Of a stretch of 64,000 nucleotides of DNA, positions 1 to 64,000 are shown piece by piece; within the stretch, counting starts at the first letter, position 1; every line of letters starts with the position of its first letter. The position numbers and the translations under genes are program-made. The DNA lies in NCBI GenBank assembly GCA_964353335.1, contig CAYGVI010000003.1, positions 263,085 through 327,084 on the forward strand. Reading direction: 5' to 3'. This stretch comes from an uncultured Methanosarcinales archaeon (lineage in GTDB: Archaea > Nanobdellota > Nanobdellia > Woesearchaeales > ARS49). The notes beneath the pieces are model-generated. The model searched no databases. It saw only the letters and a list, made by a program, of their open reading frames with translations, and was not told the origin of the DNA.

Positions 1-159
1 ATTTTTTGCAATATCAGGCTTGCCGGCACTCCCTGCAAAACCTGCTGGTGCATAACCTCTACAAATTCAGGCTGTGACAAGGATGCTAGAAGCTCTGGCT
101 TGACGAGCACTTGCTGGCTTAGGAGATATTTTACAATTTCCTTTTTTTGTGTGTCTGTG

Positions 160-1389
160 TCAGGATTCATTTGGGGATGTCAGCGCGAACTCTTCGGCGA
201 GAGTCTGAAGGATTTGGGGGGTTAGCTCGTCATTTGTTGAAACCGAGATTTCCCTTGTCCTCCCATAGCGTCCCTTTGAGATGACCTTGGCGTTTATGAT
301 GCCAAGCATGTCAAGCTCGCCGATGATGTCCGAGATTCTGCGTTGGGTAAGCGGCCTTAGGCCGACCCTGCTGCAGAGCGACTGGTAAAGGTCATACACC
401 TCCCCGGTGAAGACCTGTTCTTTTTTCTTTGAGCAAATTGAGTAAATTGAGTAGAGTGCAGCCTGATATTGCTGGGGCTGGGTCTTGATAATCTCAAAAA
501 TCCTGTCTGTTTCTATCTTGTGCTCTGCGTGGTCAAGGTGATCTGTTGTGACTTTTGACAAGCCTGCGCGTTCAGAGAGCTCTGCCGCGACCCTGAGAAG
601 CTCTATTGCCCTTCTCGCGTCTCCGTGGTCACGGGCTGCAAAAGCAGCGCATTTTTCTATCAGCCCAGGAGTTATCGCTCCGTGGACAAATGCCTCTTCT
701 GAGCGCTGCTTCAGTATGTCCTGCAGCTGCAGGGCATTATATGGCGGGAAGAAAAGCTCTTCCTGTGACAATGAGCTCTTGACTCTTGGGTCAAGCACGT
801 TTATGAAATTGGTGTTGTTTGAAATTCCGATGATTGAAATCTGGGCTTTCTTGAGCTCTGTGTTGATTCTTGTGAGATTGTAAAGCATGTCGTCGCCCTC
901 TTTGTCCATCAGCTGGTCAATTTCGTCAAGAACAAGGAGGATGATTTGCTTCTTTGTGTCAACAGCCCTTAGGAAGGCCGCATAAATTTCCTCTGTTGGA
1001 AGCCCTGTTATCGGCAGGTTTGCATTGAATTTTTCCCTTGTGATGTGGGCTATGAGCCTGTACTGGGTGTCTGCGACTTTCTTCATCTTGCAGTTTATGT
1101 AAACAGGCACTATTGGGACTTCCCTGCCTGAGGCTACTTTTGCCAGGTTTTCAACAGTGTGCTGTGCAACAAGCGTTTTTCCTGTTCCTGTCTTGCCATA
1201 AATAAAAACATTGGATGGTTTTTCACCGCGCAGGCTCGGAGCCAAAATTGTGGCCAGGCTGTTGATTTGCGCTTCCCTGTGCGGTATTGTGTCAGGATTG
1301 AAATTAGACTGAAGAACTGCCTTGTTCTTGAACATTGATTTTCTGTCCAAGTACTTCTCAAAAAAATCTACCAACCCCTTTTCCTGCAT
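160..1389 (-). CDS. cdc6: Orc1/Cdc6 replication initiator (AAA+ ATPase with C-terminal winged helix)
   Basis: 409 aa; Walker A 'GKTGTGKT', Walker B 'LVLDEIDQL', sensor motifs, C-terminal wH domain; sits next to an AT-rich intergenic region as is typical for archaeal origins. Confidence 0.9.
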   Translation of the reverse strand: MQEKGLVDFFEKYLDRKSMFKNKAVLQSNFNPDTIPHREAQINSLATILAPSLRGEKPSNVFIYGKTGTGKTLVAQHTVENLAKVASGREVPIVPVYINCKMKKVADTQYRLIAHITREKFNANLPITGLPTEEIYAAFLRAVDTKKQIILLVLDEIDQLMDKEGDDMLYNLTRINTELKKAQISIIGISNNTNFINVLDPRVKSSLSQEELFFPPYNALQLQDILKQRSEEAFVHGAITPGLIEKCAAFAARDHGDARRAIELLRVAAELSERAGLSKVTTDHLDHAEHKIETDRIFEIIKTQPQQYQAALYSIYSICSKKKEQVFTGEVYDLYQSLCSRVGLRPLTQRRISDIIGELDMLGIINAKVISKGRYGRTREISVSTNDELTPQILQTLAEEFALTSPNES

Positions 1390-1850
1390 CTCAAAGTTCC
1401 AAGTGAAACGCAGGTATTTATACTTTTCTTTTGGGTAGACTGTATATCACACCCCATCGTTTCTTATGGAGAAATGGAAGTATTGGTTGTGTTGTATGTA
1501 TGTATTGTATAGTAAAATATGTATATTATGTAGTATTTGTTCGTGAAGCGAGGTTTTATATATTATTTATTATCTTTCTATATAATAAATAATAATGTAT
1601 TTAAAAACAACTCAAAAACACATATTTAAAAATAACTACTACAATATACCTATTATAAACAAATAAAACACGCATTCGACGATAAAAATGATGCTTTCCA
1701 AAGGAACTGGTGGGGTCACCCTTCGCCGTCTTAATTGTTGCTACTCCTCGATACTAAAAAATCAAAAGCTTTATATAGCGCACACTCCTACTCAGGAGTA
1801 ACAAATCAAAGAATGGAACCACAAATAATTAACCAAGGGGGCTCTCAAAA
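1390..1850. other. Candidate replication origin (oriC): AT-rich unwinding region flanked by ORB-like boxes
   Basis: Intergenic region adjacent to orc1/cdc6. 'gTTCCAaGTGAAAC' at ~1400 and 'TTTCCAAAGGAACTGGTGGGG' at ~1698 resemble the archaeal ORB core TTCCAGTGGAAAC plus G-string. Between them lies a ~200 bp stretch >80% AT with short TGTAT/TATAT repeats (1490-1680). Confidence 0.5.
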
Positions 1851-2654
1851 ATGATAGTTCAAAGGGATTTTTTGAATAAACTCAAGGATTTCGGACTGAA
1901 CAGTTACGAAGCAAAATTGTGGACCGCACTTCTTTCCCGTGGTGTTGCAACCGCAGGAGAACTTTCTGACATTGCAAACGTGCCAAGATCGCGTTCTTAT
2001 GACGTTTTGGAGAGCCTTGAGAGGAAGGGATTTGTTGTGATGAAGCTCGGCAAGCCAATCAAGTATATTGCGATTCCTCCTGCTGAAGTCCTTGAAAGGG
2101 TCAAGAAAAATGTTTCTGAGGAAGCAGGCAAGCAGGTTCAGTTGATTGAAAGCTTGAAAGGAAGCGAAGTCCTTGGCGACTTGAACACCTTGCACAAGCA
2201 GGGTGTTGAGCTCGTCGACCCGGCTGATTTGACTGGCGCAGTAAAGGGCCGCTCAAACCTTAACAGCCACCTTGCAGCCATGATTAAGGGCGCTGAGAAG
2301 TCTGTATCGATAATTACAACCGAGCAGGGCATGGTCAGGAAGCTCGAGTCATTGGGTAATGTTCTTTCGAAGGCAAAAGAGCGCGGCGTTAGGATACGCA
2401 TTGCCGCGCCTGTCACAAAAGTTTCACAGGCAGCTGCAAAGGCATTGTCTGCGCACGCGCAAATCAGGCACATTGATGATGTCAAGGCAAGGTTTGTTGT
2501 TATTGACGGCAAGAGCGCCACAGTGATGGTCCTTGACGACGCAACCACACACCCAAGCTATGACTTCGGCGTCTGGGTTAACACAGAATTTTTTGCCAAA
2601 TCCTTTGAGAACATCTTCAACACACTCTGGGACAACGGCAAAGCTGTTAAGTAA
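1851..2654 (+). CDS. TrmB-family transcriptional regulator (wHTH N-terminus plus C-terminal effector domain), paralog 1
   Basis: 267 aa; N-terminal 'YEAKLWTALLSRGVATAGELSDIANVPRSRSYDVLESLERKGFV' typical of the TrmB wHTH; strong RBS 'aaggggg' upstream; close paralog at 24769. Confidence 0.75.
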   Translation: MIVQRDFLNKLKDFGLNSYEAKLWTALLSRGVATAGELSDIANVPRSRSYDVLESLERKGFVVMKLGKPIKYIAIPPAEVLERVKKNVSEEAGKQVQLIESLKGSEVLGDLNTLHKQGVELVDPADLTGAVKGRSNLNSHLAAMIKGAEKSVSIITTEQGMVRKLESLGNVLSKAKERGVRIRIAAPVTKVSQAAAKALSAHAQIRHIDDVKARFVVIDGKSATVMVLDDATTHPSYDFGVWVNTEFFAKSFENIFNTLWDNGKAVK

Positions 2655-2716
2655 ACCCAAACCTTTTTATACTCTTTTAAGTCAGTTTTCTGTATTATTA
2701 TCAATAAACGAGGTGG

Positions 2717-2920
2717 ATGATTATGGCTGTCGATGATATGGTTTTGAGGATTACTCTTGCTGTTATTGTGGGAACGCTTGCGGCGATTGTTTACTGTATC
2801 CGTGTGCTTATCCTGATGGAGCGACGTGTCGCAAGGATTGAAGAGCACATTGACAACATTGCCCACAAGATTCTTGTTGAAGAGCAAACCATAGAAAAAT
2901 CAATGCGCAGGAAGCGCTGA
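2717..2920 (+). CDS. Small single-TM membrane protein (hypothetical)
   Basis: 67 aa; one hydrophobic helix 'ITLAVIVGTLAAIVYCIRVLIL' followed by a charged tail; RBS-like 'gaggtgg' upstream. Confidence 0.3.
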   Translation: MIMAVDDMVLRITLAVIVGTLAAIVYCIRVLILMERRVARIEEHIDNIAHKILVEEQTIEKSMRRKR

Positions 2921-2928
2921 GGATTTTC

Positions 2929-3645
2929 ATGGCTCGCAACCCTGTATCGAGCCTCGCACACGCATATTTGGATGCTTTTTCAGAGCTGCTGCACAGCTGC
3001 AAGCCTGAAAGCGCAGTTGCAAAATTCTCAAAGCTTGTTGCCGGCAAAAAGCTTGACGCTATCAGCTCAAATGCGCTTTATTTTGTCACGCACCCGGCTA
3101 GCGGGAAAAACCTGAAAGAAGAGCTTCTCTCGAGGGCAAACCAGGCAAAAAAAGTGCTTGACGAATGCACCGGCCAGATGTCAGACTTTGCAAAGAAAAG
3201 AATGGCTAGCAAGACAGTGGTTGTCCACCCGCTGAGCACATTCAGCGCCCTGCTTTTGCGGGATGCAAAGGAAGTCCGCTTCACAAATGCTGACAATGAG
3301 GCAATAAAATTGCTTCCTGAGACAGACATGGATGTCCACCACCCGCTTACATCTTACACGGCTTTGGAAAACGCAGACCTTTTACTTCTTGAGCCGAGCG
3401 CAATAACAGCCAAGGGGGTGTTTGTGGAGCGCGGCGGAAGGATTCTCGCAGAGCTTGCCAGAGCCCGTGGAATGCCTGTTTATGCGCTGGCAACATCCTG
3501 GCACACCTCGCCGAACTGGAAGCCTGGCCAGACTGATGAGCACGTTCCTCAGGAGTTTTTGACAGGCATTATTTCAGAGCACGGCATTTACGAGCACAAC
3601 GAATTTTTGGCAAAAGTTCAGAAAGCGTTTCCGTGGATGCTTTAA
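2929..3645 (+). CDS. eIF-2B alpha/beta/delta-family-like protein (short form)
   Basis: 238 aa; Rossmann-like core 'KTVVVHPLSTFSALL...LLLLEPSAITAKGVFVERGGRILAELARARGMPVYALATSWH' resembles the IF-2B/MtnA family; shorter than canonical aIF-2B. Confidence 0.4.
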   Translation: MARNPVSSLAHAYLDAFSELLHSCKPESAVAKFSKLVAGKKLDAISSNALYFVTHPASGKNLKEELLSRANQAKKVLDECTGQMSDFAKKRMASKTVVVHPLSTFSALLLRDAKEVRFTNADNEAIKLLPETDMDVHHPLTSYTALENADLLLLEPSAITAKGVFVERGGRILAELARARGMPVYALATSWHTSPNWKPGQTDEHVPQEFLTGIISEHGIYEHNEFLAKVQKAFPWML

Positions 3646-4157
3646 TTCTTTACCTTTAATTCCTTCTCTAATTTTTGGAGCTCCTTTTCAAGCTCTTTTA
3701 TCCTTGGCAGGTTGTCTTCCTGCTGGAGGATTTCGCCGCATTCAGGGCACTTGTACTCGAATTCTGTTGCCTGGTCAAAGTCAAGGCGTATGCACTTGTT
3801 TGCGCAGGCGAAGAAATTGGTTGATTTCTCGCGGTGAAGGCGCTCTTTCAGCCTTTCTGCTTTTGTCTTTTTCAGGTTCCTCGCAATCTCCTTTATCCTC
3901 TTGGGGTTGAAAGTCCAGTAATAGATGTACCAGCCCTTTTTCTTATCCTTCTTGCGTATGAATGTGACAAGGTGGTGGTCATAAAGCCTGTAAAGCATGT
4001 TTCTTGTGAGGTTTATTTCCTTCTTTATCGAGTCAGCCAGCTTAAATTCAGAAATGTTCTTCTTGTTCTTCAGCGACCTGACTAATGGCCACACATCAGG
4101 TCCTGCGACTTCTGCAATGACGTCCTGGAGAAGCTTGTCAGATGCTTTCATCTTCAT
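3642..4157 (-). CDS. tfe: Transcription factor E (TFE, TFIIE-alpha homolog)
   Basis: 171 aa; N-terminal winged helix, C-terminal zinc ribbon 'CANKC...CPECG', Lys/Glu-rich tail. Confidence 0.8.
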   Translation of the reverse strand: MKMKASDKLLQDVIAEVAGPDVWPLVRSLKNKKNISEFKLADSIKKEINLTRNMLYRLYDHHLVTFIRKKDKKKGWYIYYWTFNPKRIKEIARNLKKTKAERLKERLHREKSTNFFACANKCIRLDFDQATEFEYKCPECGEILQQEDNLPRIKELEKELQKLEKELKVKN

Positions 4158-4178
4158 TCAAAAACGTTTGCCTGCTGT

Positions 4179-4580
4179 TTATATACCTTTCGCTGCGCTG
4201 AGCAATGCGTCAAGCAGCCTTCCGCTTTCCAGTGCAAGCTTCTTGCTCACCACGAACTGGGAGACTGTGACGTCAAGCTCGTCAGGATGCAGGAATCTCC
4301 ATTCTTCGCGCGCAAAACGGACAGCGATGTATGGCTCTGCGCCTGTTATTTTGGCATACTCTTTCAGGTCGTCGACTTCCTCTTTTGTCAAATACTGGCT
4401 GTCACTTTTTGTGGTCTTGCATTCTATCGCGAGCATCCTGTTGTTTTTTGAGGCGAGAATGTCAGGGACAGGGTATTTTATGCTTCCTGAGCCGGCAACT
4501 CTTGACGCAGCCCATTCTTTTGCCCAGAACAAGTGCACCAATTCCCTTTCTGCGCCTGTTCCTTTTGTTTTTGCGCCCAT
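4179..4580 (-). CDS. hjc: Holliday junction resolvase Hjc
   Basis: 133 aa; 'GAERELVHLFWAKEWAASRVAGSG...PDILASKNNRMLAIECKTT' matches the Hjc nuclease fold and catalytic E..PD..ExK arrangement. Confidence 0.85.
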   Translation of the reverse strand: MGAKTKGTGAERELVHLFWAKEWAASRVAGSGSIKYPVPDILASKNNRMLAIECKTTKSDSQYLTKEEVDDLKEYAKITGAEPYIAVRFAREEWRFLHPDELDVTVSQFVVSKKLALESGRLLDALLSAAKGI

Positions 4581-4645
4581 ACTATTCTCGTTTGGCGCAA
4601 TGTTTATATATAATTTCCCTTCATTTGCAAAAATGGGGTGATTTT

Positions 4646-4867
4646 ATGGCGCAAACATCAAAAAGACTCATTCCTCTGGCTGCAATGGAGAAAATAATCA
4701 AGACTGCAGGCGCAGAGCGAGTTTCAGACAAGGCAAAGGCGGCTCTTAAGGAGGTTCTTGAGGAATATGCCGAGAAAATGGCCCAGAGCGCAGTCAAGCT
4801 TGCAATGCACGCAGGAAGAAAAACAGTCAAGGCAAGTGATATAAAACTGGCGGCAAAGCCTGCATGA
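4646..4867 (+). CDS. Archaeal histone (HMf-like histone fold)
   Basis: 73 aa from the internal ATG at 4646 (in frame with ORF 4331..4867); 'LPLAAMEKIIKTAGAERVSDKAKAALKEVLEEYAEKMAQSAVKLAMHAGRKTVKASDIKLAA' is a typical archaeal histone fold. Confidence 0.8.
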   Translation: MAQTSKRLIPLAAMEKIIKTAGAERVSDKAKAALKEVLEEYAEKMAQSAVKLAMHAGRKTVKASDIKLAAKPA

Positions 4868-4923
4868 GACCGCAGTTGAATGCAGGCCAGCCAACATCAG
4901 TTGGCGCTGCCGGCGTGAATCAA

Positions 4924-5532
4924 ATGAAAACTTTCCTCACTTTTATTTGCATACTTTTGCTTGTTTTTTCCATAGGCTGTTCAAAGCAGGAGGCAACAGC
5001 GCCTATTGTTGCGCCGGCAGAGCCGACAGCACCAGTAGAGCCTGCAGTGCCAGTTGCTCCTGTTCAAGAACCACAGCCAGCGGCACAACCCGCTGCGCCT
5101 GAGCCACAGCCGGCAGCGCAGCCAGCGCCAATCGCGACAAGTACTGCCGCCCTGATAAGCAACTGGTCTCTTGAAGAACAGTATATTTGGGATATAGTCA
5201 CAAACCAATGGGCTCCTGGAATATTCCTTGAAGATGGCACTGTAACCGCAATACCCCCTGAGCCGATTATAATGGAAATCCTGGGCGGAGCTAACACTGA
5301 CTGGTGTCCTGATGCAAAGCCGGAAAGCGGGGTAGAATATGTAACACTTGTCCCTGGCGGCTGCTGGAAAGTTGCAGGAAACACAATGACAGAAATTGAC
5401 CTGCCTCCTGAAGCAGGCACTGGCTCAATGAACTGGCAGATAAAGGACTCAAAGCTTGAAATGGACATCACTTTCAAGGAACCCGACGGCGCAGTAAACC
5501 GCAACAAGGCAGTCCTTTTGGCGTTGCGATAA
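4924..5532 (+). CDS. Secreted lipoprotein with Pro/Ala-rich linker (hypothetical)
   Basis: Start at internal ATG 4924 'MKTFLTFICILLLVFSIGC' (signal peptide plus lipobox-like Cys), then an (AP/EP/QP)n linker and a globular C-terminal domain. Confidence 0.5.
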   Translation: MKTFLTFICILLLVFSIGCSKQEATAPIVAPAEPTAPVEPAVPVAPVQEPQPAAQPAAPEPQPAAQPAPIATSTAALISNWSLEEQYIWDIVTNQWAPGIFLEDGTVTAIPPEPIIMEILGGANTDWCPDAKPESGVEYVTLVPGGCWKVAGNTMTEIDLPPEAGTGSMNWQIKDSKLEMDITFKEPDGAVNRNKAVLLALR

Positions 5533-5679
5533 TATCACGCAACGTTTTGGTCAGTTTCAACAGGCTCTTCAGAAACAGGGGGCTGTGGAAAATTATCCTC
5601 TTTAGGCTTCCTGAGAGATATCCGCATTTCAACAATGATAAAGCGCTCAGGCTATTTAAAATTTGTTATATAAATTCAA

Positions 5680-6465
5680 TTATCCGCCTGCGCTGGTGTA
5701 TTTTCTTATCGTGCTGTGCCAGGCCCACAAAGCAAGGACAAACAGCACAACAACAGGCATAATGACTCCTGCCATGCCAAGCGGCGTCATTCCGCGCAGC
5801 AATGCCTCGACAGGGTAAAACGAGCTTACTGCAACCGGAAACAGGAATGTGAGCGCGAACTGCAGTCCAACTCCGTAAACTGTCAAAGGATACCTTGCAA
5901 AGTCAGCCAGCTTCATGTAAAGTATGACAAGAGACTCATTCTTGACTGCGATGAAGCTTCCTGCAGTGATTAATGTTATGACTGCGAACTGGAAAAGCAC
6001 TCCTGCGCCCATCAGCACCAAATACATTGCAAATCCAAGGCTTAGCGCGCTTATGTGCAGCTTTGTCATCGTGTAGATTATTATGCCTACTCCAAGAATT
6101 GCCTCAAAAAAGCCATTCCAGTCAATGCCCATTGCCATCAGGTAGAGCCAGGAATTGTACGGCTTGAGCAAATACTTGTCAAACTCCCCGCGGTTGATTG
6201 CTTCAAATGCCTTCCAGAAAAAATCACCTGTTAAAGCCCTTCCAACGCCGTAAACAAAGATGAGCGTCCCCTGGAACAGCAAAAACTGGTCAAAAGTCCA
6301 GCCTGGAATGCCGACTGTTGTGCCGTAAATTATAAGCGCGAGCATTGGTCCGATAAGGTCGTTTATCACCATTCCGCACATCATGATAATGAAGTTTGCT
6401 TTGTATGCAAGTTCCTTGTTCAGGTAAATCTGCGCTGTTTTTGCCGCGAGTGTGAAGTATTTCAT
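5680..6465 (-). CDS. ABC-2 type transporter permease
   Basis: Likely start 'MKYFTLAAKT' (ATGA overlap with the upstream permease); ~6 TM helices; follows the ABC ATPase and a first permease in the same operon. Confidence 0.6.
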   Translation of the reverse strand: MKYFTLAAKTAQIYLNKELAYKANFIIMMCGMVINDLIGPMLALIIYGTTVGIPGWTFDQFLLFQGTLIFVYGVGRALTGDFFWKAFEAINRGEFDKYLLKPYNSWLYLMAMGIDWNGFFEAILGVGIIIYTMTKLHISALSLGFAMYLVLMGAGVLFQFAVITLITAGSFIAVKNESLVILYMKLADFARYPLTVYGVGLQFALTFLFPVAVSSFYPVEALLRGMTPLGMAGVIMPVVVLFVLALWAWHSTIRKYTSAGG

Positions 6466-7253
6466 AGTCCCACGCTCACAAAACGCCTTACTGCCTGCTT
6501 TGTGACAAAGTGTATGATTGTGTAAAGCACCACAACCCATGCAAGCTGAATGAGCAATGACTGCACAAGAGGCGCCCTTTGCAGGTAAATCAGGATTGGC
6601 ACTGACCTTGCGTATTCAAACGGCAAAAACTTTGAGACTGCCTGCACTCCTGCTGGGAAAAACGCAAGAGGAATAAAGCTTCCTCCAAGGAATGCGATTA
6701 GTGTCCTTCTGACGCGCCTTAATCCTGTAATGCGCCTCATCCAGAACGCGCCAAGCCCGAGCAGGTATGCCATTCCAAAGTAAATCAGGAAAGCAAGCAC
6801 AAGTGAAGCTACAAATGCCGCAAGGTTTGCTATCGGAGCCATTGGCAGTCCGAAGAACAAAAGCCCGATCAGGAACACAGGAATCATCTGGCTCACAATA
6901 TTGTACGCGTTTATCCCCATTTCAAAGCTTAAATACCAGGGAGTGAGCCCTATTGGTTTCAGCATTCCCCTCGCCATCCAGCCATTAATCAGGTCGCTTT
7001 CCATCCACTTGTCAACCTCAGACCATGTTACAAATCCAACTATCATGGAGAGTACGTAATAGCTTACCATGTCAGGAAAAGTGAATCCGCGAATCATAGG
7101 CGCGCCTGTGTAAGCAAAAACAGATTTCCACAAAAAGTAATAGATGACCAGCGAGATTGGAGTTGTGATTACCGAAGCTATTGCCTCCCAGCGGTAGCGC
7201 GTGGCTATCTTGATTCCGCTGTTCGCCAGTCCGATATGGTGGTGTATGTTCAT
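6462..7253 (-). CDS. ABC-2 type transporter permease
   Basis: 263 aa polytopic membrane protein; start overlaps the ATPase stop. Confidence 0.6.
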   Translation of the reverse strand: MNIHHHIGLANSGIKIATRYRWEAIASVITTPISLVIYYFLWKSVFAYTGAPMIRGFTFPDMVSYYVLSMIVGFVTWSEVDKWMESDLINGWMARGMLKPIGLTPWYLSFEMGINAYNIVSQMIPVFLIGLLFFGLPMAPIANLAAFVASLVLAFLIYFGMAYLLGLGAFWMRRITGLRRVRRTLIAFLGGSFIPLAFFPAGVQAVSKFLPFEYARSVPILIYLQRAPLVQSLLIQLAWVVVLYTIIHFVTKQAVRRFVSVGL

Positions 7254-8227
7254 GTTTTGTAAATCTTGGTGATTATTTCCTCAATTGGCGGGTCAGCAAC
7301 TATTATGTCTGCAACTTCAAAGTTCTTCAGCAGGTAGGTGATAAGGTCCTGGATTTTTGCCTTGCGCGTGTCCAGCTCAAGCATCAGGTCATAGTCGCGC
7401 TGTTCTATCACTTTGCAGCCCTTGAACTTGAACTGCTTTGCTTTTTCCGCGAGCTTTACCTCTATGTGCTTGTCAGTGAAGTACTTCTTCCTGATTTCCT
7501 CCAGGGGGCCGTCATAAATGATTTTGCCGTGGTTGATTATTATGACCCTGTCGCACAGGCGCTCAATATCCTGCATATCATGAGTCGTGACTATGAATGT
7601 TGTTTTTTGTTCCTTGTTCAGGCTCAGGATGAAGTCCCTGAGCTTTTCCTTTGCGATGATGTCAAGCCCGATTGATGGCTCGTCAAGGAATACAAGGCGC
7701 GGGTTGTGGAGCAGTGCCTGGATTATTTCGCATCTCATTCGTTCTCCAAGGCTTAAGTCCCTCACAGGTGTCTTTGCTATTTGTTCTGCCTCGAGCAGTT
7801 TGGTTAGCTTGTGCATCCTTTTTTCAAATTCCTTTGGTGGAACATCATAAAGGTCCCTGTGCAGGTAAAATGTGTCAACAGGAGGAAGGTCCCAGAACAG
7901 GCTTGTTTTCTGCCCAAAGACAGCGCCGATGTTCTTAACATACTTTACCCTGTCTTTCCAGGGCTGCATGCCCATTACATTTGCGTCTCCGCTGTCAGGC
8001 CAGAGGAGCCCGCAGAGTATCTTGAGCGCTGTGCTCTTTCCTGCGCCGTTTGGGCCTATGAGTCCGACTATTTCGCCTTCCTTGATGTCAAAGCTGATTC
8101 CTTTCAGGGCCTGCTTGTACTCTATTTTGGGCTTCAGGAAGCTCTTGAAAGCCGCGACAAGCCCCTGCCCTCGTTTGACTGTCTTGAACTGCTTCTTCAG
8201 GTCCTTTACTTGGATTATGTTTGTCAT
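7250..8227 (-). CDS. ABC transporter ATP-binding protein
   Basis: 325 aa; Walker A 'GPNGAGKST', signature 'LSLGERMR', Walker B 'LVFLDEPS', H-loop 'TTHDM'. Confidence 0.85.
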   Translation of the reverse strand: MTNIIQVKDLKKQFKTVKRGQGLVAAFKSFLKPKIEYKQALKGISFDIKEGEIVGLIGPNGAGKSTALKILCGLLWPDSGDANVMGMQPWKDRVKYVKNIGAVFGQKTSLFWDLPPVDTFYLHRDLYDVPPKEFEKRMHKLTKLLEAEQIAKTPVRDLSLGERMRCEIIQALLHNPRLVFLDEPSIGLDIIAKEKLRDFILSLNKEQKTTFIVTTHDMQDIERLCDRVIIINHGKIIYDGPLEEIRKKYFTDKHIEVKLAEKAKQFKFKGCKVIEQRDYDLMLELDTRKAKIQDLITYLLKNFEVADIIVADPPIEEIITKIYKT

Positions 8228-8391
8228 TTTGTGTGTGCCTCGCGCTTGTGTGCTGTTAAACTTTTAGTACTCCCAGCCAGGTATCACTGGAAGACTAGCG
8301 ATGTAAATAGAAAAACACAGAGCCAATGCAACTATTGGTTTGAGCTCATAATGAACAGAAATAGGGCGTTATTTTTATGTTTTTCGGTTTT

Positions 8392-9288
8392 TCACAGCTT
8401 TATCTTCATCAAGTCCTTTGCTGCCTGCGTGTTATCAAAGATGTCCCTTGCATCCTGTTCGAGTTCTGTGATATCTTTGTACCTTGCTGAGAAGTGGATT
8501 AGTATGAGCTTTTTTGCGTTTGCCTGCGATGCGAGCTGTGCTGCTTCTTTTGCAGTCATGTGCGCGTACTGGTGCGCTTCGTCTGTGCGCTCGCTTGTGT
8601 AAGTTGATTCGCACATAACAATGTCAGCGTTTTCAGCGAGCTTTTGCGCCCCTGAGCACATTACTGAATCTGTTATGTATGCCACTTTCTTTCCTGGAAC
8701 TACCTCGCTGACCATATCAGGAGTAATCTTCTTTCCATTGACTGTCACAACATTGCCTTCCTGCAGTTTTCCAACCAGCGGCCCAAGAGGCACGCCGTGT
8801 TTCTTGAGCAGCTTGACATCCATTTTGCGCGTGTCATTCTCAATAAATGCGTATCCGACTGTGGGAACGCTGTGCTTTAATGGCGCGCACTCTACGCGGA
8901 AGTCATCTGTTTCAAGGATTGTTCCTGACTTGACCTCATGTACGCGGATGTCAATGTTTTTTGCGTACTCATACGCGCTGAAAATGTGCCCAAGGCGTTC
9001 TTTTGTGCCTGCAGGACCGTAAATTTCCATGGTTCCTGAATAATTGTAAAGTGTGAGCCCAAGGCTGAAAAGCAAACCAGGCAGTCCGATGACATGGTCT
9101 CCGTGCCAGTGAGTTATGAATATCCTTGTGACCTTTGACAGCGGTATTCCTGCTATTTTCATCTGCCTTTGCGTGCCTTCTCCGCAGTCAAACAGCAATC
9201 CCTCTGCCTTGTACTTCAAAAACACTGAAAGGACATTTCTCTCCTTGGTCGGCATTGAGCCTGCTGTTCCCAAAATTGTTATTTCCAT
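8392..9288 (-). CDS. rnz: Ribonuclease Z (tRNA 3' endonuclease, metallo-beta-lactamase fold)
   Basis: 298 aa; 'ITHWHGDH' zinc motif; 'MEITILGTAGSMPT' N-terminus typical of RNase Z. Confidence 0.85.
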   Translation of the reverse strand: MEITILGTAGSMPTKERNVLSVFLKYKAEGLLFDCGEGTQRQMKIAGIPLSKVTRIFITHWHGDHVIGLPGLLFSLGLTLYNYSGTMEIYGPAGTKERLGHIFSAYEYAKNIDIRVHEVKSGTILETDDFRVECAPLKHSVPTVGYAFIENDTRKMDVKLLKKHGVPLGPLVGKLQEGNVVTVNGKKITPDMVSEVVPGKKVAYITDSVMCSGAQKLAENADIVMCESTYTSERTDEAHQYAHMTAKEAAQLASQANAKKLILIHFSARYKDITELEQDARDIFDNTQAAKDLMKIKL

Positions 9289-9354
9289 ACGCGCAATTAC
9301 TGGGCAGACGATATTTAAACCTTTGCAAGAGCAAGGTTTTTAAACTGCCCGTCG

Positions 9355-9897
9355 ATGGTTTGTTTTATGGCAGCAACAGTAAAAGCATTGCTTGAGGGCG
9401 ATGTTGTTAGGACAGAGAATAATGATGAGGCAAGGGAGCTGTTCAGCAGGAGCCAGTTTGGCGGCTTGCTTGATGACGGAAGAGTCCAGCTCTCTCCCAT
9501 TGAGGCTGTTTATCTTACTGCCAAGAAGCGTTTGCAGGTTTATGACGGAAGGAACAAGCAGGTAAAGCTTGACAAGCTTGTCGCAAAGGTGCGCAGGAAA
9601 GACAGGAACTTCTGGGTGAGGTATTCAACCTTCAAGGACTTGCGCGACAGGGGATACATTGTAAAGACCGCCCTAAAATTTGGCGCTGATTTCAGGGTTT
9701 ATGACCGCGGTATAAAACCTGGTGAAGGCCACGCAAAGTGGATTGCATACCCTGTGAGTGAGCACGAGCGCCTTACCTGGCAGGAATTCGCGGCAAAGAA
9801 CCGGGTTGCGCACAGCACAAAGAAGAATCTGCTTGTCTGCGTTGTTGATGATGAAGGTGATGTGAGCTACTGGGTAGTCCACTGGACAAAGCCCTGA
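9355..9897 (+). CDS. endA: tRNA-splicing endonuclease EndA
   Basis: 180 aa; C-terminal catalytic domain 'KFGADFRVYDRG...HAKWIAYPVSEHERLTWQEFAAKNRVAHSTKKNLLVCVVDDEGDVSYWVVHW'. Confidence 0.8.
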   Translation: MVCFMAATVKALLEGDVVRTENNDEARELFSRSQFGGLLDDGRVQLSPIEAVYLTAKKRLQVYDGRNKQVKLDKLVAKVRRKDRNFWVRYSTFKDLRDRGYIVKTALKFGADFRVYDRGIKPGEGHAKWIAYPVSEHERLTWQEFAAKNRVAHSTKKNLLVCVVDDEGDVSYWVVHWTKP

Positions 9898-9928
9898 ACT
9901 TGCATAATCTATTTATACCACGTTCTAA

Positions 9929-10990
9929 TTGGTTTTTGATATGGCCGCTTTGGATTATCGCGACAAGATTCGCGCAATGGCAGAGCAGAAGCCAGTCCAG
10001 CCCACTGCTGTCGCAAAAGAGCTGATGACAAATTCAATGCTCTCAAGCGCAATGCTTTCTGAGATGACTGAGAAAGGACTTCTGAAAGTCTCTTCCCTGA
10101 AAGTTGGCAGTTCGCCGATTTACTATCACCCAGACCATCCAGAGCACCTGCTTGACTATGTCCAGAACCTGAATGAGAAAGACAGGAGGACAGTTGTATT
10201 GCTTAAGGAGCAAGGGGTGCTTAGCGACACTTCACAAGACCCATTGACAAGGGTTTCTTTGAGGAATGTGAAGGATTTTGCAAAGCCATTGGATGTCACA
10301 GTTGATGGCAGCAAGTCAATGTTCTGGAAGTTTTACGCGCTCACAGATGAGGAGGCAGCAGAGAAGATAAAACAAATGCTTCAGCCTGCAGAACAGCCAA
10401 AGGCTCCAAAGGCAAGAAAGCCAAGGGTAAAAAAGCCAAAGGTTGCGATTGAGCCTCAGACACAATTGCAGGCAGCGCAGGCTCCTGTTGCCGCTCAGAA
10501 AGCGCCGGTTGCTGCGCAGATTGCAGCGCCGGTGGCTGCCAAAGCGTCTGTTGCTTCAGCTCCTGTTGTTTCTGCTTCTGTAAGGGAAGAGCCTGCACTA
10601 AAGCCCGCAGCAATTGAAGCGCCTTCAGATGAACAAAAGCCAATTGCACCAGCAGAGGCAGCGAGCCAGGCATTGACAGGAGATGACCCGTTCCTGCAGA
10701 AGCTGATGGCATTCTTCGCCTCAAACAACATCACAATCCTTGAACAGATTGCACTTAAGAAGAAAAGCGAGTATGACTTTGTTCTCCAGCTTGCCTCTCC
10801 TGTTGGCCAGCTGCATTATTACTGCAAGGCAAAGAACAAGGCAAAAGTTGGCGAGGCTGACCTTAGCCACGCTTTTGTGCAGGGTCAGCTGAAAAAACTG
10901 CCTGTGCTTTTCCTTGCGCCTGGAATTCTGACAAAGCCAGCCCAGGACCTGATGAAAGAGCTTAAGGGGCTCACTGTCAAGCAGGTGTAA
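9929..10990 (+). CDS. Hypothetical protein with Ala/Pro/Gln/Lys-rich central linker
   Basis: 353 aa; N-terminal globular domain, low-complexity 'KAPKARKPRVKKPKVAIEPQTQLQAAQAPVAAQKAPVAAQIAAPVAAKASVASAPVVSASV', C-terminal ~100 aa domain; no recognisable motif. Confidence 0.4.
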   Translation: MVFDMAALDYRDKIRAMAEQKPVQPTAVAKELMTNSMLSSAMLSEMTEKGLLKVSSLKVGSSPIYYHPDHPEHLLDYVQNLNEKDRRTVVLLKEQGVLSDTSQDPLTRVSLRNVKDFAKPLDVTVDGSKSMFWKFYALTDEEAAEKIKQMLQPAEQPKAPKARKPRVKKPKVAIEPQTQLQAAQAPVAAQKAPVAAQIAAPVAAKASVASAPVVSASVREEPALKPAAIEAPSDEQKPIAPAEAASQALTGDDPFLQKLMAFFASNNITILEQIALKKKSEYDFVLQLASPVGQLHYYCKAKNKAKVGEADLSHAFVQGQLKKLPVLFLAPGILTKPAQDLMKELKGLTVKQV

Positions 10991-10993
10991 GCA

Positions 10994-12025
10994 ATGGGAG
11001 TAAATCTCAAGGAAATTGTTGCGAAAAAGCCGATTACCTTTGAGGAATTATCAGGAAAAATTCTTGCTGTTGACGGCTACAACATCCTTTACCAGTTCCT
11101 GACAACTATTCGCACACCTGACGGAAGGCCTTTGACAGACAGCAAGGGCAATGTTACATCGCACTTGATTGGCTTGTTCTCAAGGACTTCAAGCTTTCTC
11201 AAGCAGGGGCTGAAGCCAGTGTTTGTTTTTGACGGCAAGGTTCCTGAGCTTAAGCACCGCGAGCTGGAAAAGCGCGCTGAAATAAAGATGGAAGCGCAGA
11301 AAAAGTTTGAGGAGGCAGTTAAGGAAAAAGATGTTGAGGCAATGCAGAAATATGGCGGCCGCACAGCCCGCCTGACCAAGGAAATGGTTGAGGACGCGAA
11401 AACACTTCTTACTTTAATGGGTGTTCCTGTGATTCAGTCTCCGAGCGAGGGCGATGCGCAGGCTGCTTTCCTTGTCAAGAACGGAGATGCCTGGGCTGTT
11501 GTGAGCCAGGACTATGATGCCCTGCTCCACGGCGCTGACAGGCTGATACAAAATTTGTCAATTGCCGGCAGGAGAAAAAAGACAAAAGCCCTTGCCACTG
11601 TAATCGTAAAGCCTGAGATGATTGTCCTGAAGGAACTTCTGAAAGAGCTTGGCATCAATCACGACCAGCTTATTGCGCTTTCAATGCTTGTGGGAACTGA
11701 CTATCATCCTGGCGGAATAAAAGGCCTTGGCCCTAAGAAATCTTTGGCGCTTGTAAAAGAGCACAAGACTCCTGAGAAAATCTTTGAAGCTGCAAAATGG
11801 TCAGAGAACTGCAGTGTTCCCTGGCAGGACATATTCAAATTGTTCAGGGAAATGCCTGTTACAAGGGATTACAAGCTCGTTTTCAAGGCGCCTGACAAGG
11901 AAGGGATAAAGAAATTCCTTGTTGAAGGCCATGATTTCGGCATTGAGCGCGTTGAAAATACTCTTGAAGAGCTGAAAGAACAGCACAGCAAAAGGCAGCA
12001 AAAAGGACTGGGTGATTTCCAATGA
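10994..12025 (+). CDS. fen: Flap endonuclease FEN-1
   Basis: 343 aa; 'ILAVDGYNILYQFLTTIRTPDGRPLTDSKGNVTSHLIGLF...KPVFVFDG' (XPG-N), XPG-I and H3TH regions, C-terminal PCNA-interacting tail. Confidence 0.9.
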   Translation: MGVNLKEIVAKKPITFEELSGKILAVDGYNILYQFLTTIRTPDGRPLTDSKGNVTSHLIGLFSRTSSFLKQGLKPVFVFDGKVPELKHRELEKRAEIKMEAQKKFEEAVKEKDVEAMQKYGGRTARLTKEMVEDAKTLLTLMGVPVIQSPSEGDAQAAFLVKNGDAWAVVSQDYDALLHGADRLIQNLSIAGRRKKTKALATVIVKPEMIVLKELLKELGINHDQLIALSMLVGTDYHPGGIKGLGPKKSLALVKEHKTPEKIFEAAKWSENCSVPWQDIFKLFREMPVTRDYKLVFKAPDKEGIKKFLVEGHDFGIERVENTLEELKEQHSKRQQKGLGDFQ

Positions 12026-12840
12026 AGCTAAAAGAAGCATTGAAAGGAAAATTAACAGACAAAGAATGTGATTTGCTCCGCGGTTTTGACACCATCGGCG
12101 ATATTGCAGTCCTTGAAATTCCGCGCGAGCTTGAAAAGAAAAAGAAAATCATTGCAAAAACACTGCTCGGGCTTTTGCCTTACATCAAGGTTGCTGTGAA
12201 AAAGAAAGGCGGGCACAAAGGAGTTTACAGGAAGCAGCCTGTTGAGGTTCTTGCCGGCGAAAAGAGAAAAGACACTGTTCACAAGGAATTTGGTGTTGAG
12301 ATGGCAATGAATATTGAAACCTGTTATTTCTCTCCAAGGCTTGCGAATGAGCGCGAGAGGATTGCAAAGCAAATCCGGCCAGGTGAAAATGTCCTTGTGA
12401 TGTTCTCTGGCGTTGCGCCTTATCCGCTTATCATTGCAAAGCTCTCGCAGGCTTACAAAGTGTATGGAATTGAGGCAAATCCTGCAGCTCACAAGTATGC
12501 AGTTGAGAATGTTGCGAGGAACAAGCTTGGCCACAAGGTCATCCTGATTAAGGGCGATGCGAAAAAAGCAATTCCAAAGGTAAAGTTTGACAGAATTGTA
12601 ATGCCTTGGCCTCAAAGGGCAGACGAATTCCTTGGCGTAGCATTAAAGGCTGCAAACAAAGGCACTTTCATGCACTTTTATGACTTCCAGCCAGAAGGAA
12701 AATGGGATGATGCAGCAGAAATTGTAAAGCAGGCCTGCAGGAAAGCAAAGAAGAAGTGCAAGATACTCAAAGTTGTCGAATGCGGCCAGGTTGGAGTCAG
12801 GCAGAACCGTGTTTGCGTTGATTTTGTCGTGCAGAACTAG
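12022..12840 (+). CDS. tRNA (guanine37-N1)-methyltransferase, Trm5/Taw2 family (class I SAM MTase)
   Basis: 272 aa; '[13 protein letters not shown]' N-terminus typical of Trm5/TYW2, SAM-binding '[13 protein letters not shown]'; start overlaps the fen stop (ATGA). Confidence 0.7.
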
Positions 12841-13976
12841 CCAAACATCGCGACATAATCAGTGTCATCAGCAGGACCGCCTGCCCTGATTTTCTCTATT
12901 GCCAGAAGGAAGTCTGCTTCCTCTACTTTTGTCCTGCTGTCTCGGATTGCAAAGTAGCCTGCCTCTGTGACAACTGCGTTGATTTCTGCGCCTGAGAATC
13001 CTTCCATTGCGCCGATAATGTCAGGCATGTTGATCTTTGCAGTGTTGACATTCTTGATGTGTATCTTGAAAATTTCCTTGCGCGCGTCTGCGTCAGGGAT
13101 TGGGACATAAATTCTCCTGTCAAGCCTTCCTGGGCGGATGATTGCAGTGTCAAGTATGTCCCTTCTGTTTGTACAGCCGATTATCTTGACATTGCCCAAT
13201 GGCTTGAAGCCGTCAATCTCTGCCAGTAATTGCATGAATGTCCTTTGCACTTCGCGTTCTCCAGAGGTGCCGATGTCAATCCTTGTCGCCGCGATTGCGT
13301 CAAGCTCGTCAATGAATATGATGCTCGGCGCCTTCTCGCGTGCCAGCTGGAAAATCTCCTTGACAAGCTTTGCCCCTTCGCCGATGAACTTCTGAACTAA
13401 TTCCGACCCAACCACCTGTATGAATGTGCTGTTTGTGCTTGCCGCGACTGCCTTTGCAAGCAATGTCTTTCCTGTTCCTGGCGGTCCGAAAAGCAAAATT
13501 CCTTTTGGCGGGGTTATTCCGATCTGCTTGAACAGTTCAGGCTTTTTCAATGGAAGCTCTATGACTTCCTTTATTTCCTGCACCTGATCTGCAAGCCCGC
13601 CGACTTCGCTCCACTTCATGTCTGGCTTTTCAAGTATTACAAATTTTTCAACATCAAACTTCTTGTTCGCGCCGACCTTGCGCAGTATTGTGAGGTTTTT
13701 CTGCTCTGCAAGCACGCTGTCGCCGGGCAGGAGCCCTTCGCAGTTCGTGGCAATCTCAACAAGGAACTCGTTTCCGTTCGGCAGCCTTATCAGCGCCTTG
13801 CCTTCAAGAATGTCGCGTATTTCGCACGCAATCAGGGGCACCTTGCGGAATTTTTCAACCTCTTTCTCAAGGCTGTCAACGCTTTCGCGCAAAAACCTGT
13901 TTTCTTCCTCAAGCCCGTTTACGTTTGTTGCGTAGGAATAGCTGACGTCATCAACTTTTGTATTGTTGTTCGTCAT
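12837..13976 (-). CDS. pan: Proteasome-activating nucleotidase PAN (AAA+ ATPase)
   Basis: 379 aa; N-terminal coiled coil, OB region, Walker A 'GPPGTGKTLLAKAVA', Walker B 'IIFIDELDAI', second region of homology. Confidence 0.9.
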   Translation of the reverse strand: MTNNNTKVDDVSYSYATNVNGLEEENRFLRESVDSLEKEVEKFRKVPLIACEIRDILEGKALIRLPNGNEFLVEIATNCEGLLPGDSVLAEQKNLTILRKVGANKKFDVEKFVILEKPDMKWSEVGGLADQVQEIKEVIELPLKKPELFKQIGITPPKGILLFGPPGTGKTLLAKAVAASTNSTFIQVVGSELVQKFIGEGAKLVKEIFQLAREKAPSIIFIDELDAIAATRIDIGTSGEREVQRTFMQLLAEIDGFKPLGNVKIIGCTNRRDILDTAIIRPGRLDRRIYVPIPDADARKEIFKIHIKNVNTAKINMPDIIGAMEGFSGAEINAVVTEAGYFAIRDSRTKVEEADFLLAIEKIRAGGPADDTDYVAMFG

Positions 13977-14048
13977 TGGAATTGTTTTTACCCCAAGATT
14001 GTTTATAAGCTTTGTGGTGAAGCTTTTTATTGGCGAAATCAGCGTTTT

Positions 14049-15125
14049 TTACCGCGTGACGTCAAAGCTTTTCACTTTTTCAAGCAGTTCTTTTGGCTTT
14101 CCCCTGCTGAAATGCTTCCTGACAGGCTCAAGATAGCTGTCAATTGCTGCAGCAACCGCCTTTTTCAGGTCCATTGGGTGCAGTTTGCCTGTTGCATATG
14201 CCTTTTCAAGCTCTTCAAAGCTCTTTAAGTTGATATCCCCGCCAAACTTTTCAGGCCTTGGTATCATGAGTTCATTTTGTTTTTCAAAAACAATGTATTT
14301 GCAGTACTCCAGTATCGGGTTTTCGTGCAATTGCTTTGCAGGGCAGTAGGCGTTTCCTATTTTGCGCTCCACATCCTTTGATGTGTCATCCATGAAGATT
14401 GCGCTGTCAGGGTTGCTCTTGCTCATTTTCATTGCTATTGCGCGCTCAACAGCGTCTTTTTCTTCTGATGCAGGCGGCTGCTGGAGCCCCATGAGCATGT
14501 GGTGGTGGACTGCAACAGGCGTTTTGTATCCGAGCTTGGGTGCCATCTCCCTTACAAGCACGTTTACCTTGCGCTGGTCCATTCCCAATTGGCAGATGTC
14601 TATGTTGAGCTGGAATACGTCTGCTGCCTGCATTACAGGATAGAAAATCTGGGATGCATTAAGTGATTCGCTTTCCTTTCTGCCCATTATCTGCGAGCAG
14701 CGCACAATCCTGTTTACAGTGTTGTGTCTTGCTATCTGCATTACTGTTTTCCAGTATTCGCTTTTGCCTGCATAATCAGAGCACCATACAAACTTGACCT
14801 TGTTTACATCCATTCCGCAGGCTTTCCAGACTTCAACAAAGTATTTGCCTGCTGTCTGAATTTTGTCAAGGTCTCCGCCAAACTTGTTGTTTGCCCAGGC
14901 ATGCCAGTCTGCAACCCACATTATGAATTCGCAGCCTGCATTGAGCATCTTGTTGACATTGATTGCCCTTAACAGCCCCTGGCCGATATGAAGCCTTCCA
15001 GAGGGCTCAAAGCCGTCATAAGCTACTGGATTTTTCTTTTTCTCAAGAAGCTCCCTGAGTTCCTTCTCTGTGAGAATTTCCTCCCCAACCTGCTTTATTA
15101 GTGCAAGGCGCTCATCAATGTTCAT
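14049..15125 (-). CDS. tyrS: Tyrosyl-tRNA synthetase (archaeal type)
   Basis: 358 aa; 'AYDGFEPSGRLHIGQG' (HIGH region), 'KMSKS', and a C-terminal segment 'RPEKFGGDINLKSFEELEKAYATGKLHPMDLKKAVAAAI' that matches archaeal TyrRS closely. Confidence 0.85.
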   Translation of the reverse strand: MNIDERLALIKQVGEEILTEKELRELLEKKKNPVAYDGFEPSGRLHIGQGLLRAINVNKMLNAGCEFIMWVADWHAWANNKFGGDLDKIQTAGKYFVEVWKACGMDVNKVKFVWCSDYAGKSEYWKTVMQIARHNTVNRIVRCSQIMGRKESESLNASQIFYPVMQAADVFQLNIDICQLGMDQRKVNVLVREMAPKLGYKTPVAVHHHMLMGLQQPPASEEKDAVERAIAMKMSKSNPDSAIFMDDTSKDVERKIGNAYCPAKQLHENPILEYCKYIVFEKQNELMIPRPEKFGGDINLKSFEELEKAYATGKLHPMDLKKAVAAAIDSYLEPVRKHFSRGKPKELLEKVKSFDVTR

Positions 15126-15232
15126 GTCCTGTTCCCTTTCTCCGTCGTTATTTAAACTTTTCCCCTGATTTCAAAAGAAAACATTTAAATACAACCTACA
15201 CTCATTCGGGAGGAGTAAATAAGGTGTAACTA

Positions 15233-15499
15233 ATGGCAACAACTGATGAAAAGAAATTCTCAAAGCAATTGATGGGCAAAACCGTAGTAAGCAAGTCTGG
15301 AAAGCGGTTTGGTGAGGTTGGCGACATTGTTTTCGAGACCAAGTCCGGTGAGCTTATTCACTTGGTTCTCACAAACCCGACAGCATACACTGAAAAGCTT
15401 GAGCTTGAAAAGGACAAGGAAGGGCGCATGCTTATACCGTACAGCGCGGTCATAGCATCAGGCGACTTCATGGTTGTGTCAGAAGAAGACATTGTCTGA
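15233..15499 (+). CDS. PRC-barrel domain protein
   Basis: 88 aa; 'LMGKTVVSKSGKRFGEVGDIVFETKSGELIHLVL' PRC-barrel signature; TATA-like 'tttaaata' ~40 nt upstream. Confidence 0.5.
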   Translation: MATTDEKKFSKQLMGKTVVSKSGKRFGEVGDIVFETKSGELIHLVLTNPTAYTEKLELEKDKEGRMLIPYSAVIASGDFMVVSEEDIV

Positions 15500-15551
15500 T
15501 TTCCCTAAATCTTTTTAAACTGGCGGCTGTTCGTGCTATTCAGGGGGATGC

Positions 15552-16514
15552 ATGGCTGAAGAAAGTTCTATAATCTGGACAGAGAAATACCGCCCAAAGA
15601 AGTTCTCAGAAGTCAAGGGCCAGGACGCTGTTGTCAGCAAGATACAGTCATTTGTCAGCCAGAAAAACCTGCCCCACCTGCTTTTTGCAGGACCGCCGGG
15701 TGTTGGCAAGAGCACTCTGGCTTTGGTCGCTGCCCGCGAGCTTTTTGGGGAGAACTGGCGCCAGAATTTCCTTGAGCTGAACGCATCTGATGAGCGCGGC
15801 ATTGACGTTGTCAGGGTAAAGGTCAAGGACTTTGCAAGGACAAAGGCAATGGGCAATGTGCCTTTCAAGATTATCTTCCTTGACGAATGCGATGCGCTCA
15901 CAAAAGAAGCACAGCAGGCATTGAGGAGGACAATGGAGAACTACACCTCAACGTGCCGTTTCATACTCGCAGCAAACTATTCAAGCAAAATCCTTGACCC
16001 GATACAGTCGCGTTGCGCAGTATTCCGCTTCAGGCCGCTGCCAAAGGAGGAGGTCTTTGGAATAATTGAGGCAGTGGCAAAGCAGGAAGGGCTTACTCTC
16101 ACGCAGGAAGGCAAGAGTGCGCTTTTCGAGGTTTCTGAGGGTGACTGCCGCCGTCTTGAGAACATAATGCAGAGCTGTGCTGCAATGCAGGACAAAATCA
16201 CTCCAGAGCTTGTTTTCTCGCTCGCGAGCATGGCCCAGCCAAAGGAAATCGCGCAATTGCTCCAGACCGCTCTCACAGGAGATTTTGTCAAGGCAAGGAA
16301 CTCTTTGCTTGACACAATGCTGAAGTACGGGCTGTCAGGGCTTGACGTAATCAGGCAGATTCAGAAGGAAGTCTGGAATCTTGGCATTGACAACCGCGAA
16401 AAAGTAAAGCTCATTGACAAGTGCGGAGAAATAGAGTTCAGGATGGTCGAAGGCTCTGATGAGTACATACAGCTCGAAGCTCTTCTTGCGCATGTTTCTG
16501 CTGTAGCAAAGTGA
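15552..16514 (+). CDS. rfcS: Replication factor C small subunit
   Basis: 320 aa; 'IWTEKYRPKKFSEVKGQ', Walker A 'GPPGVGKST', 'DECDAL', SRC motif 'SRC'. Confidence 0.9.
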   Translation: MAEESSIIWTEKYRPKKFSEVKGQDAVVSKIQSFVSQKNLPHLLFAGPPGVGKSTLALVAARELFGENWRQNFLELNASDERGIDVVRVKVKDFARTKAMGNVPFKIIFLDECDALTKEAQQALRRTMENYTSTCRFILAANYSSKILDPIQSRCAVFRFRPLPKEEVFGIIEAVAKQEGLTLTQEGKSALFEVSEGDCRRLENIMQSCAAMQDKITPELVFSLASMAQPKEIAQLLQTALTGDFVKARNSLLDTMLKYGLSGLDVIRQIQKEVWNLGIDNREKVKLIDKCGEIEFRMVEGSDEYIQLEALLAHVSAVAK

Positions 16515-16546
16515 TTTAATTTTCTGATAAGAACTTTTATGGTTGG

Positions 16547-16617
16547 TCACTTGTGGACGGAGTCCACAAGTTCGTCGACAATCTGTGGATTGTCGAGATC
16601 TGTGCCGTAGGCACCCA
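16547..16617. repeat. Conserved multi-hairpin intergenic element, copy A (candidate structured ncRNA or mini-repeat)
   Basis: Perfect palindrome ACTTGTGGAC-GG-AGTCCACAAGT, then 'TCGTCGACAATC-TGTG-GATTGTCGAGA', then a 'GTGCC-GTAG-GCAC' hairpin. The core 'CAAGTTCrTCGACAATC...GATTGTCGAGA' recurs at 33345-33378. Confidence 0.35.
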
Positions 16618-16645
16618 ATATGCAGAATTCGTTTTATTATTGTGT

Positions 16646-17608
16646 TCAGCTAGTTGCAGGCGTCTCTGCTGGCGCTTCCCCTGAGTTCTTGACTGTCAGT
16701 TGTGTCTGCTTGTATTCTTCGTAGTCATATGTGACATCTATGCTTATCTGCTGTTCAAAGTCTGTCCTTGAGGTTACTGTCTGCGTGCAGGTAACAATCT
16801 TCTTTCCTTCGTAGAGTGTCACAAATCCTGCTGCCTTTGTCCCTGTTGTTGTGAGCGGGGTGCAAACCAGCCCTGGCATTCCTGTGTCAACACTAACATA
16901 AACCTTGTTTTCCTTTGCCCTGGTGCTCCTGTCGCATACAGAGCCCTGCTCAAATATCTGTCCTGTTCCTGCGTTGGAGATTTCAAAGCTGAAGCTGAGC
17001 TTGTCCTTTCCGCGCGCTGTCTCTTTTACAGCTCCGACCTGCACTGGCGCCCCTGAGTTCTTGGCGTCTTTGTCCTCGTTGATTTCGCAGATTCCGCCTG
17101 CCTCTGGCGCGAGCAGGTTTGAACGTATGCAAATCTTGCTGGCTGCCTGCGTCAGGTATGTGTAGCAGATGTCTGCGCGCAATGGGAATGTGACCTGTGA
17201 GCCTGATATTGGCGAGAAGTGGTTGAGCCCTGTGAATTCAATTGTTGACTGGCTTCCGGGGAGCACGTTTCCCTGGGCATCCTTTTTAACACCCATGAGC
17301 TCTTCTGAACTTGCCTTTGTCAGCTCTTCCTCGTGCTTGCTGAATTCCGCAGGGTTGATTCCTGAAATCTTCACCCTTACCCTGCCTGTTGCAACAGTTG
17401 CCTCTCCCTTGTTTTCAATCTTGACAACAACATCAAATGGGTCCCTTCCGCCGTCAAACACAGCGCTGCGGAAATCAAGGAAGTCAGCAACAAGACCTGC
17501 TGTGCCGCCAACAAAAGGCGATCCGAGGTCAACAGTCTCTCCTGTTTTCCCTCCAGTGCACGCAGTAAGCATTGCAAAAAGAACCATTATCGCTATAATC
17601 TTTCGCAT
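16646..17608 (-). CDS. Secreted lipoprotein, paralog family member 1 (hypothetical)
   Basis: Start at 'MRKIIAIMVLFAMLTAC' (lipobox LTAC); ~320 aa; third of three tandem paralogs in the operon. Confidence 0.55.
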   Translation of the reverse strand: MRKIIAIMVLFAMLTACTGGKTGETVDLGSPFVGGTAGLVADFLDFRSAVFDGGRDPFDVVVKIENKGEATVATGRVRVKISGINPAEFSKHEEELTKASSEELMGVKKDAQGNVLPGSQSTIEFTGLNHFSPISGSQVTFPLRADICYTYLTQAASKICIRSNLLAPEAGGICEINEDKDAKNSGAPVQVGAVKETARGKDKLSFSFEISNAGTGQIFEQGSVCDRSTRAKENKVYVSVDTGMPGLVCTPLTTTGTKAAGFVTLYEGKKIVTCTQTVTSRTDFEQQISIDVTYDYEEYKQTQLTVKNSGEAPAETPATS

Positions 17609-17665
17609 AGGCATTTCCGAGGATAATTGGTATATAAACATTTCTATGGCGTATTTGTTTTCGGC

Positions 17666-18595
17666 TTATACGCCAGGCAGAATGGTAAGGTCCTGGAACA
17701 GCGAGTCCTTGTATCCATAGCGCAGGTGTACTGTTATCGGGCTCACATATGTTGCCTCTCCGCGCGGCCTGTCAAACTCGCAGTACACAACTCCCTGCCT
17801 GTTTGTCAGCCTTATGTGGCCTGAGTCAAGCGGCCTGCAGCTTCCCCTTATGGAAACTCCGCTTACGCTCACATCCCCGAGTTCAACATAGTCCACCTCG
17901 TCAAAGCCGAGCTGGCCTCCTGGTGCGCATTTGTTGAGCATAGACCCGCCTGACCTGAAGACTTGTCCTCCTCCGACATTCTGGACATGTATCTTGAACC
18001 TTGTCTTGCCTGGGCTTGCGTCAACCTCTATTGTGTTTACCGAGATTGGCGCTCCCTGTCCGCCTCCAAGCCCCACATTCTGGGGTATGCAGACCTTTTG
18101 CATTACTGCAGCAGCATATGGCTCAGGGTCAATGCAGACATTTGCAGAGGCAACTGTTTCGTATTCATAGCACGCTGTTGCAAGAAGCCTTACAGGATAC
18201 CTGTCTGTCAGAATCCGCGTCATTGCCTTGAATGAGACAGTGTCAAAGCCTCCCTGGCTGATGAACTGTGTCCTTCCCTCAAGCAGTGGTATCTGTTCGC
18301 CTGCTGGTGAAATTCCGCTGATTATTGACGGGTCAAAACCTGAGACATAAACGCGGTCTCCTGGCCCGCCAACAGTATAAGTGCCCCTGTTTTCAAGTTC
18401 AAGGACAACAGCGAGCTGTTCTCCTGAGAAAAGCCTTGTCGGCGGCATGTTCTGGCTGAACCTCATCGCGAGCCCTTGCGAGCCTGTCCTGAATTCCTGG
18501 ACAAATGTTTGCTGTGTCTTGGATACTGTTCCAGACTTGCAGCCTGCGAGCAATAGTATGAGCATGATTCCTAAAACCAGGATTGCCTTTCGCAT
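17666..18595 (-). CDS. Secreted lipoprotein, paralog family member 2 (hypothetical)
   Basis: Start at 'MRKAILVLGIMLILLLAGC' (lipobox LAGC); shares 'NxGxGQ', 'ICI', 'xVxxxYxY' features with its neighbours. Confidence 0.55.
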   Translation of the reverse strand: MRKAILVLGIMLILLLAGCKSGTVSKTQQTFVQEFRTGSQGLAMRFSQNMPPTRLFSGEQLAVVLELENRGTYTVGGPGDRVYVSGFDPSIISGISPAGEQIPLLEGRTQFISQGGFDTVSFKAMTRILTDRYPVRLLATACYEYETVASANVCIDPEPYAAAVMQKVCIPQNVGLGGGQGAPISVNTIEVDASPGKTRFKIHVQNVGGGQVFRSGGSMLNKCAPGGQLGFDEVDYVELGDVSVSGVSIRGSCRPLDSGHIRLTNRQGVVYCEFDRPRGEATYVSPITVHLRYGYKDSLFQDLTILPGV

Positions 18596-18633
18596 TGTGT
18601 TCAAGCCCGATTTTGAATTATATAAATGTTTGG

Positions 18634-19557
18634 TCATTGTTGAAGTGCAGGCAGTAGTTTCACCTGCGTTGTTTTGCTTGCAATGTAGCCGTAATCAAGC
18701 GCGACTGAGAGCGGGGCAGTGTATGTTCCAAGCCTTGAGTCAATCCCCTCTTCCACCCGGCAGATGACTTTTGTCTCGCCCTGCGGCTTTATCTTGACTG
18801 TCTGGGGCGCGCAGGTCATTGGGCTGTCAGAGAGAACTGCGCCTACAGAAACAACATTCCATCCTCCTTCTCCAAGGGACCGTCCTGAGCACGCGTCGCG
18901 GTAGAGCGGGGATGATACAATCTGTCCGCTTCCCTGGTTCTTGAGAGTGAGTGTGAATTCAGGTATTACCCTGCCTGGCATTTCATGCGGCATCATCCTC
19001 TGGTCAACTGTTGCGACAGCGACAGGTGCGCCCTGCCCCTGCGGGAATGACTGCGCTTTTGCCGTGCAGACCTTGTCTGTTTTCTTTCCTGTTAGGTCTG
19101 TGTCTATGCATACTATTATTGCAGCGTTGGTAACATAGGGATAGCAGGCATTGAATGTGATTGTGGTCGTGTAGCCCTGCAGTTGCGGCCCAAGCGCCTT
19201 TGTGGTGAATGGCAGGTTGACCTGCGTCTCCATTCCCTGCGGTATGAATTCTGACTTGCCCCTGACAATAAACCTGCCCTGCTGCTTGGGGGTGTAAAGG
19301 TATTGGGGCTCATAGCTGATTGAGAAAACCCCTTCGTCAACATCTGTTGCGCCGAGGTTTGAGAGTGTTGTGAGCATTGTGAACTTGCTGTTCTCATAAA
19401 CTTCAGGCGGAGGGGAATAAGGGGTGAAATAAATTTCAACTCCCTGGTTTCCCACTTTCACTTCAGGCAGCGACATTGTGCTTTTGCTCTGGAAAAGCCC
19501 GTACTGGCAGCCTGCGAGCAGGAGCATAATCATTGCCAGAGTGAGTGTTTTTTTCAT
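18634..19557 (-). CDS. Secreted lipoprotein, paralog family member 3 (hypothetical)
   Basis: 'MKKTLTLAMIMLLLAGC' lipobox; 307 aa; stop overlaps the downstream paralog start. Confidence 0.55.
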   Translation of the reverse strand: MKKTLTLAMIMLLLAGCQYGLFQSKSTMSLPEVKVGNQGVEIYFTPYSPPPEVYENSKFTMLTTLSNLGATDVDEGVFSISYEPQYLYTPKQQGRFIVRGKSEFIPQGMETQVNLPFTTKALGPQLQGYTTTITFNACYPYVTNAAIIVCIDTDLTGKKTDKVCTAKAQSFPQGQGAPVAVATVDQRMMPHEMPGRVIPEFTLTLKNQGSGQIVSSPLYRDACSGRSLGEGGWNVVSVGAVLSDSPMTCAPQTVKIKPQGETKVICRVEEGIDSRLGTYTAPLSVALDYGYIASKTTQVKLLPALQQ

Positions 19558-21107
19558 ACCGTTGCCTGCGGTTGTGATTCCCGCACTGTTGCGCTTGTTG
19601 TGCGCTCAAGCCTGTAGCGGTATTGCACGCTTGCCTTGAAGTTCTGCACTCCAAGAGGCGCCTTGCCAAGCACTTTTTCAGAGTTTTCAATATCAATCGG
19701 GATGCGGAATGTCTTCATTGTGAGGTTTTTGTAAATTGCCTTTGAAAGCTCTTCTGTTGTTAGCGCGTAAACCTTTACAAGGGTGTCATCGCATGTTGCG
19801 CGCTCTTCTTCAGCCATGGCATCGCAGCTTGACTCAGTTATGCCAACACCTTCAATATTGGCAATCTTCAGCCCTGCAGGAATTATTATGAACACATTTG
19901 TTAGGTCAAGCACTTTTCCTTCCCACGCATTCTCAATTGTGAGCCCAAGGCTTGACAGCGGGTCTCCTGATGCTCCAATTGCAACAGGCTGCTGGCCGAT
20001 TGACATTCCAATGCGCACAGGCCCTGATGTGTAAATTGCAATGGGGCTCTTATCAGGGATGTTTGCAAGAGGGTCAACATTCTGCCGCCTGTACTCCTTC
20101 AGCCTTTCCATGTCAATCATGTATGCCTTGAGGTATGCTCTTGTTGTGAATTCAAATTCAGACCTTAGCCTCAAGGTGTGGCTGCCTTTTGGAAGTACTC
20201 CCTTGTTCCATACACAGTCAATGTCATACTGGTCTGAAGTCAGGACTGAGAATGACTCTTTTGGGCGCACCATGCTTGCAGTGGTGTTTGAGTCTGCGTC
20301 GCACAGGATGTTTATGTTGAGCTCTTTGTCAATTGTTTCTGCTTTCATCGTGGCATATGCCATTACCGGAGTGTTGTCGTAAAATATTGGCTCAGAAGTC
20401 CTGAAGTTTTCAAGATAAACCCCAAGCCTTTTCTTTGCTGCAGTGTCAACCTGGCCTGTGTAATAATCCCCTGTTGCCATTCTGTAAGAGCGGGTTGCTT
20501 CCTCTGCAAACATTGATGTTGTTTTTTGACCGTAGGTTATCAGGTTTGTCCAGCCTTCCTGCGCTTTTTCCCAGGAATAGCTTAACACCATGCTCGGGCT
20601 CAGGCTGTTTGGCATTGGATAGCCGCTTTCCTGTGCGTATTGCTGGATGTTTGGGAAAAGCATGAACATGACTATGAAAAACCAGAGGATTGTGTAGCTG
20701 AGTGAGAACCAGGTTGGCGCTGCCTGGGTTGCGAATACGACTGCGAGCAGCCAGAATGGCGCGATTATCATCATTATTGCCGCGAGGTATTTTATTGCAG
20801 GGAAATAATTCGGGGCTATTGACCAAAGAGGGCCCCAGACATAGGCAATGAGCGCGATGATTACAAGGCTTTTTGTGCCGACATCCTTGAATGCCTCTAG
20901 CTTGTTTGCGATTAAAAAGACAACGCCATAAAAGAAAGCGAACCCGAGCCACAGCCCAGGGCTTCCAGAGTTTCCTCCAATCGGGAAAGGCAGTGTGCCA
21001 TAGCGTACGAAACAGTCAAAAAAATGCAAAAGAATAACCAATCCCAGGAAACCTGTCAGTGACTTTCCTCCTGACAAAGGAGTTCCTGCGGGGGCAGGCA
21101 TTTTCAC
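19554..21107 (-). CDS. Large polytopic membrane protein (hypothetical) with extracytoplasmic C-terminal domain
   Basis: 517 aa; ~6-8 TM helices in the N-terminal half, soluble C-terminal domain; translationally coupled with flanking genes. Confidence 0.55.
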   Translation of the reverse strand: MKMPAPAGTPLSGGKSLTGFLGLVILLHFFDCFVRYGTLPFPIGGNSGSPGLWLGFAFFYGVVFLIANKLEAFKDVGTKSLVIIALIAYVWGPLWSIAPNYFPAIKYLAAIMMIIAPFWLLAVVFATQAAPTWFSLSYTILWFFIVMFMLFPNIQQYAQESGYPMPNSLSPSMVLSYSWEKAQEGWTNLITYGQKTTSMFAEEATRSYRMATGDYYTGQVDTAAKKRLGVYLENFRTSEPIFYDNTPVMAYATMKAETIDKELNINILCDADSNTTASMVRPKESFSVLTSDQYDIDCVWNKGVLPKGSHTLRLRSEFEFTTRAYLKAYMIDMERLKEYRRQNVDPLANIPDKSPIAIYTSGPVRIGMSIGQQPVAIGASGDPLSSLGLTIENAWEGKVLDLTNVFIIIPAGLKIANIEGVGITESSCDAMAEEERATCDDTLVKVYALTTEELSKAIYKNLTMKTFRIPIDIENSEKVLGKAPLGVQNFKASVQYRYRLERTTSATVRESQPQATV

Positions 21108-22303
21108 TCCACCCGCACATCAACGCTGATTATGTTGAGGTCAGCCATTGGTTCTATTCCGATGAAGTTGTTTCCGTCCCTGACCACTTCTGAGATGTCG
21201 CGCCCGAACTTGGGCGCTTTCTGCGAGAGCACATCAAGCCTTCCATTCACATTGGTCTGGGCTTCCTTCAGCTGCCCGTCATCCACAAACTCAATCTCAA
21301 GTATTGCGTGCGCCTTTCCTGTTACGATTGCGTTGAAGACTTCTGGCTTGATAAAGAAGAAATCAGAATATCCCTTTGTGGGCTTGACAAATGTCTTTAT
21401 CTTTATCTGCTCTATGCGCGCATTGCCTGAAGCGAGCCTGAAGCCGAGAGTGTTCTTTCCTGCTGCAAAGTCCTCCTTGAAGAGGTCCTCGCGCCCTGGG
21501 TTTTCGCATACAGGGACTGCAGAGTAAATCACTTTTCCATTAAGTGTTATGTCAAGCACTCCGACAGTGTTCTGGTCGCAAATAGGGTAGAATCCAAGGT
21601 ATGCTGTCTCAATGTTCTGGTGCTCTGCTTCAGGGATGCTGAACGCGTTTGCCGCCTGCTGTTTCTTGAGGTCGGTTATTTCGCCGATTATCTTCACGTC
21701 CTCCATATTGTACTGGCGCTTGAATATGAGCCCAAAGCCCCACACCTGGAATTCAACAGAGTTTTCTGTCTTCAGCAATCCCCTTGGTATTGGTATTGGG
21801 TTTGGATTCTGCACATTGATTGTATTCTCAAATACAGGAACACCATTGAATATTATTTTCAGCCTTCCACGCCTTATTGGCGTCTGGAATATGAGGAAGA
21901 CATTGTCAACGCTTTCAAGGTCAGATATGTAGAAGCTGACATTCCTGAACTGCCTGCTGAACCATCCTTTCTTAATGATAAATGGCGGAGCGTCTGCCAT
22001 TACTTTTGCCTGGCGTTCCTCTGAAAGCAAAATGTTTGGGATGACGTGCTGGAATTCTGTCTGGCCGACAAATGCCAGCCTGCCTGGCGCTCCCTTGAAG
22101 ATTGTTTCGCCGCCTTCAGGAATTACCCCGGGCACGACTCCTTCCTGGTCTTCCTGCAGTAATTCCTTGCGCTCTGCCGGAGGGAGGAAAAGGATATAGA
22201 ATATTATCAGGAGGGTGATAATGCCAACCAGTGTCGATGCTGCTGAACCGCTTGCCTGTCCGCGTTTTCTCACTTTATTCACCTTCTTTTTGTAAACAAG
22301 CAA
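21104..22303 (-). CDS. N-terminally membrane-anchored extracellular protein (hypothetical)
   Basis: 399 aa; basic N-terminus then TM 'LVGIITLLIIFYILFL'; first gene of the 5-gene minus-strand operon. Confidence 0.5.
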   Translation of the reverse strand: MLVYKKKVNKVRKRGQASGSAASTLVGIITLLIIFYILFLPPAERKELLQEDQEGVVPGVIPEGGETIFKGAPGRLAFVGQTEFQHVIPNILLSEERQAKVMADAPPFIIKKGWFSRQFRNVSFYISDLESVDNVFLIFQTPIRRGRLKIIFNGVPVFENTINVQNPNPIPIPRGLLKTENSVEFQVWGFGLIFKRQYNMEDVKIIGEITDLKKQQAANAFSIPEAEHQNIETAYLGFYPICDQNTVGVLDITLNGKVIYSAVPVCENPGREDLFKEDFAAGKNTLGFRLASGNARIEQIKIKTFVKPTKGYSDFFFIKPEVFNAIVTGKAHAILEIEFVDDGQLKEAQTNVNGRLDVLSQKAPKFGRDISEVVRDGNNFIGIEPMADLNIISVDVRVE

Positions 22304-22395
22304 ATTCGTACATATATAAATGTATTGCCCTGTTTTACCGCAACCTTTTTAAGCACCGTTCACTACTTTTTAGTTAGAATACAGGGGGATTTGGT

Positions 22396-22899
22396 ATGAA
22401 ACCGCTTCGACTGCTTGCACTTGCAATTGTGATGGTTCTTTCAGCTTTCAGTGTTTCTGCGTATTATTATGCAGACGACTATTATGACAATTATTATCCT
22501 GCTTATGGCAATGATTACAGCAGCTCATATTCGCGCTCCTCTAATTCAGAGAGTGTGAGCGTCCGCGAGTCAGAGAGTGAAAGGTCCTCAAGCTCCAGCT
22601 CAAGGTATTATCCAAGGCAGAGCACAAGTTATTCGCGCTCAAGGGATTTTTCATTCTCAAGAAGCTCTGAGTCAGAAAGCGAGAGCGCGAGTTATGATTC
22701 TGGCTACAATTATCCTTCAAGCCGTTATTATTATGATGGCATTGATTACCGCTATCCGTATTATGATGCAGGCACAAATTACGGCTATGATTACCGGCCG
22801 TTCTCAGACTATTATGAGTATGGGTACACAAGCCCATACTACAACAGGTACTCAGGTGTGGGCTCGTATTCAAAATATCCGCCATATGGCTATTACTGA
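22396..22899 (+). CDS. Secreted Tyr/Ser/Asp-rich low-complexity protein
   Basis: 167 aa; Sec signal 'MKPLRLLALAIVMVLSAFSVSA', then YY/DY dipeptide repeats, SESESES acidic poly-Ser, ~26% Tyr. Confidence 0.5.
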   Translation: MKPLRLLALAIVMVLSAFSVSAYYYADDYYDNYYPAYGNDYSSSYSRSSNSESVSVRESESERSSSSSSRYYPRQSTSYSRSRDFSFSRSSESESESASYDSGYNYPSSRYYYDGIDYRYPYYDAGTNYGYDYRPFSDYYEYGYTSPYYNRYSGVGSYSKYPPYGYY

Positions 22900-22901
22900 A
22901 A

Positions 22902-23534
22902 ATGAAAAAGCTCGCATTGTTAGTACTTGTAGCAGTCCTGTCTATTGAGCTAGCATCAGCAAAAGTTTTCTTTTATGATGACGAAGTTGATTACAGGAGC
23001 AATGTCGGCTATGCATTAAGCAATCCTTGGAAAGGCATTGACCTTGATGTTGTTGGCGACTTTGACAACTATAACTGCATCTCTGCTGATGACTACAACA
23101 GGCGTGCAAACTCAAACTCCTATGATGCCAATGATGAGCTTAACGCGAGGACTGCATCATCAAGCGACCTGAAAAAAATTCGAAGAGCAGACCAGCTTGC
23201 AATCGCAGACGAAAATCCTTATGATGGCATTGACCGAGATGACTTTGACAATTATAATGACTGGAACTGCTACACTCTCAAGGACTATAATTCTCTTGCA
23301 AGGCAAAATCCTTATGACAGCAAGCGCGTTGTTGACTTCACTCACTTTGATGACATTTACGAAGTCCAGGAAATCGGCAAGTACAGGTATAACAATTTCT
23401 TCCAGCCAGACGACTTCAACAAGTTCAACCTGCAGTACACGCAGGCAAGGCAGCCATACTACGAGCCATATGATTACAGGGATTCTCCATACCCATTGTA
23501 CGGTTATGGCATTGTGCGCCGTGAAGATTATTAA
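22902..23534 (+). CDS. Secreted Asp/Asn/Tyr-rich repeat protein
   Basis: 210 aa; Sec signal 'MKKLALLVLVAVLSIELASA'; internal ~36-aa repeats 'NPxxGIDxDxxxDFDNYNxxxCxxxDYN'. Confidence 0.5.
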   Translation: MKKLALLVLVAVLSIELASAKVFFYDDEVDYRSNVGYALSNPWKGIDLDVVGDFDNYNCISADDYNRRANSNSYDANDELNARTASSSDLKKIRRADQLAIADENPYDGIDRDDFDNYNDWNCYTLKDYNSLARQNPYDSKRVVDFTHFDDIYEVQEIGKYRYNNFFQPDDFNKFNLQYTQARQPYYEPYDYRDSPYPLYGYGIVRREDY

Positions 23535-23542
23535 ACCACCTT

Positions 23543-24607
23543 GTGTTCTTGCGTTTTATGAAGCAGCTTGCATTAAAGCTCAAGCAGGGAGAGGCAAAAG
23601 TATTAGTTGAAAACCCAGATGACTTGTGGTTTCTCAACAATATTATTGACAAGGGAGACCAGATTAAGGGAAAGACACTGCGCAAGCTTAAGGTGAATGA
23701 AGAGGCTTCTGCTGAGAGAAAGAAAGTTTTTCTCGCCATACAGGTTGAGAAAGTTGAGTTCACAGCAACAGAGCTGAGGGTTGCAGGAAAAGTCACAGAA
23801 GGTCCTGAGGATGTTCCGAAAGGCAGCTATCACACTTTCTCAGTCGAGGTTGGAAGCACAATCACAATAATCAAGACTGAATGGCTCGGCTACCAGCTTG
23901 ATTATCTCAAGGAAGCAACAACAGCAAAGGTGCCGAAGATTGTTCTTTGCGTTTTTGACCGCGAGGAGGCATTGTTTGCAAAGCTCACGCGCGACGGCTA
24001 TGAGATGCTGACAACAATCAAGGGCAAGGTCGCGAAGAAATCAGTTCCTGAAAAAGTAAAGGAAACATTTTACGAGAGCATTATTGAACAGCTTGAGCAG
24101 TATGACAAGCGGTTTGAGCTTGACAAAATAATAGTCGCGAGCCCTGCATTTTGGAAAGAGGACTTGTACAAGGTTCTTGGCAACCAGAAATTAAAGGAAA
24201 AAATAATCCAGGCAACGTGCTCTGGTGTTGACGAAACAGCAATCGCAGAAGTCCTGAAAAGAAAAGAAACACAGGAAGCACTGCGACAGGAGCGTGTCAG
24301 CAGGGAAATGTCAATTGTTGAGGAATTGTTCAGCAAAATCGCAAAACAGGGTCCAGCAGCTTACGGCATGAAAGAAACAGCAATTGCCGCAGAAGCAGGC
24401 GCAGTGGAGCACTTGTTAGTCACAGACAAGATTATCCAAAAAGCGCGCGAAGCAGACAGGTTTGCAGCGCTTGACAAAATAATGAAGCAGGTTGACCGCG
24501 CCAAGGGAAAGGTGTGGATTGTCTCGACAGAGCACGAGGGCGGCAAGCGCCTGGAAGGGCTTGGCGGCATTGGAGCAATACTGAGATACAAGATGTCATG
24601 GGAATAG
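23543..24607 (+). CDS. pelA: Pelota/Dom34 mRNA surveillance factor (aPelota)
   Basis: 354 aa; N-terminal 'VLVENPDDLWFLNNIIDKGDQIKGKTLRK' Sm-like domain, eRF1-like central and C-terminal domains. Confidence 0.85.
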   Translation: MFLRFMKQLALKLKQGEAKVLVENPDDLWFLNNIIDKGDQIKGKTLRKLKVNEEASAERKKVFLAIQVEKVEFTATELRVAGKVTEGPEDVPKGSYHTFSVEVGSTITIIKTEWLGYQLDYLKEATTAKVPKIVLCVFDREEALFAKLTRDGYEMLTTIKGKVAKKSVPEKVKETFYESIIEQLEQYDKRFELDKIIVASPAFWKEDLYKVLGNQKLKEKIIQATCSGVDETAIAEVLKRKETQEALRQERVSREMSIVEELFSKIAKQGPAAYGMKETAIAAEAGAVEHLLVTDKIIQKAREADRFAALDKIMKQVDRAKGKVWIVSTEHEGGKRLEGLGGIGAILRYKMSWE

Positions 24608-24768
24608 TGCATAATCTGATTCTCGACCACAACAATCATTATATACAAGCACCCCAAATTGAGTACTAGGGAGTAAATATCCCCCTTGTGCGGTGGTTAA
24701 AATCGTAACATTTTAATACCCGCCTTGATTTACCCCAGTCACATAACAACAAAAGGGGGGAGGTAAGT

Positions 24769-25572
24769 ATGATTGTCAAAGAAGAATTTTTGAGCAAGCT
24801 CCGTCGATATTTCTCATTGAACCTCTATGAGGTCAAGATTTGGACGGCGCTTCTTTCCCGTGGTGTTGCAACCGCAGGGGAGCTTTCTGACATTGCAAAC
24901 GTTCCAAGGTCAAGGAGCTATGACGTCCTTGAGAGCCTTGAGCGCAAGGGATTTGTTATAATGAAGCTCGGCAAGCCAATCAAGTACATTGCGGTTCCAC
25001 CGCAGGAAGTGCTTGAGCGTGTCAAGAAGAACATGAAAGAAGAGGCAGACGAAAAAGTCAAGCGCCTCGAGCAGCTCAAAACAACAGATGTCCTCAACGA
25101 GCTTAACCTGCTCCACACGCAGGGAATCGAGCTTATCGAGCCTGCAGACCTTTCAGGTTCGCTGCGCGGACGGCACAACCTCTACTCGCACCTCGAGCTT
25201 ACCATCAGGAACGCCGAGAAGAGCGTGACCATAATGACAACCTCACAGGGCTTCCTCAGGAAAGTTGAAGGCCTGAAGCCGGTCTTTGAGAAGCTGAAGC
25301 GAAAGGGAGTCAAGGTCCGCATCGCAGCCCCGCTGACAAAGGAGACAAAGGATGCATTGAAGGACGTCTCTGAAGTCGCAGAGGTCAGGCACACTGATTC
25401 CAAGGCAAGGTTTGTCGTTGTTGACGGCAAAGACATCGTGTTCATGATTCTGGACGACAAGGAAGTCCACCCGACGTATGACGTCGGAATATGGGTCAAC
25501 ACGCCGTTCTTCGCGTCCGCAGTAGAGAACCTGTTCGACACTGCCTGGAAGAACATGAAGCCAGGCAAGTAA
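24769..25572 (+). CDS. TrmB-family transcriptional regulator, paralog 2
   Basis: 267 aa; a 38-aa stretch identical to the 1851..2654 protein in the wHTH; conserved C-terminal 'ARFVV(I/V)DGK...HP(S/T)YD.G.WVNT.FFA'; RBS 'aagggggg aggt'. Confidence 0.75.
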   Translation: MIVKEEFLSKLRRYFSLNLYEVKIWTALLSRGVATAGELSDIANVPRSRSYDVLESLERKGFVIMKLGKPIKYIAVPPQEVLERVKKNMKEEADEKVKRLEQLKTTDVLNELNLLHTQGIELIEPADLSGSLRGRHNLYSHLELTIRNAEKSVTIMTTSQGFLRKVEGLKPVFEKLKRKGVKVRIAAPLTKETKDALKDVSEVAEVRHTDSKARFVVVDGKDIVFMILDDKEVHPTYDVGIWVNTPFFASAVENLFDTAWKNMKPGK

Positions 25573-25617
25573 ATGGGCGTGTTTTCTTTTTTTTTCTTGC
25601 AATTTTCCAGGTAGCAC

Positions 25618-27150
25618 ATGAACCTAGACAAGCTCGCACAAAGCTTGCACCCGCTGGAACGCAAGGTGCTTCCGGTACTGGATAAGCACACAACGGTTCC
25701 TGCGATATGCACGGCCACAGGATTGAAAGATGTTGAGGTAGTCAGGGCTTTGCAGTGGCTTGAGAACCGCAAGGCAGTCAAGGTTGACATTTCTTCAAAT
25801 GAGGTTGTTGTTCTGGACAAGAATGGCGAGCTGTACAAAAAGCAGGGATTGCCAGAGCGCAGGTTCCTGCAGGCGCTTGGCGACAAGGAGCTTGGCGTTG
25901 ACAAAATCTGCGACAAGGCAAAGCTTTCCCGCGACGAGCTTAACATCTGCCTCGGGCTGCTCAGGAGAAAGGCGCTTATCAACATTTCCCAGGACAAGGG
26001 GCTGAAGATAAAGCTCACAGACCAGGGAAAGGCTGCGCTGAAAAAAGAATTCCTTGAGGAAGCATTCCTGATAAAGGATTTTCCGCTTCACGTGAACTCC
26101 CTTGCAGCAGAGGAAAAGGCAACACTGCAGGCATTGCGCCAGAGAAAGGCGATTGTGCGCGTTGACCAGCAGAAAACAAAGGCAGTCACCCTGCTTCCAA
26201 TGGGCAGGCAGCTGCTCGAGCTTGGTGTCCGCGATGAAAAAATCATTGATTCACTTTCTCCGCAGATAATTTTGTCAGGCGAATGGAAGAAAAAGCCGAT
26301 AAGGCGTTACGATGTAGCAATACAGGTTCCGAAGATTGCAGGCGGAAGAAGGCATTTTGTCAGCGACGCAATCAACAACATGAAGCAGATATGGCGGGAA
26401 ATGGGATTCAGCGAGATGACTGGCTCGATTGTTCAGTCAGCATTCTGGAACATGGATGCACTGTATATCCCGCAGGACCATCCCGCAAGGGAAATGCAGG
26501 ACACTTTCTACTTGAAGAAGCCGAACAAGGCATTGCTGCCAAAGGAGTTTGTAAATGACATCAAGGCAGTGCACGAATACGGCGGAAAAACAGGAAGCAC
26601 AGGCTGGCAGCAGCCCTGGAGCGAGGAAAAGGCAAAAGACCTCCTCCTGAGGACGCACAGCACAGTCCTCAGCGCTCAGGCAATCTCGCGCCTTACAGAG
26701 GCAGACCTTCCTGCAAAATTCTTCAGCGTTGTCAAAGTCTTCCGAAATGAAACCCTTGACTGGAAGCACTTATTTGAGTTCTACCAGGTTGAGGGAATTG
26801 TTATTGACCCAAAGGCAAACCTTTCAAATCTGCAGGGTTATCTTAAGGAATTTTTTGCAAAGCTCGGATTCAAGAACATCAGGCTCAGGCCGTCATATTT
26901 CCCATACACAGAGCCCTCAATGGAAGTTGATGTCTGGCATCCTGTAAGGAATGAGTGGGTTGAGCTTGGCGGCTCAGGAATTTTCCGCCCTGAAGTTGTT
27001 GAGCCATTGCTTGGAAAGGCAGTGCCTGTGCTTGCGTGGGGCTTGGGAATGGAGCGCATAATCACGGATTATTACAAAATCACAGACCTTCGCGATGTTT
27101 ACAAGAATGATGTCCAGCAATTGCGCGAAGCAAAGCTCTTGGTGAAATAA
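25618..27150 (+). CDS. pheS: Phenylalanyl-tRNA synthetase alpha subunit (archaeal type)
   Basis: 510 aa; N-terminal wH repeats, class II catalytic core with 'FRNETLDWKHLFEFYQVEG' (motif 2) and 'GSGIFRPEVVEPLLG...AWGLGMERI' (motif 3). Confidence 0.9.
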   Translation: MNLDKLAQSLHPLERKVLPVLDKHTTVPAICTATGLKDVEVVRALQWLENRKAVKVDISSNEVVVLDKNGELYKKQGLPERRFLQALGDKELGVDKICDKAKLSRDELNICLGLLRRKALINISQDKGLKIKLTDQGKAALKKEFLEEAFLIKDFPLHVNSLAAEEKATLQALRQRKAIVRVDQQKTKAVTLLPMGRQLLELGVRDEKIIDSLSPQIILSGEWKKKPIRRYDVAIQVPKIAGGRRHFVSDAINNMKQIWREMGFSEMTGSIVQSAFWNMDALYIPQDHPAREMQDTFYLKKPNKALLPKEFVNDIKAVHEYGGKTGSTGWQQPWSEEKAKDLLLRTHSTVLSAQAISRLTEADLPAKFFSVVKVFRNETLDWKHLFEFYQVEGIVIDPKANLSNLQGYLKEFFAKLGFKNIRLRPSYFPYTEPSMEVDVWHPVRNEWVELGGSGIFRPEVVEPLLGKAVPVLAWGLGMERIITDYYKITDLRDVYKNDVQQLREAKLLVK

Positions 27151-28803
27151 ATGTCAGCAATAACAGTCAACAAAAAGGAACTTTTGCACCTTGTTGGGAA
27201 AAAGTTGAGCGACAAGGAGATAGAAGACAGGCTTTCAATGATGGGCGCCCCTGTTGACGCAGTGCTTGAGACAGAACTTGAGGTTGATGTTTCTCCAAAC
27301 AGGCCTGACTGGCTCAGCGAACAGGGATTGGCAAGGTCATTAAGCTCTTTTGTCGGTGCAAAGACCGGGCTGAAGCAGTACAAGGTGGCAAAAGAGCGCT
27401 TCCAGGTTGTTGTTGACAAGGCAGTGCACTCTGTCCGCCCTTACACTGCCTGCGCTGTTGTCAGGGGATTGAAGCTTGATGATGAAAAAATCAGGGAAAT
27501 AATTCAGGTGCAGGAAAAACTGCACATGACTTTCTGCAGGAACCGCAAGAAAGCGGCAATTGGAATTTATCCGCTTGAAAAAATCCAGTTCCCAATCACT
27601 TACACTGCGAAAAAGCCGCAGGAAATTGTTTTTATCCCGCTTGAAAGCACCAGGGAAATGAATGCCAGCCAAATGCTTGCCCAGCACCCGACAGGAAGGG
27701 CTTATGCGCATTTGCTTGAAGGCCAGTCAAAGTTCCCTGTTTTTATTGACGGAAAAGGGCAGGTGCTCAGCGTTCCTCCGATTATCAATTCGCAGCTTAC
27801 TGGCAAGGTTGAGGCTACAACAAAGGATGTTTTCATTGAATGCTCTGGATTTGACCTGCGCATACTGAAGATTTTGCTTAACATCATTGTGACAATGCTT
27901 GCTGACATGGGCGGAAGGATTGTTTCTGTTGACGTGAAGTACGCAAAGAAAATTACCACCCCTGATTTGTCTCCAAGAAAGATGAAAATCGACATTGACG
28001 CAATTAGCAGCCTTATCGGAATTGAATTGAAAGAAGCTGAGCTCAAGAAACTGCTTGAGAGGATGGGCTTTGGCTACCAGAACAAGCAGGTTTTGATTCC
28101 TGCCTGGCGCGCAGACATAATGCACATTGTTGACATTGCAGAGGATGTTGCGATTGCGTACGGCTACAATAACATAAAGCCTGAAATTCCGCAGGTCGCG
28201 ACAATCGGCTCGCTTGACGCATTCAATGATTTCAAGGAAATTGTTGCCAACTTCCTTGTCGGGCTTGGAATGCTTGAGGCGCACACTTATCACATCACAA
28301 ATGTTCCTGTGCAGACAAAGGCAATGAACTGCAATGCAGAAGTGATTGAGCTTGCGAATGCCCTGACTCCTGATTACAATGCATTGCGCGCATGGATGCT
28401 TCCTTCCCTAATGGAAGTGCTCAAGGTCAACAAGATGAAGGATTATCCGCAGAAATTATTCACCATGGGAACAGTGTTCTCCCCAAATCCAAAGACTCCG
28501 ACACAGGTTGAGGAAATCACAAAAATGGCAGTTGTTTCTGCGCAGCCAAAGGCAGACTACACCGACATAAGGCAGATTCTTGAATATCTTTTCAGGGCTC
28601 TCGGGCTGAATGTTTCTTTTGAGGAAACAGAGCACTCAAGTTTTGTTTCGGGCAGGGCTGCTCAGGTAAAGCTTGACAACCACGCGATTGCAACAATCGG
28701 CGAAGTCCATCCGCAGGTCATAACTAACTTCGGATTGGAAATGCCTGTTGCTGCAGCAGAGATAAACCTGACAGAATTATTTTTTCACCTGAAAAAAGTT
28801 TAG
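27151..28803 (+). CDS. pheT: Phenylalanyl-tRNA synthetase beta subunit (archaeal type)
   Basis: 550 aa; B3/4 and B5 domains; starts 1 nt after the pheS stop; archaeal two-gene pheST arrangement. Confidence 0.9.
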   Translation: MSAITVNKKELLHLVGKKLSDKEIEDRLSMMGAPVDAVLETELEVDVSPNRPDWLSEQGLARSLSSFVGAKTGLKQYKVAKERFQVVVDKAVHSVRPYTACAVVRGLKLDDEKIREIIQVQEKLHMTFCRNRKKAAIGIYPLEKIQFPITYTAKKPQEIVFIPLESTREMNASQMLAQHPTGRAYAHLLEGQSKFPVFIDGKGQVLSVPPIINSQLTGKVEATTKDVFIECSGFDLRILKILLNIIVTMLADMGGRIVSVDVKYAKKITTPDLSPRKMKIDIDAISSLIGIELKEAELKKLLERMGFGYQNKQVLIPAWRADIMHIVDIAEDVAIAYGYNNIKPEIPQVATIGSLDAFNDFKEIVANFLVGLGMLEAHTYHITNVPVQTKAMNCNAEVIELANALTPDYNALRAWMLPSLMEVLKVNKMKDYPQKLFTMGTVFSPNPKTPTQVEEITKMAVVSAQPKADYTDIRQILEYLFRALGLNVSFEETEHSSFVSGRAAQVKLDNHAIATIGEVHPQVITNFGLEMPVAAAEINLTELFFHLKKV

Positions 28804-28859
28804 CTTTTTTCAGACCAGCTGACTTCAGTCAGCGCTGCATGAAAAAGGTTTAATCCTTC

Positions 28860-29339
28860 TTACGCGAGCTTCTTTTGCACTGCCGGCTTTGGCGCAGATG
28901 GTTTTGCCGCTGGCTTATTTTCTGCAGGTGCTTTTACTGCAGCAGTATTTGCGGGTGCTGCGGCCGGTGCCTTAGGAGCTGCTGCGTTGGCAGGAGCCTT
29001 TGCAGCCGCTGGCTTTGCTGCTGCTTTTGGAGCAGCAGTTTTTCCTGCGAGCTTGCTCTTCCTTGCCTTTCTTGGGCGCAGTGCCTTCTTTGGCTTTGTC
29101 TTGGGCGCGAACACGCCATAGCCTGCTGCCTCAAATGCCTTGGCAACCTGCTCGTGGCTTGCCCCTTTTTTTATGTCAAGAACTTTGTCAAGCGGCTCGA
29201 TGTGGAGTATGTTGCACTTTCTCCTCCTTGTCTCGCCGTCTATGAGCACGAAATTGTCATCAATGATATCAACTACAACGCATTTCAGCCCTGCGTCTCT
29301 TCCTGCTATTTTTACGCACAATCTTCCGATTTCAATCAT
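28860..29339 (-). CDS. rpl14e: Ribosomal protein L14e (KOW fold) with Lys/Ala/Pro-rich C-terminal extension
   Basis: 159 aa; 'MIEIGRLCVKIAGRDAGLKCVVVDIIDDNFVLIDG' is the L14e core, followed by a ~75-aa 'KPKKALRPRKARK...AAPKAAAKPAAAKAP...' histone-H1-like tail. Confidence 0.75.
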   Translation of the reverse strand: MIEIGRLCVKIAGRDAGLKCVVVDIIDDNFVLIDGETRRRKCNILHIEPLDKVLDIKKGASHEQVAKAFEAAGYGVFAPKTKPKKALRPRKARKSKLAGKTAAPKAAAKPAAAKAPANAAAPKAPAAAPANTAAVKAPAENKPAAKPSAPKPAVQKKLA

Positions 29340-29389
29340 TTTGTTCCTCCGCTCTCCTCAAGGGAATTCGTCACCGAGATTCCAAGAGC

Positions 29390-29656
29390 TTACATTCTTG
29401 CTTGTTCGATTATTTTGCGGCGCATGCATTGAGAACACAGCACGCCGCCATAAGGCCTTTCAGGCCTCTTCTGGCTTTTGGGCATTGAGTGCAAAGCGCG
29501 CGGAATAACAGCCTTTGAACCGTGCAGCACATTGCCGCAGCTGGCGCAGTGTGGCCTGCTTTTCTTGCGCACCTTGTAATGTATGACGTTCCTTCCGCCA
29601 GGTGTGCGTACGAATACGCGCCTGAACGTCCTTGAACGCTTCTTGCCTTCAACCAT
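29390..29656 (-). CDS. rpl34e: Ribosomal protein L34e
   Basis: 88 aa; 'RRVFVRTPGGRNVIHYKVRKKSRPHCASCGNVLHG...GGVLCSQCMRR' zinc-ribbon L34e. Confidence 0.85.
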   Translation of the reverse strand: MVEGKKRSRTFRRVFVRTPGGRNVIHYKVRKKSRPHCASCGNVLHGSKAVIPRALHSMPKSQKRPERPYGGVLCSQCMRRKIIEQARM

Positions 29657-29714
29657 AAGCTGGAACTTCCAGAGGGGTATTTAAAAAGGTTTCGGAGTAT
29701 ATTTAATAGGTCTG

Positions 29715-30572
29715 GTGCGTCCTGGGTTTTCTATGGTTGTACTTGTGAGATATGCTGAAATCGGGATAAAGGGCAAAAACCGTGATAAGTTTGAGCACGC
29801 CCTTGTCGCATGCATAGAGCGCAGCCTGCGCAAGCATGATGTAAAATTCTCAAAAGTCCGCAGGATGTACGGCAGGATTTGCATCGAGACAGATGACCCC
29901 TGCCCGTGCCTGAAGCATGTTTTCGGAATTGCCTCTTTCTCATTCGCAATTCCAACTGGAAAAACCATTGAGGAGGCATTTGCAGCCTCAAAGCAGCTTG
30001 TCGCAAAGCTGTCTGAAAACGATTCTTTCCGTGTTTCCTGCCAGCGGCTTGACAAAAAATTTGCACTTAAGTCACAGGAGGTCTGTTCCAAGCTGGGTGA
30101 AATGCTAAGGGCTGTGACAAAGGCAAAAGTAAAAATGGAAAAGCAGACGGTTGATGTCGCCCTTGAAATAATTGAGGGCACAATTTATCTGCTCACCGGC
30201 AGGACAGAAGGCCCTGGCGGAATGCCCATCGGCTCTGAAGGCAAAGTCATTGCGCTTATCGAGGATGATTCTTCAGTCCTTGCAGCCCTGCTGATTATGA
30301 AGCGCGGCTGTGAAATTATTCCTGCAATGCTCAAGGAAACTGATTTGTCCCTGCTGAAAGAGTTTGCCTGCGGCCAGGAGATAAAGCCATGGCACATAAG
30401 CGCAATTAATGAGATTGATGAAATCGCTGAAAAGCGCAAGGCATTGGCAGTTGTGATTAATGACACGTTTGAAAAAATACGCAGCATTGACCTGAAGTTG
30501 CTTGTGCTCAGGCCGCTTTCAGGATTAACAGGAGATGAAATTGCAAATGAGAGAAATGCAATGCAGTGTTGA
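29715..30572 (+). CDS. ThiI-like THUMP-domain protein with degenerate PP-loop (truncated ThiI paralog)
   Basis: 285 aa; the N-terminus 'VVLVRYAEIGIKGKNRDKFE' matches the ThiI N-terminal ferredoxin-like/THUMP region. 'GKVIALIEDDSSVLAALLIMKRGCEI' aligns with the ThiI PP-loop 'SLLSGGxDSPVA..LMMKRGVEV', but SGGxDS is replaced by EDDSSV; the protein ends ~100 aa later. Confidence 0.6.
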   Translation: MRPGFSMVVLVRYAEIGIKGKNRDKFEHALVACIERSLRKHDVKFSKVRRMYGRICIETDDPCPCLKHVFGIASFSFAIPTGKTIEEAFAASKQLVAKLSENDSFRVSCQRLDKKFALKSQEVCSKLGEMLRAVTKAKVKMEKQTVDVALEIIEGTIYLLTGRTEGPGGMPIGSEGKVIALIEDDSSVLAALLIMKRGCEIIPAMLKETDLSLLKEFACGQEIKPWHISAINEIDEIAEKRKALAVVINDTFEKIRSIDLKLLVLRPLSGLTGDEIANERNAMQC

Positions 30573-31536
30573 AGCGCCTGAAAAGGCTGCCTGGACACGG
30601 GACGATGCAAAGTTTGCCAATGACTTTGAGAAAAAAGTCAGCAAGACCATAACGCAGTACGGGCTCCTGTCAAAAAATGAGAAAATAATTGTTGCAGTCA
30701 GCGGCGGAAAAGACAGCACTGCAATCCTGCACATCCTGAAAAAGCTCGGCTATCCTGTTGAGGCAGTAACTGTTGACGCCCACATCGGCTGTTACACAGA
30801 GGAGAACCTGAAAAATCTTCGGGCGACGTGCAAAAAGCTCAATGTGAAGCTGCACGAGGTGCCTTTCAGGAAAGTTTTTGGCGCCTCATTGTGCTACATC
30901 CGGGATTATTTGAAGGAAAAAGGCCACAATTTCAAGTCCTGCACTGTCTGCGGCGTCCTGAGGCGGTATTTGCTGAACAAAAAGGCAAAAGAACTCAGGG
31001 CAGACAAGCTTGTCCTCGGCCACAATCTTGATGATGAAGCCCAGTCTGTTATGATGAATCTGCTAAAGAACCGCCCGGAGCTAAACGCAAGGCTTGGGCC
31101 CAAGGTTGACATGTCGGAAACCGCGAAGGTTTCCGAGCATGCTCAAGAACACGCCGCGGGCTTCAGCCCGGCGGTTCTTGACAGTGTCAAGGACAAAAAA
31201 TTTGTGCCGCGGGTAAAGCCTTTTTACAATATCCGCGAGGATGAGATTGTCCGTTACTCAAGGCTTATGGAGTTTCCTGTCAAGTACACGCGGTGCCCGT
31301 GCTCTGTTGAGGGCTTCAGGAGCGCTGTGAGGAATTTCCTGACTGATTTTGAGCAGGTTCAGCCGGGAATCAAGGAGAATGTTGTCAAAAGATTCCTTTT
31401 ACAGAGGGAAAAACTGCAGAAGCGCTATGCAAAAGGAAAGCATGCATTTTGCGCCCAATGCGGTGAATTCTCAAGCGGAAATGTCTGCAAGGCGTGCACT
31501 TTACTCGGGCTGCTGCACAAGCCTTTGAAGTCCTAG
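30535..31536 (+). CDS. PP-loop ATPase of the TtcA/TtuA (Ncs6) tRNA 2-thiolation family
   Basis: 333 aa; intact PP-loop 'VAVSGGKDSTAIL', Fe-S-type cysteines 'CTVCG...RCPCS', C-terminal zinc finger 'CAQCG...CKAC'; overlaps the upstream ThiI-like gene by ~38 nt. Confidence 0.7.
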   Translation: MKLQMREMQCSVEAPEKAAWTRDDAKFANDFEKKVSKTITQYGLLSKNEKIIVAVSGGKDSTAILHILKKLGYPVEAVTVDAHIGCYTEENLKNLRATCKKLNVKLHEVPFRKVFGASLCYIRDYLKEKGHNFKSCTVCGVLRRYLLNKKAKELRADKLVLGHNLDDEAQSVMMNLLKNRPELNARLGPKVDMSETAKVSEHAQEHAAGFSPAVLDSVKDKKFVPRVKPFYNIREDEIVRYSRLMEFPVKYTRCPCSVEGFRSAVRNFLTDFEQVQPGIKENVVKRFLLQREKLQKRYAKGKHAFCAQCGEFSSGNVCKACTLLGLLHKPLKS

Positions 31537-32259
31537 AAGCTCAGCGCGGGTTAGTTCCCTGTACCCTCCTGATGGCAAATCCCTGAGGGAAATGTTTGCA
31601 ATCTGGGTCCTCTTCAAACGCGCGACAGTGTAGCCGAGCTTTTTGAAAATAATCTTGACAATGTGCTTCATTCCCTCGTGCAGCGCAATCTCAATGTGTG
31701 ACGGCGTGTGCAAAACCACTTTGTCAGTTATCACCAGGTGCCTTCCCAAGCGTATTCCCTTTTTCAGCCTGCGCACGTCCTTGCGGTCAATCTCCCCTGT
31801 CAATGTGATGTGATAAGTTTTTTCTGTCTCATACCGCGGGTGCATAAGCCTGTTCGCGAGCTCGCCGTCATTTGTCATCAGGATTAACCCTTCTGCATCG
31901 CGGTCAAGCCTTCCGACAGGATACACGCGCGCGCCAGGCGGCACAAGCTGCATCACAGTTGGCCTTCCCTCAGGGTCAGAAACAGTGCTGACGACTCCGC
32001 GTGGCTTGTTGATGACAAAATATTTTTTTACCTCAGGCTTCCTGATTCTCGCGCCATCTACGCGTATATCGTCAAGCTCTATGTCTGCCTGGTCGCCCAG
32101 CTTGATAGTCTTGCCATTGACAATGACCTTTCCTGCAGCGATAATCTCCTCGCATTTTCTTCGCGAGGCAATCCCCGCCCTTGCCATTATTTTCTGCAAT
32201 CTTTCTCGCATAAGTGCTGATTTAATGCGAATGTTTATATAATTATGGTCGGTAAACAA
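31501..32259 (-). CDS. Pseudouridine synthase, RsuA/RluB family (S4 domain plus catalytic domain)
   Basis: 252 aa as tracked (true start may be the internal 'MRERLQKIMARAG'); S4 domain 'RLQKIMARAGIASRRKCEEIIAAGKVIVNG', catalytic 'YFVINKPRGVVSTVSD' and 'GRLDRDAEGLILMTNDG'. Confidence 0.75.
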   Translation of the reverse strand: MFTDHNYINIRIKSALMRERLQKIMARAGIASRRKCEEIIAAGKVIVNGKTIKLGDQADIELDDIRVDGARIRKPEVKKYFVINKPRGVVSTVSDPEGRPTVMQLVPPGARVYPVGRLDRDAEGLILMTNDGELANRLMHPRYETEKTYHITLTGEIDRKDVRRLKKGIRLGRHLVITDKVVLHTPSHIEIALHEGMKHIVKIIFKKLGYTVARLKRTQIANISLRDLPSGGYRELTRAELLGLQRLVQQPE

Positions 32260-32264
32260 AATTC

Positions 32265-32852
32265 ATGATTGACATTGTGTTTCCTGAGAAAAACGAGCAG
32301 GAATTTTTTGAAATGGCAAAAAAGCTCGGCTACAAGGGGCTTGTGCTTGTTTATCCCTCGCCTGCTGCTGCGAAAAGCGCGCCGAAGGCGCCTGCAGGGC
32401 TGAGTGTCAGGGCTGCTGTTCTTGCTGAGCCAAAAAAAGCATTTCAGCTGAGAAGCCAGGGCATACTGACTTTTGTGCAGTGCTCTGACCAGGACCGCGC
32501 TGTGCTCGAAAGGGGTTCTGCAGATGTGCTTTTCGGGGCAGAGAGCACAATGCCAAAGGATTACATGCACCAGCGCGGCTCAGGATTAAACCACGTGATG
32601 TGTGAGCTCGCGAAAAAGAATAATGTCACGATTGGATTCAGCTTTGCAGGCATACTCGCCTCAAGCCAGCGCTCGCAATTGCTCGGCAGGATATCGCAGA
32701 ACATAGTCCTCTGCAGGAAATATAAGGTCAGCACAGTCATTGCTTCATTTGCAAAAGACCCGTGGAAAATGCGCTCTCCGCATGACCTTGCCTCTTTTTT
32801 CACAGTACTTGGAATGCATCCCTCTGAGGCAAAAAGCGCATTAAAATTCTAG
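32265..32852 (+). CDS. rnp3: RNase P protein component 3 (Rpp30/Rnp3, TIM-barrel)
   Basis: 195 aa; 'GLNHVMCELAKKNNVTIGFSF...KYKVSTVIASFAKDPWKMRSPHDLASFFTVLGM' aligns closely with archaeal Rpp30 (PhoRpp30 '[21 protein letters not shown]...[33 protein letters not shown]'). Confidence 0.75.
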   Translation: MIDIVFPEKNEQEFFEMAKKLGYKGLVLVYPSPAAAKSAPKAPAGLSVRAAVLAEPKKAFQLRSQGILTFVQCSDQDRAVLERGSADVLFGAESTMPKDYMHQRGSGLNHVMCELAKKNNVTIGFSFAGILASSQRSQLLGRISQNIVLCRKYKVSTVIASFAKDPWKMRSPHDLASFFTVLGMHPSEAKSALKF

Positions 32853-33235
32853 CTAGAGGTCTCAAAAACTACAGATACTTTTCCAATCTCTGCCTGTTTG
32901 AGGCATTCCTCAGTATTTGTGGAATTGCTGCACTCAGAGATTGTCTTGCATTCTGGAAGGTCTGGCTGTTCACTGCACGGGATTAGCTCTTCTCTGGGGC
33001 CTGTTACTGCTTCAAAGCATTTCTGCAAATCCGCAATGCCTTCTTCGCCCGGTGCAATATTTTGCTCGCATTTCAGGAGTTGTTTTTCTTCCCTTATGCA
33101 CGCACTTTTGTCAGGGGTGGTTTCACATTCCTTGATTCTGGCTTCGTCAAGCTTTGGCTGGCTTTGCCAATATAGAATTGCTACTGCAGCAACCACCACA
33201 AGAAGGATTACCGCGATTAAAATGCCTCTTTTCAT
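32849..33235 (-). CDS. Small membrane-anchored/secreted Cys-rich protein (hypothetical)
   Basis: 128 aa; N-terminal TM/signal 'ILIAVILLVVVAAVAILYW', then 8 Cys in a Glu/Lys-rich domain. Confidence 0.4.
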   Translation of the reverse strand: MKRGILIAVILLVVVAAVAILYWQSQPKLDEARIKECETTPDKSACIREEKQLLKCEQNIAPGEEGIADLQKCFEAVTGPREELIPCSEQPDLPECKTISECSNSTNTEECLKQAEIGKVSVVFETSS

Positions 33236-33278
33236 GGCTTAAAAAAACGCCCTTTGGTTTATAAGCCTTTTCATCATG

Positions 33279-33405
33279 TCGGAAACCGCTTGTCAAGCAT
33301 TTTAGAGGATAGAGGCGGTTTCCGAGACTTGGGAATTGAAGATTCCCAAGTTCATCGACAATCCGAGATTGTCGAGACGTGCTCAAGAACCAGCGGGTTC
33401 TTGAC
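33279..33405. repeat. Conserved multi-hairpin intergenic element, copy B
   Basis: Hairpins GTCGGAAACCGC...GCGGTTTCCGAG and ACTTGGGAAT-TGAAG-ATTCCCAAGT, then 'TCATCGACAATC-CGA-GATTGTCGAGA', then AAGAACC-AGCGG-GTTCTT. The core is shared with copy A (16547-16617), with compensatory changes in the first stem. Confidence 0.35.
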
Positions 33406-33442
33406 ATAAAGTTTAAATACTCTCGTCTGTAAAATCCTCTGC

Positions 33443-35512
33443 ATGGGAAAAAAGAGGTTGTTGGCGCTAATTACATTTCTGGCTCTCCTAGGCGCATCTG
33501 CAGCAGCAGGCGCTACTATTGCGGGATACGCTGAAGAATATGTCTATACAAACCCCGGCTGCATCCCTTTTTGTTTTGGGAATAACAAAACATATGACCT
33601 TGGCGGAACATTTCAGGTTTTTGAAGCGACCAAAGTGGGTGGCCACCAGAATCATGAGGCAGAGTGGTTTGACGGCGGGCTTGCGCTCTTTGTTGGCAAC
33701 ACCCAGACCACGAGCTGGTACTTTTTGGGGGCTGCAAACCGCCCTCTGCAGACATTTTACCATGATTTTAACGGCTCATATGCAGACCGCGTTGTTGCCT
33801 GTGGCTGCAGTTATGACTACCACCAGAGCACCCACCCTTTTTCAATAGAATACAACAGGAATTTCTTTGTCAGAAGGACCAGTGTATTAGACGACCCAAA
33901 CGAGCCGCTCGGTGAGGCTGGAAGCTTCTTTACCAAGTTTTCAAACCTGACAAATGACTCAGGATGGAGGATAAGAGTGAATGCTGCCAGCCCCAACTCA
34001 ATGGTTTGGCTTGGTGACGAGGAAAGCTACACCACGCATGAAACCTCTGATTTGACTGCTAAAGTGTATGGCTGCGCAGACACAAACAAAAACCAAATCT
34101 GCGATGTTAGAGAGCCGAGCTTTATGTTATGCAATGATGTAGGCGGCGACTGGTACGATGACTTGTGTTGCGGAACAAACTATACAGAAGGATATGTCAA
34201 GTCAGAACCCATAAATATCACCCAGATTTGTGTTCAAAGCACTTATGCAGGATCCTGCACTCGTTATGCCGATGTTGTGCACAACAAGAGCATTAATGCC
34301 ATTTGCGGAAAGACTGCTGAAGGAAAATGGAAATGGGCTCCGCTTGATGAGGTTGGTGAAGTTTTTGACCTTCTCGGCTGGCCAAATGCATCTGTTGTTT
34401 CTGACGGAACAAACCTTTACAGCTGTGGAAACCAGATTGAAAACTACTCAGTACCGTCTGATGTTTACTCGGTGTGCTTAAAAACAGAAAGGCAACGGAC
34501 TGCAAAGGGATATGAGGATGTTTGCGTCAAGTACCAGTATTTGTGGAGACACACACAAATCATCAACAGCCCTGCAACAACCCTGTTTGGGCAATTCATC
34601 AGTGTCGCTGTCGGCAGTGCAACTCACATGTATTCCTGCAAGGACAAGGTTGTTTACGAATGCTCTGGCAAGACAGGGCCTTTCTCAACAAACAATGGCG
34701 CTGAGATGGGCACAACAAACCCGAGCTTTACTAATGAAACATTTTACTGCGCCTCTGACGCTGACTGGACATCTGACCTTGACATAAAGGACGATGAGAG
34801 CTGTGAGGCAGCAGGATTTTCATGGACAGGCTCGCGCTGCTGCAGCGAGGCAGATGACACTTCAGAATACTACAATGACCCCAAGTTCCCGAATGCAACA
34901 GGCGGCTGCTGGAACAAGATGTTTGTCAGGTCAGGCGATTATGCAGTAACTGACAGGATTCTCAACTACAAGGGCAAATTCTTCGGCTGCAGACTCAGCC
35001 TGATAAATGATGCCATCCTGCTTAATATCAAGGATTATCACCTGGATAACCTGCTTATTGACAACAGCATAACCCCTTGCGGCGCGGTGCTTATGGATGC
35101 CCAGCCAGGCGGAATGCCGCACGCAAAATGCCAGCCGAACGGCGAGTGGATGTTTACTGACGAGCCTGGCGGAGTAATCAACAAGAGCATAAAGTGGGCA
35201 GGCCTTGTCGGTCCGGGAATAGCATTGTCAGGCTGCTGCGCTCCAGACCAGTGCTGGAATGGCACAAAATGCCAGAAGCTCGGGACTTATTACAGGCTTG
35301 GCGAAGAGGGTTTCATTTGCAAGATGCTGCCGCCAACTTCAACGCCAGAACCGCCTACATCAGAAATATGTCACCACAACAATGATTGTCCCACGGGGCA
35401 ATACTGCGCAGATCAGGAGTGCATCAGTGGCTCGCTTCCAGATACCTGCGCTAACAATAATGCGTGTCCTTCGGGATATCACTGCCAACAACACGAATGT
35501 GTTGAAGAGTAA
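33443..35512 (+). CDS. Large secreted Cys-rich protein (hypothetical surface protein)
   Basis: 689 aa; Sec signal 'MGKKRLLALITFLALLGASAAAG'; >50 Cys; C-terminus carries two 'NxCPxGxxCxxxxC' knots. Confidence 0.6.
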   Translation: MGKKRLLALITFLALLGASAAAGATIAGYAEEYVYTNPGCIPFCFGNNKTYDLGGTFQVFEATKVGGHQNHEAEWFDGGLALFVGNTQTTSWYFLGAANRPLQTFYHDFNGSYADRVVACGCSYDYHQSTHPFSIEYNRNFFVRRTSVLDDPNEPLGEAGSFFTKFSNLTNDSGWRIRVNAASPNSMVWLGDEESYTTHETSDLTAKVYGCADTNKNQICDVREPSFMLCNDVGGDWYDDLCCGTNYTEGYVKSEPINITQICVQSTYAGSCTRYADVVHNKSINAICGKTAEGKWKWAPLDEVGEVFDLLGWPNASVVSDGTNLYSCGNQIENYSVPSDVYSVCLKTERQRTAKGYEDVCVKYQYLWRHTQIINSPATTLFGQFISVAVGSATHMYSCKDKVVYECSGKTGPFSTNNGAEMGTTNPSFTNETFYCASDADWTSDLDIKDDESCEAAGFSWTGSRCCSEADDTSEYYNDPKFPNATGGCWNKMFVRSGDYAVTDRILNYKGKFFGCRLSLINDAILLNIKDYHLDNLLIDNSITPCGAVLMDAQPGGMPHAKCQPNGEWMFTDEPGGVINKSIKWAGLVGPGIALSGCCAPDQCWNGTKCQKLGTYYRLGEEGFICKMLPPTSTPEPPTSEICHHNNDCPTGQYCADQECISGSLPDTCANNNACPSGYHCQQHECVEE

Positions 35513-35527
35513 GCATAAAAAAGAGGA

Positions 35528-36727
35528 ATGATGGGAATGAAATGGGTTTGGGCATTGGTATTTTTGATACTTGCAGTTCTGCCATTTGTTGCCGCAGAAG
35601 ACCAGGCTGACTGGTTCGCAATTCCGATACGCTACTCTTGGGACCTGTCAATGGGAGGCTCTTGCACAAACAGCACCCAGTGCCTCATACACCTGCTTGG
35701 AAACGACACTTATGACGGCGACATACAAAGATACTTCAAGCAGTTGGACACCCCTGGGCTCGGTCCGAGGTGCGCAAACAATTCGCAGTACATACTTGAT
35801 TATTCCTGCGATGCAGGAAACTGGACAACCCGCACAAAATACCTTGCGCTTTACCTCCTGAAATATGCCGAGGCAAATTCAGCAGGCGCATTCACGCTTT
35901 ACTGTGACACTTATGAGCGCGTGCTGAACCAGTTCAGTTATTATGTGAAGAACGTGCTTGTGTCTGATTATTTCCAAAATGCCTGTGTCATTCAGGGAAA
36001 GACTGTTCCCTGCATTAACAAAATCTGCGTGCTGAGAACACCCCAGGTTGTCGCAATCGGAACCACAATCAATGGGCCAATCAATGACCCTGCCCGCTCA
36101 TTCCTGATTGCGCTGAATGAAAGCCCTTCATTGTGCGACGGCCACGATGCTGAGCACGGAACTGATTTCACAAAATGCGAAGCTGAAAAGCCTGTTTGGT
36201 ATAACCCCTCATTGCAGGCTGTTGTCTGGCTTTCTGCAGGCTCTCTTGCACCGCCAACAGCAGACACCAGGACAAAAATCACAACGCCAATGAGCAGCAT
36301 GAGCTCTTATGTGATGAATGTCCTGCACAATGAGGCAAAGTCTGGGATGAATTTCATTTATTTCCCGCGCACAAGATTGTTCAACCACATTTATGTTGCG
36401 CAGAACGGCCCAAGGGGGATATTTGGCTTCCTTGAGGCAGGCTTGCGCCCAGAGTACACGCTCCTGCCTGATAATGAGTCAGAGCCAATCCCGCTTGACT
36501 ACATCGGCGTGCGTTACACAGGAATAGAGCTGTATGAAACCAGCAACCTCACCTGCCTGAATCTCATAAAGAAGTATGACACCAATGCATTCTGCGAAAA
36601 CCAGACAGCAACAGGATTCAATGTAATCGCAAGGCACCGCTGCGAGCCGGGCTATGAGGATAAATGCAAGGGCGCAAGCCCGATTGTGGGAGTATGGCCT
36701 GCCTTGGCAGGAAAGCTGAGGCCATGA
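35528..36727 (+). CDS. Secreted Cys-containing protein (hypothetical)
   Basis: 399 aa; signal 'MKWVWALVFLILAVLPFVAAE'; multiple N-x-S/T sequons. Confidence 0.5.
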   Translation: MMGMKWVWALVFLILAVLPFVAAEDQADWFAIPIRYSWDLSMGGSCTNSTQCLIHLLGNDTYDGDIQRYFKQLDTPGLGPRCANNSQYILDYSCDAGNWTTRTKYLALYLLKYAEANSAGAFTLYCDTYERVLNQFSYYVKNVLVSDYFQNACVIQGKTVPCINKICVLRTPQVVAIGTTINGPINDPARSFLIALNESPSLCDGHDAEHGTDFTKCEAEKPVWYNPSLQAVVWLSAGSLAPPTADTRTKITTPMSSMSSYVMNVLHNEAKSGMNFIYFPRTRLFNHIYVAQNGPRGIFGFLEAGLRPEYTLLPDNESEPIPLDYIGVRYTGIELYETSNLTCLNLIKKYDTNAFCENQTATGFNVIARHRCEPGYEDKCKGASPIVGVWPALAGKLRP

Positions 36728-38043
36728 AAATGAAAGCGCAGCTTACGCTGATGATGCTAATGGGGCTTGTAATGCTTATCGCGGTTGGAATTGTTTTGTA
36801 CATCGGCGGGTCTTCAATGACAAAAAGCACAGAGCGGGGAAGTGAGCAGCAGCGTTTGAGCCAGTCTGCAATCCAGACAATCAGGGATTATGTCCACTCG
36901 TGCCTTGACGCAACCACAACAGCTGCATTGGACCTTATCGGAAAGCAGGGCGGAGTGCTTTACAGGGCGCAGGGCGGCTTGACTCCTGACATCCTGCCTT
37001 CAGACCCGCAGGGCGGGCGCTATGTTATTTATGATGGGCTTAATGTCAGCTACCTCATCCACAGGCCCAGCCAGAATGTTGGCAGGCTTTATTTTGCAGA
37101 GCCTCCGGATTATCCATGGGTTACATTCCCGTATGTCCTTAACAAGTCAGACATGTCAGTCATGAGGACAACATACACCGGCTACTTTGGCATATCGCTT
37201 TTGCCCCCGCTTTTCAAGCCAGGCAAGGACTCCATCCAGGAACAGATTGAGTCATACATCAGCTTCAACCTTCCGCGCTGCACAGACTGGAGCTCATTCA
37301 AGGGGCTTTCAATCACTGCTGACAAGCCAAATGTCTCTGTAATAATCGCAGAGAACAAGACGCAGATTGAAACAGAGCAGTATTTCTCAGTGGTCGCGAA
37401 CTGGCAGGTGAACATCACTGACAGTTCCACAGGTTCCAACACCACACTTGACATGTTCTCGCGCGGTTATCCTGTCCACCTCGCAAAATTCTATGTTTTC
37501 GTGCAGAGCCTGATTTACAGCGAGATAAATGATTCATCATTTGACCCGCTCTCGCAAAGCTCGCCTGCAAGCCCTGTTTTTGTTTTCAGGGACATTTTCA
37601 AAAATCCAGAGGATGAAGGCGCTGATGACCTGATTATTGTAAAGGATGCAGAGTCAGAATTGCGCGGCAAGCCATTGGAGTTCAGGATACTGAGGCAGAA
37701 CCGCTATCCTGCGCTTGTCTGGATAAACCAGTCTGACATCAACAGCTATGCGTTTTACAGGATGGGCATGTGCCCAGCGAAAGCGCAGTCAATATTCCTC
37801 GAAGGCAACCAGCTCAAAATAACTTATGCAACAGACTCTCCGTATGAATGGTCTGGCACGCTTTCAGCAATTGACCCTGATGAGGACAATGTCAGCTTCA
37901 GCATCAAGCCTGAGGACGGGATAATAGATGACGTCCCGCTAAATGACGCCCTGTTCAGGCTGTTTGTTTATGCCTCTGACGGCGGAAACACAAAGGATTA
38001 CCAGATTGTCAACCTGACACTTGCGGGTTGCCCTGAAGAATGA
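36724..38043 (+). CDS. Class III signal peptide (type-IV-pilin-like) protein, 440 aa
   Basis: Start 'MKMKAQLTLMMLMGLVMLIAVGIVLYIGG' (basic residues, A, then Q+1 and a hydrophobic helix) overlaps the upstream stop (ATGA); large extracellular domain. Confidence 0.5.
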   Translation: MKMKAQLTLMMLMGLVMLIAVGIVLYIGGSSMTKSTERGSEQQRLSQSAIQTIRDYVHSCLDATTTAALDLIGKQGGVLYRAQGGLTPDILPSDPQGGRYVIYDGLNVSYLIHRPSQNVGRLYFAEPPDYPWVTFPYVLNKSDMSVMRTTYTGYFGISLLPPLFKPGKDSIQEQIESYISFNLPRCTDWSSFKGLSITADKPNVSVIIAENKTQIETEQYFSVVANWQVNITDSSTGSNTTLDMFSRGYPVHLAKFYVFVQSLIYSEINDSSFDPLSQSSPASPVFVFRDIFKNPEDEGADDLIIVKDAESELRGKPLEFRILRQNRYPALVWINQSDINSYAFYRMGMCPAKAQSIFLEGNQLKITYATDSPYEWSGTLSAIDPDEDNVSFSIKPEDGIIDDVPLNDALFRLFVYASDGGNTKDYQIVNLTLAGCPEE

Positions 38044-41000
38044 GAAAACTTTTGCTTATCGCGGTGGTTGCGGCATTTTTCTACATGGCACTCTTTTCCC
38101 AACAGGCATCCGGCCAGGAGCAGGGATGCTGCTGCGAGCCGATTTATCACCGCGGAATCATTGAGGAGCGCTCTGCGTGCGAGGAAAAAGGATATAACTT
38201 CACGTCAGAGCTTCCTGCCGAGGTCGGAGAAAGCTGCGACCCCATCTGCAATTCAACATTCGGCATTCCAATCATCATAACCCCGCCTGCTGACTGCGAG
38301 TCCCCGTTTTTCAACCCTGCTCCAATGAGCGTGGTTGCAAAGGCAGTCAAGGGAAAGAAGCAGATCAGGCTAATCTACACTGTTCCGTGCCCGATGCAGG
38401 CAATTGCTGTTAACATCTCGCGCTGTGCAGGTGATGATTGCGAGGACTTTTCCCAGATTGCCCAGATGTCGCCCACAGGGGTTTACACTGACGCGTCACC
38501 TGACCTTCTCTGGAACACCCCTTACACTTACATGGTGGTCATTACCTCGCGGATTTCAGGCGCTTCAGAGCCTGGCTTCGCAATAGGCAATGCAGGTGAC
38601 ATTGAATGCTGGAATCAGGGATTTGACAAGTTTTGCATTTCAGATTACTACTACACCCGCTTCCAGGAATATTTGTCAATGTATGGCTACAAGGATACCA
38701 GTGCAGATGCATTTGCAGGCGATTTACAGTCTTCTGTTGAGCTGACATTTGCTGACAAGTTTAATACCGGGAGATACTGCAATGATATCAACCTGCTCAG
38801 CGACACTGGCTTAAGCTGCCCTGAAGGAAAGAAGTGTGTCTCAGGAAAGCTCGGGCTTGCTTGCATCACTCCAACGTCCTGCGAAGGCGGCGGATTGTTC
38901 GGGCTTTACTCATCACTTGAAACCTGCGAGGGAACCGCGTCCGCGAAGAAGTACTGCTTCTTTGACCGCTCGCACAGTTCTGTTGACCGGTGCTACTCCT
39001 GCAGTCCGCAGATGAGCTGCGCTGACTACAGGTCAGAGGGCACGTGCAACCGCGACAACTGCTTTGCAGGCAACTGCTCATGGAAGCCTGTTTTCCCTGA
39101 CATCGGAATCGGTGTTTGTGTTGACAGCAGGTTCCCAAACTGCGCGTGGTGCACAAAGCAGGGCACAGAAGGGCTTGAAAACACTGATGCCTACAATGAA
39201 GTGTTTGACCAGTGCACTACAAGGAAATCAATAGCGCTCACTGTTCCAAATTATCTTTGCACATTTGACAAGAATGCCCAGGAAAGCAATGGCTGTGACG
39301 CCACTGCCTGCATGGATTACAATGACACTGACTGCGGCTCGCCTGCAGGAGGCATTCAGCTCAATCCTGACAACTCGCTTGAGGTTGGAAGCACTGACCC
39401 GTGCAGCATAAAGGTCTGCCAGCTTCAGTCCGGCATAGGCTGCCTGAAGAATGCTGACGGAAACGGTCTCTTTGACTGCGGCATAAAATCTGATGACCGA
39501 AGGCAGTGCGAGCTTGACCATTATCCGCCGAACACAACTTTTGTCGCTACCTCTTACAAGCCAAACCGCATGGACTGGCTCGAGGCAAGGATGCTTGACC
39601 AGGTGAACGGCACTGCAGACGCAGATTACATGCAGGGCAAACAGGGCTACAGGCTGAGGGTTTGCGTTGACAGCGAAGAAACACCCTGCGCTGAAGCCAC
39701 AACATTTGCCGAGACAAACCTTTCCTTGCTGAACTTCAATGACCTTTACCTGCAGGCAGGCAGGGATGTGGTTGCCACGATGTCCGACGGCGAGAACACG
39801 CTGAAATATTATGGAGTTGACCGCAGCAACAACCCTGAAGTTATCAAGGAAATGACAATACTTGCCTGCGACAAATGCCAGGGGCCCAAAGTGCTTGGCA
39901 TCAATGTCACCCCAAGCCGGAGCTACGAAGGAAAGTTTTACACAATATCCGAAATTCCAGTAATAACTGTCGCGTTCAATGAGCTTTCAACCCTGACAAC
40001 TGCCACGCTTTCAATCGGCAACAAGGTGATGCCTGTAAACGTCATGCCTCTTGGAGGGGCGAATTATGATTACACTTTTATCCCGATAAACACGCTGGAG
40101 GATGGCGAATACCTGCTGGCGTTCAATGCAAAGGACAGCAATGGGCTGCTTATGGACTTGCCTGGCTTGGCAATTATTGTTGTTGACACCACCCCTGGGG
40201 ATGTCACAATACTTCCTCCTGACGGAACTGTCATCAATGACACGTCAGTTGCAATCTCTTTCACCTTCAATCAGCCTCCTGTCAGCCTGCTTGGTGCTTA
40301 CCTTGACAATGAAGTCTGGATTAGCAAGTATGCCACGAAGAAAAAAATAATGAACCTGACATCAAGCCTTGTGGAAACAGAGCCCAATAAGGTCTATGAC
40401 ACCACTGTCGATGAGCTTTACGGCGGAAAGAAGAACATCAGGGTTTATGCAGAGGACTTCGCAGGCAATCCTGTAATAGGAAAGTCAAGCTTCTGGATTA
40501 ACAGCGGCCCATTGCAGATGAGGATGCGCGAGCCGAGCTGGGGTGTAAGCGCAACATATGTGTTTGACATCGCGATTGATACATCAATAGCCGCCACGTG
40601 CAAGTATGCGTATGACCTGCCTGCGCCTGTTCCTGTTGCGGCGTTTAATGACTTCCTTGCCCCATTCCCAGAGGAAAAAGAGGTTGTCCACAAGATTCCC
40701 GGATTTAACAAGATTTCTTTCGGTGATATGAAAGCGCACAAGCTTAGTGTTTATTGCAAGGCAGGGGCTAACATCACGATGGAGACATTTGAGCTACGCG
40801 TTGACCCAAGCCCGCCAACAATCAAGTCTGCTTACGCAGACCCTGCGGTAATAATTGAGCGCAGGACTCCAAGCGTGGACATATTCACAACATACCTGAA
40901 GGCTCAGACAGATGATGACGGCTTCTGCAGGTACAGCACCGAGAGCAAGCCGTTCATACTTATGGACGGGCTGTTCTCAGGCTTTGACGAATACCCCAAG

Positions 41001-43118
41001 AAATCCCACAGCGCTGAAATAAACGTAACTAAGGACATGACGTCATACACTTACTATGTTGCCTGCAAGAACACAGCAGAGCTGCCTTCTGCAACAGTGC
41101 CTGTCAAATTCAGCGTTGACACAACCATACCATTCGCGATAACAAGCCTCACCCCGCCATACTCCAACTCAACAGAATTCAGCATCGCCCTGCAGACAAA
41201 CAAGCGCGCATTATGCTACATTGCAGAAGACCCTGAAGTCACGCCCACTTTCATGGGATTGATGGGCCATTCGCACGTCTACCCTGTTGAAGTCAATAAG
41301 TCAGGCAATTATTCCTGGTATGTGAAGTGCAGCACAGGCGCAGGAAGCGAGGTTGCTGATATGTGGATCAATGTGCTTGTTGACACAACCCCGCCTGTAA
41401 TGCTGTATGTGAATGACAGTTCCAACCTGGCTGAGACTCCTGATGTCTCTTACTTCCTTGACCAGTTGATGGTAAAATTCCTTGGAGTTGACAATGAGAC
41501 CGCTGTTAATGCGTATTATTACCGCCTGCAGACTTTCTTCGCGAACGCCACAATCCTCAACTGGACTCTCAGCACAAACACAAACGGCACAGCATTTTAC
41601 GTGACAGGGTTGAACCTCACCGACGGCAACAAGTACAGGTTCGAGGCCTATCCTGTGAACATTATCGGGCTGCAGGGCGAGGCAAAGCAGAGCGATGGTG
41701 TGACGATTGATTCAACCAAGAAGCCTGCTGACTGCGTTAATGACATTCAGGATGGAAATGAAACAGACCTTGACTGCGGTGGCTTATGCCCTGGCTGCAA
41801 TGATGGCGGCAAGTGCAATGCTGATACAGACTGCCTGTCAGGATTCTGCGACAATGGACTCTGCGCACTGGTCGGCTGCGATGATGTTGCAAAGAATGGC
41901 AATGAAACAGATGTTGACTGCGGCGGAGGAGTGTGCCTGCCGTGCGGAATGAACAAGAGCTGCGTGCAGGATGCTGACTGCGCGAGCGGCAGCTGCAATT
42001 ATGGCACGTGCGGCGACCCGATACCATGCTCAGACGGCTTGCTCACAGGAACAGAATCAGACATTGACTGCGGAGGCTCATGCCCGAACAAGTGCGGCGA
42101 GGGAAAGAACTGCCAGGTGCCTTCTGACTGCGCAGGCGCACTGCTTTGCATTGACGAAACCTGCCAGGGATTGCTCGACAGCGACAATGACGGCGTTGAG
42201 GACGCAAAAGACAAGTGCCCGAACACGCCTGTCGGTGAAGCAGTTGATGAAAACGGCTGCTCTGCCTCGCAAAGGTTCACCTGTGGCGATGAGATATCTG
42301 ACGGCTGGAGGATAAAGTACTTTGGCAGCGTGCTTTGCGACGGAGACGGCGCCCCTGGTGCAGACCCTGACAAGGACGGCCTTACAAATGTTGAGGAATA
42401 CAGGGCGCGCACTGACCCGGCAAACGCAGACACTGATGGCGATGGATGGAATGACAAGGTTGAGCTTGACAAGGGCTATGACCCTCTTGACCCTGCTTCG
42501 CACCCGCCAAGCAAGGTGCGTATTTTGCTCTGGACTCTGCTCATACTTCTTTTGCTTGCAGTTCTGGGTGTCGGCGGATGGCTCGGCTACCAGTATTACA
42601 TGGAGAAGAGGCTTGAAGCCCTTCCGCCTTCAATACCTGCAAAGGCAGAAGCCCCTGAGCGCAAGTACAGGAAGTGGCCTTCAATAATTGAAAAGCTGCG
42701 CAGGATAGCGCGCAAGGAAGAGCCTGGTGTCATTGACCGCGACTGGGTATCGCTCGCAGAGCTTTCAGAGCGCCTGAAGGAAGGGAAAGTGCACGTGCAC
42801 AAGGATGTCTTTGAACGCCTTGAGGGCCTGATAAGCGGAAAGATTCCAAAGGAGGAGACAGAAAGCATCCTTGAGGCAATCCAGAAGGAGCCAAAGGCAT
42901 TCAAGCTTTTGCGCAGGATTTCATTTGAGAAGCTCTCTCCTGCTGAAAAGGAGTTTGTGCGCAAGCGCCTTGCATTCCTAAAGTCAGGAAAGCTCACATC
43001 AGCAGAGCTTGAGCAGGTGCTCACAAAGCTGCGCATAACCGCAGCATATTATAGGACTCACAGGGAAGAGCTTGAGCGCGAGCTTGAGGAATGGCTTGAT
43101 GAGCGGAGGCACAAATGA
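38040..43118 (+). CDS. Giant (1,692 aa) Cys-rich surface protein with thrombospondin-type-3-like Ca-binding repeats, C-terminal TM anchor and cytoplasmic coiled-coil tail
   Basis: Signal 'MRKLLLIAVVAAFFYMALFS'. Three ~40-aa tandem repeats '(N)ETDxDCGGxCxxCxxGxxCxxxxDCxSGxCxxGxC' (nt ~41730-42170). TSP3-like 'DSDNDGVEDAKDKCPNTP' and 'DPDKDGLTNVEEY...DTDGDGWNDKVELD' motifs. TM 'ILLWTLLILLLLAVLGVGGWLGY', then a Lys/Glu-rich tail. Confidence 0.7.
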   Translation: MRKLLLIAVVAAFFYMALFSQQASGQEQGCCCEPIYHRGIIEERSACEEKGYNFTSELPAEVGESCDPICNSTFGIPIIITPPADCESPFFNPAPMSVVAKAVKGKKQIRLIYTVPCPMQAIAVNISRCAGDDCEDFSQIAQMSPTGVYTDASPDLLWNTPYTYMVVITSRISGASEPGFAIGNAGDIECWNQGFDKFCISDYYYTRFQEYLSMYGYKDTSADAFAGDLQSSVELTFADKFNTGRYCNDINLLSDTGLSCPEGKKCVSGKLGLACITPTSCEGGGLFGLYSSLETCEGTASAKKYCFFDRSHSSVDRCYSCSPQMSCADYRSEGTCNRDNCFAGNCSWKPVFPDIGIGVCVDSRFPNCAWCTKQGTEGLENTDAYNEVFDQCTTRKSIALTVPNYLCTFDKNAQESNGCDATACMDYNDTDCGSPAGGIQLNPDNSLEVGSTDPCSIKVCQLQSGIGCLKNADGNGLFDCGIKSDDRRQCELDHYPPNTTFVATSYKPNRMDWLEARMLDQVNGTADADYMQGKQGYRLRVCVDSEETPCAEATTFAETNLSLLNFNDLYLQAGRDVVATMSDGENTLKYYGVDRSNNPEVIKEMTILACDKCQGPKVLGINVTPSRSYEGKFYTISEIPVITVAFNELSTLTTATLSIGNKVMPVNVMPLGGANYDYTFIPINTLEDGEYLLAFNAKDSNGLLMDLPGLAIIVVDTTPGDVTILPPDGTVINDTSVAISFTFNQPPVSLLGAYLDNEVWISKYATKKKIMNLTSSLVETEPNKVYDTTVDELYGGKKNIRVYAEDFAGNPVIGKSSFWINSGPLQMRMREPSWGVSATYVFDIAIDTSIAATCKYAYDLPAPVPVAAFNDFLAPFPEEKEVVHKIPGFNKISFGDMKAHKLSVYCKAGANITMETFELRVDPSPPTIKSAYADPAVIIERRTPSVDIFTTYLKAQTDDDGFCRYSTESKPFILMDGLFSGFDEYPKKSHSAEINVTKDMTSYTYYVACKNTAELPSATVPVKFSVDTTIPFAITSLTPPYSNSTEFSIALQTNKRALCYIAEDPEVTPTFMGLMGHSHVYPVEVNKSGNYSWYVKCSTGAGSEVADMWINVLVDTTPPVMLYVNDSSNLAETPDVSYFLDQLMVKFLGVDNETAVNAYYYRLQTFFANATILNWTLSTNTNGTAFYVTGLNLTDGNKYRFEAYPVNIIGLQGEAKQSDGVTIDSTKKPADCVNDIQDGNETDLDCGGLCPGCNDGGKCNADTDCLSGFCDNGLCALVGCDDVAKNGNETDVDCGGGVCLPCGMNKSCVQDADCASGSCNYGTCGDPIPCSDGLLTGTESDIDCGGSCPNKCGEGKNCQVPSDCAGALLCIDETCQGLLDSDNDGVEDAKDKCPNTPVGEAVDENGCSASQRFTCGDEISDGWRIKYFGSVLCDGDGAPGADPDKDGLTNVEEYRARTDPANADTDGDGWNDKVELDKGYDPLDPASHPPSKVRILLWTLLILLLLAVLGVGGWLGYQYYMEKRLEALPPSIPAKAEAPERKYRKWPSIIEKLRRIARKEEPGVIDRDWVSLAELSERLKEGKVHVHKDVFERLEGLISGKIPKEETESILEAIQKEPKAFKLLRRISFEKLSPAEKEFVRKRLAFLKSGKLTSAELEQVLTKLRITAAYYRTHREELERELEEWLDERRHK

Positions 43119-43633
43119 ATAATCGTGCGCAAATGATAGGCCAGGTTTTCATCTTTGTCATAGCGGGGCTTGTCTTCGTGCTTATCCTGGGCTATGGCTA
43201 CAAGGCAATAATGGGCTTAATGGAAAAAGGCGAGAAGGTCCAGCTGATTGACTTCCGCAACAAGCTTGACTCCTCAATCAACATCATAAAAAGGGATTAT
43301 GGGAGCGTGCAGCGCGTTGACCTTATTGTGCCTTCAAATACAGATGAAGTCTGCTTTGCGACTTCTGACAAGAATGATGTGCGTTCGGGCGAATGGGAAA
43401 AGAATTTCCAGGAAGAGCGCCCATTGTTTTACGGCGCTTGGGTAACCGGCACTGAGAATGTGTTCTTTGTGCCAAAACAGTCCACTCCAATACCTGAGAA
43501 GGATATTGTTGTTGACCCTGAAGGCAAGGGCTATCTCTGCGTCAATGCTGCAGGCGGCAGGATAAGCCTGCGCATGGAGGGCATTGGAAGCAAGGTGCTG
43601 ATAACAGAATGGCCTGTGCAGGGGGCAGAATGA
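43115..43633 (+). CDS. Pilin-like protein with class III signal peptide
   Basis: 172 aa; 'MNNRAQMIGQVFIFVIAGLVFVLILGYGY'; start overlaps the upstream stop. Confidence 0.5.
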   Translation: MNNRAQMIGQVFIFVIAGLVFVLILGYGYKAIMGLMEKGEKVQLIDFRNKLDSSINIIKRDYGSVQRVDLIVPSNTDEVCFATSDKNDVRSGEWEKNFQEERPLFYGAWVTGTENVFFVPKQSTPIPEKDIVVDPEGKGYLCVNAAGGRISLRMEGIGSKVLITEWPVQGAE

Positions 43634-44712
43634 GCAAGCGCGCGGTTGAAATGCAGTTCAACTGGATTTTCATCCTGATAGCAGGCGCTGTCATCCTTGC
43701 TTTCTTTTTCAACGTTGTGCAAAAGCAGCGCGCGCTCAGCGAGGAAAAGCTTTCAATAAAGCTTGCATCGCAGATGGATGCTATTTTTTCAGGAGCTATA
43801 GAAAGCAAGGGCACAATCCAGCCGCTCGCAACCCCCAAGCCAGGGATTGCGTTTTCCTGCAGTGATACCTGCGTCTGCAAATACCACGTAGGCAAAAGCG
43901 GAATAGAGTTTAATGACAAACTGATTTTCGCGCCTCCCTTAATCAAGGAACAGGATGCAAGGGCATGGGCTGTTGAGTGGAAGCTGCCGTTCCGCATTGC
44001 AAACTTCTTGATGCTCACAAATCCCGCAATAAAGTATTACCTTGTTTATGACTCTGCAAACCCGCTGTCAGCGCAGGCTTTCCAGCGCATCAGCAAGGGG
44101 CTGCCAAAGGAAATCAACAGGGAAACAATCTCATCCCCTTCAGGAGCAGGGGATGTTTCACCAGAGGGGTATGTGCAGACGCGCTTTGTTTTCATCGGCA
44201 CATCAGAGCCTGACCTTAGCAATCTCAGGATGGAATTCCAGAGCGAGGATGTTTCAGGCGTTTGGATTGATGACACTCTTGAGAAAGTTGTGTTTTACGA
44301 GAAATCAGACCCTGACAGGCTTGAATTCAACCAGTACCCTTCGTCCCTTGCCGGCGAGGAGACTGCTTATGCGACAATATTTGCCGCAGACCACATGATG
44401 TACAACTGCATGATGCAGCGCGCATTTGACAAGCTCGGCGCAATAGCAGGCGTGCACGAAGCCCGCGCCCGCGCTTTGCAGGAAACTATGGGCGCGCTTG
44501 ACACTCCGCGGCTTGACTGTGTTGGCGCTTATGACCCGATTATCACCTCGCTTGCGAATATGAGGCAGAAGGCAGTATTGCTTGGCACTTCATTTTCCCA
44601 GGAAGCCGATGCGCAGGGCGCAGGAGCCCTTGCTGGAATACTCGGAGTCCAGACAGAGCTTAACACCCAGAATACAAACCTGATAAAGCAGAACTGCCCG
44701 GAGATTTACTGA
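43609..44712 (+). CDS. Pilin-like protein with class III-like signal peptide
   Basis: 367 aa; 'MSKRAVEMQFNWIFILIAGAVILAFFF'; overlaps upstream gene. Confidence 0.45.
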   Translation: MACAGGRMSKRAVEMQFNWIFILIAGAVILAFFFNVVQKQRALSEEKLSIKLASQMDAIFSGAIESKGTIQPLATPKPGIAFSCSDTCVCKYHVGKSGIEFNDKLIFAPPLIKEQDARAWAVEWKLPFRIANFLMLTNPAIKYYLVYDSANPLSAQAFQRISKGLPKEINRETISSPSGAGDVSPEGYVQTRFVFIGTSEPDLSNLRMEFQSEDVSGVWIDDTLEKVVFYEKSDPDRLEFNQYPSSLAGEETAYATIFAADHMMYNCMMQRAFDKLGAIAGVHEARARALQETMGALDTPRLDCVGAYDPIITSLANMRQKAVLLGTSFSQEADAQGAGALAGILGVQTELNTQNTNLIKQNCPEIY

Positions 44713-45194
44713 TGAAAAAAGCGCAGATACAGATGTTTGAGACTGTTGGCGTGCTTGTGGTATTCTTCTTCCTGCTTGTTGCCGGCGCAGTGTTTTATTT
44801 TAACATCCAGAAGTCATCTATGCAGAAGGAGCTTGTCCAGCAGGCTCAGCTCAGAAGCCTGCAGTCAGCCCAGCGCGCTGTCTTTTTGCCAGAGCTTGAC
44901 TGCAGCTTTGCACGCGTGACGCGCGACAACTGCTTTGACCGCTTCAAGATCGCGGCATTGCATGAAATTATCGCAAATGATGACCACACGCGCCAGGTTT
45001 ATACCCGCTCTTTCGGATATGCAAACATCTCTGTAACAGAGGTCTTTCCAGGCTCTGGGATGACTGTGATTTATGACTATCCGCCTGAGGAATACCGCGG
45101 CATACTGAAGTCGCAGCTGCCTGTCCTGCTTTATGACCCTGTGACATGGGATGCTGCATTTGGAATAATGGAGGTCACAACATATGCGTCGTGA
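44712..45194 (+). CDS. Pilin-like protein with class III signal peptide
   Basis: 160 aa; 'MKKAQIQMFETVGVLVVFFFLLVAGAVFYF'. Confidence 0.5.
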   Translation: MKKAQIQMFETVGVLVVFFFLLVAGAVFYFNIQKSSMQKELVQQAQLRSLQSAQRAVFLPELDCSFARVTRDNCFDRFKIAALHEIIANDDHTRQVYTRSFGYANISVTEVFPGSGMTVIYDYPPEEYRGILKSQLPVLLYDPVTWDAAFGIMEVTTYAS

Positions 45195-45675
45195 TAAGCG
45201 CGGCCAGATGGAGATAATGGGCCTGGCAATAATAGTGATACTTGTTTCCCTTGCGATGCTCTTTGCAGTGCAGTGGATGCTTAAGCCTTCAACAGCAACT
45301 GTCCAGAAGACAAAGCAGTCTGTTCTCGCCACAAGTATGCTCACCACAATGGTCGGCACAACAACAGACTGCAACAAGCGCACAGTTGGTGATTTGCTTG
45401 GCGACTGCGCGCTCACGCAGGGTGCGACAAAATGCGCTGACATGACATCCTGCGATTATGTGCGCGGGGTAATGGGCAGCATCTTTAACGCGACAATGAA
45501 AAAATGGAAGCTTAATTATTATTTCCACATCACCGGAGCGAGTTCTGTTGAGGATATGAAGTTCGGAAGCGGCTCCACGCCCCAGCCGTGCAAAGGCGCA
45601 AAGCAGGGCAAGGAATACCCCCTTGTCGTCACCCAGACATATGAGCTCAAGCTCTATCTTGATATCTGCGGGTGA
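45184..45675 (+). CDS. Pilin-like protein with class III signal peptide
   Basis: 163 aa; 'MRRDKRGQMEIMGLAIIVILVSLAMLFAV' (KRG|Q plus hydrophobic helix); 8 Cys in the mature part. Confidence 0.5.
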   Translation: MRRDKRGQMEIMGLAIIVILVSLAMLFAVQWMLKPSTATVQKTKQSVLATSMLTTMVGTTTDCNKRTVGDLLGDCALTQGATKCADMTSCDYVRGVMGSIFNATMKKWKLNYYFHITGASSVEDMKFGSGSTPQPCKGAKQGKEYPLVVTQTYELKLYLDICG

Positions 45676-45723
45676 GAATATCGTCGGCGAAGATTTAAAA
45701 GCGCCTGGGGTTTAGATTCCCAT

Positions 45724-47622
45724 ATGGGGCTGTGGGACAGGATAAAGCGGCTTATTCCAATAGCGCTTTTGGCAGGAGGAGCCACATACATGATAGCCAA
45801 CCGCCCGCAGGCAGTTCCCCCGAGTCCTGCATATTCTGTTAATGAGCAGGCAGAGAGGTCAAGAAGGGGTGATGAGAGATTTTGGAAATTTGTTTTGTGT
45901 GGCACAGCGCTTTCCGTTGGTGCGCTTGGCGCCGCGCATGTTGCCCAAAGAATGAAAGGGAAAACGCCATCATTTTTACAGCCTGCTGTTGAAAAACCAG
46001 GCTTGACAGGCATTGCCGCAGGGGCATCATACGGTCTTGCTTACTATTCCCAGCTGCCAAAGCAGGAGGATGCGCCTTATGCGCTCGGCATTGCAGCAAT
46101 GTCAGGCATTCTCGGATACCTTGTGCCATCGCTTCTCAAGCAGTACCGCCCGCCGTATGTGATAAATTATGCGAAATGCCTGCCTGGAATAATACATTCC
46201 GTTTTTACCCGTGACCCTGTAAAAAAGCAAAAGATTCTGGAGGGATTGAGAAATAGTTTGGCAGTTCCTGAAAGGGCAGACATCGAACTTGTTGATGTAT
46301 TGTTTGCGCAGGGCAAAGTTGATGAGGCATGCAACCTTCTCAAGGACACAGCAAGGACTGCTGCAAAGGCACTTCCATCAACAGATTTTGAGCGTTATTT
46401 TACCCTGCCGCTTTCATCTGAAATAGTCAGGGGGAGGGCTGGCTCAAAGAGCCCGTTTAGCCTGATGTGCGAATACCTGCGCCAGGGCGACCTTGAAGAG
46501 GCGCTTTCAGCAGCAGACAACTTCGCGGCTCAGGAAAAAACACCAAGCAGGCTGGCTGCGCGGGCTTATGCAGTCCAGTCAGTGGCTGAAATGCTTCCTT
46601 CGCTGAAAGGGATTTTTCCGCATTTGTTGCTCAGGGAGACTGAGCTTGACGAACGCACCAGCCGCGCATGGAATGATGCCATCGGTGCAATCCTGTCAGA
46701 CCCGTCGCGCGAGCAGAAATTCCGCGTGATGGGCGAATCGCGCAATGAGGTGCTTGAGTATGCCGCAAGCGAATTCCTGAAGGGTCTGCTCGTGTTTAAG
46801 CGCTGTGACGTAAGGCTTGGCTCAAGGCTGGTGCAGGAGCGCGTGAATGTTATTTCCCTGAAAAACTCATTGGGGGACAGGATTGTGCAGTCAATCGCGT
46901 ATGTTGAGCGCGATGGCAAGGCGTATCATGTGCTGAAGCACGGCACTTCCCGCACTCTTGAGGATGTTATGCGCGCAGGCTCTCCTGAGGAAAAGCTAAA
47001 GTGCATGGACCAAGCTGCCCGTTTGCTCGCGAAAATACACCAGAGCAGGATTCCTGAGCCACAGGTTGCTGCCTGCGAGTCTTATTATCAAAACAGGCTT
47101 TCATCCTGCTTTTATGACCAGCTTGCGAACAGCCCGCTGTGCAAAGAAATTCCTTCATCAATAAAGGATGAGTTTCAATTTTTGGGCGAAAGGGTCAAGG
47201 ACGAGCTTTCTGACGCGCCGACAGGCTGGTACAAGGACGCAAACCCGAGGAATTGGCTTGTTGAGGACAATGGAAAGGTTGTGGCGATTGATTTTGAGCA
47301 CCGCATAAGGCTTCCTGTTCTTTTTGACCTTGTCAGCCTGCTTGAGTTCAGCCCTGTGCCTGCGCCAACTGAGATTAAGAGCAGGGTAATTGAGTATTAT
47401 CTTGGTGAATTCTACTCCACCAGCAAGCTGCCCATGGCAAAATTCATGCGGCACTACAGGATTTCCGCTCTCCAGCGTCACATTGAGCTTGCAGGCTACA
47501 GGGCAAGGGACAAGGATGCAAAGGCAGCAGCATTCCACATTGACCGCGCACAGTCATATGCCTATGAGCTTGGCGAGGATGTTTTTGCAGAAAAGCTTAG
47601 CAAGATAATCATAAGTGCATAA
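45724..47622 (+). CDS. Membrane-anchored protein-kinase-like (APH/choline-kinase fold) protein
   Basis: 632 aa; 4 predicted TM helices in the first ~140 aa; C-terminal domain with 'WYKDANPRNWLVEDNGKVVAIDFE', which resembles the APH/ChoK catalytic 'H.D..p.N.l...liDwE' brace. Confidence 0.45.
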   Translation: MGLWDRIKRLIPIALLAGGATYMIANRPQAVPPSPAYSVNEQAERSRRGDERFWKFVLCGTALSVGALGAAHVAQRMKGKTPSFLQPAVEKPGLTGIAAGASYGLAYYSQLPKQEDAPYALGIAAMSGILGYLVPSLLKQYRPPYVINYAKCLPGIIHSVFTRDPVKKQKILEGLRNSLAVPERADIELVDVLFAQGKVDEACNLLKDTARTAAKALPSTDFERYFTLPLSSEIVRGRAGSKSPFSLMCEYLRQGDLEEALSAADNFAAQEKTPSRLAARAYAVQSVAEMLPSLKGIFPHLLLRETELDERTSRAWNDAIGAILSDPSREQKFRVMGESRNEVLEYAASEFLKGLLVFKRCDVRLGSRLVQERVNVISLKNSLGDRIVQSIAYVERDGKAYHVLKHGTSRTLEDVMRAGSPEEKLKCMDQAARLLAKIHQSRIPEPQVAACESYYQNRLSSCFYDQLANSPLCKEIPSSIKDEFQFLGERVKDELSDAPTGWYKDANPRNWLVEDNGKVVAIDFEHRIRLPVLFDLVSLLEFSPVPAPTEIKSRVIEYYLGEFYSTSKLPMAKFMRHYRISALQRHIELAGYRARDKDAKAAAFHIDRAQSYAYELGEDVFAEKLSKIIISA

Positions 47623-48508
47623 TCATCAGGGCGCCATTAAGGTCAAATGTTTTCTCAACTATGTCTTCCAGCCAGAATAAGAGCCTTTGCTCAGCTGGTT
47701 TTGCCTTGTTATGCGCTTTATCCAGATCGGAAAGTATTTCTTTTCTCATCGCCACGAATTTTTTAAGTTCTGGCAGGCTGAACTTGTAGAAGCATTCGTA
47801 AAACCTGTTGAGATAGTCTGCGGTTTGCGCGTAAAGCCCGATGAACTGCCTGCTTGGCGCGAGCTTTTGCCCTGCAGCTGCCGCGCTAATGTCCCTGTAC
47901 CTGTCGCTTATTTTCTCCAGCTGCTCAACAATAAGGTAAAGCACAGGCGAATTTGAGGATTGCTGCTTGTTTATCAGCCTCCTGCAGAAGTCAGCGAGCT
48001 TGTTGACATCCTTGTCCCTCAGAACAAGGCGCTTCAGCCAGCCAAAATCCCGATTCTGCAGCGCAGTTGATATTTCTGATGCATAATCTTTTATCACAAG
48101 GAACTGGCGCCTGAGGACTGCATCAAACTGCTCAGGGTTTGGCAGGGATATTTCACGCACAACAATGTGGTTTTTTCCATGCTGGACAACCTCAAAGCCT
48201 GTGAATTCCTCGCGGACAACTTCATAAGCGGTTTCAAGCTCGTCGTGTTTGCCAAAATGGACTGTGAATTCATCATATCCTTTCTTGTAAAGTGCGCCAA
48301 GTGCGCGCTTTATCGCGGGATTGAGCCCTGTTATGTCTATTGCCGCCTTGTTTCCTGCAGGCATGCTTGTGCTTTGCAGGACAAGCTTTCCCTCCTTTTC
48401 CTCAACAGAAATCTCATCACCCTTTCTTATGCCGTGCTGCTGCACCCACTTGCTTGGAAGGCTGACAAGAAGCGAGTTCTCCCCCAGCTTTATGACCTTG
48501 CGCCGCAT
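47609..48508 (-). CDS. AbrB/SpoVT-type DNA-binding domain protein with PhoU-like C-terminal domain
   Basis: 299 aa; N-terminal 'MRRKVIKLGENSLLVSLPSKWVQQHGIRKGDEISVEEKEGKLVLQ' swapped-hairpin AbrB/MazE fold; helical C-terminus as in archaeal PhoU-type regulators. Confidence 0.5.
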   Translation of the reverse strand: MRRKVIKLGENSLLVSLPSKWVQQHGIRKGDEISVEEKEGKLVLQSTSMPAGNKAAIDITGLNPAIKRALGALYKKGYDEFTVHFGKHDELETAYEVVREEFTGFEVVQHGKNHIVVREISLPNPEQFDAVLRRQFLVIKDYASEISTALQNRDFGWLKRLVLRDKDVNKLADFCRRLINKQQSSNSPVLYLIVEQLEKISDRYRDISAAAAGQKLAPSRQFIGLYAQTADYLNRFYECFYKFSLPELKKFVAMRKEILSDLDKAHNKAKPAEQRLLFWLEDIVEKTFDLNGALMIMHL

Positions 48509-48635
48509 GGATGGACTTAGCTGTTCTTCGTATATAAAACTTGCGGCGTATAAGCGTATAAGGGAATATATATGGTATATGGAAAAAGTATATACCCTTT
48601 CCGGATATATTACGGTCTATTGCGAGGTGATTCCG

Positions 48636-49112
48636 ATGGTTTCGAAAAAAGAACTGTTGATTGTGGCGAATTTGCGGAAGAATGCGCGGGTGAAGCTCAC
48701 AGAGCTGTCGCGCAGGACAGGCCTGCCGGTGAGCACGCTGTTTGACCGCGTCCATAATCTCTGCGATTTGGGCATAACAAGGCTCAGCGCGCTGCTTGAC
48801 TTTCCCGCGATGGGCTTTGGGACCTGCGCCACGATTCTTTTGAAGGTCGCAAAGGAAAAGCGCGATGAGCTCAGGGAGCACCTGATTGTTGCCCATTCCG
48901 TGAACTCCCTGATGCGCGTCAATAATGGCTATGACTTCATGGCAGAGTGTGTTTTCAGGGACATGCGCGAGCTTGAGGAGTTCTGCGAAAATCTCGAGCA
49001 GGCTTACGGCGTCAGGGGAAAGGAGCTGCATTTTGTGATTGAGGAGCTGAAGCGCGAGGGATTTCTTTCAGAGCCTTCGCTTGTCAGGCAGGTGGTAAAG
49101 GATGGGAAGTGA
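48636..49112 (+). CDS. Lrp/AsnC-family transcriptional regulator
   Basis: Start at the internal ATG 48636, in frame with ORF 48321..49112; 'KKELLIVANLRKNARVKLTELSRRTGLPVSTLFDRVHNL' HTH, then a RAM domain. Confidence 0.75.
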   Translation: MVSKKELLIVANLRKNARVKLTELSRRTGLPVSTLFDRVHNLCDLGITRLSALLDFPAMGFGTCATILLKVAKEKRDELREHLIVAHSVNSLMRVNNGYDFMAECVFRDMRELEEFCENLEQAYGVRGKELHFVIEELKREGFLSEPSLVRQVVKDGK

Positions 49113-49413
49113 GCGGCTTGGTCCTGCAGGGTTTGCGCTTGCCCTCACTATTGCAACTCTTGGCTCTGGGCTGATGATGTACCGCGGCTACTGCCACCTT
49201 GTCGCAACAGGTGTTTTTCCTCCTGTTGTGCGCAGGGAGGAGAAGCGCACCTTGTCTTACGAATCAAAAGAGGTTGAGCAGCTTGTGGAGAGCACGCTGT
49301 ACAGGCGGGCTGTTCCTCTTGACGCAAGGGAAAGGGAGCTCTACAGGATGGACAAGGACAGGGACTGCAAAATCACAGAGAAGGAAGTCATGTTTTATGT
49401 CAGGAACAAATAG
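49102..49413 (+). CDS. Small membrane protein with C-terminal EF-hand-like loop (variant)
   Basis: 103 aa; TM 'FALALTIATLGSGLMMY'; 'DKDRDCKITEKE' fits the EF-hand loop except Gly6 is Cys. Confidence 0.4.
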   Translation: MGSERLGPAGFALALTIATLGSGLMMYRGYCHLVATGVFPPVVRREEKRTLSYESKEVEQLVESTLYRRAVPLDARERELYRMDKDRDCKITEKEVMFYVRNK

Positions 49414-49416
49414 GAG

Positions 49417-49773
49417 GTGTTTGAAATGGATGAAACAATTGATTCAAAGGTGGAGGGTGCAAAAACTCCTTCAAAGATTGGAAGGTTTTTTGGCAATGCG
49501 GTTATGTACTTGGTTGTAATCGGCGCTGCAGGAGGAATTGGCGCAATCGGCAAGCAGGTGTATTATGACATCAAGGGAATCAGGCCTGTTGTGATGACTA
49601 ATGATGAGTATAATCAGTTTTCAGAGATTATGTCTGACTTGAGCAAAGCAAGGCATGAATACCTCTGCGAGCAGGCAAGGTATATCCGCGAAACTGTTAT
49701 GCCCACTATTGACAAGAATGGCGATGGCCATATCACCCGCGAGGAAGTGGGTTTGCCTCCAAAACAGCACTAA
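49417..49773 (+). CDS. Small membrane protein with canonical EF-hand Ca-binding loop
   Basis: 118 aa; TM 'AVMYLVVIGAAGGIGAIG'; 'DKNGDGHITREE' is a 12-residue EF-hand loop (D1,N3,D5,G6,I8,E12). Confidence 0.45.
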   Translation: MFEMDETIDSKVEGAKTPSKIGRFFGNAVMYLVVIGAAGGIGAIGKQVYYDIKGIRPVVMTNDEYNQFSEIMSDLSKARHEYLCEQARYIRETVMPTIDKNGDGHITREEVGLPPKQH

Positions 49774-49779
49774 CCAAGG

Positions 49780-49800
49780 AGTAAAGCTTATATACCTAAA
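49780..49800 (+). promoter_or_regulatory. Candidate BRE/TATA promoter for the small pilin gene
   Basis: 'gtaaagCTTATATAcc' ~35-45 nt upstream of the ATG at 49837; SD-like 'agaggtg' 7 nt upstream of the start. Confidence 0.35.
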
Positions 49801-49836
49801 TATTTCCCGAAGCAACATTGTAAGAGGTGTTCAAAT

Positions 49837-50142
49837 ATGGATAAGAAAGCTCAGGGGCTACCAATAACAACAATTATCATAGCTATCCTTGGACTGGTTG
49901 TTCTGGTCATTTTGTTCGCAATCACTACAGGCAGGCTTGCCATATTTGGAAGGGCTACTGCAGAATGCCAGGGCATTTGTGTCGGTGAATACACTGGCGC
50001 AACCCCTGACCAAAATGCCCGCGAATGCACAGCTGGTTTTGAGAAAGAAGTTGGCGGCAATTATGTTAAGCCAGGACAGCCGCAGAGTATCAAGGCAGAG
50101 GAAATACTCAAGTGCTCGCGCTGCTGCCTGCCAATTGCCTGA
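49837..50142 (+). CDS. Small pilin (class III signal peptide), paralog 1; candidate major pilin
   Basis: 101 aa; 'MDKKAQGLPITTIIIAILGLVVLVILFAI'; mature part has 6 Cys including a C-terminal 'CSRCC'. Confidence 0.55.
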   Translation: MDKKAQGLPITTIIIAILGLVVLVILFAITTGRLAIFGRATAECQGICVGEYTGATPDQNARECTAGFEKEVGGNYVKPGQPQSIKAEEILKCSRCCLPIA

Positions 50143-50272
50143 TGGCGCTTATCACAGAAGCAACGCCCGGAAAAATTGTTGTTTTGATTTTCCTCGCGCT
50201 GCTGCTAATATACCTTGTCACCACATTGTTTGTGCTTGACAAGCAGCTTGTAATACCAATAATACCCGTACC

Positions 50273-50551
50273 ATGAAGAAAGCACAAGGTCTTCCAATAA
50301 CAACAATCATTATTGCAGTTCTTGGGCTGGTTGTTCTGATTGTTATTATGGGAATATTCGGGGTCCGCAGCCAGAAGTTCGGCAAGGGCGTAAGCGAGGT
50401 AGCTGAGCCCGTCTGCCAGGCGCAGTATGTTACTTCCATGACTGACTGCGATGCACGTGGCGGCGAAGCCCAGGTTGGCAGCTTTGTTAAGGAAGACAAG
50501 AGCCGCCTTGGCTTTACAGAAGTCTGTTGCTCTAAGGCACAATCACCCTAA
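50273..50551 (+). CDS. Small pilin (class III signal peptide), paralog 2
   Basis: 92 aa; 'MKKAQGLPITTIIIAVLGLVVLIVIMGIFG', near-identical N-terminus to paralog 1; C-terminal 'VCCSK'. Confidence 0.55.
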   Translation: MKKAQGLPITTIIIAVLGLVVLIVIMGIFGVRSQKFGKGVSEVAEPVCQAQYVTSMTDCDARGGEAQVGSFVKEDKSRLGFTEVCCSKAQSP

Positions 50552-50715
50552 ACCCCTTCTTTTTTCACCGAAAGCCTTATATAAATAGTATTCTCGGAAT
50601 TGCTTATGAAAAAAGAGGCTGTGACATACACCCTACTTTTGTGGCTCGCAATGCTTCTTATACTGTTCTTAATCATAATTTCTGTCATGAGGCGCATGAC
50701 CGCAGGCGGTGCACC

Positions 50716-51642
50716 TTGAGGCGCGGCGCAATCGGTGTTAACACCCTTGTCAGTCTGGCAGTGCTGCTTATCGTGGTTTTTGTGATGCTGGGGTTGATTC
50801 CTGGGTTTACGCAAAAGCTTCAGGCAGCTGAAAGCGCGAGCACGTGCTCGTGGTCTATCCTTCTTGCTTCTGTGCAAAAGCTCGGCTCAGCAGGAATTGC
50901 ACAGGGAATTCCAGAGGGCTGCAAGGCAATAATGGTCAATGTCTCAATGAAAGACCTTGAGAAAAACCAGAGGCTCGCAAGCAACCGCATATCAGAGTTC
51001 ATGAACAAGCCTGACATTTACAAATCACAGTATTTCACAAACACAAACAAGGAAACACTTAACGAATTCGCGCTCGACAAGATACTTGCAGATGAGCTCG
51101 TTGACTGCTGGGAAAAAGTCTTCAAGGGAAAAATGCCCTTGTTTGATGAATGGTGGCGGCTTTACTCATGGAAAGAAGGCAACCCTGGCAGTGGTCCGGT
51201 TGCTCTGCAAGTCTGGAATGTGCAAGTGCATGGTCCGCCTGTCAACTGCGTTATTTGCTCGCGAATAACATTTTCAGATGAAGTTATTTCACAATTTAAG
51301 CAAAAGCAAATAATCTCACTTGAAGAATGGATGTCCCTGAATCCAGTTCCTCGGACAAATACTCCGTATCTTCAGTATATTTATGAAGGCCAGACCGGCA
51401 CAGACCTGTTCAAGCCAAAATACAGGCCAAAATACAGCTTTGTTGCTGATGAGCGTGGATTAGCGGTTCTTTATCAGCGCGTGAATGTCCATGGACTCGA
51501 AAGCGCTGTCACAACACCCTTGAAATGGATTGGAGCAATTCCTGAAAAAACTCCAGACCTGAACTATCTGAAGCTTGTTCCTTACTCGCAGGAAGCCATA
51601 ATTTCACAGGATGGCGAGGGCTGCACGCTTATAATTGACTAA
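50716..51642 (+). CDS. Pilin/archaellin-like protein with class III signal peptide (probable TTG start)
   Basis: ORF track gives an ATG at 50641, but that adds 25 residues with no function. A TTG at 50716 preceded by 'ggcggtg' yields 'MRRGAIGVNTLVSLAVLLIVVFVMLGL', a textbook archaeal class III signal; ~308 aa. Confidence 0.45.
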   Translation: MRRGAIGVNTLVSLAVLLIVVFVMLGLIPGFTQKLQAAESASTCSWSILLASVQKLGSAGIAQGIPEGCKAIMVNVSMKDLEKNQRLASNRISEFMNKPDIYKSQYFTNTNKETLNEFALDKILADELVDCWEKVFKGKMPLFDEWWRLYSWKEGNPGSGPVALQVWNVQVHGPPVNCVICSRITFSDEVISQFKQKQIISLEEWMSLNPVPRTNTPYLQYIYEGQTGTDLFKPKYRPKYSFVADERGLAVLYQRVNVHGLESAVTTPLKWIGAIPEKTPDLNYLKLVPYSQEAIISQDGEGCTLIID

Positions 51643-51809
51643 AATGATAAAAACACTTTATTCGTTGTGGAAAAACAGGAAGGCAATGGATATTCCCGGA
51701 TGGGCTTATGTCATCGCTTTGATTATCGGTCTGTTTGTGATACTGTTTGCAATCTGGATTGCTGCAAAGTCAGGTTCCAAGCAGTCCGGCTTCCTGGAGC
51801 AAATATAAG

Positions 51810-54800
51810 ATGCACAAGAAAGGCCAATTCGCGGGCATTCCTATCCCAATAATACTTGGGATTGTCGTGATTCTGATAGTTTCAGGAGGGCTTCTCTGGA
51901 GCATGGGCGGTGGAATTGCGCAAAAAATATTCGGAGAGCGCGGCATCCTTCCGCTTGGCCAGAAAGAAGGGGCATTTGTGCCTTATACAGGTCCCCCGCT
52001 TACAGAAGATGAACGCAAGGTTTTGAACTCAGCGAATGCCCTTCGCTGTGCTCTAAACAGCGTTGCAGTGGGCGAATTCAGGCCAGACGACCCTAAAGTC
52101 TGCCCTCCGCCTCTTGAATCAGTGCCGCAAAATATTGTTCAATCCCCCACAGGTCAGGCATGGGTTGTTGTTACTGGAATGGCTGCAACACCAAAGGCAT
52201 ATGACGCCTCTGCTGTGCAGTGCACAGGGATGGCTCCTAACCGCATTGTTGCCCCTGCAACAGAGGATGAAACACTCGTGGCGATTACAAAGGAAATACT
52301 CGATTGCAAGGCAAGAGCTTCAGTCACTTACTCTTCGCAAGACCTGCGTTGTGCATACATTGATTACAAAAGGAAGGCGGACAGCTTTTCAATCGATGAG
52401 GACAAGCTGATCGCATTCATGGAAAAAAACAAGGCAAAATTCCCCGGTCAGGAGAAAACAATTGATGAACTGCTTTCAAGCGCGAATTATGCTTGGCAGA
52501 ACCTCATTGAGATACAAACAACTTTCAATAAGGGGAAAATCAGCAGCAATCCTGATGAAGTGTTCTGCGTCGACTTCAGGCACGGGACCGTACTGAATTA
52601 TTACATCAGCATAAATGACTGCGACCTTGACGCCTCAGAAACATTCTCCTGCTCTGTGAAAGACTTTGAACTGCCGCAGGATGTTGGCGGAACCACGGCG
52701 AAATTGTTCCTCTCGGCATACGGCGACCCGCGATGGCTTGTCTATTACGAGTCATTCCCGTCTGAGGCTGCCGAATACTGGCACAAGGAATGGAGCGACA
52801 TGTTCAACGTGTGGACCATCGCCACCGTAACCGCCTCAGGGATGCTTAACCTGGCTGGCGGAGCAGGAAAAGGGGCAAAGGCAGTGAAGGCTGTTGCTGA
52901 AAAGGAAGCCAAGGAGCTCGCAAAGGAGACTGGTGAGGCATTGGCAAAGCGCGGGATTGCCGAAGCAGAAAAAGTGATTATTAACCGGCTTGCCAAGAAC
53001 GGTGTTGAAAACACGATGAAAGCAGCAGTGATGAAAGAATCATTCCAGGGAATAAAAGGGGTTGGCGAGGAAGCTGCTGACGAGATAACAGAGGTTATTT
53101 TGAAATCTGTCGGAACAAGGTCAGGTCCTCGCGCATGGGAAAAAGCAATGGAGCAGGGTGTTGCAAAGCAGATTGATGATGTTGTTGAGAAGAGGATTAA
53201 GGATGTTCCTGATGCATTTGTCAAGACTTGGAGGGAAACGGTGCCAATAACCGAATTGACCGGCCCTGGAATGACTGGGCTGCCTGACGCAGAAATCCGC
53301 GCAAAGGCATTGCAGGCGTACAAGGAGTCTGTAAAGAAGTTTGTTATTGAGGGCAAGGAACTGCCTGAAGAAGCCATAGAGGCAGGTGCAAAGAGGACAA
53401 TGTCATTTGCAGGCACAGAAGTCAAGGGCGGGCTAAAAGAACTGATTGAAAGGGACTTGACTAAGGAAATGTCAGCCAATATTATCAAGAAGCGCGCTTA
53501 TGAAAATCTTCTTTCCAAGATGATTACAAAAGAGGGAACGCTGGATACTGCGCTGTTCACAAAGAATGCAGAGTCAGCAATCAACAGCCTTAATGCTATA
53601 GGACAAATAAACCCCACTGGGCTTGGAAAGGCACTGGGCGGGTCTAGAGAAATACTTGACATTTTGCTGTCAAACTCATTAGGCGGATTCTCCACAAAGA
53701 ATTTCCCAAAAATATGGAATCCAAAAGAGCTTTTTGCATTTATCACTGCGCAATCGCCGATTAAGCTTTCAGGCAGGGGTTTTGTAGTTGGAGGAACCGC
53801 AGTTAAAACCGTTGCTAACATGCCTAGCTGGGTTGCCACTCACTCCTATCCTGCAATGCTGCTAATTTCCTGGTTTATCGCAGCACAGGATTCTACTAAT
53901 CAAAAATTCAGGCCTGTTGGCGGAAATACCATTGCCATCAACCAGCCGACCCTGCTTGGTCCGACGCTGCCGCTTGACCTGACTGGTACCGCGTATGACT
54001 TTTTTATCCAAAACAAGGACAAGTACGGCCAAAGGATGTATTATGTCAGCCCGTGCAAGGCAGACCTTACGGTTTACAAGCGCAAGTGCACATGCTACAA
54101 GAACCCGCAGCTGCATAAGTTCACTTATCCCACAGGAACAATCAATGTTGAGCCCGGCTCTGTTAAACCTTTGTCAGGCTCAGTCCTTGAGGCAAAGTTC
54201 AAGACAAAATGGGAGCAGACTGCCAAAGCAGTAAAGTTTGAGAACTGGCGCGCGCAATGGAATGCTCTTGATGCAAAGACAAAATCAGATGTATACGGTG
54301 ATTCGTATGATAAGTATGCGCTCGCTGAGTACATTGATGAGGAAATGGACAAGTATGATGCCAATTTCTTCCAGGAAGTGGTGTCTCCTGTAGGTGGGCT
54401 TGTAAAGGGAAGGAGTGGAATAATAACCTGGCTTGCCGGGACACAAAATGTGCAAACCGGGCTTTCTGCGCAATTGTATGGTGAGAGGATGAAGGAGTGG
54501 TATGATGCCTCGCACGCAATCAAGCGCTGTGACCAACCAGGGTTTGTAAAGGACGTTATGAATTTCGGAGGCACGCTTTATTACAGCTATATGGCAGGAG
54601 GAAACCTGTTCGACACAACAATGGACGCTGAAGCCAAGAAGAATCTCGAGAATAGCCTGCTCCAGGACGAGTACTTCAAGCCAGACTGCCTTGAAATAGA
54701 AACAAAGGTTCTTGATGGCACTTATTGTTATGACTCCTTCCCAAAACTGGAATGGGTGAGGAATGCAGTCACGATTGCTTCGCTTGCCGCTGATGCTATT

Positions 54801-54908
54801 ATAATTGGAGGGTCCGGCGGGTTTGCCACACCGCTTGCTCTGCTTGGAACAGGGATTTTGTCAGCAGGGACTGATGTTGTGCTGGAGGCTTGGGAGAAAT
54901 GGCCATGA
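51810..54908 (+). CDS. Giant (~1,032 aa) protein with class III signal peptide (pilus-associated adhesin candidate)
   Basis: Internal ATG 51810 gives 'MHKKGQFAGIPIPIILGIVVILIVSGG'; large extracellular region, central Ala/Lys/Glu-rich helical segment, C-terminal hydrophobic Gly-rich tail. Confidence 0.55.
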   Translation: MHKKGQFAGIPIPIILGIVVILIVSGGLLWSMGGGIAQKIFGERGILPLGQKEGAFVPYTGPPLTEDERKVLNSANALRCALNSVAVGEFRPDDPKVCPPPLESVPQNIVQSPTGQAWVVVTGMAATPKAYDASAVQCTGMAPNRIVAPATEDETLVAITKEILDCKARASVTYSSQDLRCAYIDYKRKADSFSIDEDKLIAFMEKNKAKFPGQEKTIDELLSSANYAWQNLIEIQTTFNKGKISSNPDEVFCVDFRHGTVLNYYISINDCDLDASETFSCSVKDFELPQDVGGTTAKLFLSAYGDPRWLVYYESFPSEAAEYWHKEWSDMFNVWTIATVTASGMLNLAGGAGKGAKAVKAVAEKEAKELAKETGEALAKRGIAEAEKVIINRLAKNGVENTMKAAVMKESFQGIKGVGEEAADEITEVILKSVGTRSGPRAWEKAMEQGVAKQIDDVVEKRIKDVPDAFVKTWRETVPITELTGPGMTGLPDAEIRAKALQAYKESVKKFVIEGKELPEEAIEAGAKRTMSFAGTEVKGGLKELIERDLTKEMSANIIKKRAYENLLSKMITKEGTLDTALFTKNAESAINSLNAIGQINPTGLGKALGGSREILDILLSNSLGGFSTKNFPKIWNPKELFAFITAQSPIKLSGRGFVVGGTAVKTVANMPSWVATHSYPAMLLISWFIAAQDSTNQKFRPVGGNTIAINQPTLLGPTLPLDLTGTAYDFFIQNKDKYGQRMYYVSPCKADLTVYKRKCTCYKNPQLHKFTYPTGTINVEPGSVKPLSGSVLEAKFKTKWEQTAKAVKFENWRAQWNALDAKTKSDVYGDSYDKYALAEYIDEEMDKYDANFFQEVVSPVGGLVKGRSGIITWLAGTQNVQTGLSAQLYGERMKEWYDASHAIKRCDQPGFVKDVMNFGGTLYYSYMAGGNLFDTTMDAEAKKNLENSLLQDEYFKPDCLEIETKVLDGTYCYDSFPKLEWVRNAVTIASLAADAIIIGGSGGFATPLALLGTGILSAGTDVVLEAWEKWP

Positions 54909-55549
54909 AAAAGCTGTTTGCCATACTTTTGGCAATAATCATTGTAATCCTGATTATTCTCGGAACGCGGTGGATTATGCAGCCAAAAATTCACGTGTAC
55001 AGCAACAATCCTGCTGACTGGCTTTCCACTGTTCCAGGCGGCGTAAGTGTTGACGTAAAAGAGGCAACTCGCGGAAAAGGGTCATACAATGACGTTAATG
55101 AGCAGATTTTGGTTCCGGGAATGGGCTTTACTGCATTTGCGTATGAGGGAATTTACAAGAGTAATTTCTTTGGCACTAAGTACATTGATGAAAACGGAAA
55201 GACAATAATGGAAGTGACTCCAAACATGAATCCAAATGATGGAATCCTGCAGGGATTTATGGTTGAGCGGGCTGTTAATGGCACGTTGGAAACCTATATT
55301 TTCATTGATGAGGACTGGCGCAGGGCTCTTGGCAATGACATCAGGATTGTTTGGGGCTCTGATTATTCAAAGAGCAGGCCATTTTCTTTCAGGCAGTTAA
55401 GGACAGGAATTTATCATGATTTTGTGCAGGACGACAGCGGAAGGCTTCAGGCTGAAATAAGCGTTGGCGGGGTCCAAGTTGGAAACATGCAGACAGGCGG
55501 GGTTGACCCTATGCAGGCAGGGAACATAATAATGATGGCAATACATTAG
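54905..55549 (+). CDS. Membrane-anchored protein (pilin-like N-terminus)
   Basis: 'MKKLFAILLAIIIVILIILG'; ATGA overlap with the upstream stop; ~214 aa. Confidence 0.45.
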   Translation: MKKLFAILLAIIIVILIILGTRWIMQPKIHVYSNNPADWLSTVPGGVSVDVKEATRGKGSYNDVNEQILVPGMGFTAFAYEGIYKSNFFGTKYIDENGKTIMEVTPNMNPNDGILQGFMVERAVNGTLETYIFIDEDWRRALGNDIRIVWGSDYSKSRPFSFRQLRTGIYHDFVQDDSGRLQAEISVGGVQVGNMQTGGVDPMQAGNIIMMAIH

Positions 55550-55575
55550 AAAAAGTTAAATACGGGGAAGCAAAA

Positions 55576-55881
55576 ATGATGCTTATGAAGAAGCGCGGAC
55601 AGGGTTTGCCAATCAACACTATCATTCTTGCAGTGCTTGGGCTGGCTGTTCTTGTCATCCTTCTTTTCCTTGTGAGCGGCAAGCTGAGTGAGGGCTCCAA
55701 GAAGTATGGCAATATCACCCAGAGCGCAGAACAGCAGGCAAAGTCACAGGATGTTTGCGAGAGTGTCTTTGCCTATCCGCAGAGAAAGTGCCTTTCTTCA
55801 TCCGAGTGTACCCAAAGGAACGGCTTTGACAGGCCAGGGTACAAGGGCTGTGGTTCTAATGTTTGCTGCGAGCTTGGATAG
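55576..55881 (+). CDS. Small pilin (class III signal peptide), paralog 3
   Basis: 101 aa; 'MMLMKKRGQGLPINTIILAVLGLAVLVILLFLV'; C-terminal 'CGSNVCCELG'; same architecture as 49837/50273. Confidence 0.55.
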   Translation: MMLMKKRGQGLPINTIILAVLGLAVLVILLFLVSGKLSEGSKKYGNITQSAEQQAKSQDVCESVFAYPQRKCLSSSECTQRNGFDRPGYKGCGSNVCCELG

Positions 55882-55917
55882 AAACATTTATATTCTCTTT
55901 TTAACGGCTTTTCCGTC

Positions 55918-56382
55918 ATGGACAAAAGAGGGGAAGTAGAGACTGCGCCGCTGATAGAACTTGTCAATATAGTGCGCTACGTAATCATTTTTCTCATCCT
56001 GCTCTCGATTTTTTACGGCACTTATGCATTGTTTTTCAAGGAAAAATCATCACCACAGCAGCTGGACTGGGACCGTGTTATCAGGGAAATCACTGCCCTT
56101 CCTGAAGGCAGGTCAGTGAATGTCATAACGTCTTCAGAGGGCTACCAGCTTTTCCTTTACGGTGGAAACAATGATGAGCAGCTTTGCGCAAAAAAGCCCT
56201 GCCTGTGCATTGAGCAGCCAGAAAAGCCAAGGAAATGCGCACTGCTTTCAGGTTTCCAGGACAACTGCGCAAACGGGCTTTGCGCCAGGCCGTCAATGTT
56301 CCCTGAGTCAGGAATACTGCCAAAAGGCACCCCTGTCCCAATCTGCAGGCAAAAAAACCAAATAACACTGGGCACGTGCTAA
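55918..56382 (+). CDS. Pilin-like protein (class III-like signal)
   Basis: 154 aa; 'MDKRGEVETAPLIELVNIVRYVIIFLILLSIFYG'; Cys-rich C-terminus. Confidence 0.4.
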   Translation: MDKRGEVETAPLIELVNIVRYVIIFLILLSIFYGTYALFFKEKSSPQQLDWDRVIREITALPEGRSVNVITSSEGYQLFLYGGNNDEQLCAKKPCLCIEQPEKPRKCALLSGFQDNCANGLCARPSMFPESGILPKGTPVPICRQKNQITLGTC

Positions 56383-56383
56383 G

Positions 56384-57298
56384 ATGTTCTCAAAAAAAGC
56401 ATCCTGGGTCGGTCTTGTATTGCATCCGTTATTTGAGACTGCCATCGCCCTGGGCATTGTGCTTCTTTACCTTCTCTGGTTCATACACGGAATAGGCGAA
56501 ACAGCCACGTATGAGAAAAGGTTTTTGTCAACAGACATTCCTTTGCTGATGGACTCAATACTTGCAATGCCGCAGAAAGGAAACCTGTACGCGCTTTACA
56601 ACCCACAGCGCTCGACAGATTTCAGCACAAATTACAGCTTTAGCTTCTTAAAAAACCAGGTAATAATAATGGCAGGACCTGCAGACAAAAAGCAGGTCAC
56701 TGGATATTATACTTCAAAGCCAGGAATATATGTGCAGGAAAAACAGTTTATTGCAAAAGACGCCATGATTGTTCCGCTGTTTATACTGCAGGGAAATGAC
56801 CTGTTGATTGACAATGCGAACAAGCGCGAACTCACATACAACCGCAACATAATGCCCTGCTCAGGCCCAAGATTCCCAGGAACACTGAGCATACAGGGGG
56901 AAAATGCTGCAGCACAGCTTCTTTTGGGCCAGCGCTGGGCTGTAAAGTCAGGCGGAAGCGGTGCTTTCAGCATGCAAATCAAGCAAGGGCAGGAAACTGT
57001 TGTCAAGGCATACTTTAACGCAGAACAGCCTGCAGACCAGCTTGCCCAGAGCAGGCGCATTGCCTGCGAGGTTGCAAATGCAGCAGTGCGCGGGCTTGAC
57101 AAGATAGGCATTGATGTTGCCGGCTCTGCATTCATCCCGATAAATCCCAAGCACACAGGCAGCACTGATGATGACTTCCTGCAGGGGCTTGGTGTTTTGC
57201 TTGAGATTGATACTCCTGAAAAGCTTGACAATGTTCAGACACAGGTAACGCCGCTTGCGCTTGCGGTCGGAGAAGGGGTGCAGAATGCGAAATCGTAA
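56384..57298 (+). CDS. Pilin-like/membrane-anchored protein
   Basis: 304 aa; 'MFSKKASWVGLVLHPLFETAIALGIVLLYLLWF'. Confidence 0.4.
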   Translation: MFSKKASWVGLVLHPLFETAIALGIVLLYLLWFIHGIGETATYEKRFLSTDIPLLMDSILAMPQKGNLYALYNPQRSTDFSTNYSFSFLKNQVIIMAGPADKKQVTGYYTSKPGIYVQEKQFIAKDAMIVPLFILQGNDLLIDNANKRELTYNRNIMPCSGPRFPGTLSIQGENAAAQLLLGQRWAVKSGGSGAFSMQIKQGQETVVKAYFNAEQPADQLAQSRRIACEVANAAVRGLDKIGIDVAGSAFIPINPKHTGSTDDDFLQGLGVLLEIDTPEKLDNVQTQVTPLALAVGEGVQNAKS

Positions 57299-57773
57299 GG
57301 CTGTGCTGGCAGAGGGGGTTATTTTCTGGATGATTTACATCGCTATGACCGGAGTTGTTATTTTCCTGATACGCGCAATCCCATCAACAGTTTACAGCCA
57401 GGCAACAGAGACTTTCGGAATGGAAAACGCAGTGCTCACAGACCGCGTTTACAATGAGGTCGCGTGGGAATCGCCTTTGACGCAGCGCGAATACATTGGC
57501 GAGCTTCCAAAGCTCTCTGACTGGGACACAAAGCGCATCAACAGCGCATTTGACACGCTCGGCGCTCCAAGGCAGCTCAGCTTCAAATTGACTCTTGAGG
57601 GCAAAGAGGCGTATTATGACGAGGCGTTTTACAAGCGCGCAAAGCCATTGTCTCCTGTGCGCTACAAGAGCTTTGTTGAGACGCGCCCTGTCTGGATTGT
57701 GGAAGACAAAAAAATTGCAACACTGGAGATTGACCAGGTGTTTGCGCCAGTGCCTCCTGGAGGGATGGTATGA
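57285..57773 (+). CDS. Pilin-like protein with class III signal peptide
   Basis: Start 'MRNRKAVLAEGVIFWMIYIAMTGVVIFLI' overlaps the upstream gene by 14 nt. Confidence 0.45.
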   Translation: MRNRKAVLAEGVIFWMIYIAMTGVVIFLIRAIPSTVYSQATETFGMENAVLTDRVYNEVAWESPLTQREYIGELPKLSDWDTKRINSAFDTLGAPRQLSFKLTLEGKEAYYDEAFYKRAKPLSPVRYKSFVETRPVWIVEDKKIATLEIDQVFAPVPPGGMV

Positions 57774-58159
57774 ACAGGAAGGCGGCAATGGGAAGGGCAT
57801 TGACAATCCTCATGTCAGCAGGGATTATCGCGCTGTTTTTCTTCATATTCATATTTGTTATTGAAATAGGCACGCCTGGCAAGGCAATGGGTATCAGCGA
57901 AAACCTGAACGGCCTCAGCAGAGAAAGCCAGCTGAGGACAATAATAAGCCATTCTGCAGATGACCTTGCTCAGGCAAAGCCAGGCAGTGTTCCTGAGATG
58001 GTCAAAGAAACATTTGGCAAGGATGCAAAGTTTGCCCTGTATATCAACAACGCAATTGTTTCAGGAGCAAAAGTTGGCAGGGTAACTGCGGCAATTAACA
58101 CAATGCTTCCAAATTATGAGGGCAGCACTGTCAGTGTAAGGCTGGAGGTAGGCTCATGA
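57770..58159 (+). CDS. Pilin-like protein with class III signal peptide
   Basis: 129 aa; 'MNRKAAMGRALTILMSAGIIALFFFIFIFVI'. Confidence 0.45.
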   Translation: MNRKAAMGRALTILMSAGIIALFFFIFIFVIEIGTPGKAMGISENLNGLSRESQLRTIISHSADDLAQAKPGSVPEMVKETFGKDAKFALYINNAIVSGAKVGRVTAAINTMLPNYEGSTVSVRLEVGS

Positions 58160-59022
58160 TTTCCCTTTTGCGCAACAAAAAGGGAATGGACTACGCAGCA
58201 CTTCTTGTCCTTGTGGTTATTATCTGCCTGATGTACCTTTACATCCAGCTGCAGGGCAAGGTAAACACTTTCCAGGTCAGCATTGGCGAATCCCAGATTG
58301 CTGTCCTCAATGCGTATCAGGAAGGGGAAAAGGCATTGCTCTATGTTGACCAGTCTGCAAAATTCTCTGCATACAAAGCACTTGACACCCTTGCCCAGCG
58401 CGCAGGCGTGAAAGAATATGCGTGCGCAGACATAACAGAAGGAGGCAAAAAGATTAATTCTTGGACAAAACAAAATGGAACTATCGATGAATGCCTCGCT
58501 CTTGTCCAGCCGTATGACGCATTTAATGAGCTTATGAACGGCCACATGACAATTTATTCCTCAAAATACACAAATGCATCCCTGCCTGCGAACAATTATG
58601 AGATGCTTGTTCAGAAAGACAGCATCACAGGCACTGCAATCTCTTCTGCTTCGGTTTATCTCAAGCCGCCAACACAATATGCTGCATTCTATGTCTGGTT
58701 CATAAAAGCAGCAGAGGCAGAGCTGAAGAAGGCTGCAATCGGCGAATATGCATTCAAGCCCTCATTCACTGTTCCTGTAAAGGCAGAGCTTGGCATTTAC
58801 GAGAATATGAAAAACGAAGTGAAAGCGTTCTATACGTGCACAAACACAAACTCTATTGATGAATGCGCAAAAGCGCCAAAGCTTTTCACGCTTGCACGCA
58901 GCTCTGAAAACCCTGATTATCTGATTGCAACAGCAAAGAACCCTGTGAGCAACCCGTATGGTGCAATGAGCGACATTGTTTTCGCGATTTCTGCCCCTGT
59001 TGCCCCTGCTGTAACCGCGTAA
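58156..59022 (+). CDS. Pilin-like protein with class III signal peptide
   Basis: 288 aa; 'MISLLRNKKGMDYAALLVLVVIICLMYLY'; last gene of the coupled block. Confidence 0.45.
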   Translation: MISLLRNKKGMDYAALLVLVVIICLMYLYIQLQGKVNTFQVSIGESQIAVLNAYQEGEKALLYVDQSAKFSAYKALDTLAQRAGVKEYACADITEGGKKINSWTKQNGTIDECLALVQPYDAFNELMNGHMTIYSSKYTNASLPANNYEMLVQKDSITGTAISSASVYLKPPTQYAAFYVWFIKAAEAELKKAAIGEYAFKPSFTVPVKAELGIYENMKNEVKAFYTCTNTNSIDECAKAPKLFTLARSSENPDYLIATAKNPVSNPYGAMSDIVFAISAPVAPAVTA

Positions 59023-59070
59023 TACAAAACTATTTATATCCGTTCCTGTTCCTTTGATTTTACAGAGAGG

Positions 59071-60102
59071 GTGGTTAAACTGATAAGGATACCATTTGAT
59101 GAAATGCTCGGCAAGATTGAGCAGAAGACAGGTCTTTCTCCAGCGCAGATTCAGGAAAAGATTGATGCAAAGCTCAACCAGCTCAAAGGATTAATCAGCA
59201 AGGAGGGCGCTGCGCACATCATCGCGAATGAGCTCGGTGTAAAGCTTCTTGAAAACTCAGGCAAGATAAAGGACATTTACGCAGGAATGCACAGTGTTGA
59301 GTTCTCAGGAAAAGTCCAGACAATTTACCCGCTTAACACTTTTGCACGCCAGGACGGCACAGAAGGAAAAGTCTCAAGCTGCATGGTCGCGGATGAGACA
59401 GGAGTCATGCGCGTTGTCGGCTGGGGCGAGCAGGCAGAGCTTGTCAGCAAGCTTGAGCAGGGAAACGTGGTAAAAGTCTCTGGCGGTTTTGCAAAGGACA
59501 ACAACCGCGGATATTCAGAAGTGCACCTTAATGACAAGTCGCACATCATTGTCAATCCTCCGGGAGTAACCCTTGGAGAAGTAAAGACAATCCAGCCAAG
59601 GGCAGCTGCAGTCCGCAAGGAAATCAAGGCTTTGCAGGAAAATGATGAAAACATTGAGCTTCTCGGAACAGTTGTCCAGATTTTTGAGCCAAGATTCTTT
59701 GAAATCTGCCCGACATGCAATGGCAGGGCAAGGGCGCAGGAAGACGGCCAGTTTGTCTGCGAAAAACACAGCGTTGTAAAGCCAGAATATGCTTTTGTGA
59801 TGAATGTTGTCCTTGATGACGGAACAGAAAGCATACGCTGCGTCCTTTTCAGGCAGCAGGCAGAAAGGCTTCTTGGAAAGACAATTGAGCAGATTCTTCC
59901 GATAAGGCAGGCTCCTGAGCAGTTTGAGCCAATAAAGACAGAAATGCTCGGACAGATTGTCAAGCTTGTCGGCAAAGCAAAGAAGAACACTTTCTTTGAC
60001 CGCCTTGAATTCAATGTCCAGATGGTCTTCCCAAACCCAGACGCCAAAGAAGAAATTGCCAGAATGCAGGCAACTGCGCCTGCGCAGTCTCCTTCTCAAT
60101 AG
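59071..60102 (+). CDS. rpa: Replication protein A / archaeal SSB (OB folds plus zinc ribbon)
   Basis: 343 aa; OB-fold regions 'VEFSGKVQTIYPLNTFARQDGTEGKVSSCMVADETGVMRVVGW' and a zinc ribbon 'CPTCNGRARAQEDGQFVCEKH'. Confidence 0.75.
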   Translation: MVKLIRIPFDEMLGKIEQKTGLSPAQIQEKIDAKLNQLKGLISKEGAAHIIANELGVKLLENSGKIKDIYAGMHSVEFSGKVQTIYPLNTFARQDGTEGKVSSCMVADETGVMRVVGWGEQAELVSKLEQGNVVKVSGGFAKDNNRGYSEVHLNDKSHIIVNPPGVTLGEVKTIQPRAAAVRKEIKALQENDENIELLGTVVQIFEPRFFEICPTCNGRARAQEDGQFVCEKHSVVKPEYAFVMNVVLDDGTESIRCVLFRQQAERLLGKTIEQILPIRQAPEQFEPIKTEMLGQIVKLVGKAKKNTFFDRLEFNVQMVFPNPDAKEEIARMQATAPAQSPSQ

Positions 60103-60180
60103 TTCTCGAGGCAGTAGCCGAGAGTCTCTGTGCCTCAGCACCCGAATAAGTATATATAATAGTGTTCCAACCAGGCATTT

Positions 60181-60636
60181 ATGCTTGCGAAGACTCATAT
60201 AGCGTTTGGAATTCTTGCAGGGCTTGTTGCGCTGAAGTATGTCCCGATTTCAAACCAGCTTCTTTTCATCGCGCTTGTGATTGTCGGAGTTTTTCTTCCT
60301 GACATTGACCATTATGACAGCAAGGTAAACAGGTCATTGAAAGTCACAAGAATAATCCCATTGTTTTTCGGCCACAGGGGATTTTTTCACAGCATTTTCG
60401 CAGCCCTGCTTGTGTTTGCGGGATTGTGGTGGTGGCAGGGCTTTATTTACGGCGCAGGAATCTTTGTCGGCTATGTCTCGCACCTAATCAGCGATGCACT
60501 TACAGTTTCAGGAGTCGGCTTTCTCAACCCGATAGCGCACTACAAAGTCCGCGGAGTTGTCCAGACAGGAACAATAACAGAAACATTTGTCTTCTTTCTC
60601 GTCATCGCGCTTGATGCCTGGCTTCTCGTCCACTAA
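60181..60636 (+). CDS. Membrane-bound metal-dependent hydrolase (YdjM/DUF457-like)
   Basis: 151 aa; 'THIAFGILAGL...LPDIDHYDS...GHRGFFHS...HLISD' His/Asp metal ligands within 4 TM helices. Confidence 0.55.
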   Translation: MLAKTHIAFGILAGLVALKYVPISNQLLFIALVIVGVFLPDIDHYDSKVNRSLKVTRIIPLFFGHRGFFHSIFAALLVFAGLWWWQGFIYGAGIFVGYVSHLISDALTVSGVGFLNPIAHYKVRGVVQTGTITETFVFFLVIALDAWLLVH

Positions 60637-61228
60637 ATATCCATACCAAGAACCAGTTTGTCACAAAGAACATTAGTATTCCAATAAATGGCCAGACGTG
60701 GACATAGCCTGGCAGCCATCGCATGCTAATGCAGGCTTGGTGAACGCAGTTAATATTGTAATCAGGCGTGATTATGTAGTAAGATATTATCCAGAGGATT
60801 GCTGCGTGGATTGTTGTGCCAAGCCACGCCCATCTCGCAGGCTTTCCAAGCAAATACATTGCGTAAAGCATCAATGGCACTGTGAAAAGGTGCTGGAGGC
60901 TGATTATGTGCGCCAGAAGAGTGCCGTCAAACATGTATTCTGTGATTCTGAAAATGTAAACGCCAAAGAAAACCTTGCCAATGAAGTCAATCACCCACAG
61001 GCTAAGGGGTATTAATGACCAGTTCAGCATTGCAGTGAGCCAGAACCTGTTCCTGAAAAGCACTGCAAGTCCTGATATTATCATTGCGTGATTGCAGAAC
61101 CAGACAGAATACTGCCATCTTCCAAATACTGAATGCTCAACAAGCACAGTGATGCCCATTAATAGCAAAACCACGCCGATTATGTTCAAAATTCTCTCTT
61201 TTTTGCTATTTTTCAGGTATTTTGCCAT
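60602..61228 (-). CDS. Polytopic membrane protein (hypothetical)
   Basis: Likely start 'MAKYLKNSKKERILNIIGVVLLL'; ~6 TM helices; TATA-like 'tttatata' (minus strand) ~27 nt upstream. Confidence 0.4.
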   Translation of the reverse strand: MAKYLKNSKKERILNIIGVVLLLMGITVLVEHSVFGRWQYSVWFCNHAMIISGLAVLFRNRFWLTAMLNWSLIPLSLWVIDFIGKVFFGVYIFRITEYMFDGTLLAHIISLQHLFTVPLMLYAMYLLGKPARWAWLGTTIHAAILWIISYYIITPDYNINCVHQACISMRWLPGYVHVWPFIGILMFFVTNWFLVWIFSGREARHQAR

Positions 61229-61265
61229 ACACTGGTCACTGGACACGGTCAGATAGCGTATATAA

Positions 61266-61718
61266 ATGAATCGGTCATCTGAGAGTGTGTTGCCAATGCG
61301 CAACTACCCCTCGTCAAAGGTTGGCGAGGGGGACCTCCTCTCCATTTCCAAGGGAGAGATGAAACAAAAGGCGAATAGCAAGAGGTGCTTTATGCAAGCA
61401 ATACCAATGGGCCAACAAACGGCCACAAATACAGGACTGCCCCACATACCGAGTGAGTCAAAGGGGCCTGAGAAAAAGTTCAGGGCAGGAGCTGTCTGCG
61501 CGACAATCTGGAAAAATGACCGCCAGCGCGCAACAGGAGAGAGCTTCTCCTACCACACTATTTCCCTTGAGCGCAGCTACAAGGACAAGGAAGGAAACTG
61601 GAAATCCGCAGGCTCAATGAGGCTGCAGGACCTTCCAAAAGCGGCTTTGGTGCTGCAGGAATCCTACCGCTACCTTGTGCTTAACGGAGCTCAGGCAGAA
61701 GAGGTGGTTGTGGAGTAA
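61266..61718 (+). CDS. Hypothetical protein
   Basis: 150 aa ORF with several candidate starts; no recognisable motifs; followed by a hairpin plus T-tract. Confidence 0.3.
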   Translation: MNRSSESVLPMRNYPSSKVGEGDLLSISKGEMKQKANSKRCFMQAIPMGQQTATNTGLPHIPSESKGPEKKFRAGAVCATIWKNDRQRATGESFSYHTISLERSYKDKEGNWKSAGSMRLQDLPKAALVLQESYRYLVLNGAQAEEVVVE

Positions 61719-61765
61719 TTCCTCGAAGCACGCAAGTGCGAGAGGTGCTCAGCAACAACAGTTGC
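61719..61765 (+). terminator. Hairpin plus T-tract transcription terminator candidate
   Basis: 'gctCAGCAACaacaGTTGCTGac' followed by 'attttttatttttttc'. Confidence 0.35.
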
Positions 61766-61890
61766 TGACATTTTTTATTTTTTTCATTATTTTCGGAAAG
61801 TTTCCGAATCCAAACAAAAATCATTTAAAACGAGGCAGCGTCGATTGATATCGACGGGTCTCATTTTTGAAACAAAAATGAGGTGTAAAA

Positions 61891-62892
61891 ATGACACAAG
61901 TGGTTGAAATCGAAATGGATGAGAACGGGCCAAAGGTTACTTCAAAAAAAGTCCAGTCAGTCGCAGACCTGCCTGGAATAGGTCCTGCAACAATTGAGAA
62001 GCTTGAGGCAGCAGGATTTAGTGACCTTATGAGCATTGCTGTCGCGACTCCTGGAGAACTGGTCGGCGCAACAGAGATGAGCGAGGCAACTGCAAAGAAA
62101 GTTATCGCGATAGCGCGAGCCAATCTTGAAATGGAATTCCTGTCAGGAGAGGAAGTCCTGAAAAAGCGCGAGCAGTGCATCAAGATTACAACAGGAAGCA
62201 AGGAGCTTGACAAGTTAATGGGCGGCGGATTTGAGACTGGCGGAATTTCAGAGGCATATGGCCAGTACGGGGCCGGGAAATCCCAGATTGCCCATGTCCT
62301 TGCAGTTCGCTGCCAATTGCCTGTTGAAAAAGGCGGCGCTGGAGGCGCCTGTGTATTTATTGACACAGAAAGCACTTTCCGCCCTGAAAGAATTGTGCAG
62401 TTTGCAAAAGGGCTTGACCTTGATCCAGAGGAAGTCCTGAAAAACATCAAGGTTGCAAGGGCTTTTAACAGTGACCACCAGGCTTTGCTCGCTGAAAAGG
62501 TTGAGGACCTTATCAAGAAGCACAATGTCCCTGTGAAACTATTGATTGTTGACTCGCTGACAGCCCACTTCCGCGCTGAATTCATCGGCAGGGGGACGCT
62601 CGCTGACAGGCAGCAGAAAATCAACAAACACATGCACGCACTGATGAAGCTCGCTGACAAGTACAACCTTTGCGTTTACGTCACCAATCAGGTCATGGCA
62701 AGGCCAGACACCTTTTTCGGAGACCCGACAGAAGCGATTGGCGGCCACATTGTCGCGCACAACTCAACTTACCGCATCTATCTCAGGCGCGGAAAGAAAG
62801 GAACCCGTGTCGCGAAGATGGTTGACGCGCCAAACCTTCCAGAGTCAGAGGCGACTTTCATGGTTGAAGAGACCGGCATCAAGGACGCGTAA
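61891..62892 (+). CDS. radA: DNA repair and recombination protein RadA
   Basis: 333 aa; N-terminal HhH '[17 protein letters not shown]', Walker A '[12 protein letters not shown]', Walker B '[12 protein letters not shown]'. Confidence 0.9.
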
Positions 62893-62915
62893 TTCTTTTT
62901 TATTTTTAATATACA
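62893..62915 (+). terminator. T-rich archaeal terminator candidate
   Basis: 'ttcttttttatttttaat' immediately after the radA stop. Confidence 0.35.
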
Positions 62916-63014
62916 CATAATCTGGTCGTCAAATACATAACTTTTAAAAACTCAGCGCTATAAAACACGGCTATTGCAGTGCCGAGGCATTGCAAGAAAG
63001 CATTTAATTGGTAG

Positions 63015-63467
63015 GTGAAATGGAACATGTATGGAACTCGAGGACGTGGAGGAGATAGAGGCGGCTATGGCAGCGGAGACGGCGGCTATGGCGGCGGCGG
63101 AGGAGGAGGATATGGCGGAGGCTACAGTCGTGGCCCAAGCACTGCGCCAGTCAAGGTCGGCGACGAGCTCGAGGTAACAATCGAGGCAGTCGGCGAGAAG
63201 GGAGACGGTATTGCCAAGAAGGACGGATTCGTGCTGTTCATTCCCGGCGTAAAGCAGGGCGACAAGGTTCGCATCCGCATCACCAAGGTTCTGCGTAAGG
63301 TAGGATTTGCAGAAGTCGCCGGAAGCGGCGGTTCAGCAGCTCCGGCAGCAGAAGGGGAATCAGCAGAAGAGGCGCCTGCAGAGGCAGCCGCGGCAGCTCC
63401 TGCAGAGGCAGCTGAGGAATCTGCTGAGGACTCAGAAAGCTTTGGCGAGGAAAAAAGCGAGCAATAA
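63015..63467 (+). CDS. TRAM-domain protein with Gly/Tyr/Arg-rich (RGG-like) N-terminus and acidic Ala-rich C-terminal tail
   Basis: 150 aa; 'GTRGRGGDRGGYGSGDGGYGGGGGGGYGGGYSRG', then a TRAM core 'VKVGDELEVTIEAVGEKGDGIAKKDGFVLFIPGVKQGDKVRIRITKVLRKVGFAEV', then 'AEGESAEEAPAEAAAAAPAEAAEESAEDSE'. Confidence 0.65.
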   Translation: MKWNMYGTRGRGGDRGGYGSGDGGYGGGGGGGYGGGYSRGPSTAPVKVGDELEVTIEAVGEKGDGIAKKDGFVLFIPGVKQGDKVRIRITKVLRKVGFAEVAGSGGSAAPAAEGESAEEAPAEAAAAAPAEAAEESAEDSESFGEEKSEQ

Positions 63468-63573
63468 GCTCGTTTTTTTATTTTATTTTTTATTTTTATG
63501 TCGGAAATACGCAGTCTGAATTGGAGATTGTGCGTATTTCCGATCATGCTCGTAAATCTGGAGGATTGACGAC

Positions 63574-64000
63574 ATGCGCTTGTTCCTATCGTGCGAAATA
63601 CCAAAGGCGATTTCTGATTACATTAACGAATTGTCCAAGCAATTGCCCGAGGCAAAGCTTGTTGTTCCGCACAACATTGATTTGACAATAAAGTTCCTGG
63701 GCGAAGTGCCTGACGCAAAGCTTGATGAAATTAAGCAAAAGCTCTCGGAGATAAAGTTCAAGCCTTTCAAAGCCATGCTTAACGGCACTGGTGTTTTCAC
63801 AGAGGATTTTATCAGGGTTGCCTGGGTTGGCTTGACTCCTTCTGAGAAGTTTGAAGAGCTGCACGTAATCGCTGACAATGCCCTGAAAGGATTGTTCCCT
63901 GAGGAAAAGCGCTTCCAGGCGCATTTGACAATCGCCCGGGTGAAATACGTTGAGGACAAGCAGAAATTCCTCGGCGTCCTCAAGCTGATAAAGGTTGAGC
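63574..64000 (+). CDS. thpR: RNA 2',3'-cyclic phosphodiesterase / 2'-5' RNA ligase (ThpR/LigT, 2H family), 3'-truncated by the window end
   Basis: 'MRLFLSCEIP...PHNIDLTIKFLGEV' and 'AHLTIARV' give the two H-x-T-x motifs of 2H phosphoesterases; the ORF runs off the window. Confidence 0.6.
   Translation, partial: MRLFLSCEIPKAISDYINELSKQLPEAKLVVPHNIDLTIKFLGEVPDAKLDEIKQKLSEIKFKPFKAMLNGTGVFTEDFIRVAWVGLTPSEKFEELHVIADNALKGLFPEEKRFQAHLTIARVKYVEDKQKFLGVLKLIKVE

Follow-up and report, generated by a model that had tools for sequence, protein, structure and literature searches.

We have identified a ~25-kb operon-like block of genes (positions 33443-59022) in the genome of a tiny DPANN (Woesearchaeota) archaeon, which we assess as a hitherto undescribed variant, found throughout the lineage, of a locus for type IV filament substrates. 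On balance, we consider it likely that the block constitutes the substrate half (filament plus accessory proteins) of a Woesearchaeota-specific type IV filament (TFF) system; it probably builds an adhesive surface filament, with the motor genes presumed to reside elsewhere in the genome. The likely role of such a filament is attachment of this episymbiotic DPANN archaeon to surfaces or partner cells. There are precedents both for pilin loci that lie apart from their machinery and for genomes encoding about 11 pilins. The particular architecture had been proposed as undescribed in an earlier note on this DNA, and we agree: no family in Pfam or NCBIfam recognises the class-III-like proteins, and we found no publication describing the locus.

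The block is a co-oriented and mostly translationally coupled run of genes in a Woesearchaeota/Nanoarchaeia genome, as the earlier note had described. All of its ORF coordinates were confirmed on the + strand, and the 24 consecutive + strand junctions include 14 overlaps of 1-14 nt (8 of them ATGA-type 4-nt overlaps) and 2 gaps of 1 nt. Three conserved small ORFs had been missed (50142-50276, 50606-50719, and 51644-51808). The features are listed below, with a caret separating residues -1 and +1.

33443..35512, + strand, secreted protein, 689 aa, 38 Cys, short Sec-type signal (MGKKRLLALITFLALLGASAAAG) without the K[GA]Q motif
35528..36727, + strand, secreted protein, 399 aa, 14 Cys, short Sec-type signal without the K[GA]Q motif
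36724..38043, + strand, class-III-signal protein, 439 aa (MKMKA^QLTL...)
38040..43118, + strand, type I membrane giant, 1,692 aa, Sec signal, Cys-rich ectodomain
43115..43633, + strand, class-III-signal protein, candidate minor pilin, 172 aa (MNNRA^QMIGQ...)
43630..44712, + strand, class-III-signal protein, 360 aa (MSKRA^VEMQFNW...)
44712..45194, + strand, class-III-signal protein, 160 aa (MKKA^QIQMFE...)
45184..45675, + strand, class-III-signal protein, 163 aa (MRRDKRG^QMEIMGL...)
45724..47622, + strand, membrane protein with kinase-like (APH) C-terminal domain, 632 aa (Pfam APH E 1.8e-6, weak)
47609..48508, - strand, AbrB/MazE plus PhoU-like transcription regulator (Pfam PF04014, E 2.1e-8)
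48636..49112, + strand, Lrp/AsnC-family regulator (Pfam AsnC_trans_reg, HTH_24; 33 of 80 loci)
49102..49773, + strand, two small proteins, 103 and 115 aa, with C-terminal EF-hand-like loops (DKDRDCKITEKE, DKNGDGHITREE)
49837..50142, + strand, small Cys-rich pilin candidate 1, 101 aa (MDKKA^QGLPITTIII...), candidate major subunit
50142..50276, + strand, single-TM mini-protein, 44 aa, 83-95% identity to orthologues
50273..50551, + strand, small pilin candidate 2, 92 aa, paralogue of 49837 (47% identical)
50606..50719, + strand, single-TM mini-protein, 37 aa, 63% identical in related locus L009
50716..51642, + strand, class-III-like protein, 308 aa (MRRG^AIGVN..., TTG start), weak N-terminal ComGF match
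51644..51808, + strand, helix-only (Flp/EpdE-like) pilin candidate, 54 aa, class-III-like leader (NRKA^MDIPGW...)
51810..54908, + strand, class III giant, 1,032 aa (MHKKG^QFAGIPIPIIL...)
51953..55589, no strand assigned, allelic cassette: giant from ~codon 48 onward plus the 214-aa gene
54905..55549, + strand, plain N-terminal signal anchor protein, 214 aa, co-varies with the 1,032-aa giant
55576..55881, + strand, small pilin candidate 3, 101 aa (..KKRG^QGLPINTII...)
55918..56382, + strand, class-III-like protein, 154 aa, 8 Cys (MDKRG^EVET...)
56384..57298, + strand, class-III-like protein, 304 aa, degenerate Amidase_3-like C-terminal domain (MFSKKA^SWVG...)
57285..57773, + strand, class-III-like protein, 162 aa (MRNRKA^VLAEG...)
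57770..58159, + strand, class-III-like protein, 129 aa (MNRKA^AMGRAL...)
58156..59022, + strand, class-III-like protein, 288 aa, last block gene (..RNKKG^MDYAAL...)

The GC content of the block (0.46-0.52) is the same as that of the remaining window, by which we mean the whole 64-kb stretch analysed. The housekeeping genes RPA (at 59071, after the final block gene), YdjM, and RadA flank the block in other species too, down to 25% identity. Synteny in related archaea, which had been suggested as a check, is kept in 80 of 256 detected species loci, and relatives carry up to 14 class-III-like genes within ±10 kb. A mobile or viral island bringing in foreign surface genes, rather than a native system, could account for the internal 3.6-kb segment that differs between strains, but it fits neither the GC content and constant neighbours nor the core counted in 256 species-level genomes, and no integrase, tRNA, or repeat boundary was seen at the block. 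Since synteny is conserved, this reading is effectively refuted and we regard it as extremely improbable.

The N-termini provide evidence for filament substrates. [KR][KR]-[G/A/S]^x leads into a hydrophobic helix of ~20 residues in 15 of the 16 N-termini previously listed as class III, as well as in one further small ORF. The remaining listed protein, 54905, was rejected as class III and is a plain signal anchor, because its -1 equivalents read L, A, L, T, and V. A simple detector, requiring [KR][GA] no more than 16 residues from a start and then 17 residues of hydropathy ≥2.2, matched 15 of 27 curated cluster proteins versus 3 of 46 ORFs from the rest of the window (Fisher p = 5e-6), one of the latter being a lipobox lipoprotein. 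Orthologues on four related contigs keep [KR][KR][G/A], with A and G interchanging, for 15 of the 16 genes, and across up to 80 related species position -1 is restricted to G, A, or S, with one exception among the 64 sequences of the 43115 family. Gln occupies +1 in 22/22 sequences of the 36724 family (22 loci; -1 A16/G5/S1), 66/66 of the 44712 family (-1 A34/S19/G13; +6 E 66/66), 70/70 of the 45184 family (-1 G30/A23/S17; E at +3 and G at +6, each 70/70), 58/64 of the 43115 family (-2 K/R in 61; -1 A45/G18), and 45/47 small pilins. The pattern is tight in every family with at least 20 sequences and less regular in the thinly sampled 50716 and 57285 families. What speaks against a filament here is the place of the conserved acidic residue, +2, +3, or +6 and not +5, and its lack in the small pilins. 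Judged by sequence, the pattern is an EppA/Epd-type class III signature; at the EppA site, the +1 Gln is essential (PMC4390842, PMC3875500). The comparative data show the pattern of class-III-like N-termini more clearly than any single sequence does. Weak N-terminal profile matches, to the pilin-like proteins BasB, ComGF, and ComGE, point the same way. The motif is missing from the Sec signals of 33443, 35528, and 38040 at the same locus, and their hydrophobic cores are shorter. Three Cys-rich secreted proteins of 128-689 aa had been reported for the interval; the third, of 128 aa, was not located inside it, and the sole 128-aa candidate (32849-33235, - strand) lies just outside.

The 1,692-aa giant and the four class III genes after it form a core module that is nearly universal in the lineage. 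In 60 of 80 loci, the four pilin-like genes are immediately preceded by a homologue of ~1,700 aa. The giant has 76 Cys, three CGGxC-type Cys repeats, three DxDxDG motifs, and a TM helix (1493-1511) followed by a ~170-aa charged C-terminal cytoplasmic tail; it has no Pfam or PDB match. A PilY1-like tip adhesin, as once suggested, is not what this Sec-dependent, C-terminally anchored protein resembles, and Pfam detected no PilY1, DUF2341, or vWA domains in any giant. The 360-aa family comprises 1,301 cluster representatives at E ≤1e-3 and 256 genome loci, every one of Woesearchaeota/Nanoarchaeia type. Its AF2 model (pLDDT 94.3) has a helix at 3-58, then a beta domain and helical bundle, with no significant PDB match.

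Candidates for bulk subunits lie further downstream. In an alignment of 28 sequences of 49837, Q6, G7, and L8 are invariant and a CC pair is conserved at the C-terminal end; its 66 homologues are all annotated as hypothetical, the few organism-named ones being from Ca. Woesearchaeota plus one Ca. Aenigmarchaeota. Examining predicted structures of these ~100-aa paralogues for a pilin fold had been suggested; the AF2 model of 49837 (pLDDT 79) contains a helix (10-37) and a three-stranded sheet, and Foldseek gave no match. Its paralogue 50273 likewise has A/G at -1 and Q at +1. The 51644 ORF consists of a leader, one hydrophobic helix, and a short tail; it is 57 aa if the TTG at 51635 is used (the starts chosen by gene callers differ, giving 40-54 aa), and it is 58-80% identical to its orthologues with the leader conserved (-1 A5/G5 in 11 loci). 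The 44-aa mini-protein is the most conserved gene of the block.

The 1,032-aa giant, which has no Pfam or PDB match, confines its Cys to 80-281 and 749-973. Its middle is Cys-free, K/E-rich, and helical, and this Cys-free part (282-748) is bordered by weakly hydrophobic segments; the protein may be polytopic, which would not suit extrusion in a filament. In a same-species strain the cassette is replaced: the flanking DNA is 97.2% and 97.9% identical, there is no blastn match in between, and protein identity between alleles is 24% for the giant and 40% for the 214-aa protein. The other allele type shares 64% identity with the one carried by a species at ~60% divergence. The exchange spares the first ~48 codons of the giant, encoding signal and helix, and swaps the remainder, in the manner of pilin alleles.

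The reported absence of motor genes from the window was borne out. Searches of the 64 kb turned up no pilus ATPase, platform, or prepilin peptidase, with no T2SSE, T2SSF, or Peptidase_A24 match among the window proteins scanned and only Cdc6, an ABC ATPase, PAN, RFC, and RadA as Walker-A proteins. The machinery was also absent from ~13 kb of flank (~10 kb left, 3 kb right) sampled from other same-species assemblies. In 80 species, the ±10-kb surroundings of the 360-aa gene yielded no TFF-type ATPase; 25 polytopic proteins were flagged there, and the 10 of them that were tested included no platform or peptidase. A locus without motor genes is not exotic, since Haloferax and Methanococcus also have pilin loci that are separate from the operon for ATPase and platform (PMC3875500, PMC4858521); flaI, flaJ, and flaK have been reported for Woesearchaeota (PMC5994134).

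These negative searches would also suit uncleaved signal anchors, i.e. type II membrane proteins belonging to an envelope or cell-contact complex that is specific to the lineage and uses no type IV filament machinery. Consistent with this, no pilin profile or fold match was found, 54905 of the same operon is a plain anchor, and a FlaFind-style regex (run in place of the FlaFind server that had been suggested) accepted 2 and rejected 14 of the 16 N-termini. However, anchors leave unexplained both the invariant or nearly invariant Gln after K/R-K/R-[G/A/S] in five unrelated families from 22-70 species and the survival of only the first ~48 codons in the swap of the giant. A signal anchor needs no pattern of -1 G/A/S and +1 Gln. 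We favor class III signals, judge the regex to be too narrow for this lineage rather than the signals to be false, and consider the anchor reading distinctly unlikely.

In the filament system that we favor, an EppA/PibD-type prepilin peptidase would cleave after the small residue, and a putative ATPase and platform encoded elsewhere would draw the helices out of the membrane and assemble them into a polymer. The bulk subunits would be the three ~100-aa Cys-rich paralogues and/or the 54-aa helix-only protein, with the larger class III proteins (129-439 aa) serving as minor or modular pilins that may prime assembly and carry extra domains, such as the amidase-like module of the 56384 family. The 1,032-aa giant could be a variable adhesin or specificity head, held in the filament or at its base by the conserved N-terminal helix, with strains exchanging the remainder. 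The Sec-dependent Cys-rich proteins and the 1,692-aa giant might act as associated envelope or anchor components. Expression could be controlled by the AbrB/PhoU-like and Lrp regulators, the kinase-like protein, and the EF-hand-like mini-proteins.

A prepilin peptidase might instead process these proteins without any long pilus being made, yielding a short pseudopilus or bindosome-like scaffold. Large envelope proteins, among them the giants, the Cys-rich secreted proteins, and the amidase-like module, would be kept at the cell surface by this scaffold, much as Sulfolobus Bas proteins hold sugar-binding proteins. Most of the class III proteins are indeed large or have extra domains (129-1,032 aa), the core module conserves Sec-dependent partners and the membrane-anchored 1,692-aa giant, and class III signals are widespread among archaeal proteins that do not form filaments (bioRxiv 10.64898/2026.04.22.720090). 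Moreover, the sole curated-profile match at E<0.001 is the bindosome protein BasB, to which 44712 (160 aa) has a weak N-terminal match. Yet the BasB match covers the N-terminal helix only, Pfam detected no substrate-binding-protein domains, and the ~100-aa paralogues and 54-aa protein resemble bulk filament subunits; we therefore view a scaffold as fairly unlikely.

Comparison with known systems places a filament locus of this kind near the Epd pili of Methanococcus maripaludis and archaeal TFF 'system 1' (Makarova clade 1), with which it shares an EppA-type short leader, small residue, and +1 Gln (PMC3875500, PMC4390842), many pilin-like proteins of very unequal sizes including very short helix-only subunits, and several minor pilins plus adhesin-like proteins, some pilin genes lying away from the machinery (PMC4858521). 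In M. maripaludis, about 11 pilin-like proteins (67-299 aa, K-G^Q site type) are encoded at ≥4 places (PMC3875500) and the Epd locus comprises 11 genes, while archaeal 'system 1' is described as pilin-rich and found in DPANN (bioRxiv 10.64898/2026.04.22.720090), so the earlier estimate of an order of magnitude more pilins than in known loci was too strong. Unlike our block, the Epd operon holds an ATPase, two TadC-like platform genes, and EppA, whereas the block has no DUF361/PF04021 (QxSxExxxL) match, places its acidic residue at +2, +3, or +6 rather than +5, and packs about 16 class III genes with 1,032- and 1,692-aa giants, Cys-rich ectodomains, and embedded regulators. As in the bacterial type IVa minor-pilin/PilY1 operon (fimU-pilVWXY1E) and the T2SS minor pseudopilins GspH-K, 4-5 minor-pilin-like genes adjoin a >1,000-aa surface protein apart from pilB/pilC/pilD, one member (360 aa) is far larger than the others, like GspK/PilX, and strains exchange allelic variants; however, there is no sequence or fold match, the archaeon has a single membrane, and the adjacent giant lacks PilY1-type domains, being instead a type I membrane protein that depends on Sec and has a cytoplasmic tail. 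Haloferax volcanii PilA1-6 are likewise multiple pilin genes not co-transcribed with the ATPase/platform operon (PMC3875500, PMC4858521), but they are scattered paralogues of one family with a conserved H-domain, whereas here ~ten unrelated families share one 25-kb block. The Sulfolobus bindosome similarly has class III signals on non-classical filament proteins, with the weak N-terminal BasB match as a further likeness, but the Bas locus encodes an ATPase and platform of its own and works on sugar-binding proteins; the block shows neither. Finally, the modular pilins PilB and PilC of Streptococcus sanguinis (PMC8179133) also fuse a class III N-terminal module to a functional domain, comparable to Amidase_3 in the 56384 orthologues and the ~985-aa variable body of 51810, although the modules differ, the amidase is degenerate in this genome, and filament incorporation is putative.

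The other block genes are more variably retained. Homologues of 33443 (no Pfam or PDB sequence match) and 35528 (no Pfam match) occur in 29 and 31 of 80 loci, respectively. The 632-aa kinase-like protein, a possible sensor or regulator with two weak TM segments, is poorly conserved (12/80 loci), and the AbrB-type regulator, encoded by the only minus-strand gene of the block, is present in 35/80. The EF-hand matches, 49426 among them, fall below the Pfam threshold (E 0.0016); residues 23-41 of the 115-aa protein are predicted to form an N-terminal membrane helix, and no segment of the 103-aa protein exceeds threshold. The copy of 56384 in the window lacks the DPGHG and His ligand, whereas Pfam Amidase_3 is present (E 2.6e-12) in its orthologues L007:7005-8057 and P0258.

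The window is archaeal, and it encodes Cdc6, RFC, FEN1, PAN, TyrRS, PheRS, RPA, and RadA. All of the ORFs previously described for the block at 33443-59022 are present, and all lie on the + strand save one regulator. Neighboring + strand genes meet at 24 junctions; at 14 of these the genes overlap by 1-14 nt, and at two they are separated by a single nucleotide. The regulatory features described for the block were recovered as well, namely an AbrB/MazE and PhoU-like regulator, an Lrp/AsnC regulator, a weak APH kinase-like domain, and EF-hand-like loops. Scans of the window for tRNAs and Rfam families gave no matches. Scanning a genome collection with the family of the 360-aa protein (43630-44712) yielded 256 confirmed loci, 80 of which were kept for the counts reported here; each count spans ±10 kb around the 360-aa gene and is limited by contig ends. 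The records of these 80 loci are titled Candidatus Woesearchaeota, Candidatus Nanoarchaeia, or Nanoarchaeota, and the closest match to the 360-aa protein (98% identity) comes from "Candidatus Nanoarchaeia archaeon isolate OBJ1_062018_130_26". This Woesearchaeota-type gene family also occurs in many automated MAG records titled "uncultured Methanosarcinales archaeon" (the related contigs L015, L016, L022-L024, and others), titles that probably do not reflect the true taxonomy. At least 256 species-level genomes retain the core of the locus, a single member of which accounts for 1,301 cluster representatives. Homologues of the four pilin-like genes (43115, 43630, 44712, and 45184) are found in 65-80 of the 80 species loci, those of the 1,692-aa giant (38040-43118) in 60, those of the two regulators (AbrB/PhoU-like and Lrp) in 33-35, and those of the ~100-aa small pilins (49837, 50273, and 55576) in 27-35, while the relatives hold up to 14 class-III-like genes within the same span. 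The entire block, with its gene order kept and adjoining RPA-YdjM-RadA, recurs in other species in which the giant is only 25-55% identical, and its GC content (0.46-0.52) is the same as that of the rest of the window. An origin of the block as a mobile element or island is ruled out by this synteny and composition.

The earlier note had credited 16 genes of the block with archaeal class III (prepilin-type) N-termini, and this held for 15 of them, in which [KR][KR][G/A] is kept across four related contigs with exchanges between A and G; the remaining gene, 54905, encodes an ordinary signal anchor that lacks the pattern. A simple detector that requires [KR][GA] close to the start and, after it, a 17-mer of high hydrophobicity matched 15 of the 27 curated cluster proteins versus 3 of 46 ORFs elsewhere in the window (p = 5e-6). 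A basic leader with a small residue (G/A/S) at -1 of the predicted cleavage site is present in 15/16 genes and additionally in 51644, and the ~20-residue helix is evident as a hydropathy of 2.3-3.6 across 17-19 residues, beginning at most 9 residues from the cleavage site. The products of 33443, 35528, and 38040 are of the Sec type; their hydrophobic cores are shorter, and K[GA]Q is absent. That these N-termini behave like class III signals is settled by the comparative data, which cover as many as 80 species. In the 44712 family there are A34/S19/G13 at -1, Gln at +1 in 66/66, and Glu at +6 in 66/66 sequences, while the 45184 family has G30/A23/S17 at -1, with Gln at +1 and Glu at +3 both found in 70/70. 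In the 43115 family, -1 is A45/G18 with one non-G/A/S exception in 64 sequences, and +1 is Gln in 58 of these 64; +1 Gln is found in 22/22 members of the 36724 family, and the small pilins have A or G at -1 in 47/47 and Gln at +1 in 45/47. Across species, -1 is restricted to G, A, and S in the 36724, 44712, 45184, and small-pilin families; adherence to the pattern is less strict in the 50716, 51635 (the TTG start of the 51644 ORF), and 57285 families, for which few sequences were available. Within the window itself, +1 Gln is present in 8/16 proteins, and five families sampled from 22-70 species show it with few or no exceptions. A +1 Gln is essential for archaeal prepilin peptidases of the EppA type (PMC4390842; PMC3875500; PMC2910488). 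Judged by sequence, the N-termini carry the predicted EppA-type recognition pattern of two basic residues, a small -1 residue, an invariant Gln, and a ~20-residue hydrophobic helix. The main true rival to a filament holds that these segments are uncleaved signal anchors within an envelope complex; we regard it as improbable, as it leaves the -1/+1 pattern unexplained.

Standard annotation tools recognized few of these proteins. A FlaFind-style regular expression, which we take to have the form [KRDE][GA][ALIFQMVED][ILMVTAS]x3, passes only 36724 and 57770 (2/16 N-termini), and the failures arise at +2 to +4, where G, P, Q, or E is disallowed by the expression. No pilin or class III profile was matched in Pfam (PF04021 and PF07790; E≤0.01) or among the NCBIfam archaeal pilin models above their cut-off, and the class III proteins gave only sub-threshold matches to BasB, ComGF, and ComGE that cover the N-terminal helix alone. 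Overall, the cluster proteins have almost no matches in Pfam or NCBIfam. Paralogy within the cluster is confined to the three small pilins, which share K[A/G]-QGLPI[TN]TII and a Cys-rich tail with a CC end. Their 66 homologues are all unnamed "hypothetical" proteins, and the few with an organism name belong to Candidatus Woesearchaeota, plus one Candidatus Aenigmarchaeota. The AlphaFold model of a ~100-aa small pilin (pLDDT 79) consists of a helix at 10-37 and a three-stranded sheet, and the fold of the 360-aa protein is predicted confidently, with no significant PDB match. Three mini-ORFs overlooked in the earlier note sit between the pilin-like genes:

50142-50276: 44 aa with one membrane helix; the best-conserved gene of the block (83-95% identity)
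50606-50719: 37 aa with one membrane helix; conserved
51644-51808: 54 aa with a conserved leader (...NRKA|MDIPGW) followed by a single helix; globular domain absent

The last of these is similar to pilins of the helix-only Epd/Flp class (PMC3875500; bioRxiv 10.64898/2026.04.22.720090).

The statement that no assembly machinery is in view was borne out within the 64-kb window, as the only Walker-A proteins are Cdc6, an ABC ATPase, PAN, RFC, and RadA, and none of the window proteins scanned, other membrane proteins included, matched T2SSE, T2SSF, or Peptidase_A24 in Pfam. A further 10 kb of the left flank (PolD, eIF2-beta, and SpoIIM) and ~3 kb of the right flank (RadA, TRAM, LigT, Peptidase_S51, and S2) hold no motor gene. 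Among the 80 related loci (~1.2 Mb, ±10 kb), a Walker-A scan revealed no TFF-type ATPase, and the ten most plausible of 25 polytopic proteins flagged near these loci included no platform protein or peptidase by Pfam, being SecY, MFS, PMT, PAP2, Vut_1, and similar proteins. As motor genes were found in neither the window, its flanks, nor the 80 related loci, the locus is consistently unlinked from a motor. In Woesearchaeota genomes generally, flaI, flaJ, and flaK have been reported (PMC5994134), as have highly expressed archaellin-type genes (PMC11606122). These reports make it plausible, if unproven for this genome, that a type IV filament machine is encoded elsewhere.

The earlier note had also likened the mix of pilin-like and giant surface proteins to a tip-adhesin pilus system of the PilY1 type. 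This comparison found no backing, as neither the 1,692-aa nor the 1,032-aa protein (51810-54908) has a PilY1 C-terminal propeller, DUF2341, or vWA domain in Pfam or in PDB sequence searches, the latter giving no matches for the three largest proteins. The 1,692-aa giant, which is no pilin, starts with a Sec signal; its Cys-rich ectodomain contains three repeats of the CGGxC type along with three DxDxDG motifs, and a C-terminal TM helix (1493-1511) leads into a highly charged tail of ~170 aa that is probably cytoplasmic. A TM helix with a charged tail is unusual among archaeal surface proteins, and the tail suggests coupling to something intracellular. The 1,032-aa giant has a class III N-terminus, with all 14 of its Cys confined to 80-281 and 749-973 and a Cys-free, K/E-rich, helical-looking middle (282-748). 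Weakly hydrophobic segments flanking this middle (331-352, 674-692, and 987-1027) are recognizable in a second allele type too, and the protein may have several membrane passes rather than lie wholly outside the cell. This second type was seen in another strain of the same species, in which the DNA flanking 51953-55589 is 97.2% and 97.9% identical, with zero nucleotide similarity inside. The swapped segment runs from approximately codon 48 of the giant, just past the signal and helix, to a point beyond the 214-aa gene (54905-55549), and the two giants share 24% identity. Each allele type has ~55-64% identical relatives in other species, and the alternative giant is 64% identical to that of a species otherwise ~60% identical to the window, which indicates that two old allele types are circulating. 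Pilin and adhesin loci under diversifying selection typically combine a conserved assembly helix with a body that can be exchanged. The ancient two-allele cassette makes the 1,032-aa protein a clear candidate specificity determinant. Retention of the first 48 codons of this giant is a second observation that uncleaved anchors would leave unexplained.

From these results, we favor the reading that the block is the substrate locus of a type IV filament system, which is the best supported and probably the correct one. The small proteins would supply the bulk subunits of the filament, many of the other class III proteins would act as minor or modular pilins, and the variable giant would be a component of the same substrate locus, which the associated Sec-dependent envelope proteins and its own regulators would complete; a peptidase, ATPase, and platform encoded elsewhere would service it. 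A close variant, in which the products build a short bindosome-like scaffold in place of a long pilus, seems unlikely. Returning to the filament, its nearest described counterpart is the Epd/"system 1" pilus of methanococci, which shares the kind of cleavage site (+1 Gln), has many pilins (67-299 aa in Epd), some of them encoded elsewhere in the genome, and is reported in DPANN. However, the Epd locus includes an ATPase, two TadC-like platform genes, and EppA, whereas the block has none of these. The block also departs from the Epd motif (DUF361, QxSxExxxL with Glu at +5), having no PF04021 match and placing Glu at +3 (45184 family), +6 (44712), or +2 (43630), with none in the small pilins. 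A large surface protein encoded beside four genes for minor-pilin-like proteins is reminiscent of the PilY1/minor-pilin and GspH-K sets of bacteria, but neither homology nor a PilY1 domain was found, and the giant next to these genes is a Sec substrate anchored in the membrane. The modular pilin concept (PMC8179133) is fitted by the class III giant together with amidase-bearing orthologues of the 304-aa protein (56384-57298). The window copy of this protein matches neither PF01520 (Amidase_3, N-acetylmuramoyl-L-alanine amidase) nor any other Pfam family; of the features expected of this domain, namely the Zn ligands (DPGHG His, Glu, and SIH His) and a catalytic Glu, it has lost the DPGHG motif, as well as a 41-residue segment, and a His ligand is changed to Gln. 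In orthologues from more distant species, the same SK[KR][G/A] N-terminus precedes an Amidase_3 domain that looks intact, with ligand motifs retained in L007:7005-8057 (a related contig; E 2.6e-12) and in the related P0258. Large extracellular murein-degrading proteins of Woesearchaeota and Pacearchaeota were noted before as hints of bacterial hosts (PMC8204110), a theme that a class-III-linked Amidase_3 would fit, even though the domain is degenerate in the window copy. A peptidoglycan amidase on an archaeal pilin-like anchor hints at bacterial partners.

The earlier contention that this is not a described system agrees with our literature searches, which found no description of the locus. 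The physical principle is already known, as many pilins and pilins encoded apart from their motors both have precedents. What is new are the families unmatched in curated libraries, the conservation of a large locus across a major lineage of uncultured archaea, a confidently predicted 360-aa fold with no significant PDB match, and a giant class III protein inside an allelic cassette. Few uncultured DPANN archaea are as widespread as the Woesearchaeota. The locus supplies ~16 candidate substrates from families absent from Pfam and NCBIfam, which are concrete targets for metaproteomics, filament structure prediction, and prepilin-peptidase assays, and it reveals that FlaFind-type rules and current profile libraries overlook the class III proteins of a whole lineage. 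A more speculative proposal, which we advance only tentatively, is a Woesearchaeota-specific host-contact organelle: a filament or pseudopilus built from about ten families unmatched in Pfam, NCBIfam, and the PDB, with EppA-like K[G/A/S]|Q signals, a strain-swappable giant specificity protein, and, in some lineages, a peptidoglycan amidase. An earlier census found no pilins to match the "nanoarchaea" secretion ATPases (PMC4858521); if the organelle exists, the families of the block would be the cognate pilins for these DPANN ATPases that the census missed, and the amidase would connect the apparatus with bacterial hosts, to which it would attach or which it would attack.

Several other features of the window were observed as well. 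A divergent gene at the left border of the block (32849-33235, - strand) encodes a 128-aa protein starting MKRG|ILIAVILLVVV..., which has no Pfam match and could be one more anchor or class-III-like protein. Another cluster of surface-protein genes, distinct from the block, lies at 16646-22303 (- strand) and has no homologues in the 80 related loci. It encodes a 399-aa protein whose N-terminus (..KRG|QASGSAAST..) is class-III-like, a 517-aa protein that has 5-6 TM helices in its N-terminal part and matches nothing in Pfam, and three lipobox lipoproteins of 307-331 aa that are paralogues of one another. Finally, two TrmB-like regulators of 267 aa each, encoded 22 kb apart at 1851-2654 and 24769-25572, have near-identical N-terminal regions (..ALLSRGVATAGELSDIANVPRSRSY).

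What the first reader, a model, noticed from the sequence alone, without database searches (positions are those of the whole stretch)
45724..47622. A four-TM membrane protein fused to an APH/choline-kinase-like domain sits inside the pilin locus
Four N-terminal TM helices are followed by a ~480-aa cytoplasmic region. Its 'DANPRNWLVEDNGKVVAIDFE' segment matches the catalytic-loop and metal-binding brace of the aminoglycoside-phosphotransferase / choline-kinase / eukaryotic-like kinase fold (H/DxDxxxxN ... IDxE). The gene lies immediately after the four minor-pilin genes and before the regulators. It could be a signalling kinase that links surface events to regulation, or an enzyme that modifies a lipid or glycan head group.
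Basis: partly seen in the sequence, partly recalled or inferred. Interest (0 to 1): 0.55.

Follow-up and report, generated by a model that had tools for sequence, protein, structure and literature searches.

The report
Membrane kinase inside archaeal pilin locus
This gene encodes a membrane-anchored kinase of the antibiotic/sugar-kinase fold, apparently active, which in a group of tiny uncultivated archaea always sits between a set of pilus-like surface-protein genes and two gene regulators, so it is a good candidate for the switch that controls their surface appendages.

Summary

The organism is a DPANN archaeon (Nanoarchaeia/Woesearchaeota). About 25 full-length relatives exist. A wider family of about 600 representatives carries only TPR and PD40 beta-propeller partner domains.

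The gene order is conserved down to 26% kinase identity: giant surface protein, four prepilin-like genes, kinase, convergent AbrB-PhoU regulator, Lrp/AsnC regulator, small pilins. The kinase/AbrB-PhoU/Lrp trio persists even where the pilin-like genes are absent. The kinase has its own conserved TATA box.

Best reading (about 0.5): a receptor-type kinase that regulates the pilus/adhesin locus, analogous to PilS or FimS but built on a non-Hanks, non-histidine-kinase domain. Main rival (about 0.3): a membrane-tethered, AmgK-like small-molecule or sugar kinase. The substrate is unknown. I rate it a new variant of a known kind, of moderate interest.

The parts
45724..47622 (+). Whole gene: 632-aa membrane-anchored, TPR-like, APH-fold kinase
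   Evidence: ORF list and translation. 15 homologues at 38-100% identity, all full length.
45694..45700 (+). TTTAAAA TATA-box-like element 23 nt upstream of the ATG; probably the gene's own promoter giving a leaderless mRNA
   Evidence: The same element lies 22-25 nt before the ATG in L002, L003, L004, L006, L007 and L008, and TTATATAA in L015. The promoter function is inferred from general knowledge of archaeal promoters.
45724..46137 (+). N-terminal membrane region, residues 1-138: four TM helices (about 10-26, 58-74, 93-109, 122-138), N-in/C-in. Conserved cytoplasmic loop motif K-G-K-x-P-S-F-L-Q-P-A-V-E-x-P (76-92).
   Evidence: Hydropathy and positive-inside counts. AF2 helices 2-25, 39-77, 92-108, 114-138. 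Relatives carry an inserted domain in loop 1.
46156..46713 (+). Cytoplasmic all-helical repeat, residues about 145-330 (TPR-like)
   Evidence: AF2 secondary structure. Weak Pfam TPR hits in this protein and significant TPR hits in the wider family. hhalign aligns this region with the TPR region of the wider family.
46726..47619 (+). APH/AmgK-like kinase domain, residues about 335-632
46732..46752 (+). G337-E-S-R-N-E-V343, the nucleotide-loop equivalent; a family signature
   Evidence: Invariant in A1. G 68/100, S 69/101, R 76/103, N 85/103 and V 88/103 in the wider family.
46798..46839 (+). K359 (beta3 Lys, in LVFKRC) and E372 (alphaC Glu)
   Evidence: Invariant in A1. K 96/103 and E 97/111 in the wider family. 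They lie on strand 356-362 and helix 367-386 of the model.
47230..47298 (+). Catalytic loop Y503-K-D505-A-N-P-R-N510 and metal-binding I522-D523-F-E525
   Evidence: D505, N510, D523 and E525 are invariant. D 123/124, N 119/123, D 123/123 and E 116/123 in the wider family. The D...N (+5) and D...D (+18) spacings equal those I recall for APH(3')-IIIa D190/N195/D208 (recalled from memory, not computed here).
38040..43118 (+). Context: 1692-aa Cys-rich surface protein with a signal peptide, one C-terminal TM helix and a conserved ~190-aa cytoplasmic tail
   Evidence: Translation. Orthologue alignment. Conserved position upstream of the kinase.
43115..45675 (+). Context: four overlapping genes (172, ~360, 160, 163 aa) with class-III (prepilin-like) signal peptides, [KR][KR][AG]Q followed by a hydrophobic helix
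47609..48508 (-). Context: convergent AbrB/SpoVT + PhoU-like DNA-binding regulator, overlapping the kinase 3' end by 14 nt
   Evidence: Pfam MazE_antitoxin/AbrB-type domain E=2e-8; PhoU 17 bits in this protein; PhoU above the cut-off in orthologues L007 and L014. Adjacent to the kinase in 17 of 27 fetched loci.
48636..49112 (+). Context: Lrp/AsnC-family regulator, first gene of the downstream co-directional run that contains the small pilins
   Evidence: Pfam AsnC_trans_reg and HTH_24. NCBIfam Lrp-like. Conserved next to AbrB-PhoU in 12 loci.
49837..50551 (+). Context: two small (101 and 92 aa) pilin-like genes with M(D)KKAQGLPITTIIIA N-termini; a third lies at 55576-55881
   Evidence: Translations. 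Conserved N-termini in orthologues.

Best explanation
What is shown: the gene encodes a catalytically competent kinase anchored in the membrane. It has four TM helices with both ends in the cytoplasm, then a TPR-like protein-interaction repeat, then a kinase domain of the APH/AmgK branch of the protein-kinase-like fold.

What is inferred: it is the sensory/regulatory component of a lineage-specific pilus/adhesin gene supercluster of Nanoarchaeia (DPANN).

Proposed mechanism, all inferred:
- The TM bundle and its outward-facing loop (expanded into a beta-propeller-like ectodomain in relatives) report on something at the membrane or surface. Candidates are the pool of membrane-anchored prepilin-like proteins, the giant adhesin with its cytoplasmic tail, or an external cue.
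- The TPR-like repeat recruits a cytoplasmic partner.
- The kinase domain phosphorylates that partner. The most probable targets are the neighbouring AbrB-PhoU and/or Lrp/AsnC regulators.
- This tunes transcription of the flanking pilin and adhesin operons.

Functionally this would parallel PilS-PilR or FimS-AlgR feedback control of bacterial pilin and minor-pilin operons, but with an unrelated catalytic domain.
For: Fold and active site:
- Pfam APH scores above its cut-off.
- The AF2 model has pLDDT 84.9 and pTM 0.76.
- K359, E372, D505, N510 and D523 are invariant in the family and conserved in >=87% of distant relatives.

Topology: four hydropathy peaks and the positive-inside rule put the kinase domain in the cytoplasm.

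Receptor-like architecture in relatives:
- P0014, P0015 and the L015 protein carry a 100-370-aa insert between TM1 and TM2.
- Other relatives are kinase-TM-PD40 propeller.
- Among 72 distant members the only partner domains are TPR and PD40/beta-propeller. None has a nucleotidyltransferase, glycosyltransferase or other metabolic fusion.

Genomic context:
- The order g1692, four prepilin-like genes, kinase, AbrB-PhoU (convergent), Lrp is kept in L002, L004, L006, L007, L008 and L015, the last at only 26% kinase identity.
- The kinase/AbrB-PhoU/Lrp trio persists without the pilin-like genes in L005 (23%), L014, L019 and L024. L022 and L025 keep the kinase/AbrB-PhoU pair, without a detected Lrp in L022 and with L025 ending inside the AbrB-PhoU gene.
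- No glycosylation or sugar-metabolism domain was found in any of the ~24 cluster genes scanned.
- The kinase has its own conserved TATA-like box, as expected for a separately controlled regulatory gene.

Precedent: minor pilins and PilY1 feed back on the membrane kinase FimS, which is encoded next to their operon (PMC5979040).
Against: - No substrate is identified and nothing here shows protein phosphorylation.
- The nearest sequence family is AmgK.
- The kinase and the AbrB-PhoU gene are convergent, so they are not co-transcribed. Adjacency within one archaeal class could partly reflect inherited synteny.
- Some relatives (L016-L018, L026, L021, L023) lack these neighbours.
- The TPR assignment for this particular protein is weak (Pfam E about 0.03).
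- No pilus assembly ATPase or platform gene was recognised in the window.
Confidence: 0.5

Rival explanations
1. Membrane-tethered small-molecule kinase related to AmgK (anomeric MurNAc/GlcNAc kinase). It would phosphorylate a sugar, amino-sugar or lipid-linked glycan at the cytoplasmic face. The purpose would be to decorate the pilins or adhesins, or to trap sugars released from a host cell wall. The TPR-like repeat would only dock it to other enzymes or to a transporter.
For: - The 3csv fragment matches NCBIfam AmgK at E=2e-43. Distant family members hit the AmgK model as their best or second-best NCBIfam match, with P0027 at E=1e-7. The query itself reaches E=0.05.
- The region after the IDFE motif (P531, D535, E541) has the short APH/ChoK layout rather than a long activation loop.
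- An Amidase_3-like (cell-wall amidase) gene belongs to the same supercluster in relatives.
Against: - AmgK model scores are far below the cut-offs (12.7-31 bits against 550).
- AmgK-type enzymes are soluble single-domain proteins, whereas this one has four TM helices plus a helical repeat.
- There are no nucleotidyltransferase (MurU/LicC-like), glycosyltransferase or transporter domains, either as fusion partners in 72 relatives or among the cluster genes scanned.
- This reading does not explain the PD40 ectodomains or the strict pairing with two transcription factors.
Confidence: 0.3
2. A kinase that acts on the pilus/adhesin machinery itself rather than on transcription factors. It could phosphorylate the cytoplasmic tail of the 1692-aa surface protein or the prepilin leader regions, so controlling assembly or adhesion after translation.
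For: - The gene directly follows the tightly overlapping g1692/prepilin-like operon.
- g1692 has a conserved ~190-aa cytoplasmic tail.
- The TPR-like repeat is suited to binding such a tail.
- This gene order is conserved down to 26% kinase identity.
Against: In L005, L014, L019 and L024 the kinase keeps its regulator neighbours, but the pilin-like genes and g1692 are not detected in the sequence available upstream, which is short in L019 and L024. The regulators are therefore the more constant partners. There is no direct evidence for any interaction.
Confidence: 0.12
3. A toxin-antitoxin-like pair, by analogy with HipA-HipB: a kinase toxin neutralised by the neighbouring AbrB/MazE-fold DNA-binding protein.
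For: The neighbour carries an AbrB/MazE-type domain and weakly matches the model 'putative addiction module antidote' at E=5e-6, below its cut-off.
Against: - The genes are convergent, not co-transcribed.
- The kinase is a 632-aa, four-TM, multi-domain protein.
- The partner is a ~300-aa AbrB-PhoU regulator.
- The pair sits at a fixed chromosomal position inside a conserved 26-kb cluster, not in a mobile context.
Confidence: 0.03
4. An ordinary aminoglycoside or other antibiotic resistance phosphotransferase.
For: The Pfam family name, and Foldseek top hits to APH(3') enzymes.
Against: - No NCBIfam resistance-APH model is matched by the query.
- Identity to APH enzymes is only 12-16%.
- The membrane anchor and helical repeat do not fit such an enzyme.
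- The housekeeping-like synteny is conserved in a DPANN lineage.
Confidence: 0.02

Closest known systems
AmgK-type anomeric MurNAc/GlcNAc kinases, represented by PDB 3csv (Silicibacter sp. TM1040)
   Different: Identity is 14%. The protein fails the NCBIfam AmgK cut-offs by a wide margin. The catalytic loop reads YKD instead of HRD. It has an extra four-TM anchor and a ~185-aa helical repeat. No MurU-like partner gene was seen. The host is an archaeon.
APH / choline-kinase family (Pfam PF01636, protein-kinase-like fold)
   Same: The bilobal fold, the Brenner-type D-x-x-x-x-N catalytic loop, the metal-binding Asp and the helical substrate subdomain are shared. The Pfam score is above the gathering cut-off.
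   Different: Known members are soluble enzymes acting on small molecules. This one is membrane-anchored, fused to a repeat domain, and embedded between surface-structure and regulator genes.
PilS-PilR and FimS-AlgR control of bacterial type IV pilin and minor-pilin operons
   Same: This is a functional analogy only. In both cases a multi-TM membrane kinase is encoded beside a (minor) pilin plus large-adhesin operon, together with a transcription regulator. FimS activity is modulated by the minor pilins and PilY1 (PMC5979040).
   Different: There is no HisKA/HATPase_c domain and no response regulator (Pfam). The catalytic domain is unrelated, and the system is archaeal.
Bacterial receptor Ser/Thr kinases with extracytoplasmic beta-propellers (PknD-like) and TPR-containing Hanks kinases
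   Same: Relatives of this protein combine a cytoplasmic kinase, TM helices, a PD40/beta-propeller ectodomain and TPR repeats.
   Different: The kinase domain is not Hanks-type, since no Pkinase hit was found. It lacks a long activation loop.
YihE/SrkA (RdoA), an APH-fold protein kinase
   Different: It is a much weaker match than AmgK-like and choline kinases. YihE is soluble and has a single domain.

Membership tests
APH/ChoK-type protein-kinase-like fold (Pfam PF01636) | Profile score above the curated cut-off | tested here: met
   28.4 bits against 23.2, E=1.8e-6, residues 398-560. Relatives score up to 52 bits.
APH/ChoK-type protein-kinase-like fold (Pfam PF01636) | Bilobal kinase fold with a helical substrate subdomain | tested here: met
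   [not shown]
APH/ChoK-type protein-kinase-like fold (Pfam PF01636) | Catalytic set: beta3 Lys, alphaC Glu, catalytic Asp and Asn in D-x-x-x-x-N, and the metal-binding Asp | tested here: met
   K359, E372, D505, N510 and D523 are invariant and conserved in 87-100% of distant relatives. The residue before the catalytic Lys-Asp is Tyr rather than the usual His.
AmgK (N-acetylmuramate/N-acetylglucosamine anomeric kinase) | NCBIfam equivalog score above the cut-off | tested here: not met
   12.7 bits against a cut-off of 550 for the query. The best relative scores 31 bits.
AmgK (N-acetylmuramate/N-acetylglucosamine anomeric kinase) | Soluble single-domain enzyme paired with a MurU-type uridylyltransferase | tested here: not met
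   The protein has four TM helices and a helical repeat. No nucleotidyltransferase was found among the neighbours or fusion partners scanned.
AmgK (N-acetylmuramate/N-acetylglucosamine anomeric kinase) | Phosphorylation of MurNAc/GlcNAc at C1 | not testable with these tools
   Needs an enzyme assay.
Hanks-type Ser/Thr protein kinases | Pkinase domain with an activation loop | tested here: not met
   No Pkinase hit even at E<=10. Only ~10 residues separate the IDFE motif from the conserved P531...D535 segment.
Two-component sensor histidine kinases (PilS/FimS type) | HisKA and HATPase_c domains, and a cognate response regulator | tested here: not met
   These domains are absent from the protein and its neighbours. 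The resemblance is functional only.
Kdo/WaaP lipopolysaccharide kinases | Pfam Kdo family match and closest structural similarity | tested here: not met
   [not shown]
Archaeal type IV pilin-like proteins (context genes 43115-45675) | Class III signal peptide: basic residues, then Gly/Ala, then Gln followed by a hydrophobic helix | tested here: met
   The motif is conserved in all four genes and their orthologues.
Archaeal type IV pilin-like proteins (context genes 43115-45675) | Pilin-type globular domain, and processing by a prepilin peptidase | tested here: inconclusive
   [not shown]

The most novel reading that the evidence does not exclude
This protein and its ~600 representative relatives would form an unrecognised class of archaeal transmembrane receptor kinases. 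Their catalytic domain derives from the AmgK/APH small-molecule-kinase branch, not from Hanks or histidine kinases. In DPANN archaea they would couple the state of the pilus/giant-adhesin apparatus, and hence host contact, to AbrB-PhoU and Lrp transcription factors by protein phosphorylation.
Probability: 0.3. Interest if true: 0.75.

Novelty: new variant of a known kind. Interest (0 to 1): 0.55.

Why it matters
DPANN archaea depend on physical contact with host cells, yet almost nothing is known about how they regulate their surface appendages. The published census of archaeal type IV pilus loci lists no kinase of this kind among the regulators (PMC4858521).

A conserved, apparently active membrane kinase sits at the hinge of a 26-kb pilin/adhesin supercluster, paired with two transcription factors. 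That gives a concrete and testable entry point into this question.

If it phosphorylates proteins, it would also be a new example of the APH fold recruited for receptor signalling. If it is a sugar kinase, it would point to an unknown modification or salvage step tied to the pilus locus.

Tried and rejected
- Single-sequence search against PDB gave only a marginal hit (3csv E=0.009). The family profile was needed.
- The NCBIfam scan of the query gave nothing significant.
- The afdb50 fold library was unavailable, so the taxonomic spread of structural relatives could not be read from UniProt.
- Literature searches found nothing on this family or this association. The searches were DPANN + pili + kinase, AbrB + PhoU + archaea, AmgK + 3CSV, and Woesearchaeota + pilin + phosphotransferase.
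- I looked for a second conserved partner next to relatives that lack the regulators, namely the 401-aa protein in L005 and the 397-aa protein in L026. They are unrelated to each other.
- The sigma-70 promoter and terminator scan is irrelevant for an archaeon and gave only background.
- There is no tRNA gene in the window and no second copy of the kinase in the window.
- The model of p163 did not confirm a pilin fold.
- The pseudokinase reading was rejected because all catalytic residues are invariant.
- The resistance-APH and toxin-antitoxin readings were rejected on architecture and context.
Full report
**1. The observation**

The ORF 45724-47622 (+) exists as described and encodes 632 aa. 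Its start is supported by the conserved N-terminus M-G-L-W in all homologues.

Single-sequence hydropathy shows three strong hydrophobic segments (7-25, 56-74, 120-138) and a weaker Gly/Ala-rich one at 93-109. Averaged over the 15-member family, four peaks appear (10-26, 58-74, 93-109, 122-138). The N-terminus, loop 2 and the segment after TM4 carry a K+R excess (3.1/0.5, 4.5/1.2 and 3.3/1.1 K+R over D+E), whereas loop 3 does not. This gives an N-in, C-in topology with about 490 cytoplasmic residues. AlphaFold2 (15-sequence alignment, pLDDT 84.9, pTM 0.76) predicts four long helices there. It then predicts an all-helical region at 145-330, and an alpha/beta N-lobe plus helical C-lobe at 335-632.

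**2. The kinase domain**

- Pfam APH (PF01636) scores 28.4 bits against a cut-off of 23.2.
- Foldseek against PDB returns only APH-fold kinases at probability 1.00: APH(3')-IIIa at E=1.7e-5 and 3csv at TM 0.62.
- A family profile against all PDB sequences finds 3csv at E=1.5e-11 as the only kinase.
- A 174-aa fragment of 3csv matches the NCBIfam AmgK model at E=2e-43. Distant family members hit an AmgK model weakly but repeatedly, with P0027 at 1e-7. All are far below the 550-bit cut-off.

So the nearest characterised relatives are AmgK-type anomeric amino-sugar kinases, but the protein is not an AmgK.

The catalytic set is complete and invariant:
- G337-E-S-R-N-E-V (nucleotide loop)
- K359 in LVFKRC
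- E372
- Y503-K-D505-A-N-P-R-N510
- I522-D523-F-E525
- P531, D535 and E541
- a C-terminal signature Q584-R-H-x-E588-x-x-G591-Y-R593-x-x-D596 and H605

In about 120 distant relatives D505 is kept in 123/124, N510 in 119/123, D523 in 123/123, K359 in 96/103 and E372 in 97/111. The protein should therefore be an active phosphotransferase. This is an inference from conservation.

**3. Family and organism**

Only 15 proteins in a 5.8-billion-sequence collection match by word-indexed search. An exhaustive profile search of 1.84 billion cluster representatives gives 601 hits at E<=1e-3, of which 185 are at <=1e-10 and 45 at <=1e-30. About 25 of them are full-length equivalents.

Genome hits are MAGs labelled Candidatus Nanoarchaeia or Woesearchaeota. 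The window itself carries archaeal housekeeping genes: Cdc6/Orc1, FEN1, eRF1, PheRS alpha and beta, RPA, RadA and TrmB.

Profile-profile alignment shows that the core and wider families are homologous from about residue 78 (TM3/TM4), through the helical repeat, to the C-terminus (529 columns, E=3e-68). In the wider family the helical region is bona fide TPR. In this protein the TPR signal is only weak (E about 0.03), so I call it TPR-like.

Among 72 distant members scanned one by one, the only Pfam families found are APH, TPR variants and PD40/beta-propeller domains. None has a nucleotidyltransferase, glycosyltransferase, transporter or other metabolic partner. Some relatives are arranged kinase, TM, PD40 propeller (P0028, P0033). 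P0014, P0015 and the 1039-aa protein of L015 carry a 100-370-aa insert between TM1 and TM2 with PD40-like sequence motifs. That resemblance was judged by eye and is not significant in Pfam. This is the layout of a receptor, with a variable outward-facing module.

**4. Context**

The gene lies at the centre of a run of about 24 co-directional genes (33443-59022). Almost none of them has a Pfam hit.

Upstream lie large Cys-rich secreted proteins, including a 1692-aa protein with a C-terminal TM helix and a conserved ~190-aa cytoplasmic tail. Four genes follow (172, ~360, 160, 163 aa) whose N-termini are class-III, prepilin-like signals that are conserved in orthologues. Examples are M-K-K-A-Q-I-Q-M-F-E-T-V-G-V-L-V-V-F-F-F and K-R-G-Q-M-E-I-M-G-L-A-I-I. 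These genes overlap one another by 1-11 nt.

The kinase follows after a 48-nt gap that contains TTTAAAA 23 nt before the ATG. The same element at 22-25 nt is present in all seven orthologous loci examined, and L015 has TTATATAA. From general knowledge of archaeal promoters, this is a TATA box for a leaderless, separately initiated transcript.

The kinase 3' end overlaps by 14 nt a convergent gene for an AbrB/SpoVT-domain protein with a PhoU-like C-terminal domain. PhoU scores above the Pfam cut-off in the orthologues of L007 and L014. Divergent from that gene, across an AT-rich 127-nt spacer, lies an Lrp/AsnC regulator. It heads the downstream run, which includes three ~100-aa pilins with K-K-A-Q-G-L-P-I-T-T-I-I-I-A N-termini.

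**5. Conservation of context**

I searched the ORFs of all 27 fetched loci with the window's proteins.

- The order g1692, p172, p367, p160, p163, kinase, AbrB-PhoU (convergent), Lrp is retained in L002 (89% kinase identity), L004 (42%), L006 (44%), L007 (39%), L008 (39%) and L015, where the kinase domain is only 26% identical.
- The kinase/AbrB-PhoU/Lrp trio is retained without detectable pilin-like genes in the upstream sequence available in L005 (23%), L014 (34%), L019 and L024. L022 and L025 keep kinase/AbrB-PhoU.
- Relatives of about 700-724 aa (L016-L018, L026) and stand-alone ~370-aa kinases (L021, L023) lack these neighbours.

The regulators are thus the most constant partners, and the pilin/adhesin operon comes second.

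**6. Interpretation**

Shown:
- an intact APH-fold kinase domain on the cytoplasmic side of a four-TM anchor
- a helical repeat between the two
- a receptor-like variable ectodomain in relatives
- deep conservation of adjacency to two transcription factors and to a prepilin-like/adhesin operon
- the gene's own conserved promoter element

Inferred: the protein is a receptor-type kinase that links the state of the membrane or surface apparatus to transcription of the flanking operons, through the AbrB-PhoU and/or Lrp proteins.

The closest functional precedent is bacterial. The minor-pilin/PilY1 operon lies next to fimS-algR, and the minor pilins and PilY1 feed back on the membrane kinase FimS (PMC5979040). 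PilS sensing of PilA is a second precedent, which I cite from general knowledge.

The chief rival is that the protein remains a small-molecule kinase like all its nearest structural relatives. The AmgK affinity and the Amidase_3-like gene in the same supercluster of relatives make an amino-sugar substrate conceivable. Against this stand the absence of any metabolic partner domain or gene, and the TPR/PD40/regulator associations.

I put about 0.5 on the regulatory receptor-kinase reading and 0.3 on the small-molecule kinase. I put about 0.12 on a kinase acting on the pilus or adhesin proteins themselves. Toxin-antitoxin and antibiotic-resistance readings are marginal.

**7. The 'pilin locus' label**

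The prepilin-like N-termini are real and conserved, and the three small genes look like typical archaeal pilins.

No type IV pilus assembly ATPase, platform protein or prepilin peptidase was recognised among the window ORFs scanned.

**8. Novelty**

The fold and chemistry are known. The architecture is not described in the literature I could search. That architecture is a four-TM anchor, a TPR-like repeat and an AmgK-like kinase, with conserved placement between a pilin/adhesin operon and AbrB-PhoU/Lrp regulators in DPANN archaea. The 2016 census of archaeal type IV pilus loci lists KaiC/FlaH ATPases, ArnA/B, ArnR, Lrs14 and TFIIB-like regulators, but no kinase of this type (PMC4858521). Source annotations are 'hypothetical protein' or 'thiamine kinase-like enzyme'.

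I rate it a new variant of a known kind, with interest 0.55.

Noticed in passing
window 33443-59022: A ~26-kb run of about 24 co-directional genes, almost none with a Pfam hit. It lies between an ORF at 32265-32852 that I read by eye as RNase P p30-like (no tool test) and RPA. The gene order is conserved in relatives at about 40% identity. It looks like a lineage-specific surface-structure supercluster of Nanoarchaeia.
   Followed up: partly
window 38040-43118: A 1692-aa Cys-rich surface protein with a signal peptide, a single C-terminal TM helix and a conserved, highly charged ~190-aa cytoplasmic tail. It is a possible partner or substrate of the TPR-like kinase.
   Followed up: partly
[not shown]
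   Followed up: partly
window 49837-50142, 50273-50551, 55576-55881: Three ~100-aa genes with near-identical K-K-A-Q-G-L-P-I-T-T-I-I-I-A N-termini are the likely major pilins. None has a Pfam hit.
   Followed up: partly
window 56384-57298; L007 18510-19478; L008 14899-15924: The window's 304-aa gene is homologous (phmmer 3e-12) to proteins in relatives that pass Pfam Amidase_3 (N-acetylmuramoyl-L-alanine amidase). A cell-wall amidase-like protein in an archaeal pilus cluster hints at interaction with bacterial hosts.
   Followed up: partly
window 49417-49773: A small 118-aa membrane protein downstream of Lrp has a weak EF-hand-like calcium loop (Pfam E about 0.002, below the cut-off).
   Followed up: no
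window 16646-22303 (minus strand): Five consecutive ORFs of 306-516 aa have no Pfam hits. They were not examined further.
   Followed up: no
window 48509-48635: An AT-rich 127-nt divergent spacer between the AbrB-PhoU and Lrp genes carries several TATA-like elements (GTATATAAAA, TATAAGG, TATATATGG, GTATATACC). It probably holds divergent promoters and operator sites.
   Followed up: no
L003 and L004 (same MAG, JBGPHE01): One MAG carries two copies of the p163/kinase/AbrB-PhoU arrangement, at 44% and 42% identity to the query. This reflects either two paralogous clusters or two strains binned together.
   Followed up: no
window 36664-38043: The mechanical ORF starts at 36664, but the conserved prepilin-like N-terminus M-K-M-K-A-Q-L-T-L-M begins at 36727. 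The real start is probably the later ATG.
   Followed up: partly

Follow-up and report, generated by a model that had tools for sequence, protein, structure and literature searches.

The window analysed here, a 64-kb stretch of DNA from a Woesearchaeota (DPANN) archaeon, holds a ~26-kb island of genes for surface, adhesin and pilin-like proteins, and within this island lies an operon of three genes; the operon, the pilin-like genes with their promoter and the surface-protein gene described below are all on the + strand. Gene 1 of the operon encodes an Lrp/AsnC-type transcription regulator (48636–49112; Pfam AsnC_trans_reg, E = 3.8e-9, and HTH_24, E = 3.9e-6; NCBIfam Lrp-type matches) and is followed by two small genes, denoted A (49102–49413) and B (49426–49773). 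Two further neighbours are a membrane APH-like kinase (45724–47622) and an AbrB/PhoU protein (47609–48508). The three-gene order Lrp/AsnC–A–B is conserved, and overlapping or coupled starts are kept in all loci. The start of gene A (ATG) overlaps the Lrp stop codon (49110–49112), and this Lrp/A overlap recurs in every locus where Lrp is visible. At the A–B junction (49411–49425), the TAG stop of gene A (49411–49413) overlaps the SD GGAGGTG (49413–49419); the spacer between the genes measures 12 nt, and A and B share a reading frame. The junction, TAGGAGGTGTTTG, is unchanged across three loci, the encoded proteins of which are 40–57% identical. The original prediction for this DNA had described the two genes as adjacent and coupled, and both overlaps bear this out.

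The operon sits immediately 5′ of separately promoted pilin-like genes. Between the end of gene B and the first of these lie a BRE-like AGTAAA (49780–49785) and a TATA box, TTATATA (49788–49794), together spanning 49780–49794; read from the consensus, they would constitute an archaeal BRE/TATA promoter. Both elements are invariant in 7 loci, including the one that lacks gene B. Because the pilin-like gene thus has its own conserved BRE/TATA, we assign A and B to the operon of the regulator. The placement of the two genes between regulators and pilin genes was therefore right as to position, but A and B are part of the regulator's operon and the pilin promoter is separate.

Pilin-like protein 1 (49837–50142) begins with a class-III-signal-peptide-like N-terminus, MDKKAQGLPITTIIIA..., and pilin-like protein 2 (50273–50551) with MKKAQGLPITTIIIA...; the name 'pilin' is given to the first from its N-terminus only, since it has no Pfam or NCBIfam match. 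In NCBIfam, A, B and the pilin-like proteins are likewise without a match. Further upstream, a surface protein of 1692 aa (38040–43118) carries three DxDxDG, or TSP3-like, Ca motifs at aa 1380, 1442 and 1464 (42177–42470; regex on the translation), just before its C-terminal TM anchor. The TSP3-like Ca motifs ascribed earlier to a giant adhesin are therefore present, but the protein matches no Pfam family at E ≤ 0.01; faint TSP3_bac matches are found among precomputed annotations of its orthologues. Pfam scans of ~45 ORFs across the window revealed neither a pilus ATPase nor a platform protein, prepilin peptidase or T2SSE/T2SSF-type protein; as none of the first three was detected, the pilus context of the locus is a putative one.

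Gene A, delineated from its ORF and from orthologues found by profile search and synteny, encodes 103 aa with a short N-terminal tail, one TM helix, a helical tail and a C-terminal EF-hand. The TM core (aa 9–27, 49126–49182), located by the Kyte–Doolittle maximum, the alignment and a model helix at residues 8–36, is followed by a conserved juxtamembrane MMYxGY. According to the AF2 model and the alignment, the EF-hand (49324–49407) consists of an entering helix (aa 75–86), the loop DKDRDCKITEKE (aa 84–95, 49351–49386) and an exit helix (aa 93–102), with further model helices at residues 8–36 and 56–68. The hand is thus modelled as a helix–loop–helix whose exit helix begins at loop position 10 (E93), where pLDDT is ~55–63. 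In the window copy, the loop ligands are D1, D3, D5 and E12. Across nine orthologues, D1, I8, T9, E10, E12, V13 and Y16 are invariant, and positions 3 and 5 are D or N only. Position 6 is Gly in five of the nine, Cys in two and Asp in two. PS00018 admits Gly, D, N, Q, H, R or K at this turn position; the Cys of the window copy falls outside that set, so that the strict pattern fails. With Gly in the majority of orthologues, we regard Cys6 as derived from an ancestral state that fits PS00018. This substitution could weaken the predicted Ca binding.

Gene B combines a conserved N-terminal peptide, a Gly-rich TM segment, a long helix, an EF-hand loop and a GLPPK tail. Its ORF and the position of its loop are as originally predicted, but the start is not: the GTG at 49417, which gave 118 aa, is replaced by the ATG at 49426, and the product, of 115 aa, almost certainly begins MDETIDS. 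We place the start there because all orthologues begin M[DN]ETIDSKV and the GGAGGTG SD lies 6 nt upstream. The N-terminal motif M-[DNE]-[EQ]-T-I-[DE]-[SK]-K-V-x-G (aa 1–11, 49426–49458) is predicted to be cytoplasmic, and 7 members, at 29–57% identity, all retain M1, T4, I5, K8, V9 and G11. The TM core, with the glycine-rich IGAAGGIGAIG, covers aa 23–41 (49492–49548; alignment and hydropathy), and a long helix containing the conserved EYLCEQA(K/R)xxRE (aa 59–95, 49600–49710; model and alignment) runs into the loop. The loop itself, DKNGDGHITREE (aa 96–107, 49711–49746), with ligands D1, N3, D5 and E12, is followed by a conserved V/A-G-L-P-P-K tail (loop and tail, 49711–49764). Among 8 members, D1, N3, D5, G6, E12, G14 and P17 are invariant, position 8 is I, V or L, and position 13 is V, A or S. 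The AF2 model places helices at residues 18–31, 39–50 and 59–95 and coil after residue 95; an entering helix is present but no real exit helix, and the sequence ...REEVGLPPK breaks at G14-L-P-P. As modelled, the hand of gene B comprises just the loop and its entering helix. The helix–loop–helix by which the original prediction proposed to judge the models is consequently found in A, at low pLDDT, and not in B.

Hydropathy and AF2 agree on one TM helix in each protein, as had been claimed; the loops do not follow directly, however, and begin ~55 residues after the membrane segment. For gene B, the N-terminal flank of the TM helix is more positive than the C-terminal flank in 5 of 7 members and equal in the other 2, and by the charge rule the protein is predicted to be oriented N-in/C-out. 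The charge difference delta(C−N) of gene A is mixed among orthologues (−2 to +3) and gives no single orientation; several orthologues have a negative N-terminal flank and a positive cluster (RREEKR or KKEH) after the TM helix, with delta(C−N) of up to +3. As the charge rule leaves A ambiguous, one of the two tails could be outside the cell and the other inside.

The two ORFs and their loops were found where they had been expected, with an EF-hand-like loop at each C-terminus: that of B matches PS00018 strictly, and that of A is identical in kind except for the Cys at position 6. A scan of the window in six frames with strict PS00018 gave a single match, the gene B loop; with position 6 freed there are four matches, and A and B are two of them. 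Loss of the loop residues among homologues had been named as a reason to abandon the claim. Among 9 orthologues of A and 8 of B, 29–57% identical, positions 1, 3, 5 and 12 and the hydrophobic position 8 are instead invariant or nearly so, while positions 2, 4, 7 and 11 vary freely. Both proteins present oxygen ligands at 1, 3 and 5 with the bidentate E at 12, as well as hydrophobic residues at 8, where EF-hands form a beta-bridge to the partner loop, and at 13 (I8 and V13 invariant in A). Substitutions at ligand positions 1, 3 and 5 exchange only D and N. Judged from these alignments, both loops are conserved EF-hand-type Ca-binding loops, more than chance would provide.

Domain searches point to the same family at low scores. 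EF-hand_1 matched 6 of 8 gene A members (best E = 4e-4, all under the cut-off), and EF-hand families matched all 7 gene B members, none at the gathering score; no A or B orthologue passes a Pfam EF-hand gathering threshold. The window copy of A scores 12.5 bits against EF-hand_1 (cut-off 25.4), and that of B 18.2 bits against EF-hand_5 (cut-off 25.9; E = 0.0016), with E = 0.0037 for EF-hand_1. At E ≤ 1, A and B match EF-hand families only, apart from ClpS (E = 0.22) for B. These scores lower formal membership but do not contradict the motif, since a single hand of 25–30 residues can rarely pass a Pfam cut-off. Profile searches of the PDB with the A and B families returned only EF-hand Ca-binding proteins; the gene B profile matches CaBP1 (6.9e-7) and also calmodulins. 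At E < 1e-3 the gene B profile retrieved 449 proteins, of which a few are full-length family members and the rest match in the loop segment only, usually several times per protein. When 10 of these matches were scanned with Pfam, 9 proved to be genuine multi-EF-hand proteins, and the remaining one, P0113, was a chimera. The nearest loop relatives of B, P0011 (DRNGDGFITRDEVGLAPQS) and P0088, bear N-terminal signal peptides. The AF2 models are of low confidence (pLDDT 58 and 61), and with these Foldseek found no PDB match for A and, for B, only matches at E > 2.

A and B themselves show no similarity in BLASTP, and hhalign of the two families aligns only 15 loop columns; with similarity limited to these columns, an origin by tandem duplication cannot be claimed. 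A related-loci search with the gene B alignment brought in no more than 2 loci from genomes and 2 from metagenomes, and because so few were gained, we consider the A/B family to be really small. It occurs in a few Woesearchaeota MAGs only.

An EF-hand on its own leaves a hydrophobic face exposed and as a rule packs against a partner hand; the likeliest case is therefore that each tail would make up an EF-hand pair together with another chain. A literature search produced nothing directly usable on single-EF-hand dimerisation in prokaryotes. The A:B heterodimer originally suggested, acting as a membrane Ca sensor, is a candidate for such a pair. In one lineage, represented by three independent assemblies, gene A is retained with an intact loop (DSNNDDEITEQE) and gene B is absent through a clean deletion. 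An obligate A:B pair is unlikely for this reason.

The interpretation that we favour, tentatively and at somewhat less than an even chance, is that A and B are lineage-specific bitopic proteins, each with one C-terminal EF-hand Ca2+ site, that form a membrane-anchored, Ca2+-responsive module tuning the adjacent pilin/adhesin apparatus. The tails would pair as A:B or as A:A and B:B, with Ca2+ binding driving or stabilising the association. With B oriented N-in/C-out, its Ca site would face the outside, and its invariant 11-residue N-terminal peptide would serve as a cytoplasmic docking site. This peptide could couple the external Ca state to a cytoplasmic partner, either the co-encoded Lrp regulator or a neighbouring membrane APH-like kinase, and the module would thereby tune the expression or assembly of the pilin/adhesin apparatus. 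A possible link between A/B and the Lrp regulator is suggested by their shared operon.

Several alternatives must be weighed. Pairing might be exclusively homotypic (A:A and B:B), in which case each protein would build its own EF-hand pair and the two would act independently or sequentially. Isolated EF-hand peptides form homodimers when they bind Ca, and in penta-EF-hand proteins EF5 finds its partner across the dimer. The persistence of A with an intact loop where B is deleted is what such homodimers would predict, as is the lack of relationship between the two tails outside the loop; in every other locus, however, both genes are present and joined by the invariant coupled junction, a pattern typical of stoichiometric partners, and we regard the homotypic arrangement as unlikely, if well worth keeping in mind.

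Alternatively, the loops could be structural sites rather than sensors. The extracellular tails would then be constitutively Ca-loaded and would stabilise accessory or scaffold subunits of the pilin/adhesin apparatus, as in dockerins or the Ca sites of pseudopilins and PilY1, and A and B would be analogues of the bitopic PilN/PilO. The predicted C-out orientation of B accords with this idea, as do the TSP3-like structural Ca motifs of the neighbouring surface protein, the secreted nature of B's loop relatives, and the resemblance of B's conserved N-terminal peptide and Gly-rich TM helix to those of machine subunits; moreover, PilY1 function depends on Ca binding (PMC8833165). Against it, A and B sit in the regulator's operon and not on the pilin transcript, neither matches PilN/PilO or another machinery family in Pfam at E ≤ 1, the window encodes no assembly ATPase or platform protein, and B is dispensable in one lineage. 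On balance, a purely structural role seems rather improbable. Were it correct, the gain would be a modest one of annotation for two ORFan families.

A further possibility, to which we attach a low probability, reverses the topology: the tails would be cytoplasmic, and the EF-hands would bind Ca2+ or another cation inside the cell, tethering or modulating the co-translated Lrp/AsnC protein at the membrane. Tight translational coupling of A to Lrp would suit such an arrangement, and so would the negative N-terminal flank and positive post-TM cluster of several gene A orthologues, but the charge balance of B is opposite and that of A is mixed (−2 to +3). The favoured Ca2+-responsive module also has a more elaborate form, a split transmembrane Ca2+ switch, which we consider a long shot. 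External Ca2+ would fold the hands of A and B into one heterodimeric pair, bringing together the TM helices and the B peptide, which would capture or release Lrp or the kinase and so switch on the pilin/adhesin genes for host attachment. If true, this would be a minimal, previously undescribed archaeal system for one-step Ca signalling.

That the loops are incidental acidic stretches with no Ca binding is very improbable. PS00018 is known to give false positives, and all Pfam scores fall below the gathering cut-offs; but the motif is rare in the window, ligand positions are invariant and non-ligand positions variable in two unrelated proteins with orthologues only 29–57% identical, and the profiles retrieve only EF-hand proteins. 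Finally, read-through or recoding of the TAG, fusing A and B into one protein with two TM helices and two EF-hands, would fit the shared frame and the invariant 12-nt spacer of three divergent loci, but it is hardly credible and was rejected, given that the spacer itself constitutes a perfect SD (GGAGGTG), placed 6 nt ahead of a conserved ATG, that B orthologues all have their own start (M[DN]ETIDSKV), that B is cleanly deletable and that the window shows no sign of TAG recoding.

EF-hand proteins are poorly documented in archaea, and a full-text search of the literature that combined EF-hands with DPANN or with archaeal pili yielded no account of such proteins. Should the loops bind Ca2+, the locus would offer a compact, tractable model of two ~110-aa proteins and one regulator, and a natural setting in which to test whether Ca induces single EF-hands on two polypeptides to pair. 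It could also show the use of single EF-hands in membrane proteins, and Ca2+ control of surface appendages, in ultra-small symbiotic archaea for which host attachment is central.

Among known proteins, the hand of B is nearly identical to those of secreted bacterial multi-EF-hand proteins (EF-hand_5/EF-hand_7; P0011, P0088), as in DKNGDGHITREEVGLPPK versus DRNGDGFITRDEVGLAPQS, and these proteins share its short or absent exit helix; they carry 4–11 tandem hands behind a cleavable signal peptide, however, whereas B has one hand, a TM anchor and a long helix. Weak secondary matches to Dockerin_1 occur on the multi-EF-hand proteins only. A and B have a single loop per protein and no Dockerin_1 match, which sets them apart from dockerin type I, in which two tandem Ca loops, each with a helix after it, fall within about 60–70 residues. 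The last 29 residues of A fit the helix–loop–helix consensus of calmodulin, CaBP1 and Entamoeba CaBP1 (hydrophobic −4/−1, D1, D3, D5, I8, T9, E12, V13 and Y16-V17-R18), although calmodulin and CaBP1 are soluble with at least two hands per chain, and the window copy of A has Cys rather than Gly at position 6. STIM1 is a single-pass protein with one canonical luminal EF-hand, the Ca occupancy of which controls oligomerisation and cytoplasmic signalling. With A and B, as proposed here, it shares only the concept of a single-pass protein that displays one canonical EF-hand outside the cytoplasm; STIM1 is eukaryotic, has a hidden second hand in the same chain and a SAM domain, and Pfam EF-hand_STIM1 matches neither A nor B.

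For surface appendages, the closest precedent comes from bacterial type IVa pili, where Ca2+ occupancy of an EF-hand-like site in PilY1 controls pilus formation, and where the degree to which PilY1 pilus priming depends on Ca is modulated by TfcP, a small accessory factor whose gene lies with those of the minor pilins (PMC8833165). The PilY1 site resides in a large beta-propeller tip adhesin, whereas A and B are small and bitopic; neither a PilY1-like protein nor a pilus motor was identified at their locus. Nor do A and B group with PilN/PilO, with no family match and no pilus motor genes in the window. The most instructive comparison is with EfhP (PA4107) of Pseudomonas aeruginosa, which has a predicted N-terminal membrane anchor and two periplasm-facing EF-hands (PMC4053335) and is a Ca sensor with demonstrated Ca2+ binding and Ca-dependent regulation (PMC4053335; PMC9132961). 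Like A and B, EfhP is small and joins an N-terminal TM helix to a C-terminal tail that bears canonical 12-residue EF-hand loops. The tail of EfhP is predicted to lie outside the cytoplasm, as is that of B, while the orientation of A is ambiguous. It differs in carrying both hands in one chain (loops 88–99 and 115–126), where A and B have one hand each, encoded by adjacent genes. EfhP is also proteobacterial, whereas A and B are archaeal (DPANN) and belong to an Lrp operon beside pilin-like genes; the likeness drawn here is one of motif and architecture. By this analogy, A and B would be membrane-anchored EF-hand proteins of a known kind, exemplified by EfhP, but split over two chains.

Two small proteins with one transmembrane (TM) segment each, A and B, are encoded side by side directly after an Lrp/AsnC regulator gene (48636-49112), and both carry the C-terminal EF-hand-like loop described in the original prediction: DKDRDCKITEKE at residues 84-95 of A (49102-49413, 103 aa) and DKNGDGHITREE in B. 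B had been described as a 118-aa protein; its loop stands, but the start is almost certainly the ATG at 49426, giving 115 aa with the N terminus MDETIDS (49426-49773), because M[DN]ETIDSKV opens all orthologues and a Shine-Dalgarno sequence (SD), GGAGGTG, lies just upstream. This SD (49413-49419) overlaps the TAG stop of A, and the A-B junction TAGGAGGTGTTTG (49411-49425; in related loci also L001:9986-10000 and L007:337-351) is invariant in three divergent loci, bearing out the proposed coupling of the two genes. The Lrp stop is likewise overlapped by the ATG of A, here and in every locus showing both genes. Beyond the 3' end of B comes an AGTAAA-N2-TTATATA element (49780-49794), invariant in seven loci; GAGGTG and then the pilin ATG follow it. 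Situated ca. 30 nt before the pilin SD, this element is read as the putative BRE/TATA of the first pilin-like gene and is consistent with a strong independent promoter for a highly expressed major subunit. Taken together, the conserved Lrp/A overlap, the A-B junction and the separate BRE/TATA-like element place A and B in a conserved Lrp-A-B operon, with the pilin-like gene under its own promoter. In the window B ends in PPKQH and a stop codon (49765-49773); in six near-identical contigs (L003-L006, L018, L020) codon 114 is TAG, not CAG, and B thus terminates at PPK. Residues beyond PPK are not conserved.

The loop residues are conserved among orthologues (9 A and 8 B, 29-57% identity), which were collected by reading the encoding contigs. 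D1, I8, T9, E10, E12, V13 and Y16 are invariant in A, where positions 3 and 5 accept no residue but D or N; D1, N3, D5, G6, E12, G14 and P17 are invariant in B. The two families share free variation at positions 2, 4, 7 and 11, and the overall pattern is that of an EF loop under selection for Ca coordination. The original prediction thus passes its check for conserved loop residues in homologues. The Cys reported in place of Gly6 is indeed present in the window's copy of A and is a derived state; position 6 is G in five orthologues, C in two and D in two. The same protein has a juxtamembrane Cys (GYCHL), five of the eight B orthologues have one in the conserved helix (EYLCEQA), and the secreted proteins of the surrounding island are very Cys-rich. 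Intermolecular disulfides in A and B are conceivable if the tails are extracellular.

Both families are tiny. A word-indexed search of 5.8 billion proteins returned only two non-self relatives for B and none for A as a single sequence; a profile of syntenic A orthologues added two new relatives. An exhaustive HMM search, covering 1.84 billion representatives, yielded five full-length B-family clusters and also matched P0113, a chimera with a B-like tail only. In this 287-aa protein a homocysteine S-methyltransferase fragment is fused to the tail, the helix segment is duplicated and the loop is degenerate (DKNKGGNITREE, Gly occupying ligand position 5); a decaying copy and an artefact of assembly or gene calling are both conceivable. 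No A or B sequence reaches a Pfam gathering score (ca. 25 bits for the EF-hand models; the best scores in the window are 18.2 for B and 12.5 for A), and the sole families matched below these cut-offs are EF-hand, with matches from 6/8 sequences of A and 7/7 of B. Beyond full-length members, the top matches to the B profile cover the loop segment only, mostly several times per protein. Nine of ten matches scanned against Pfam are bona fide multi-EF-hand proteins (EF-hand_5/1/6/7, E down to 1e-80), the tenth being P0113, and some of their hands are almost identical to that of B, ending included, as with DRNGDGFITRDEVGLAPQS in the signal-peptide-bearing P0011. PDB profile searches returned EF-hand Ca-binding proteins only: B matched CaBP1 (6.9e-7) and calmodulins, A matched Entamoeba CaBP (2.6e-3). 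Outside 15 loop columns A and B show no relationship to each other. At the motif level, the EF-hand reading of both proteins is well supported; literature searches found no such proteins described in DPANN or archaeal pilus loci.

The AlphaFold2 models are of low confidence owing to shallow alignments (pLDDT 61 for A, 58 for B), and neither gave a significant Foldseek match. A helix-loop-helix is modelled for A, in which a TM helix (8-36) precedes helices 56-68 and 75-86, the loop and an exit helix (93-102) that starts at position 10 of the loop, the canonical EF-hand register. For B only the entering half is modelled, with a long helix (59-95) that leads into the loop and nothing helical after it, in agreement with the conserved EEVGLPPK ending. 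The check for a helix-loop-helix thus favours the prediction for A and goes partly against it for B. Short endings of this type also occur in hands of genuine multi-EF-hand proteins, so that the loop of B is not disqualified by the missing exit helix. Positive charge is higher on the N-terminal than on the C-terminal flank in five of seven B members and never lower, which predicts an N-in/C-out protein with its Ca site outside and its invariant N-terminal peptide inside. The flank charges of A (delta(C-N) from -2 to +3) give no consistent orientation.

A and B lie within a ca. 26-kb island (33443-59022) between RNase P p30 and RPA, whose proteins are nearly devoid of Pfam matches and often bear signal peptides or class-III-like N termini. 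The window is archaeal in character, encoding RadA (61891-62892), RPA (59071-60102), RNase P p30, eRF1 and Cdc6, and MAGs titled Candidatus Nanoarchaeia or Woesearchaeota archaeon share this locus. Mid-island, the AbrB/PhoU (47609-48508, minus strand) and Lrp regulators have next to them, here and in every related locus, a conserved protein of 632 aa (45724-47622), which combines TM segments at its N terminus with an APH/kinase-like domain at its C terminus (Pfam APH, E=1.8e-6) and might be a signalling partner. B is followed by two pilin-like genes (49837-50142 and 50273-50551). Scans of the window turned up neither a pilus ATPase nor a platform protein or prepilin peptidase, so that the pilus label is putative and comes from N-terminal motifs. 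Interleaved with the pilin-like genes are conserved mini-TM ORFs (50142-50276; 51686-51808; a 37-aa ORF near 50606-50719) of 44 aa (MALITE...FVLDK), 37-40 aa (MKKE...) and 40 aa (MDIPGWAYVIA...), called in most related loci and none with a family match. The TSP3-like Ca motifs attributed to the giant adhesin are present as three DxDxDG motifs (aa 1380, 1442 and 1464; 42177-42470) in a Cys-rich, 1692-aa surface protein (38040-43118) otherwise without Pfam matches; they immediately precede its C-terminal TM anchor, and after the anchor comes a charged, helical tail on the cytoplasmic side. On the minus strand, five consecutive ORFs (307-517 aa; 16646-22303) form a second block without Pfam matches.

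A lone EF-hand normally requires a partner hand. This need, and the co-encoding of A and B with a coupled junction in all lineages but one, argue for A:B pairing. In the exception (GCA_040961595.1 and two independent Logan assemblies; L008:1201-1894, L009, L010), the EF loop of A is intact, gene B is absent and A's stop TAGGAG runs directly into the pilin BRE/TATA; B appears to have been cleanly deleted between two AGGAG repeats. The loss is derived, since the nearest counterparts of this lineage's A and pilin lie in loci that contain B. An intact loop without B speaks against an obligate pair and, with the ambiguous topology of A, weakens the heterodimeric membrane Ca sensor originally proposed, which nevertheless remains plausible. 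Homodimers are the weightiest alternative, followed by extracellular Ca sites with a purely structural role in accessory proteins of assembly, on the side of the membrane predicted for the hand of B, and then by cytoplasmic tails acting on Lrp, the opposite side. A chance motif is disfavoured: when the full 64 kb of the window are translated in six frames, strict PS00018 has a single match, the loop of B, and with position 6 freed it has four, two of them A and B. Given this rarity, two such loops 360 bp apart at the C termini of adjacent small TM proteins are no coincidence. Read-through of the TAG into a fusion is disfavoured too, as the shared reading frame (a gap of TAG plus 12 nt only) and invariant junction are better accounted for by an SD that overlaps the stop.

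Conservation thus shows selected EF-hand-type loops, putative Ca sites, in both A and B, and gene structure shows their stoichiometric production with the Lrp regulator. Each lone hand would pair Ca-dependently with another chain, as A:B or as a homodimer; B at least, with its hand outside and conserved peptide inside, could offer an external Ca signal a route to a cytoplasmic partner. To judge by position, the target may be the adjacent pilin/adhesin genes, through expression or assembly. The Ca-dependent control of pilus priming by PilY1 and its accessory protein (PMC8833165) provides a functional precedent for such a module. The closest known analogue is EfhP of P. aeruginosa, a proven Ca sensor for which an N-terminal TM anchor and a pair of EF-hands facing the periplasm are predicted (PMC4053335; PMC9132961); whereas EfhP holds both hands in a single chain, A and B would split this architecture over two.
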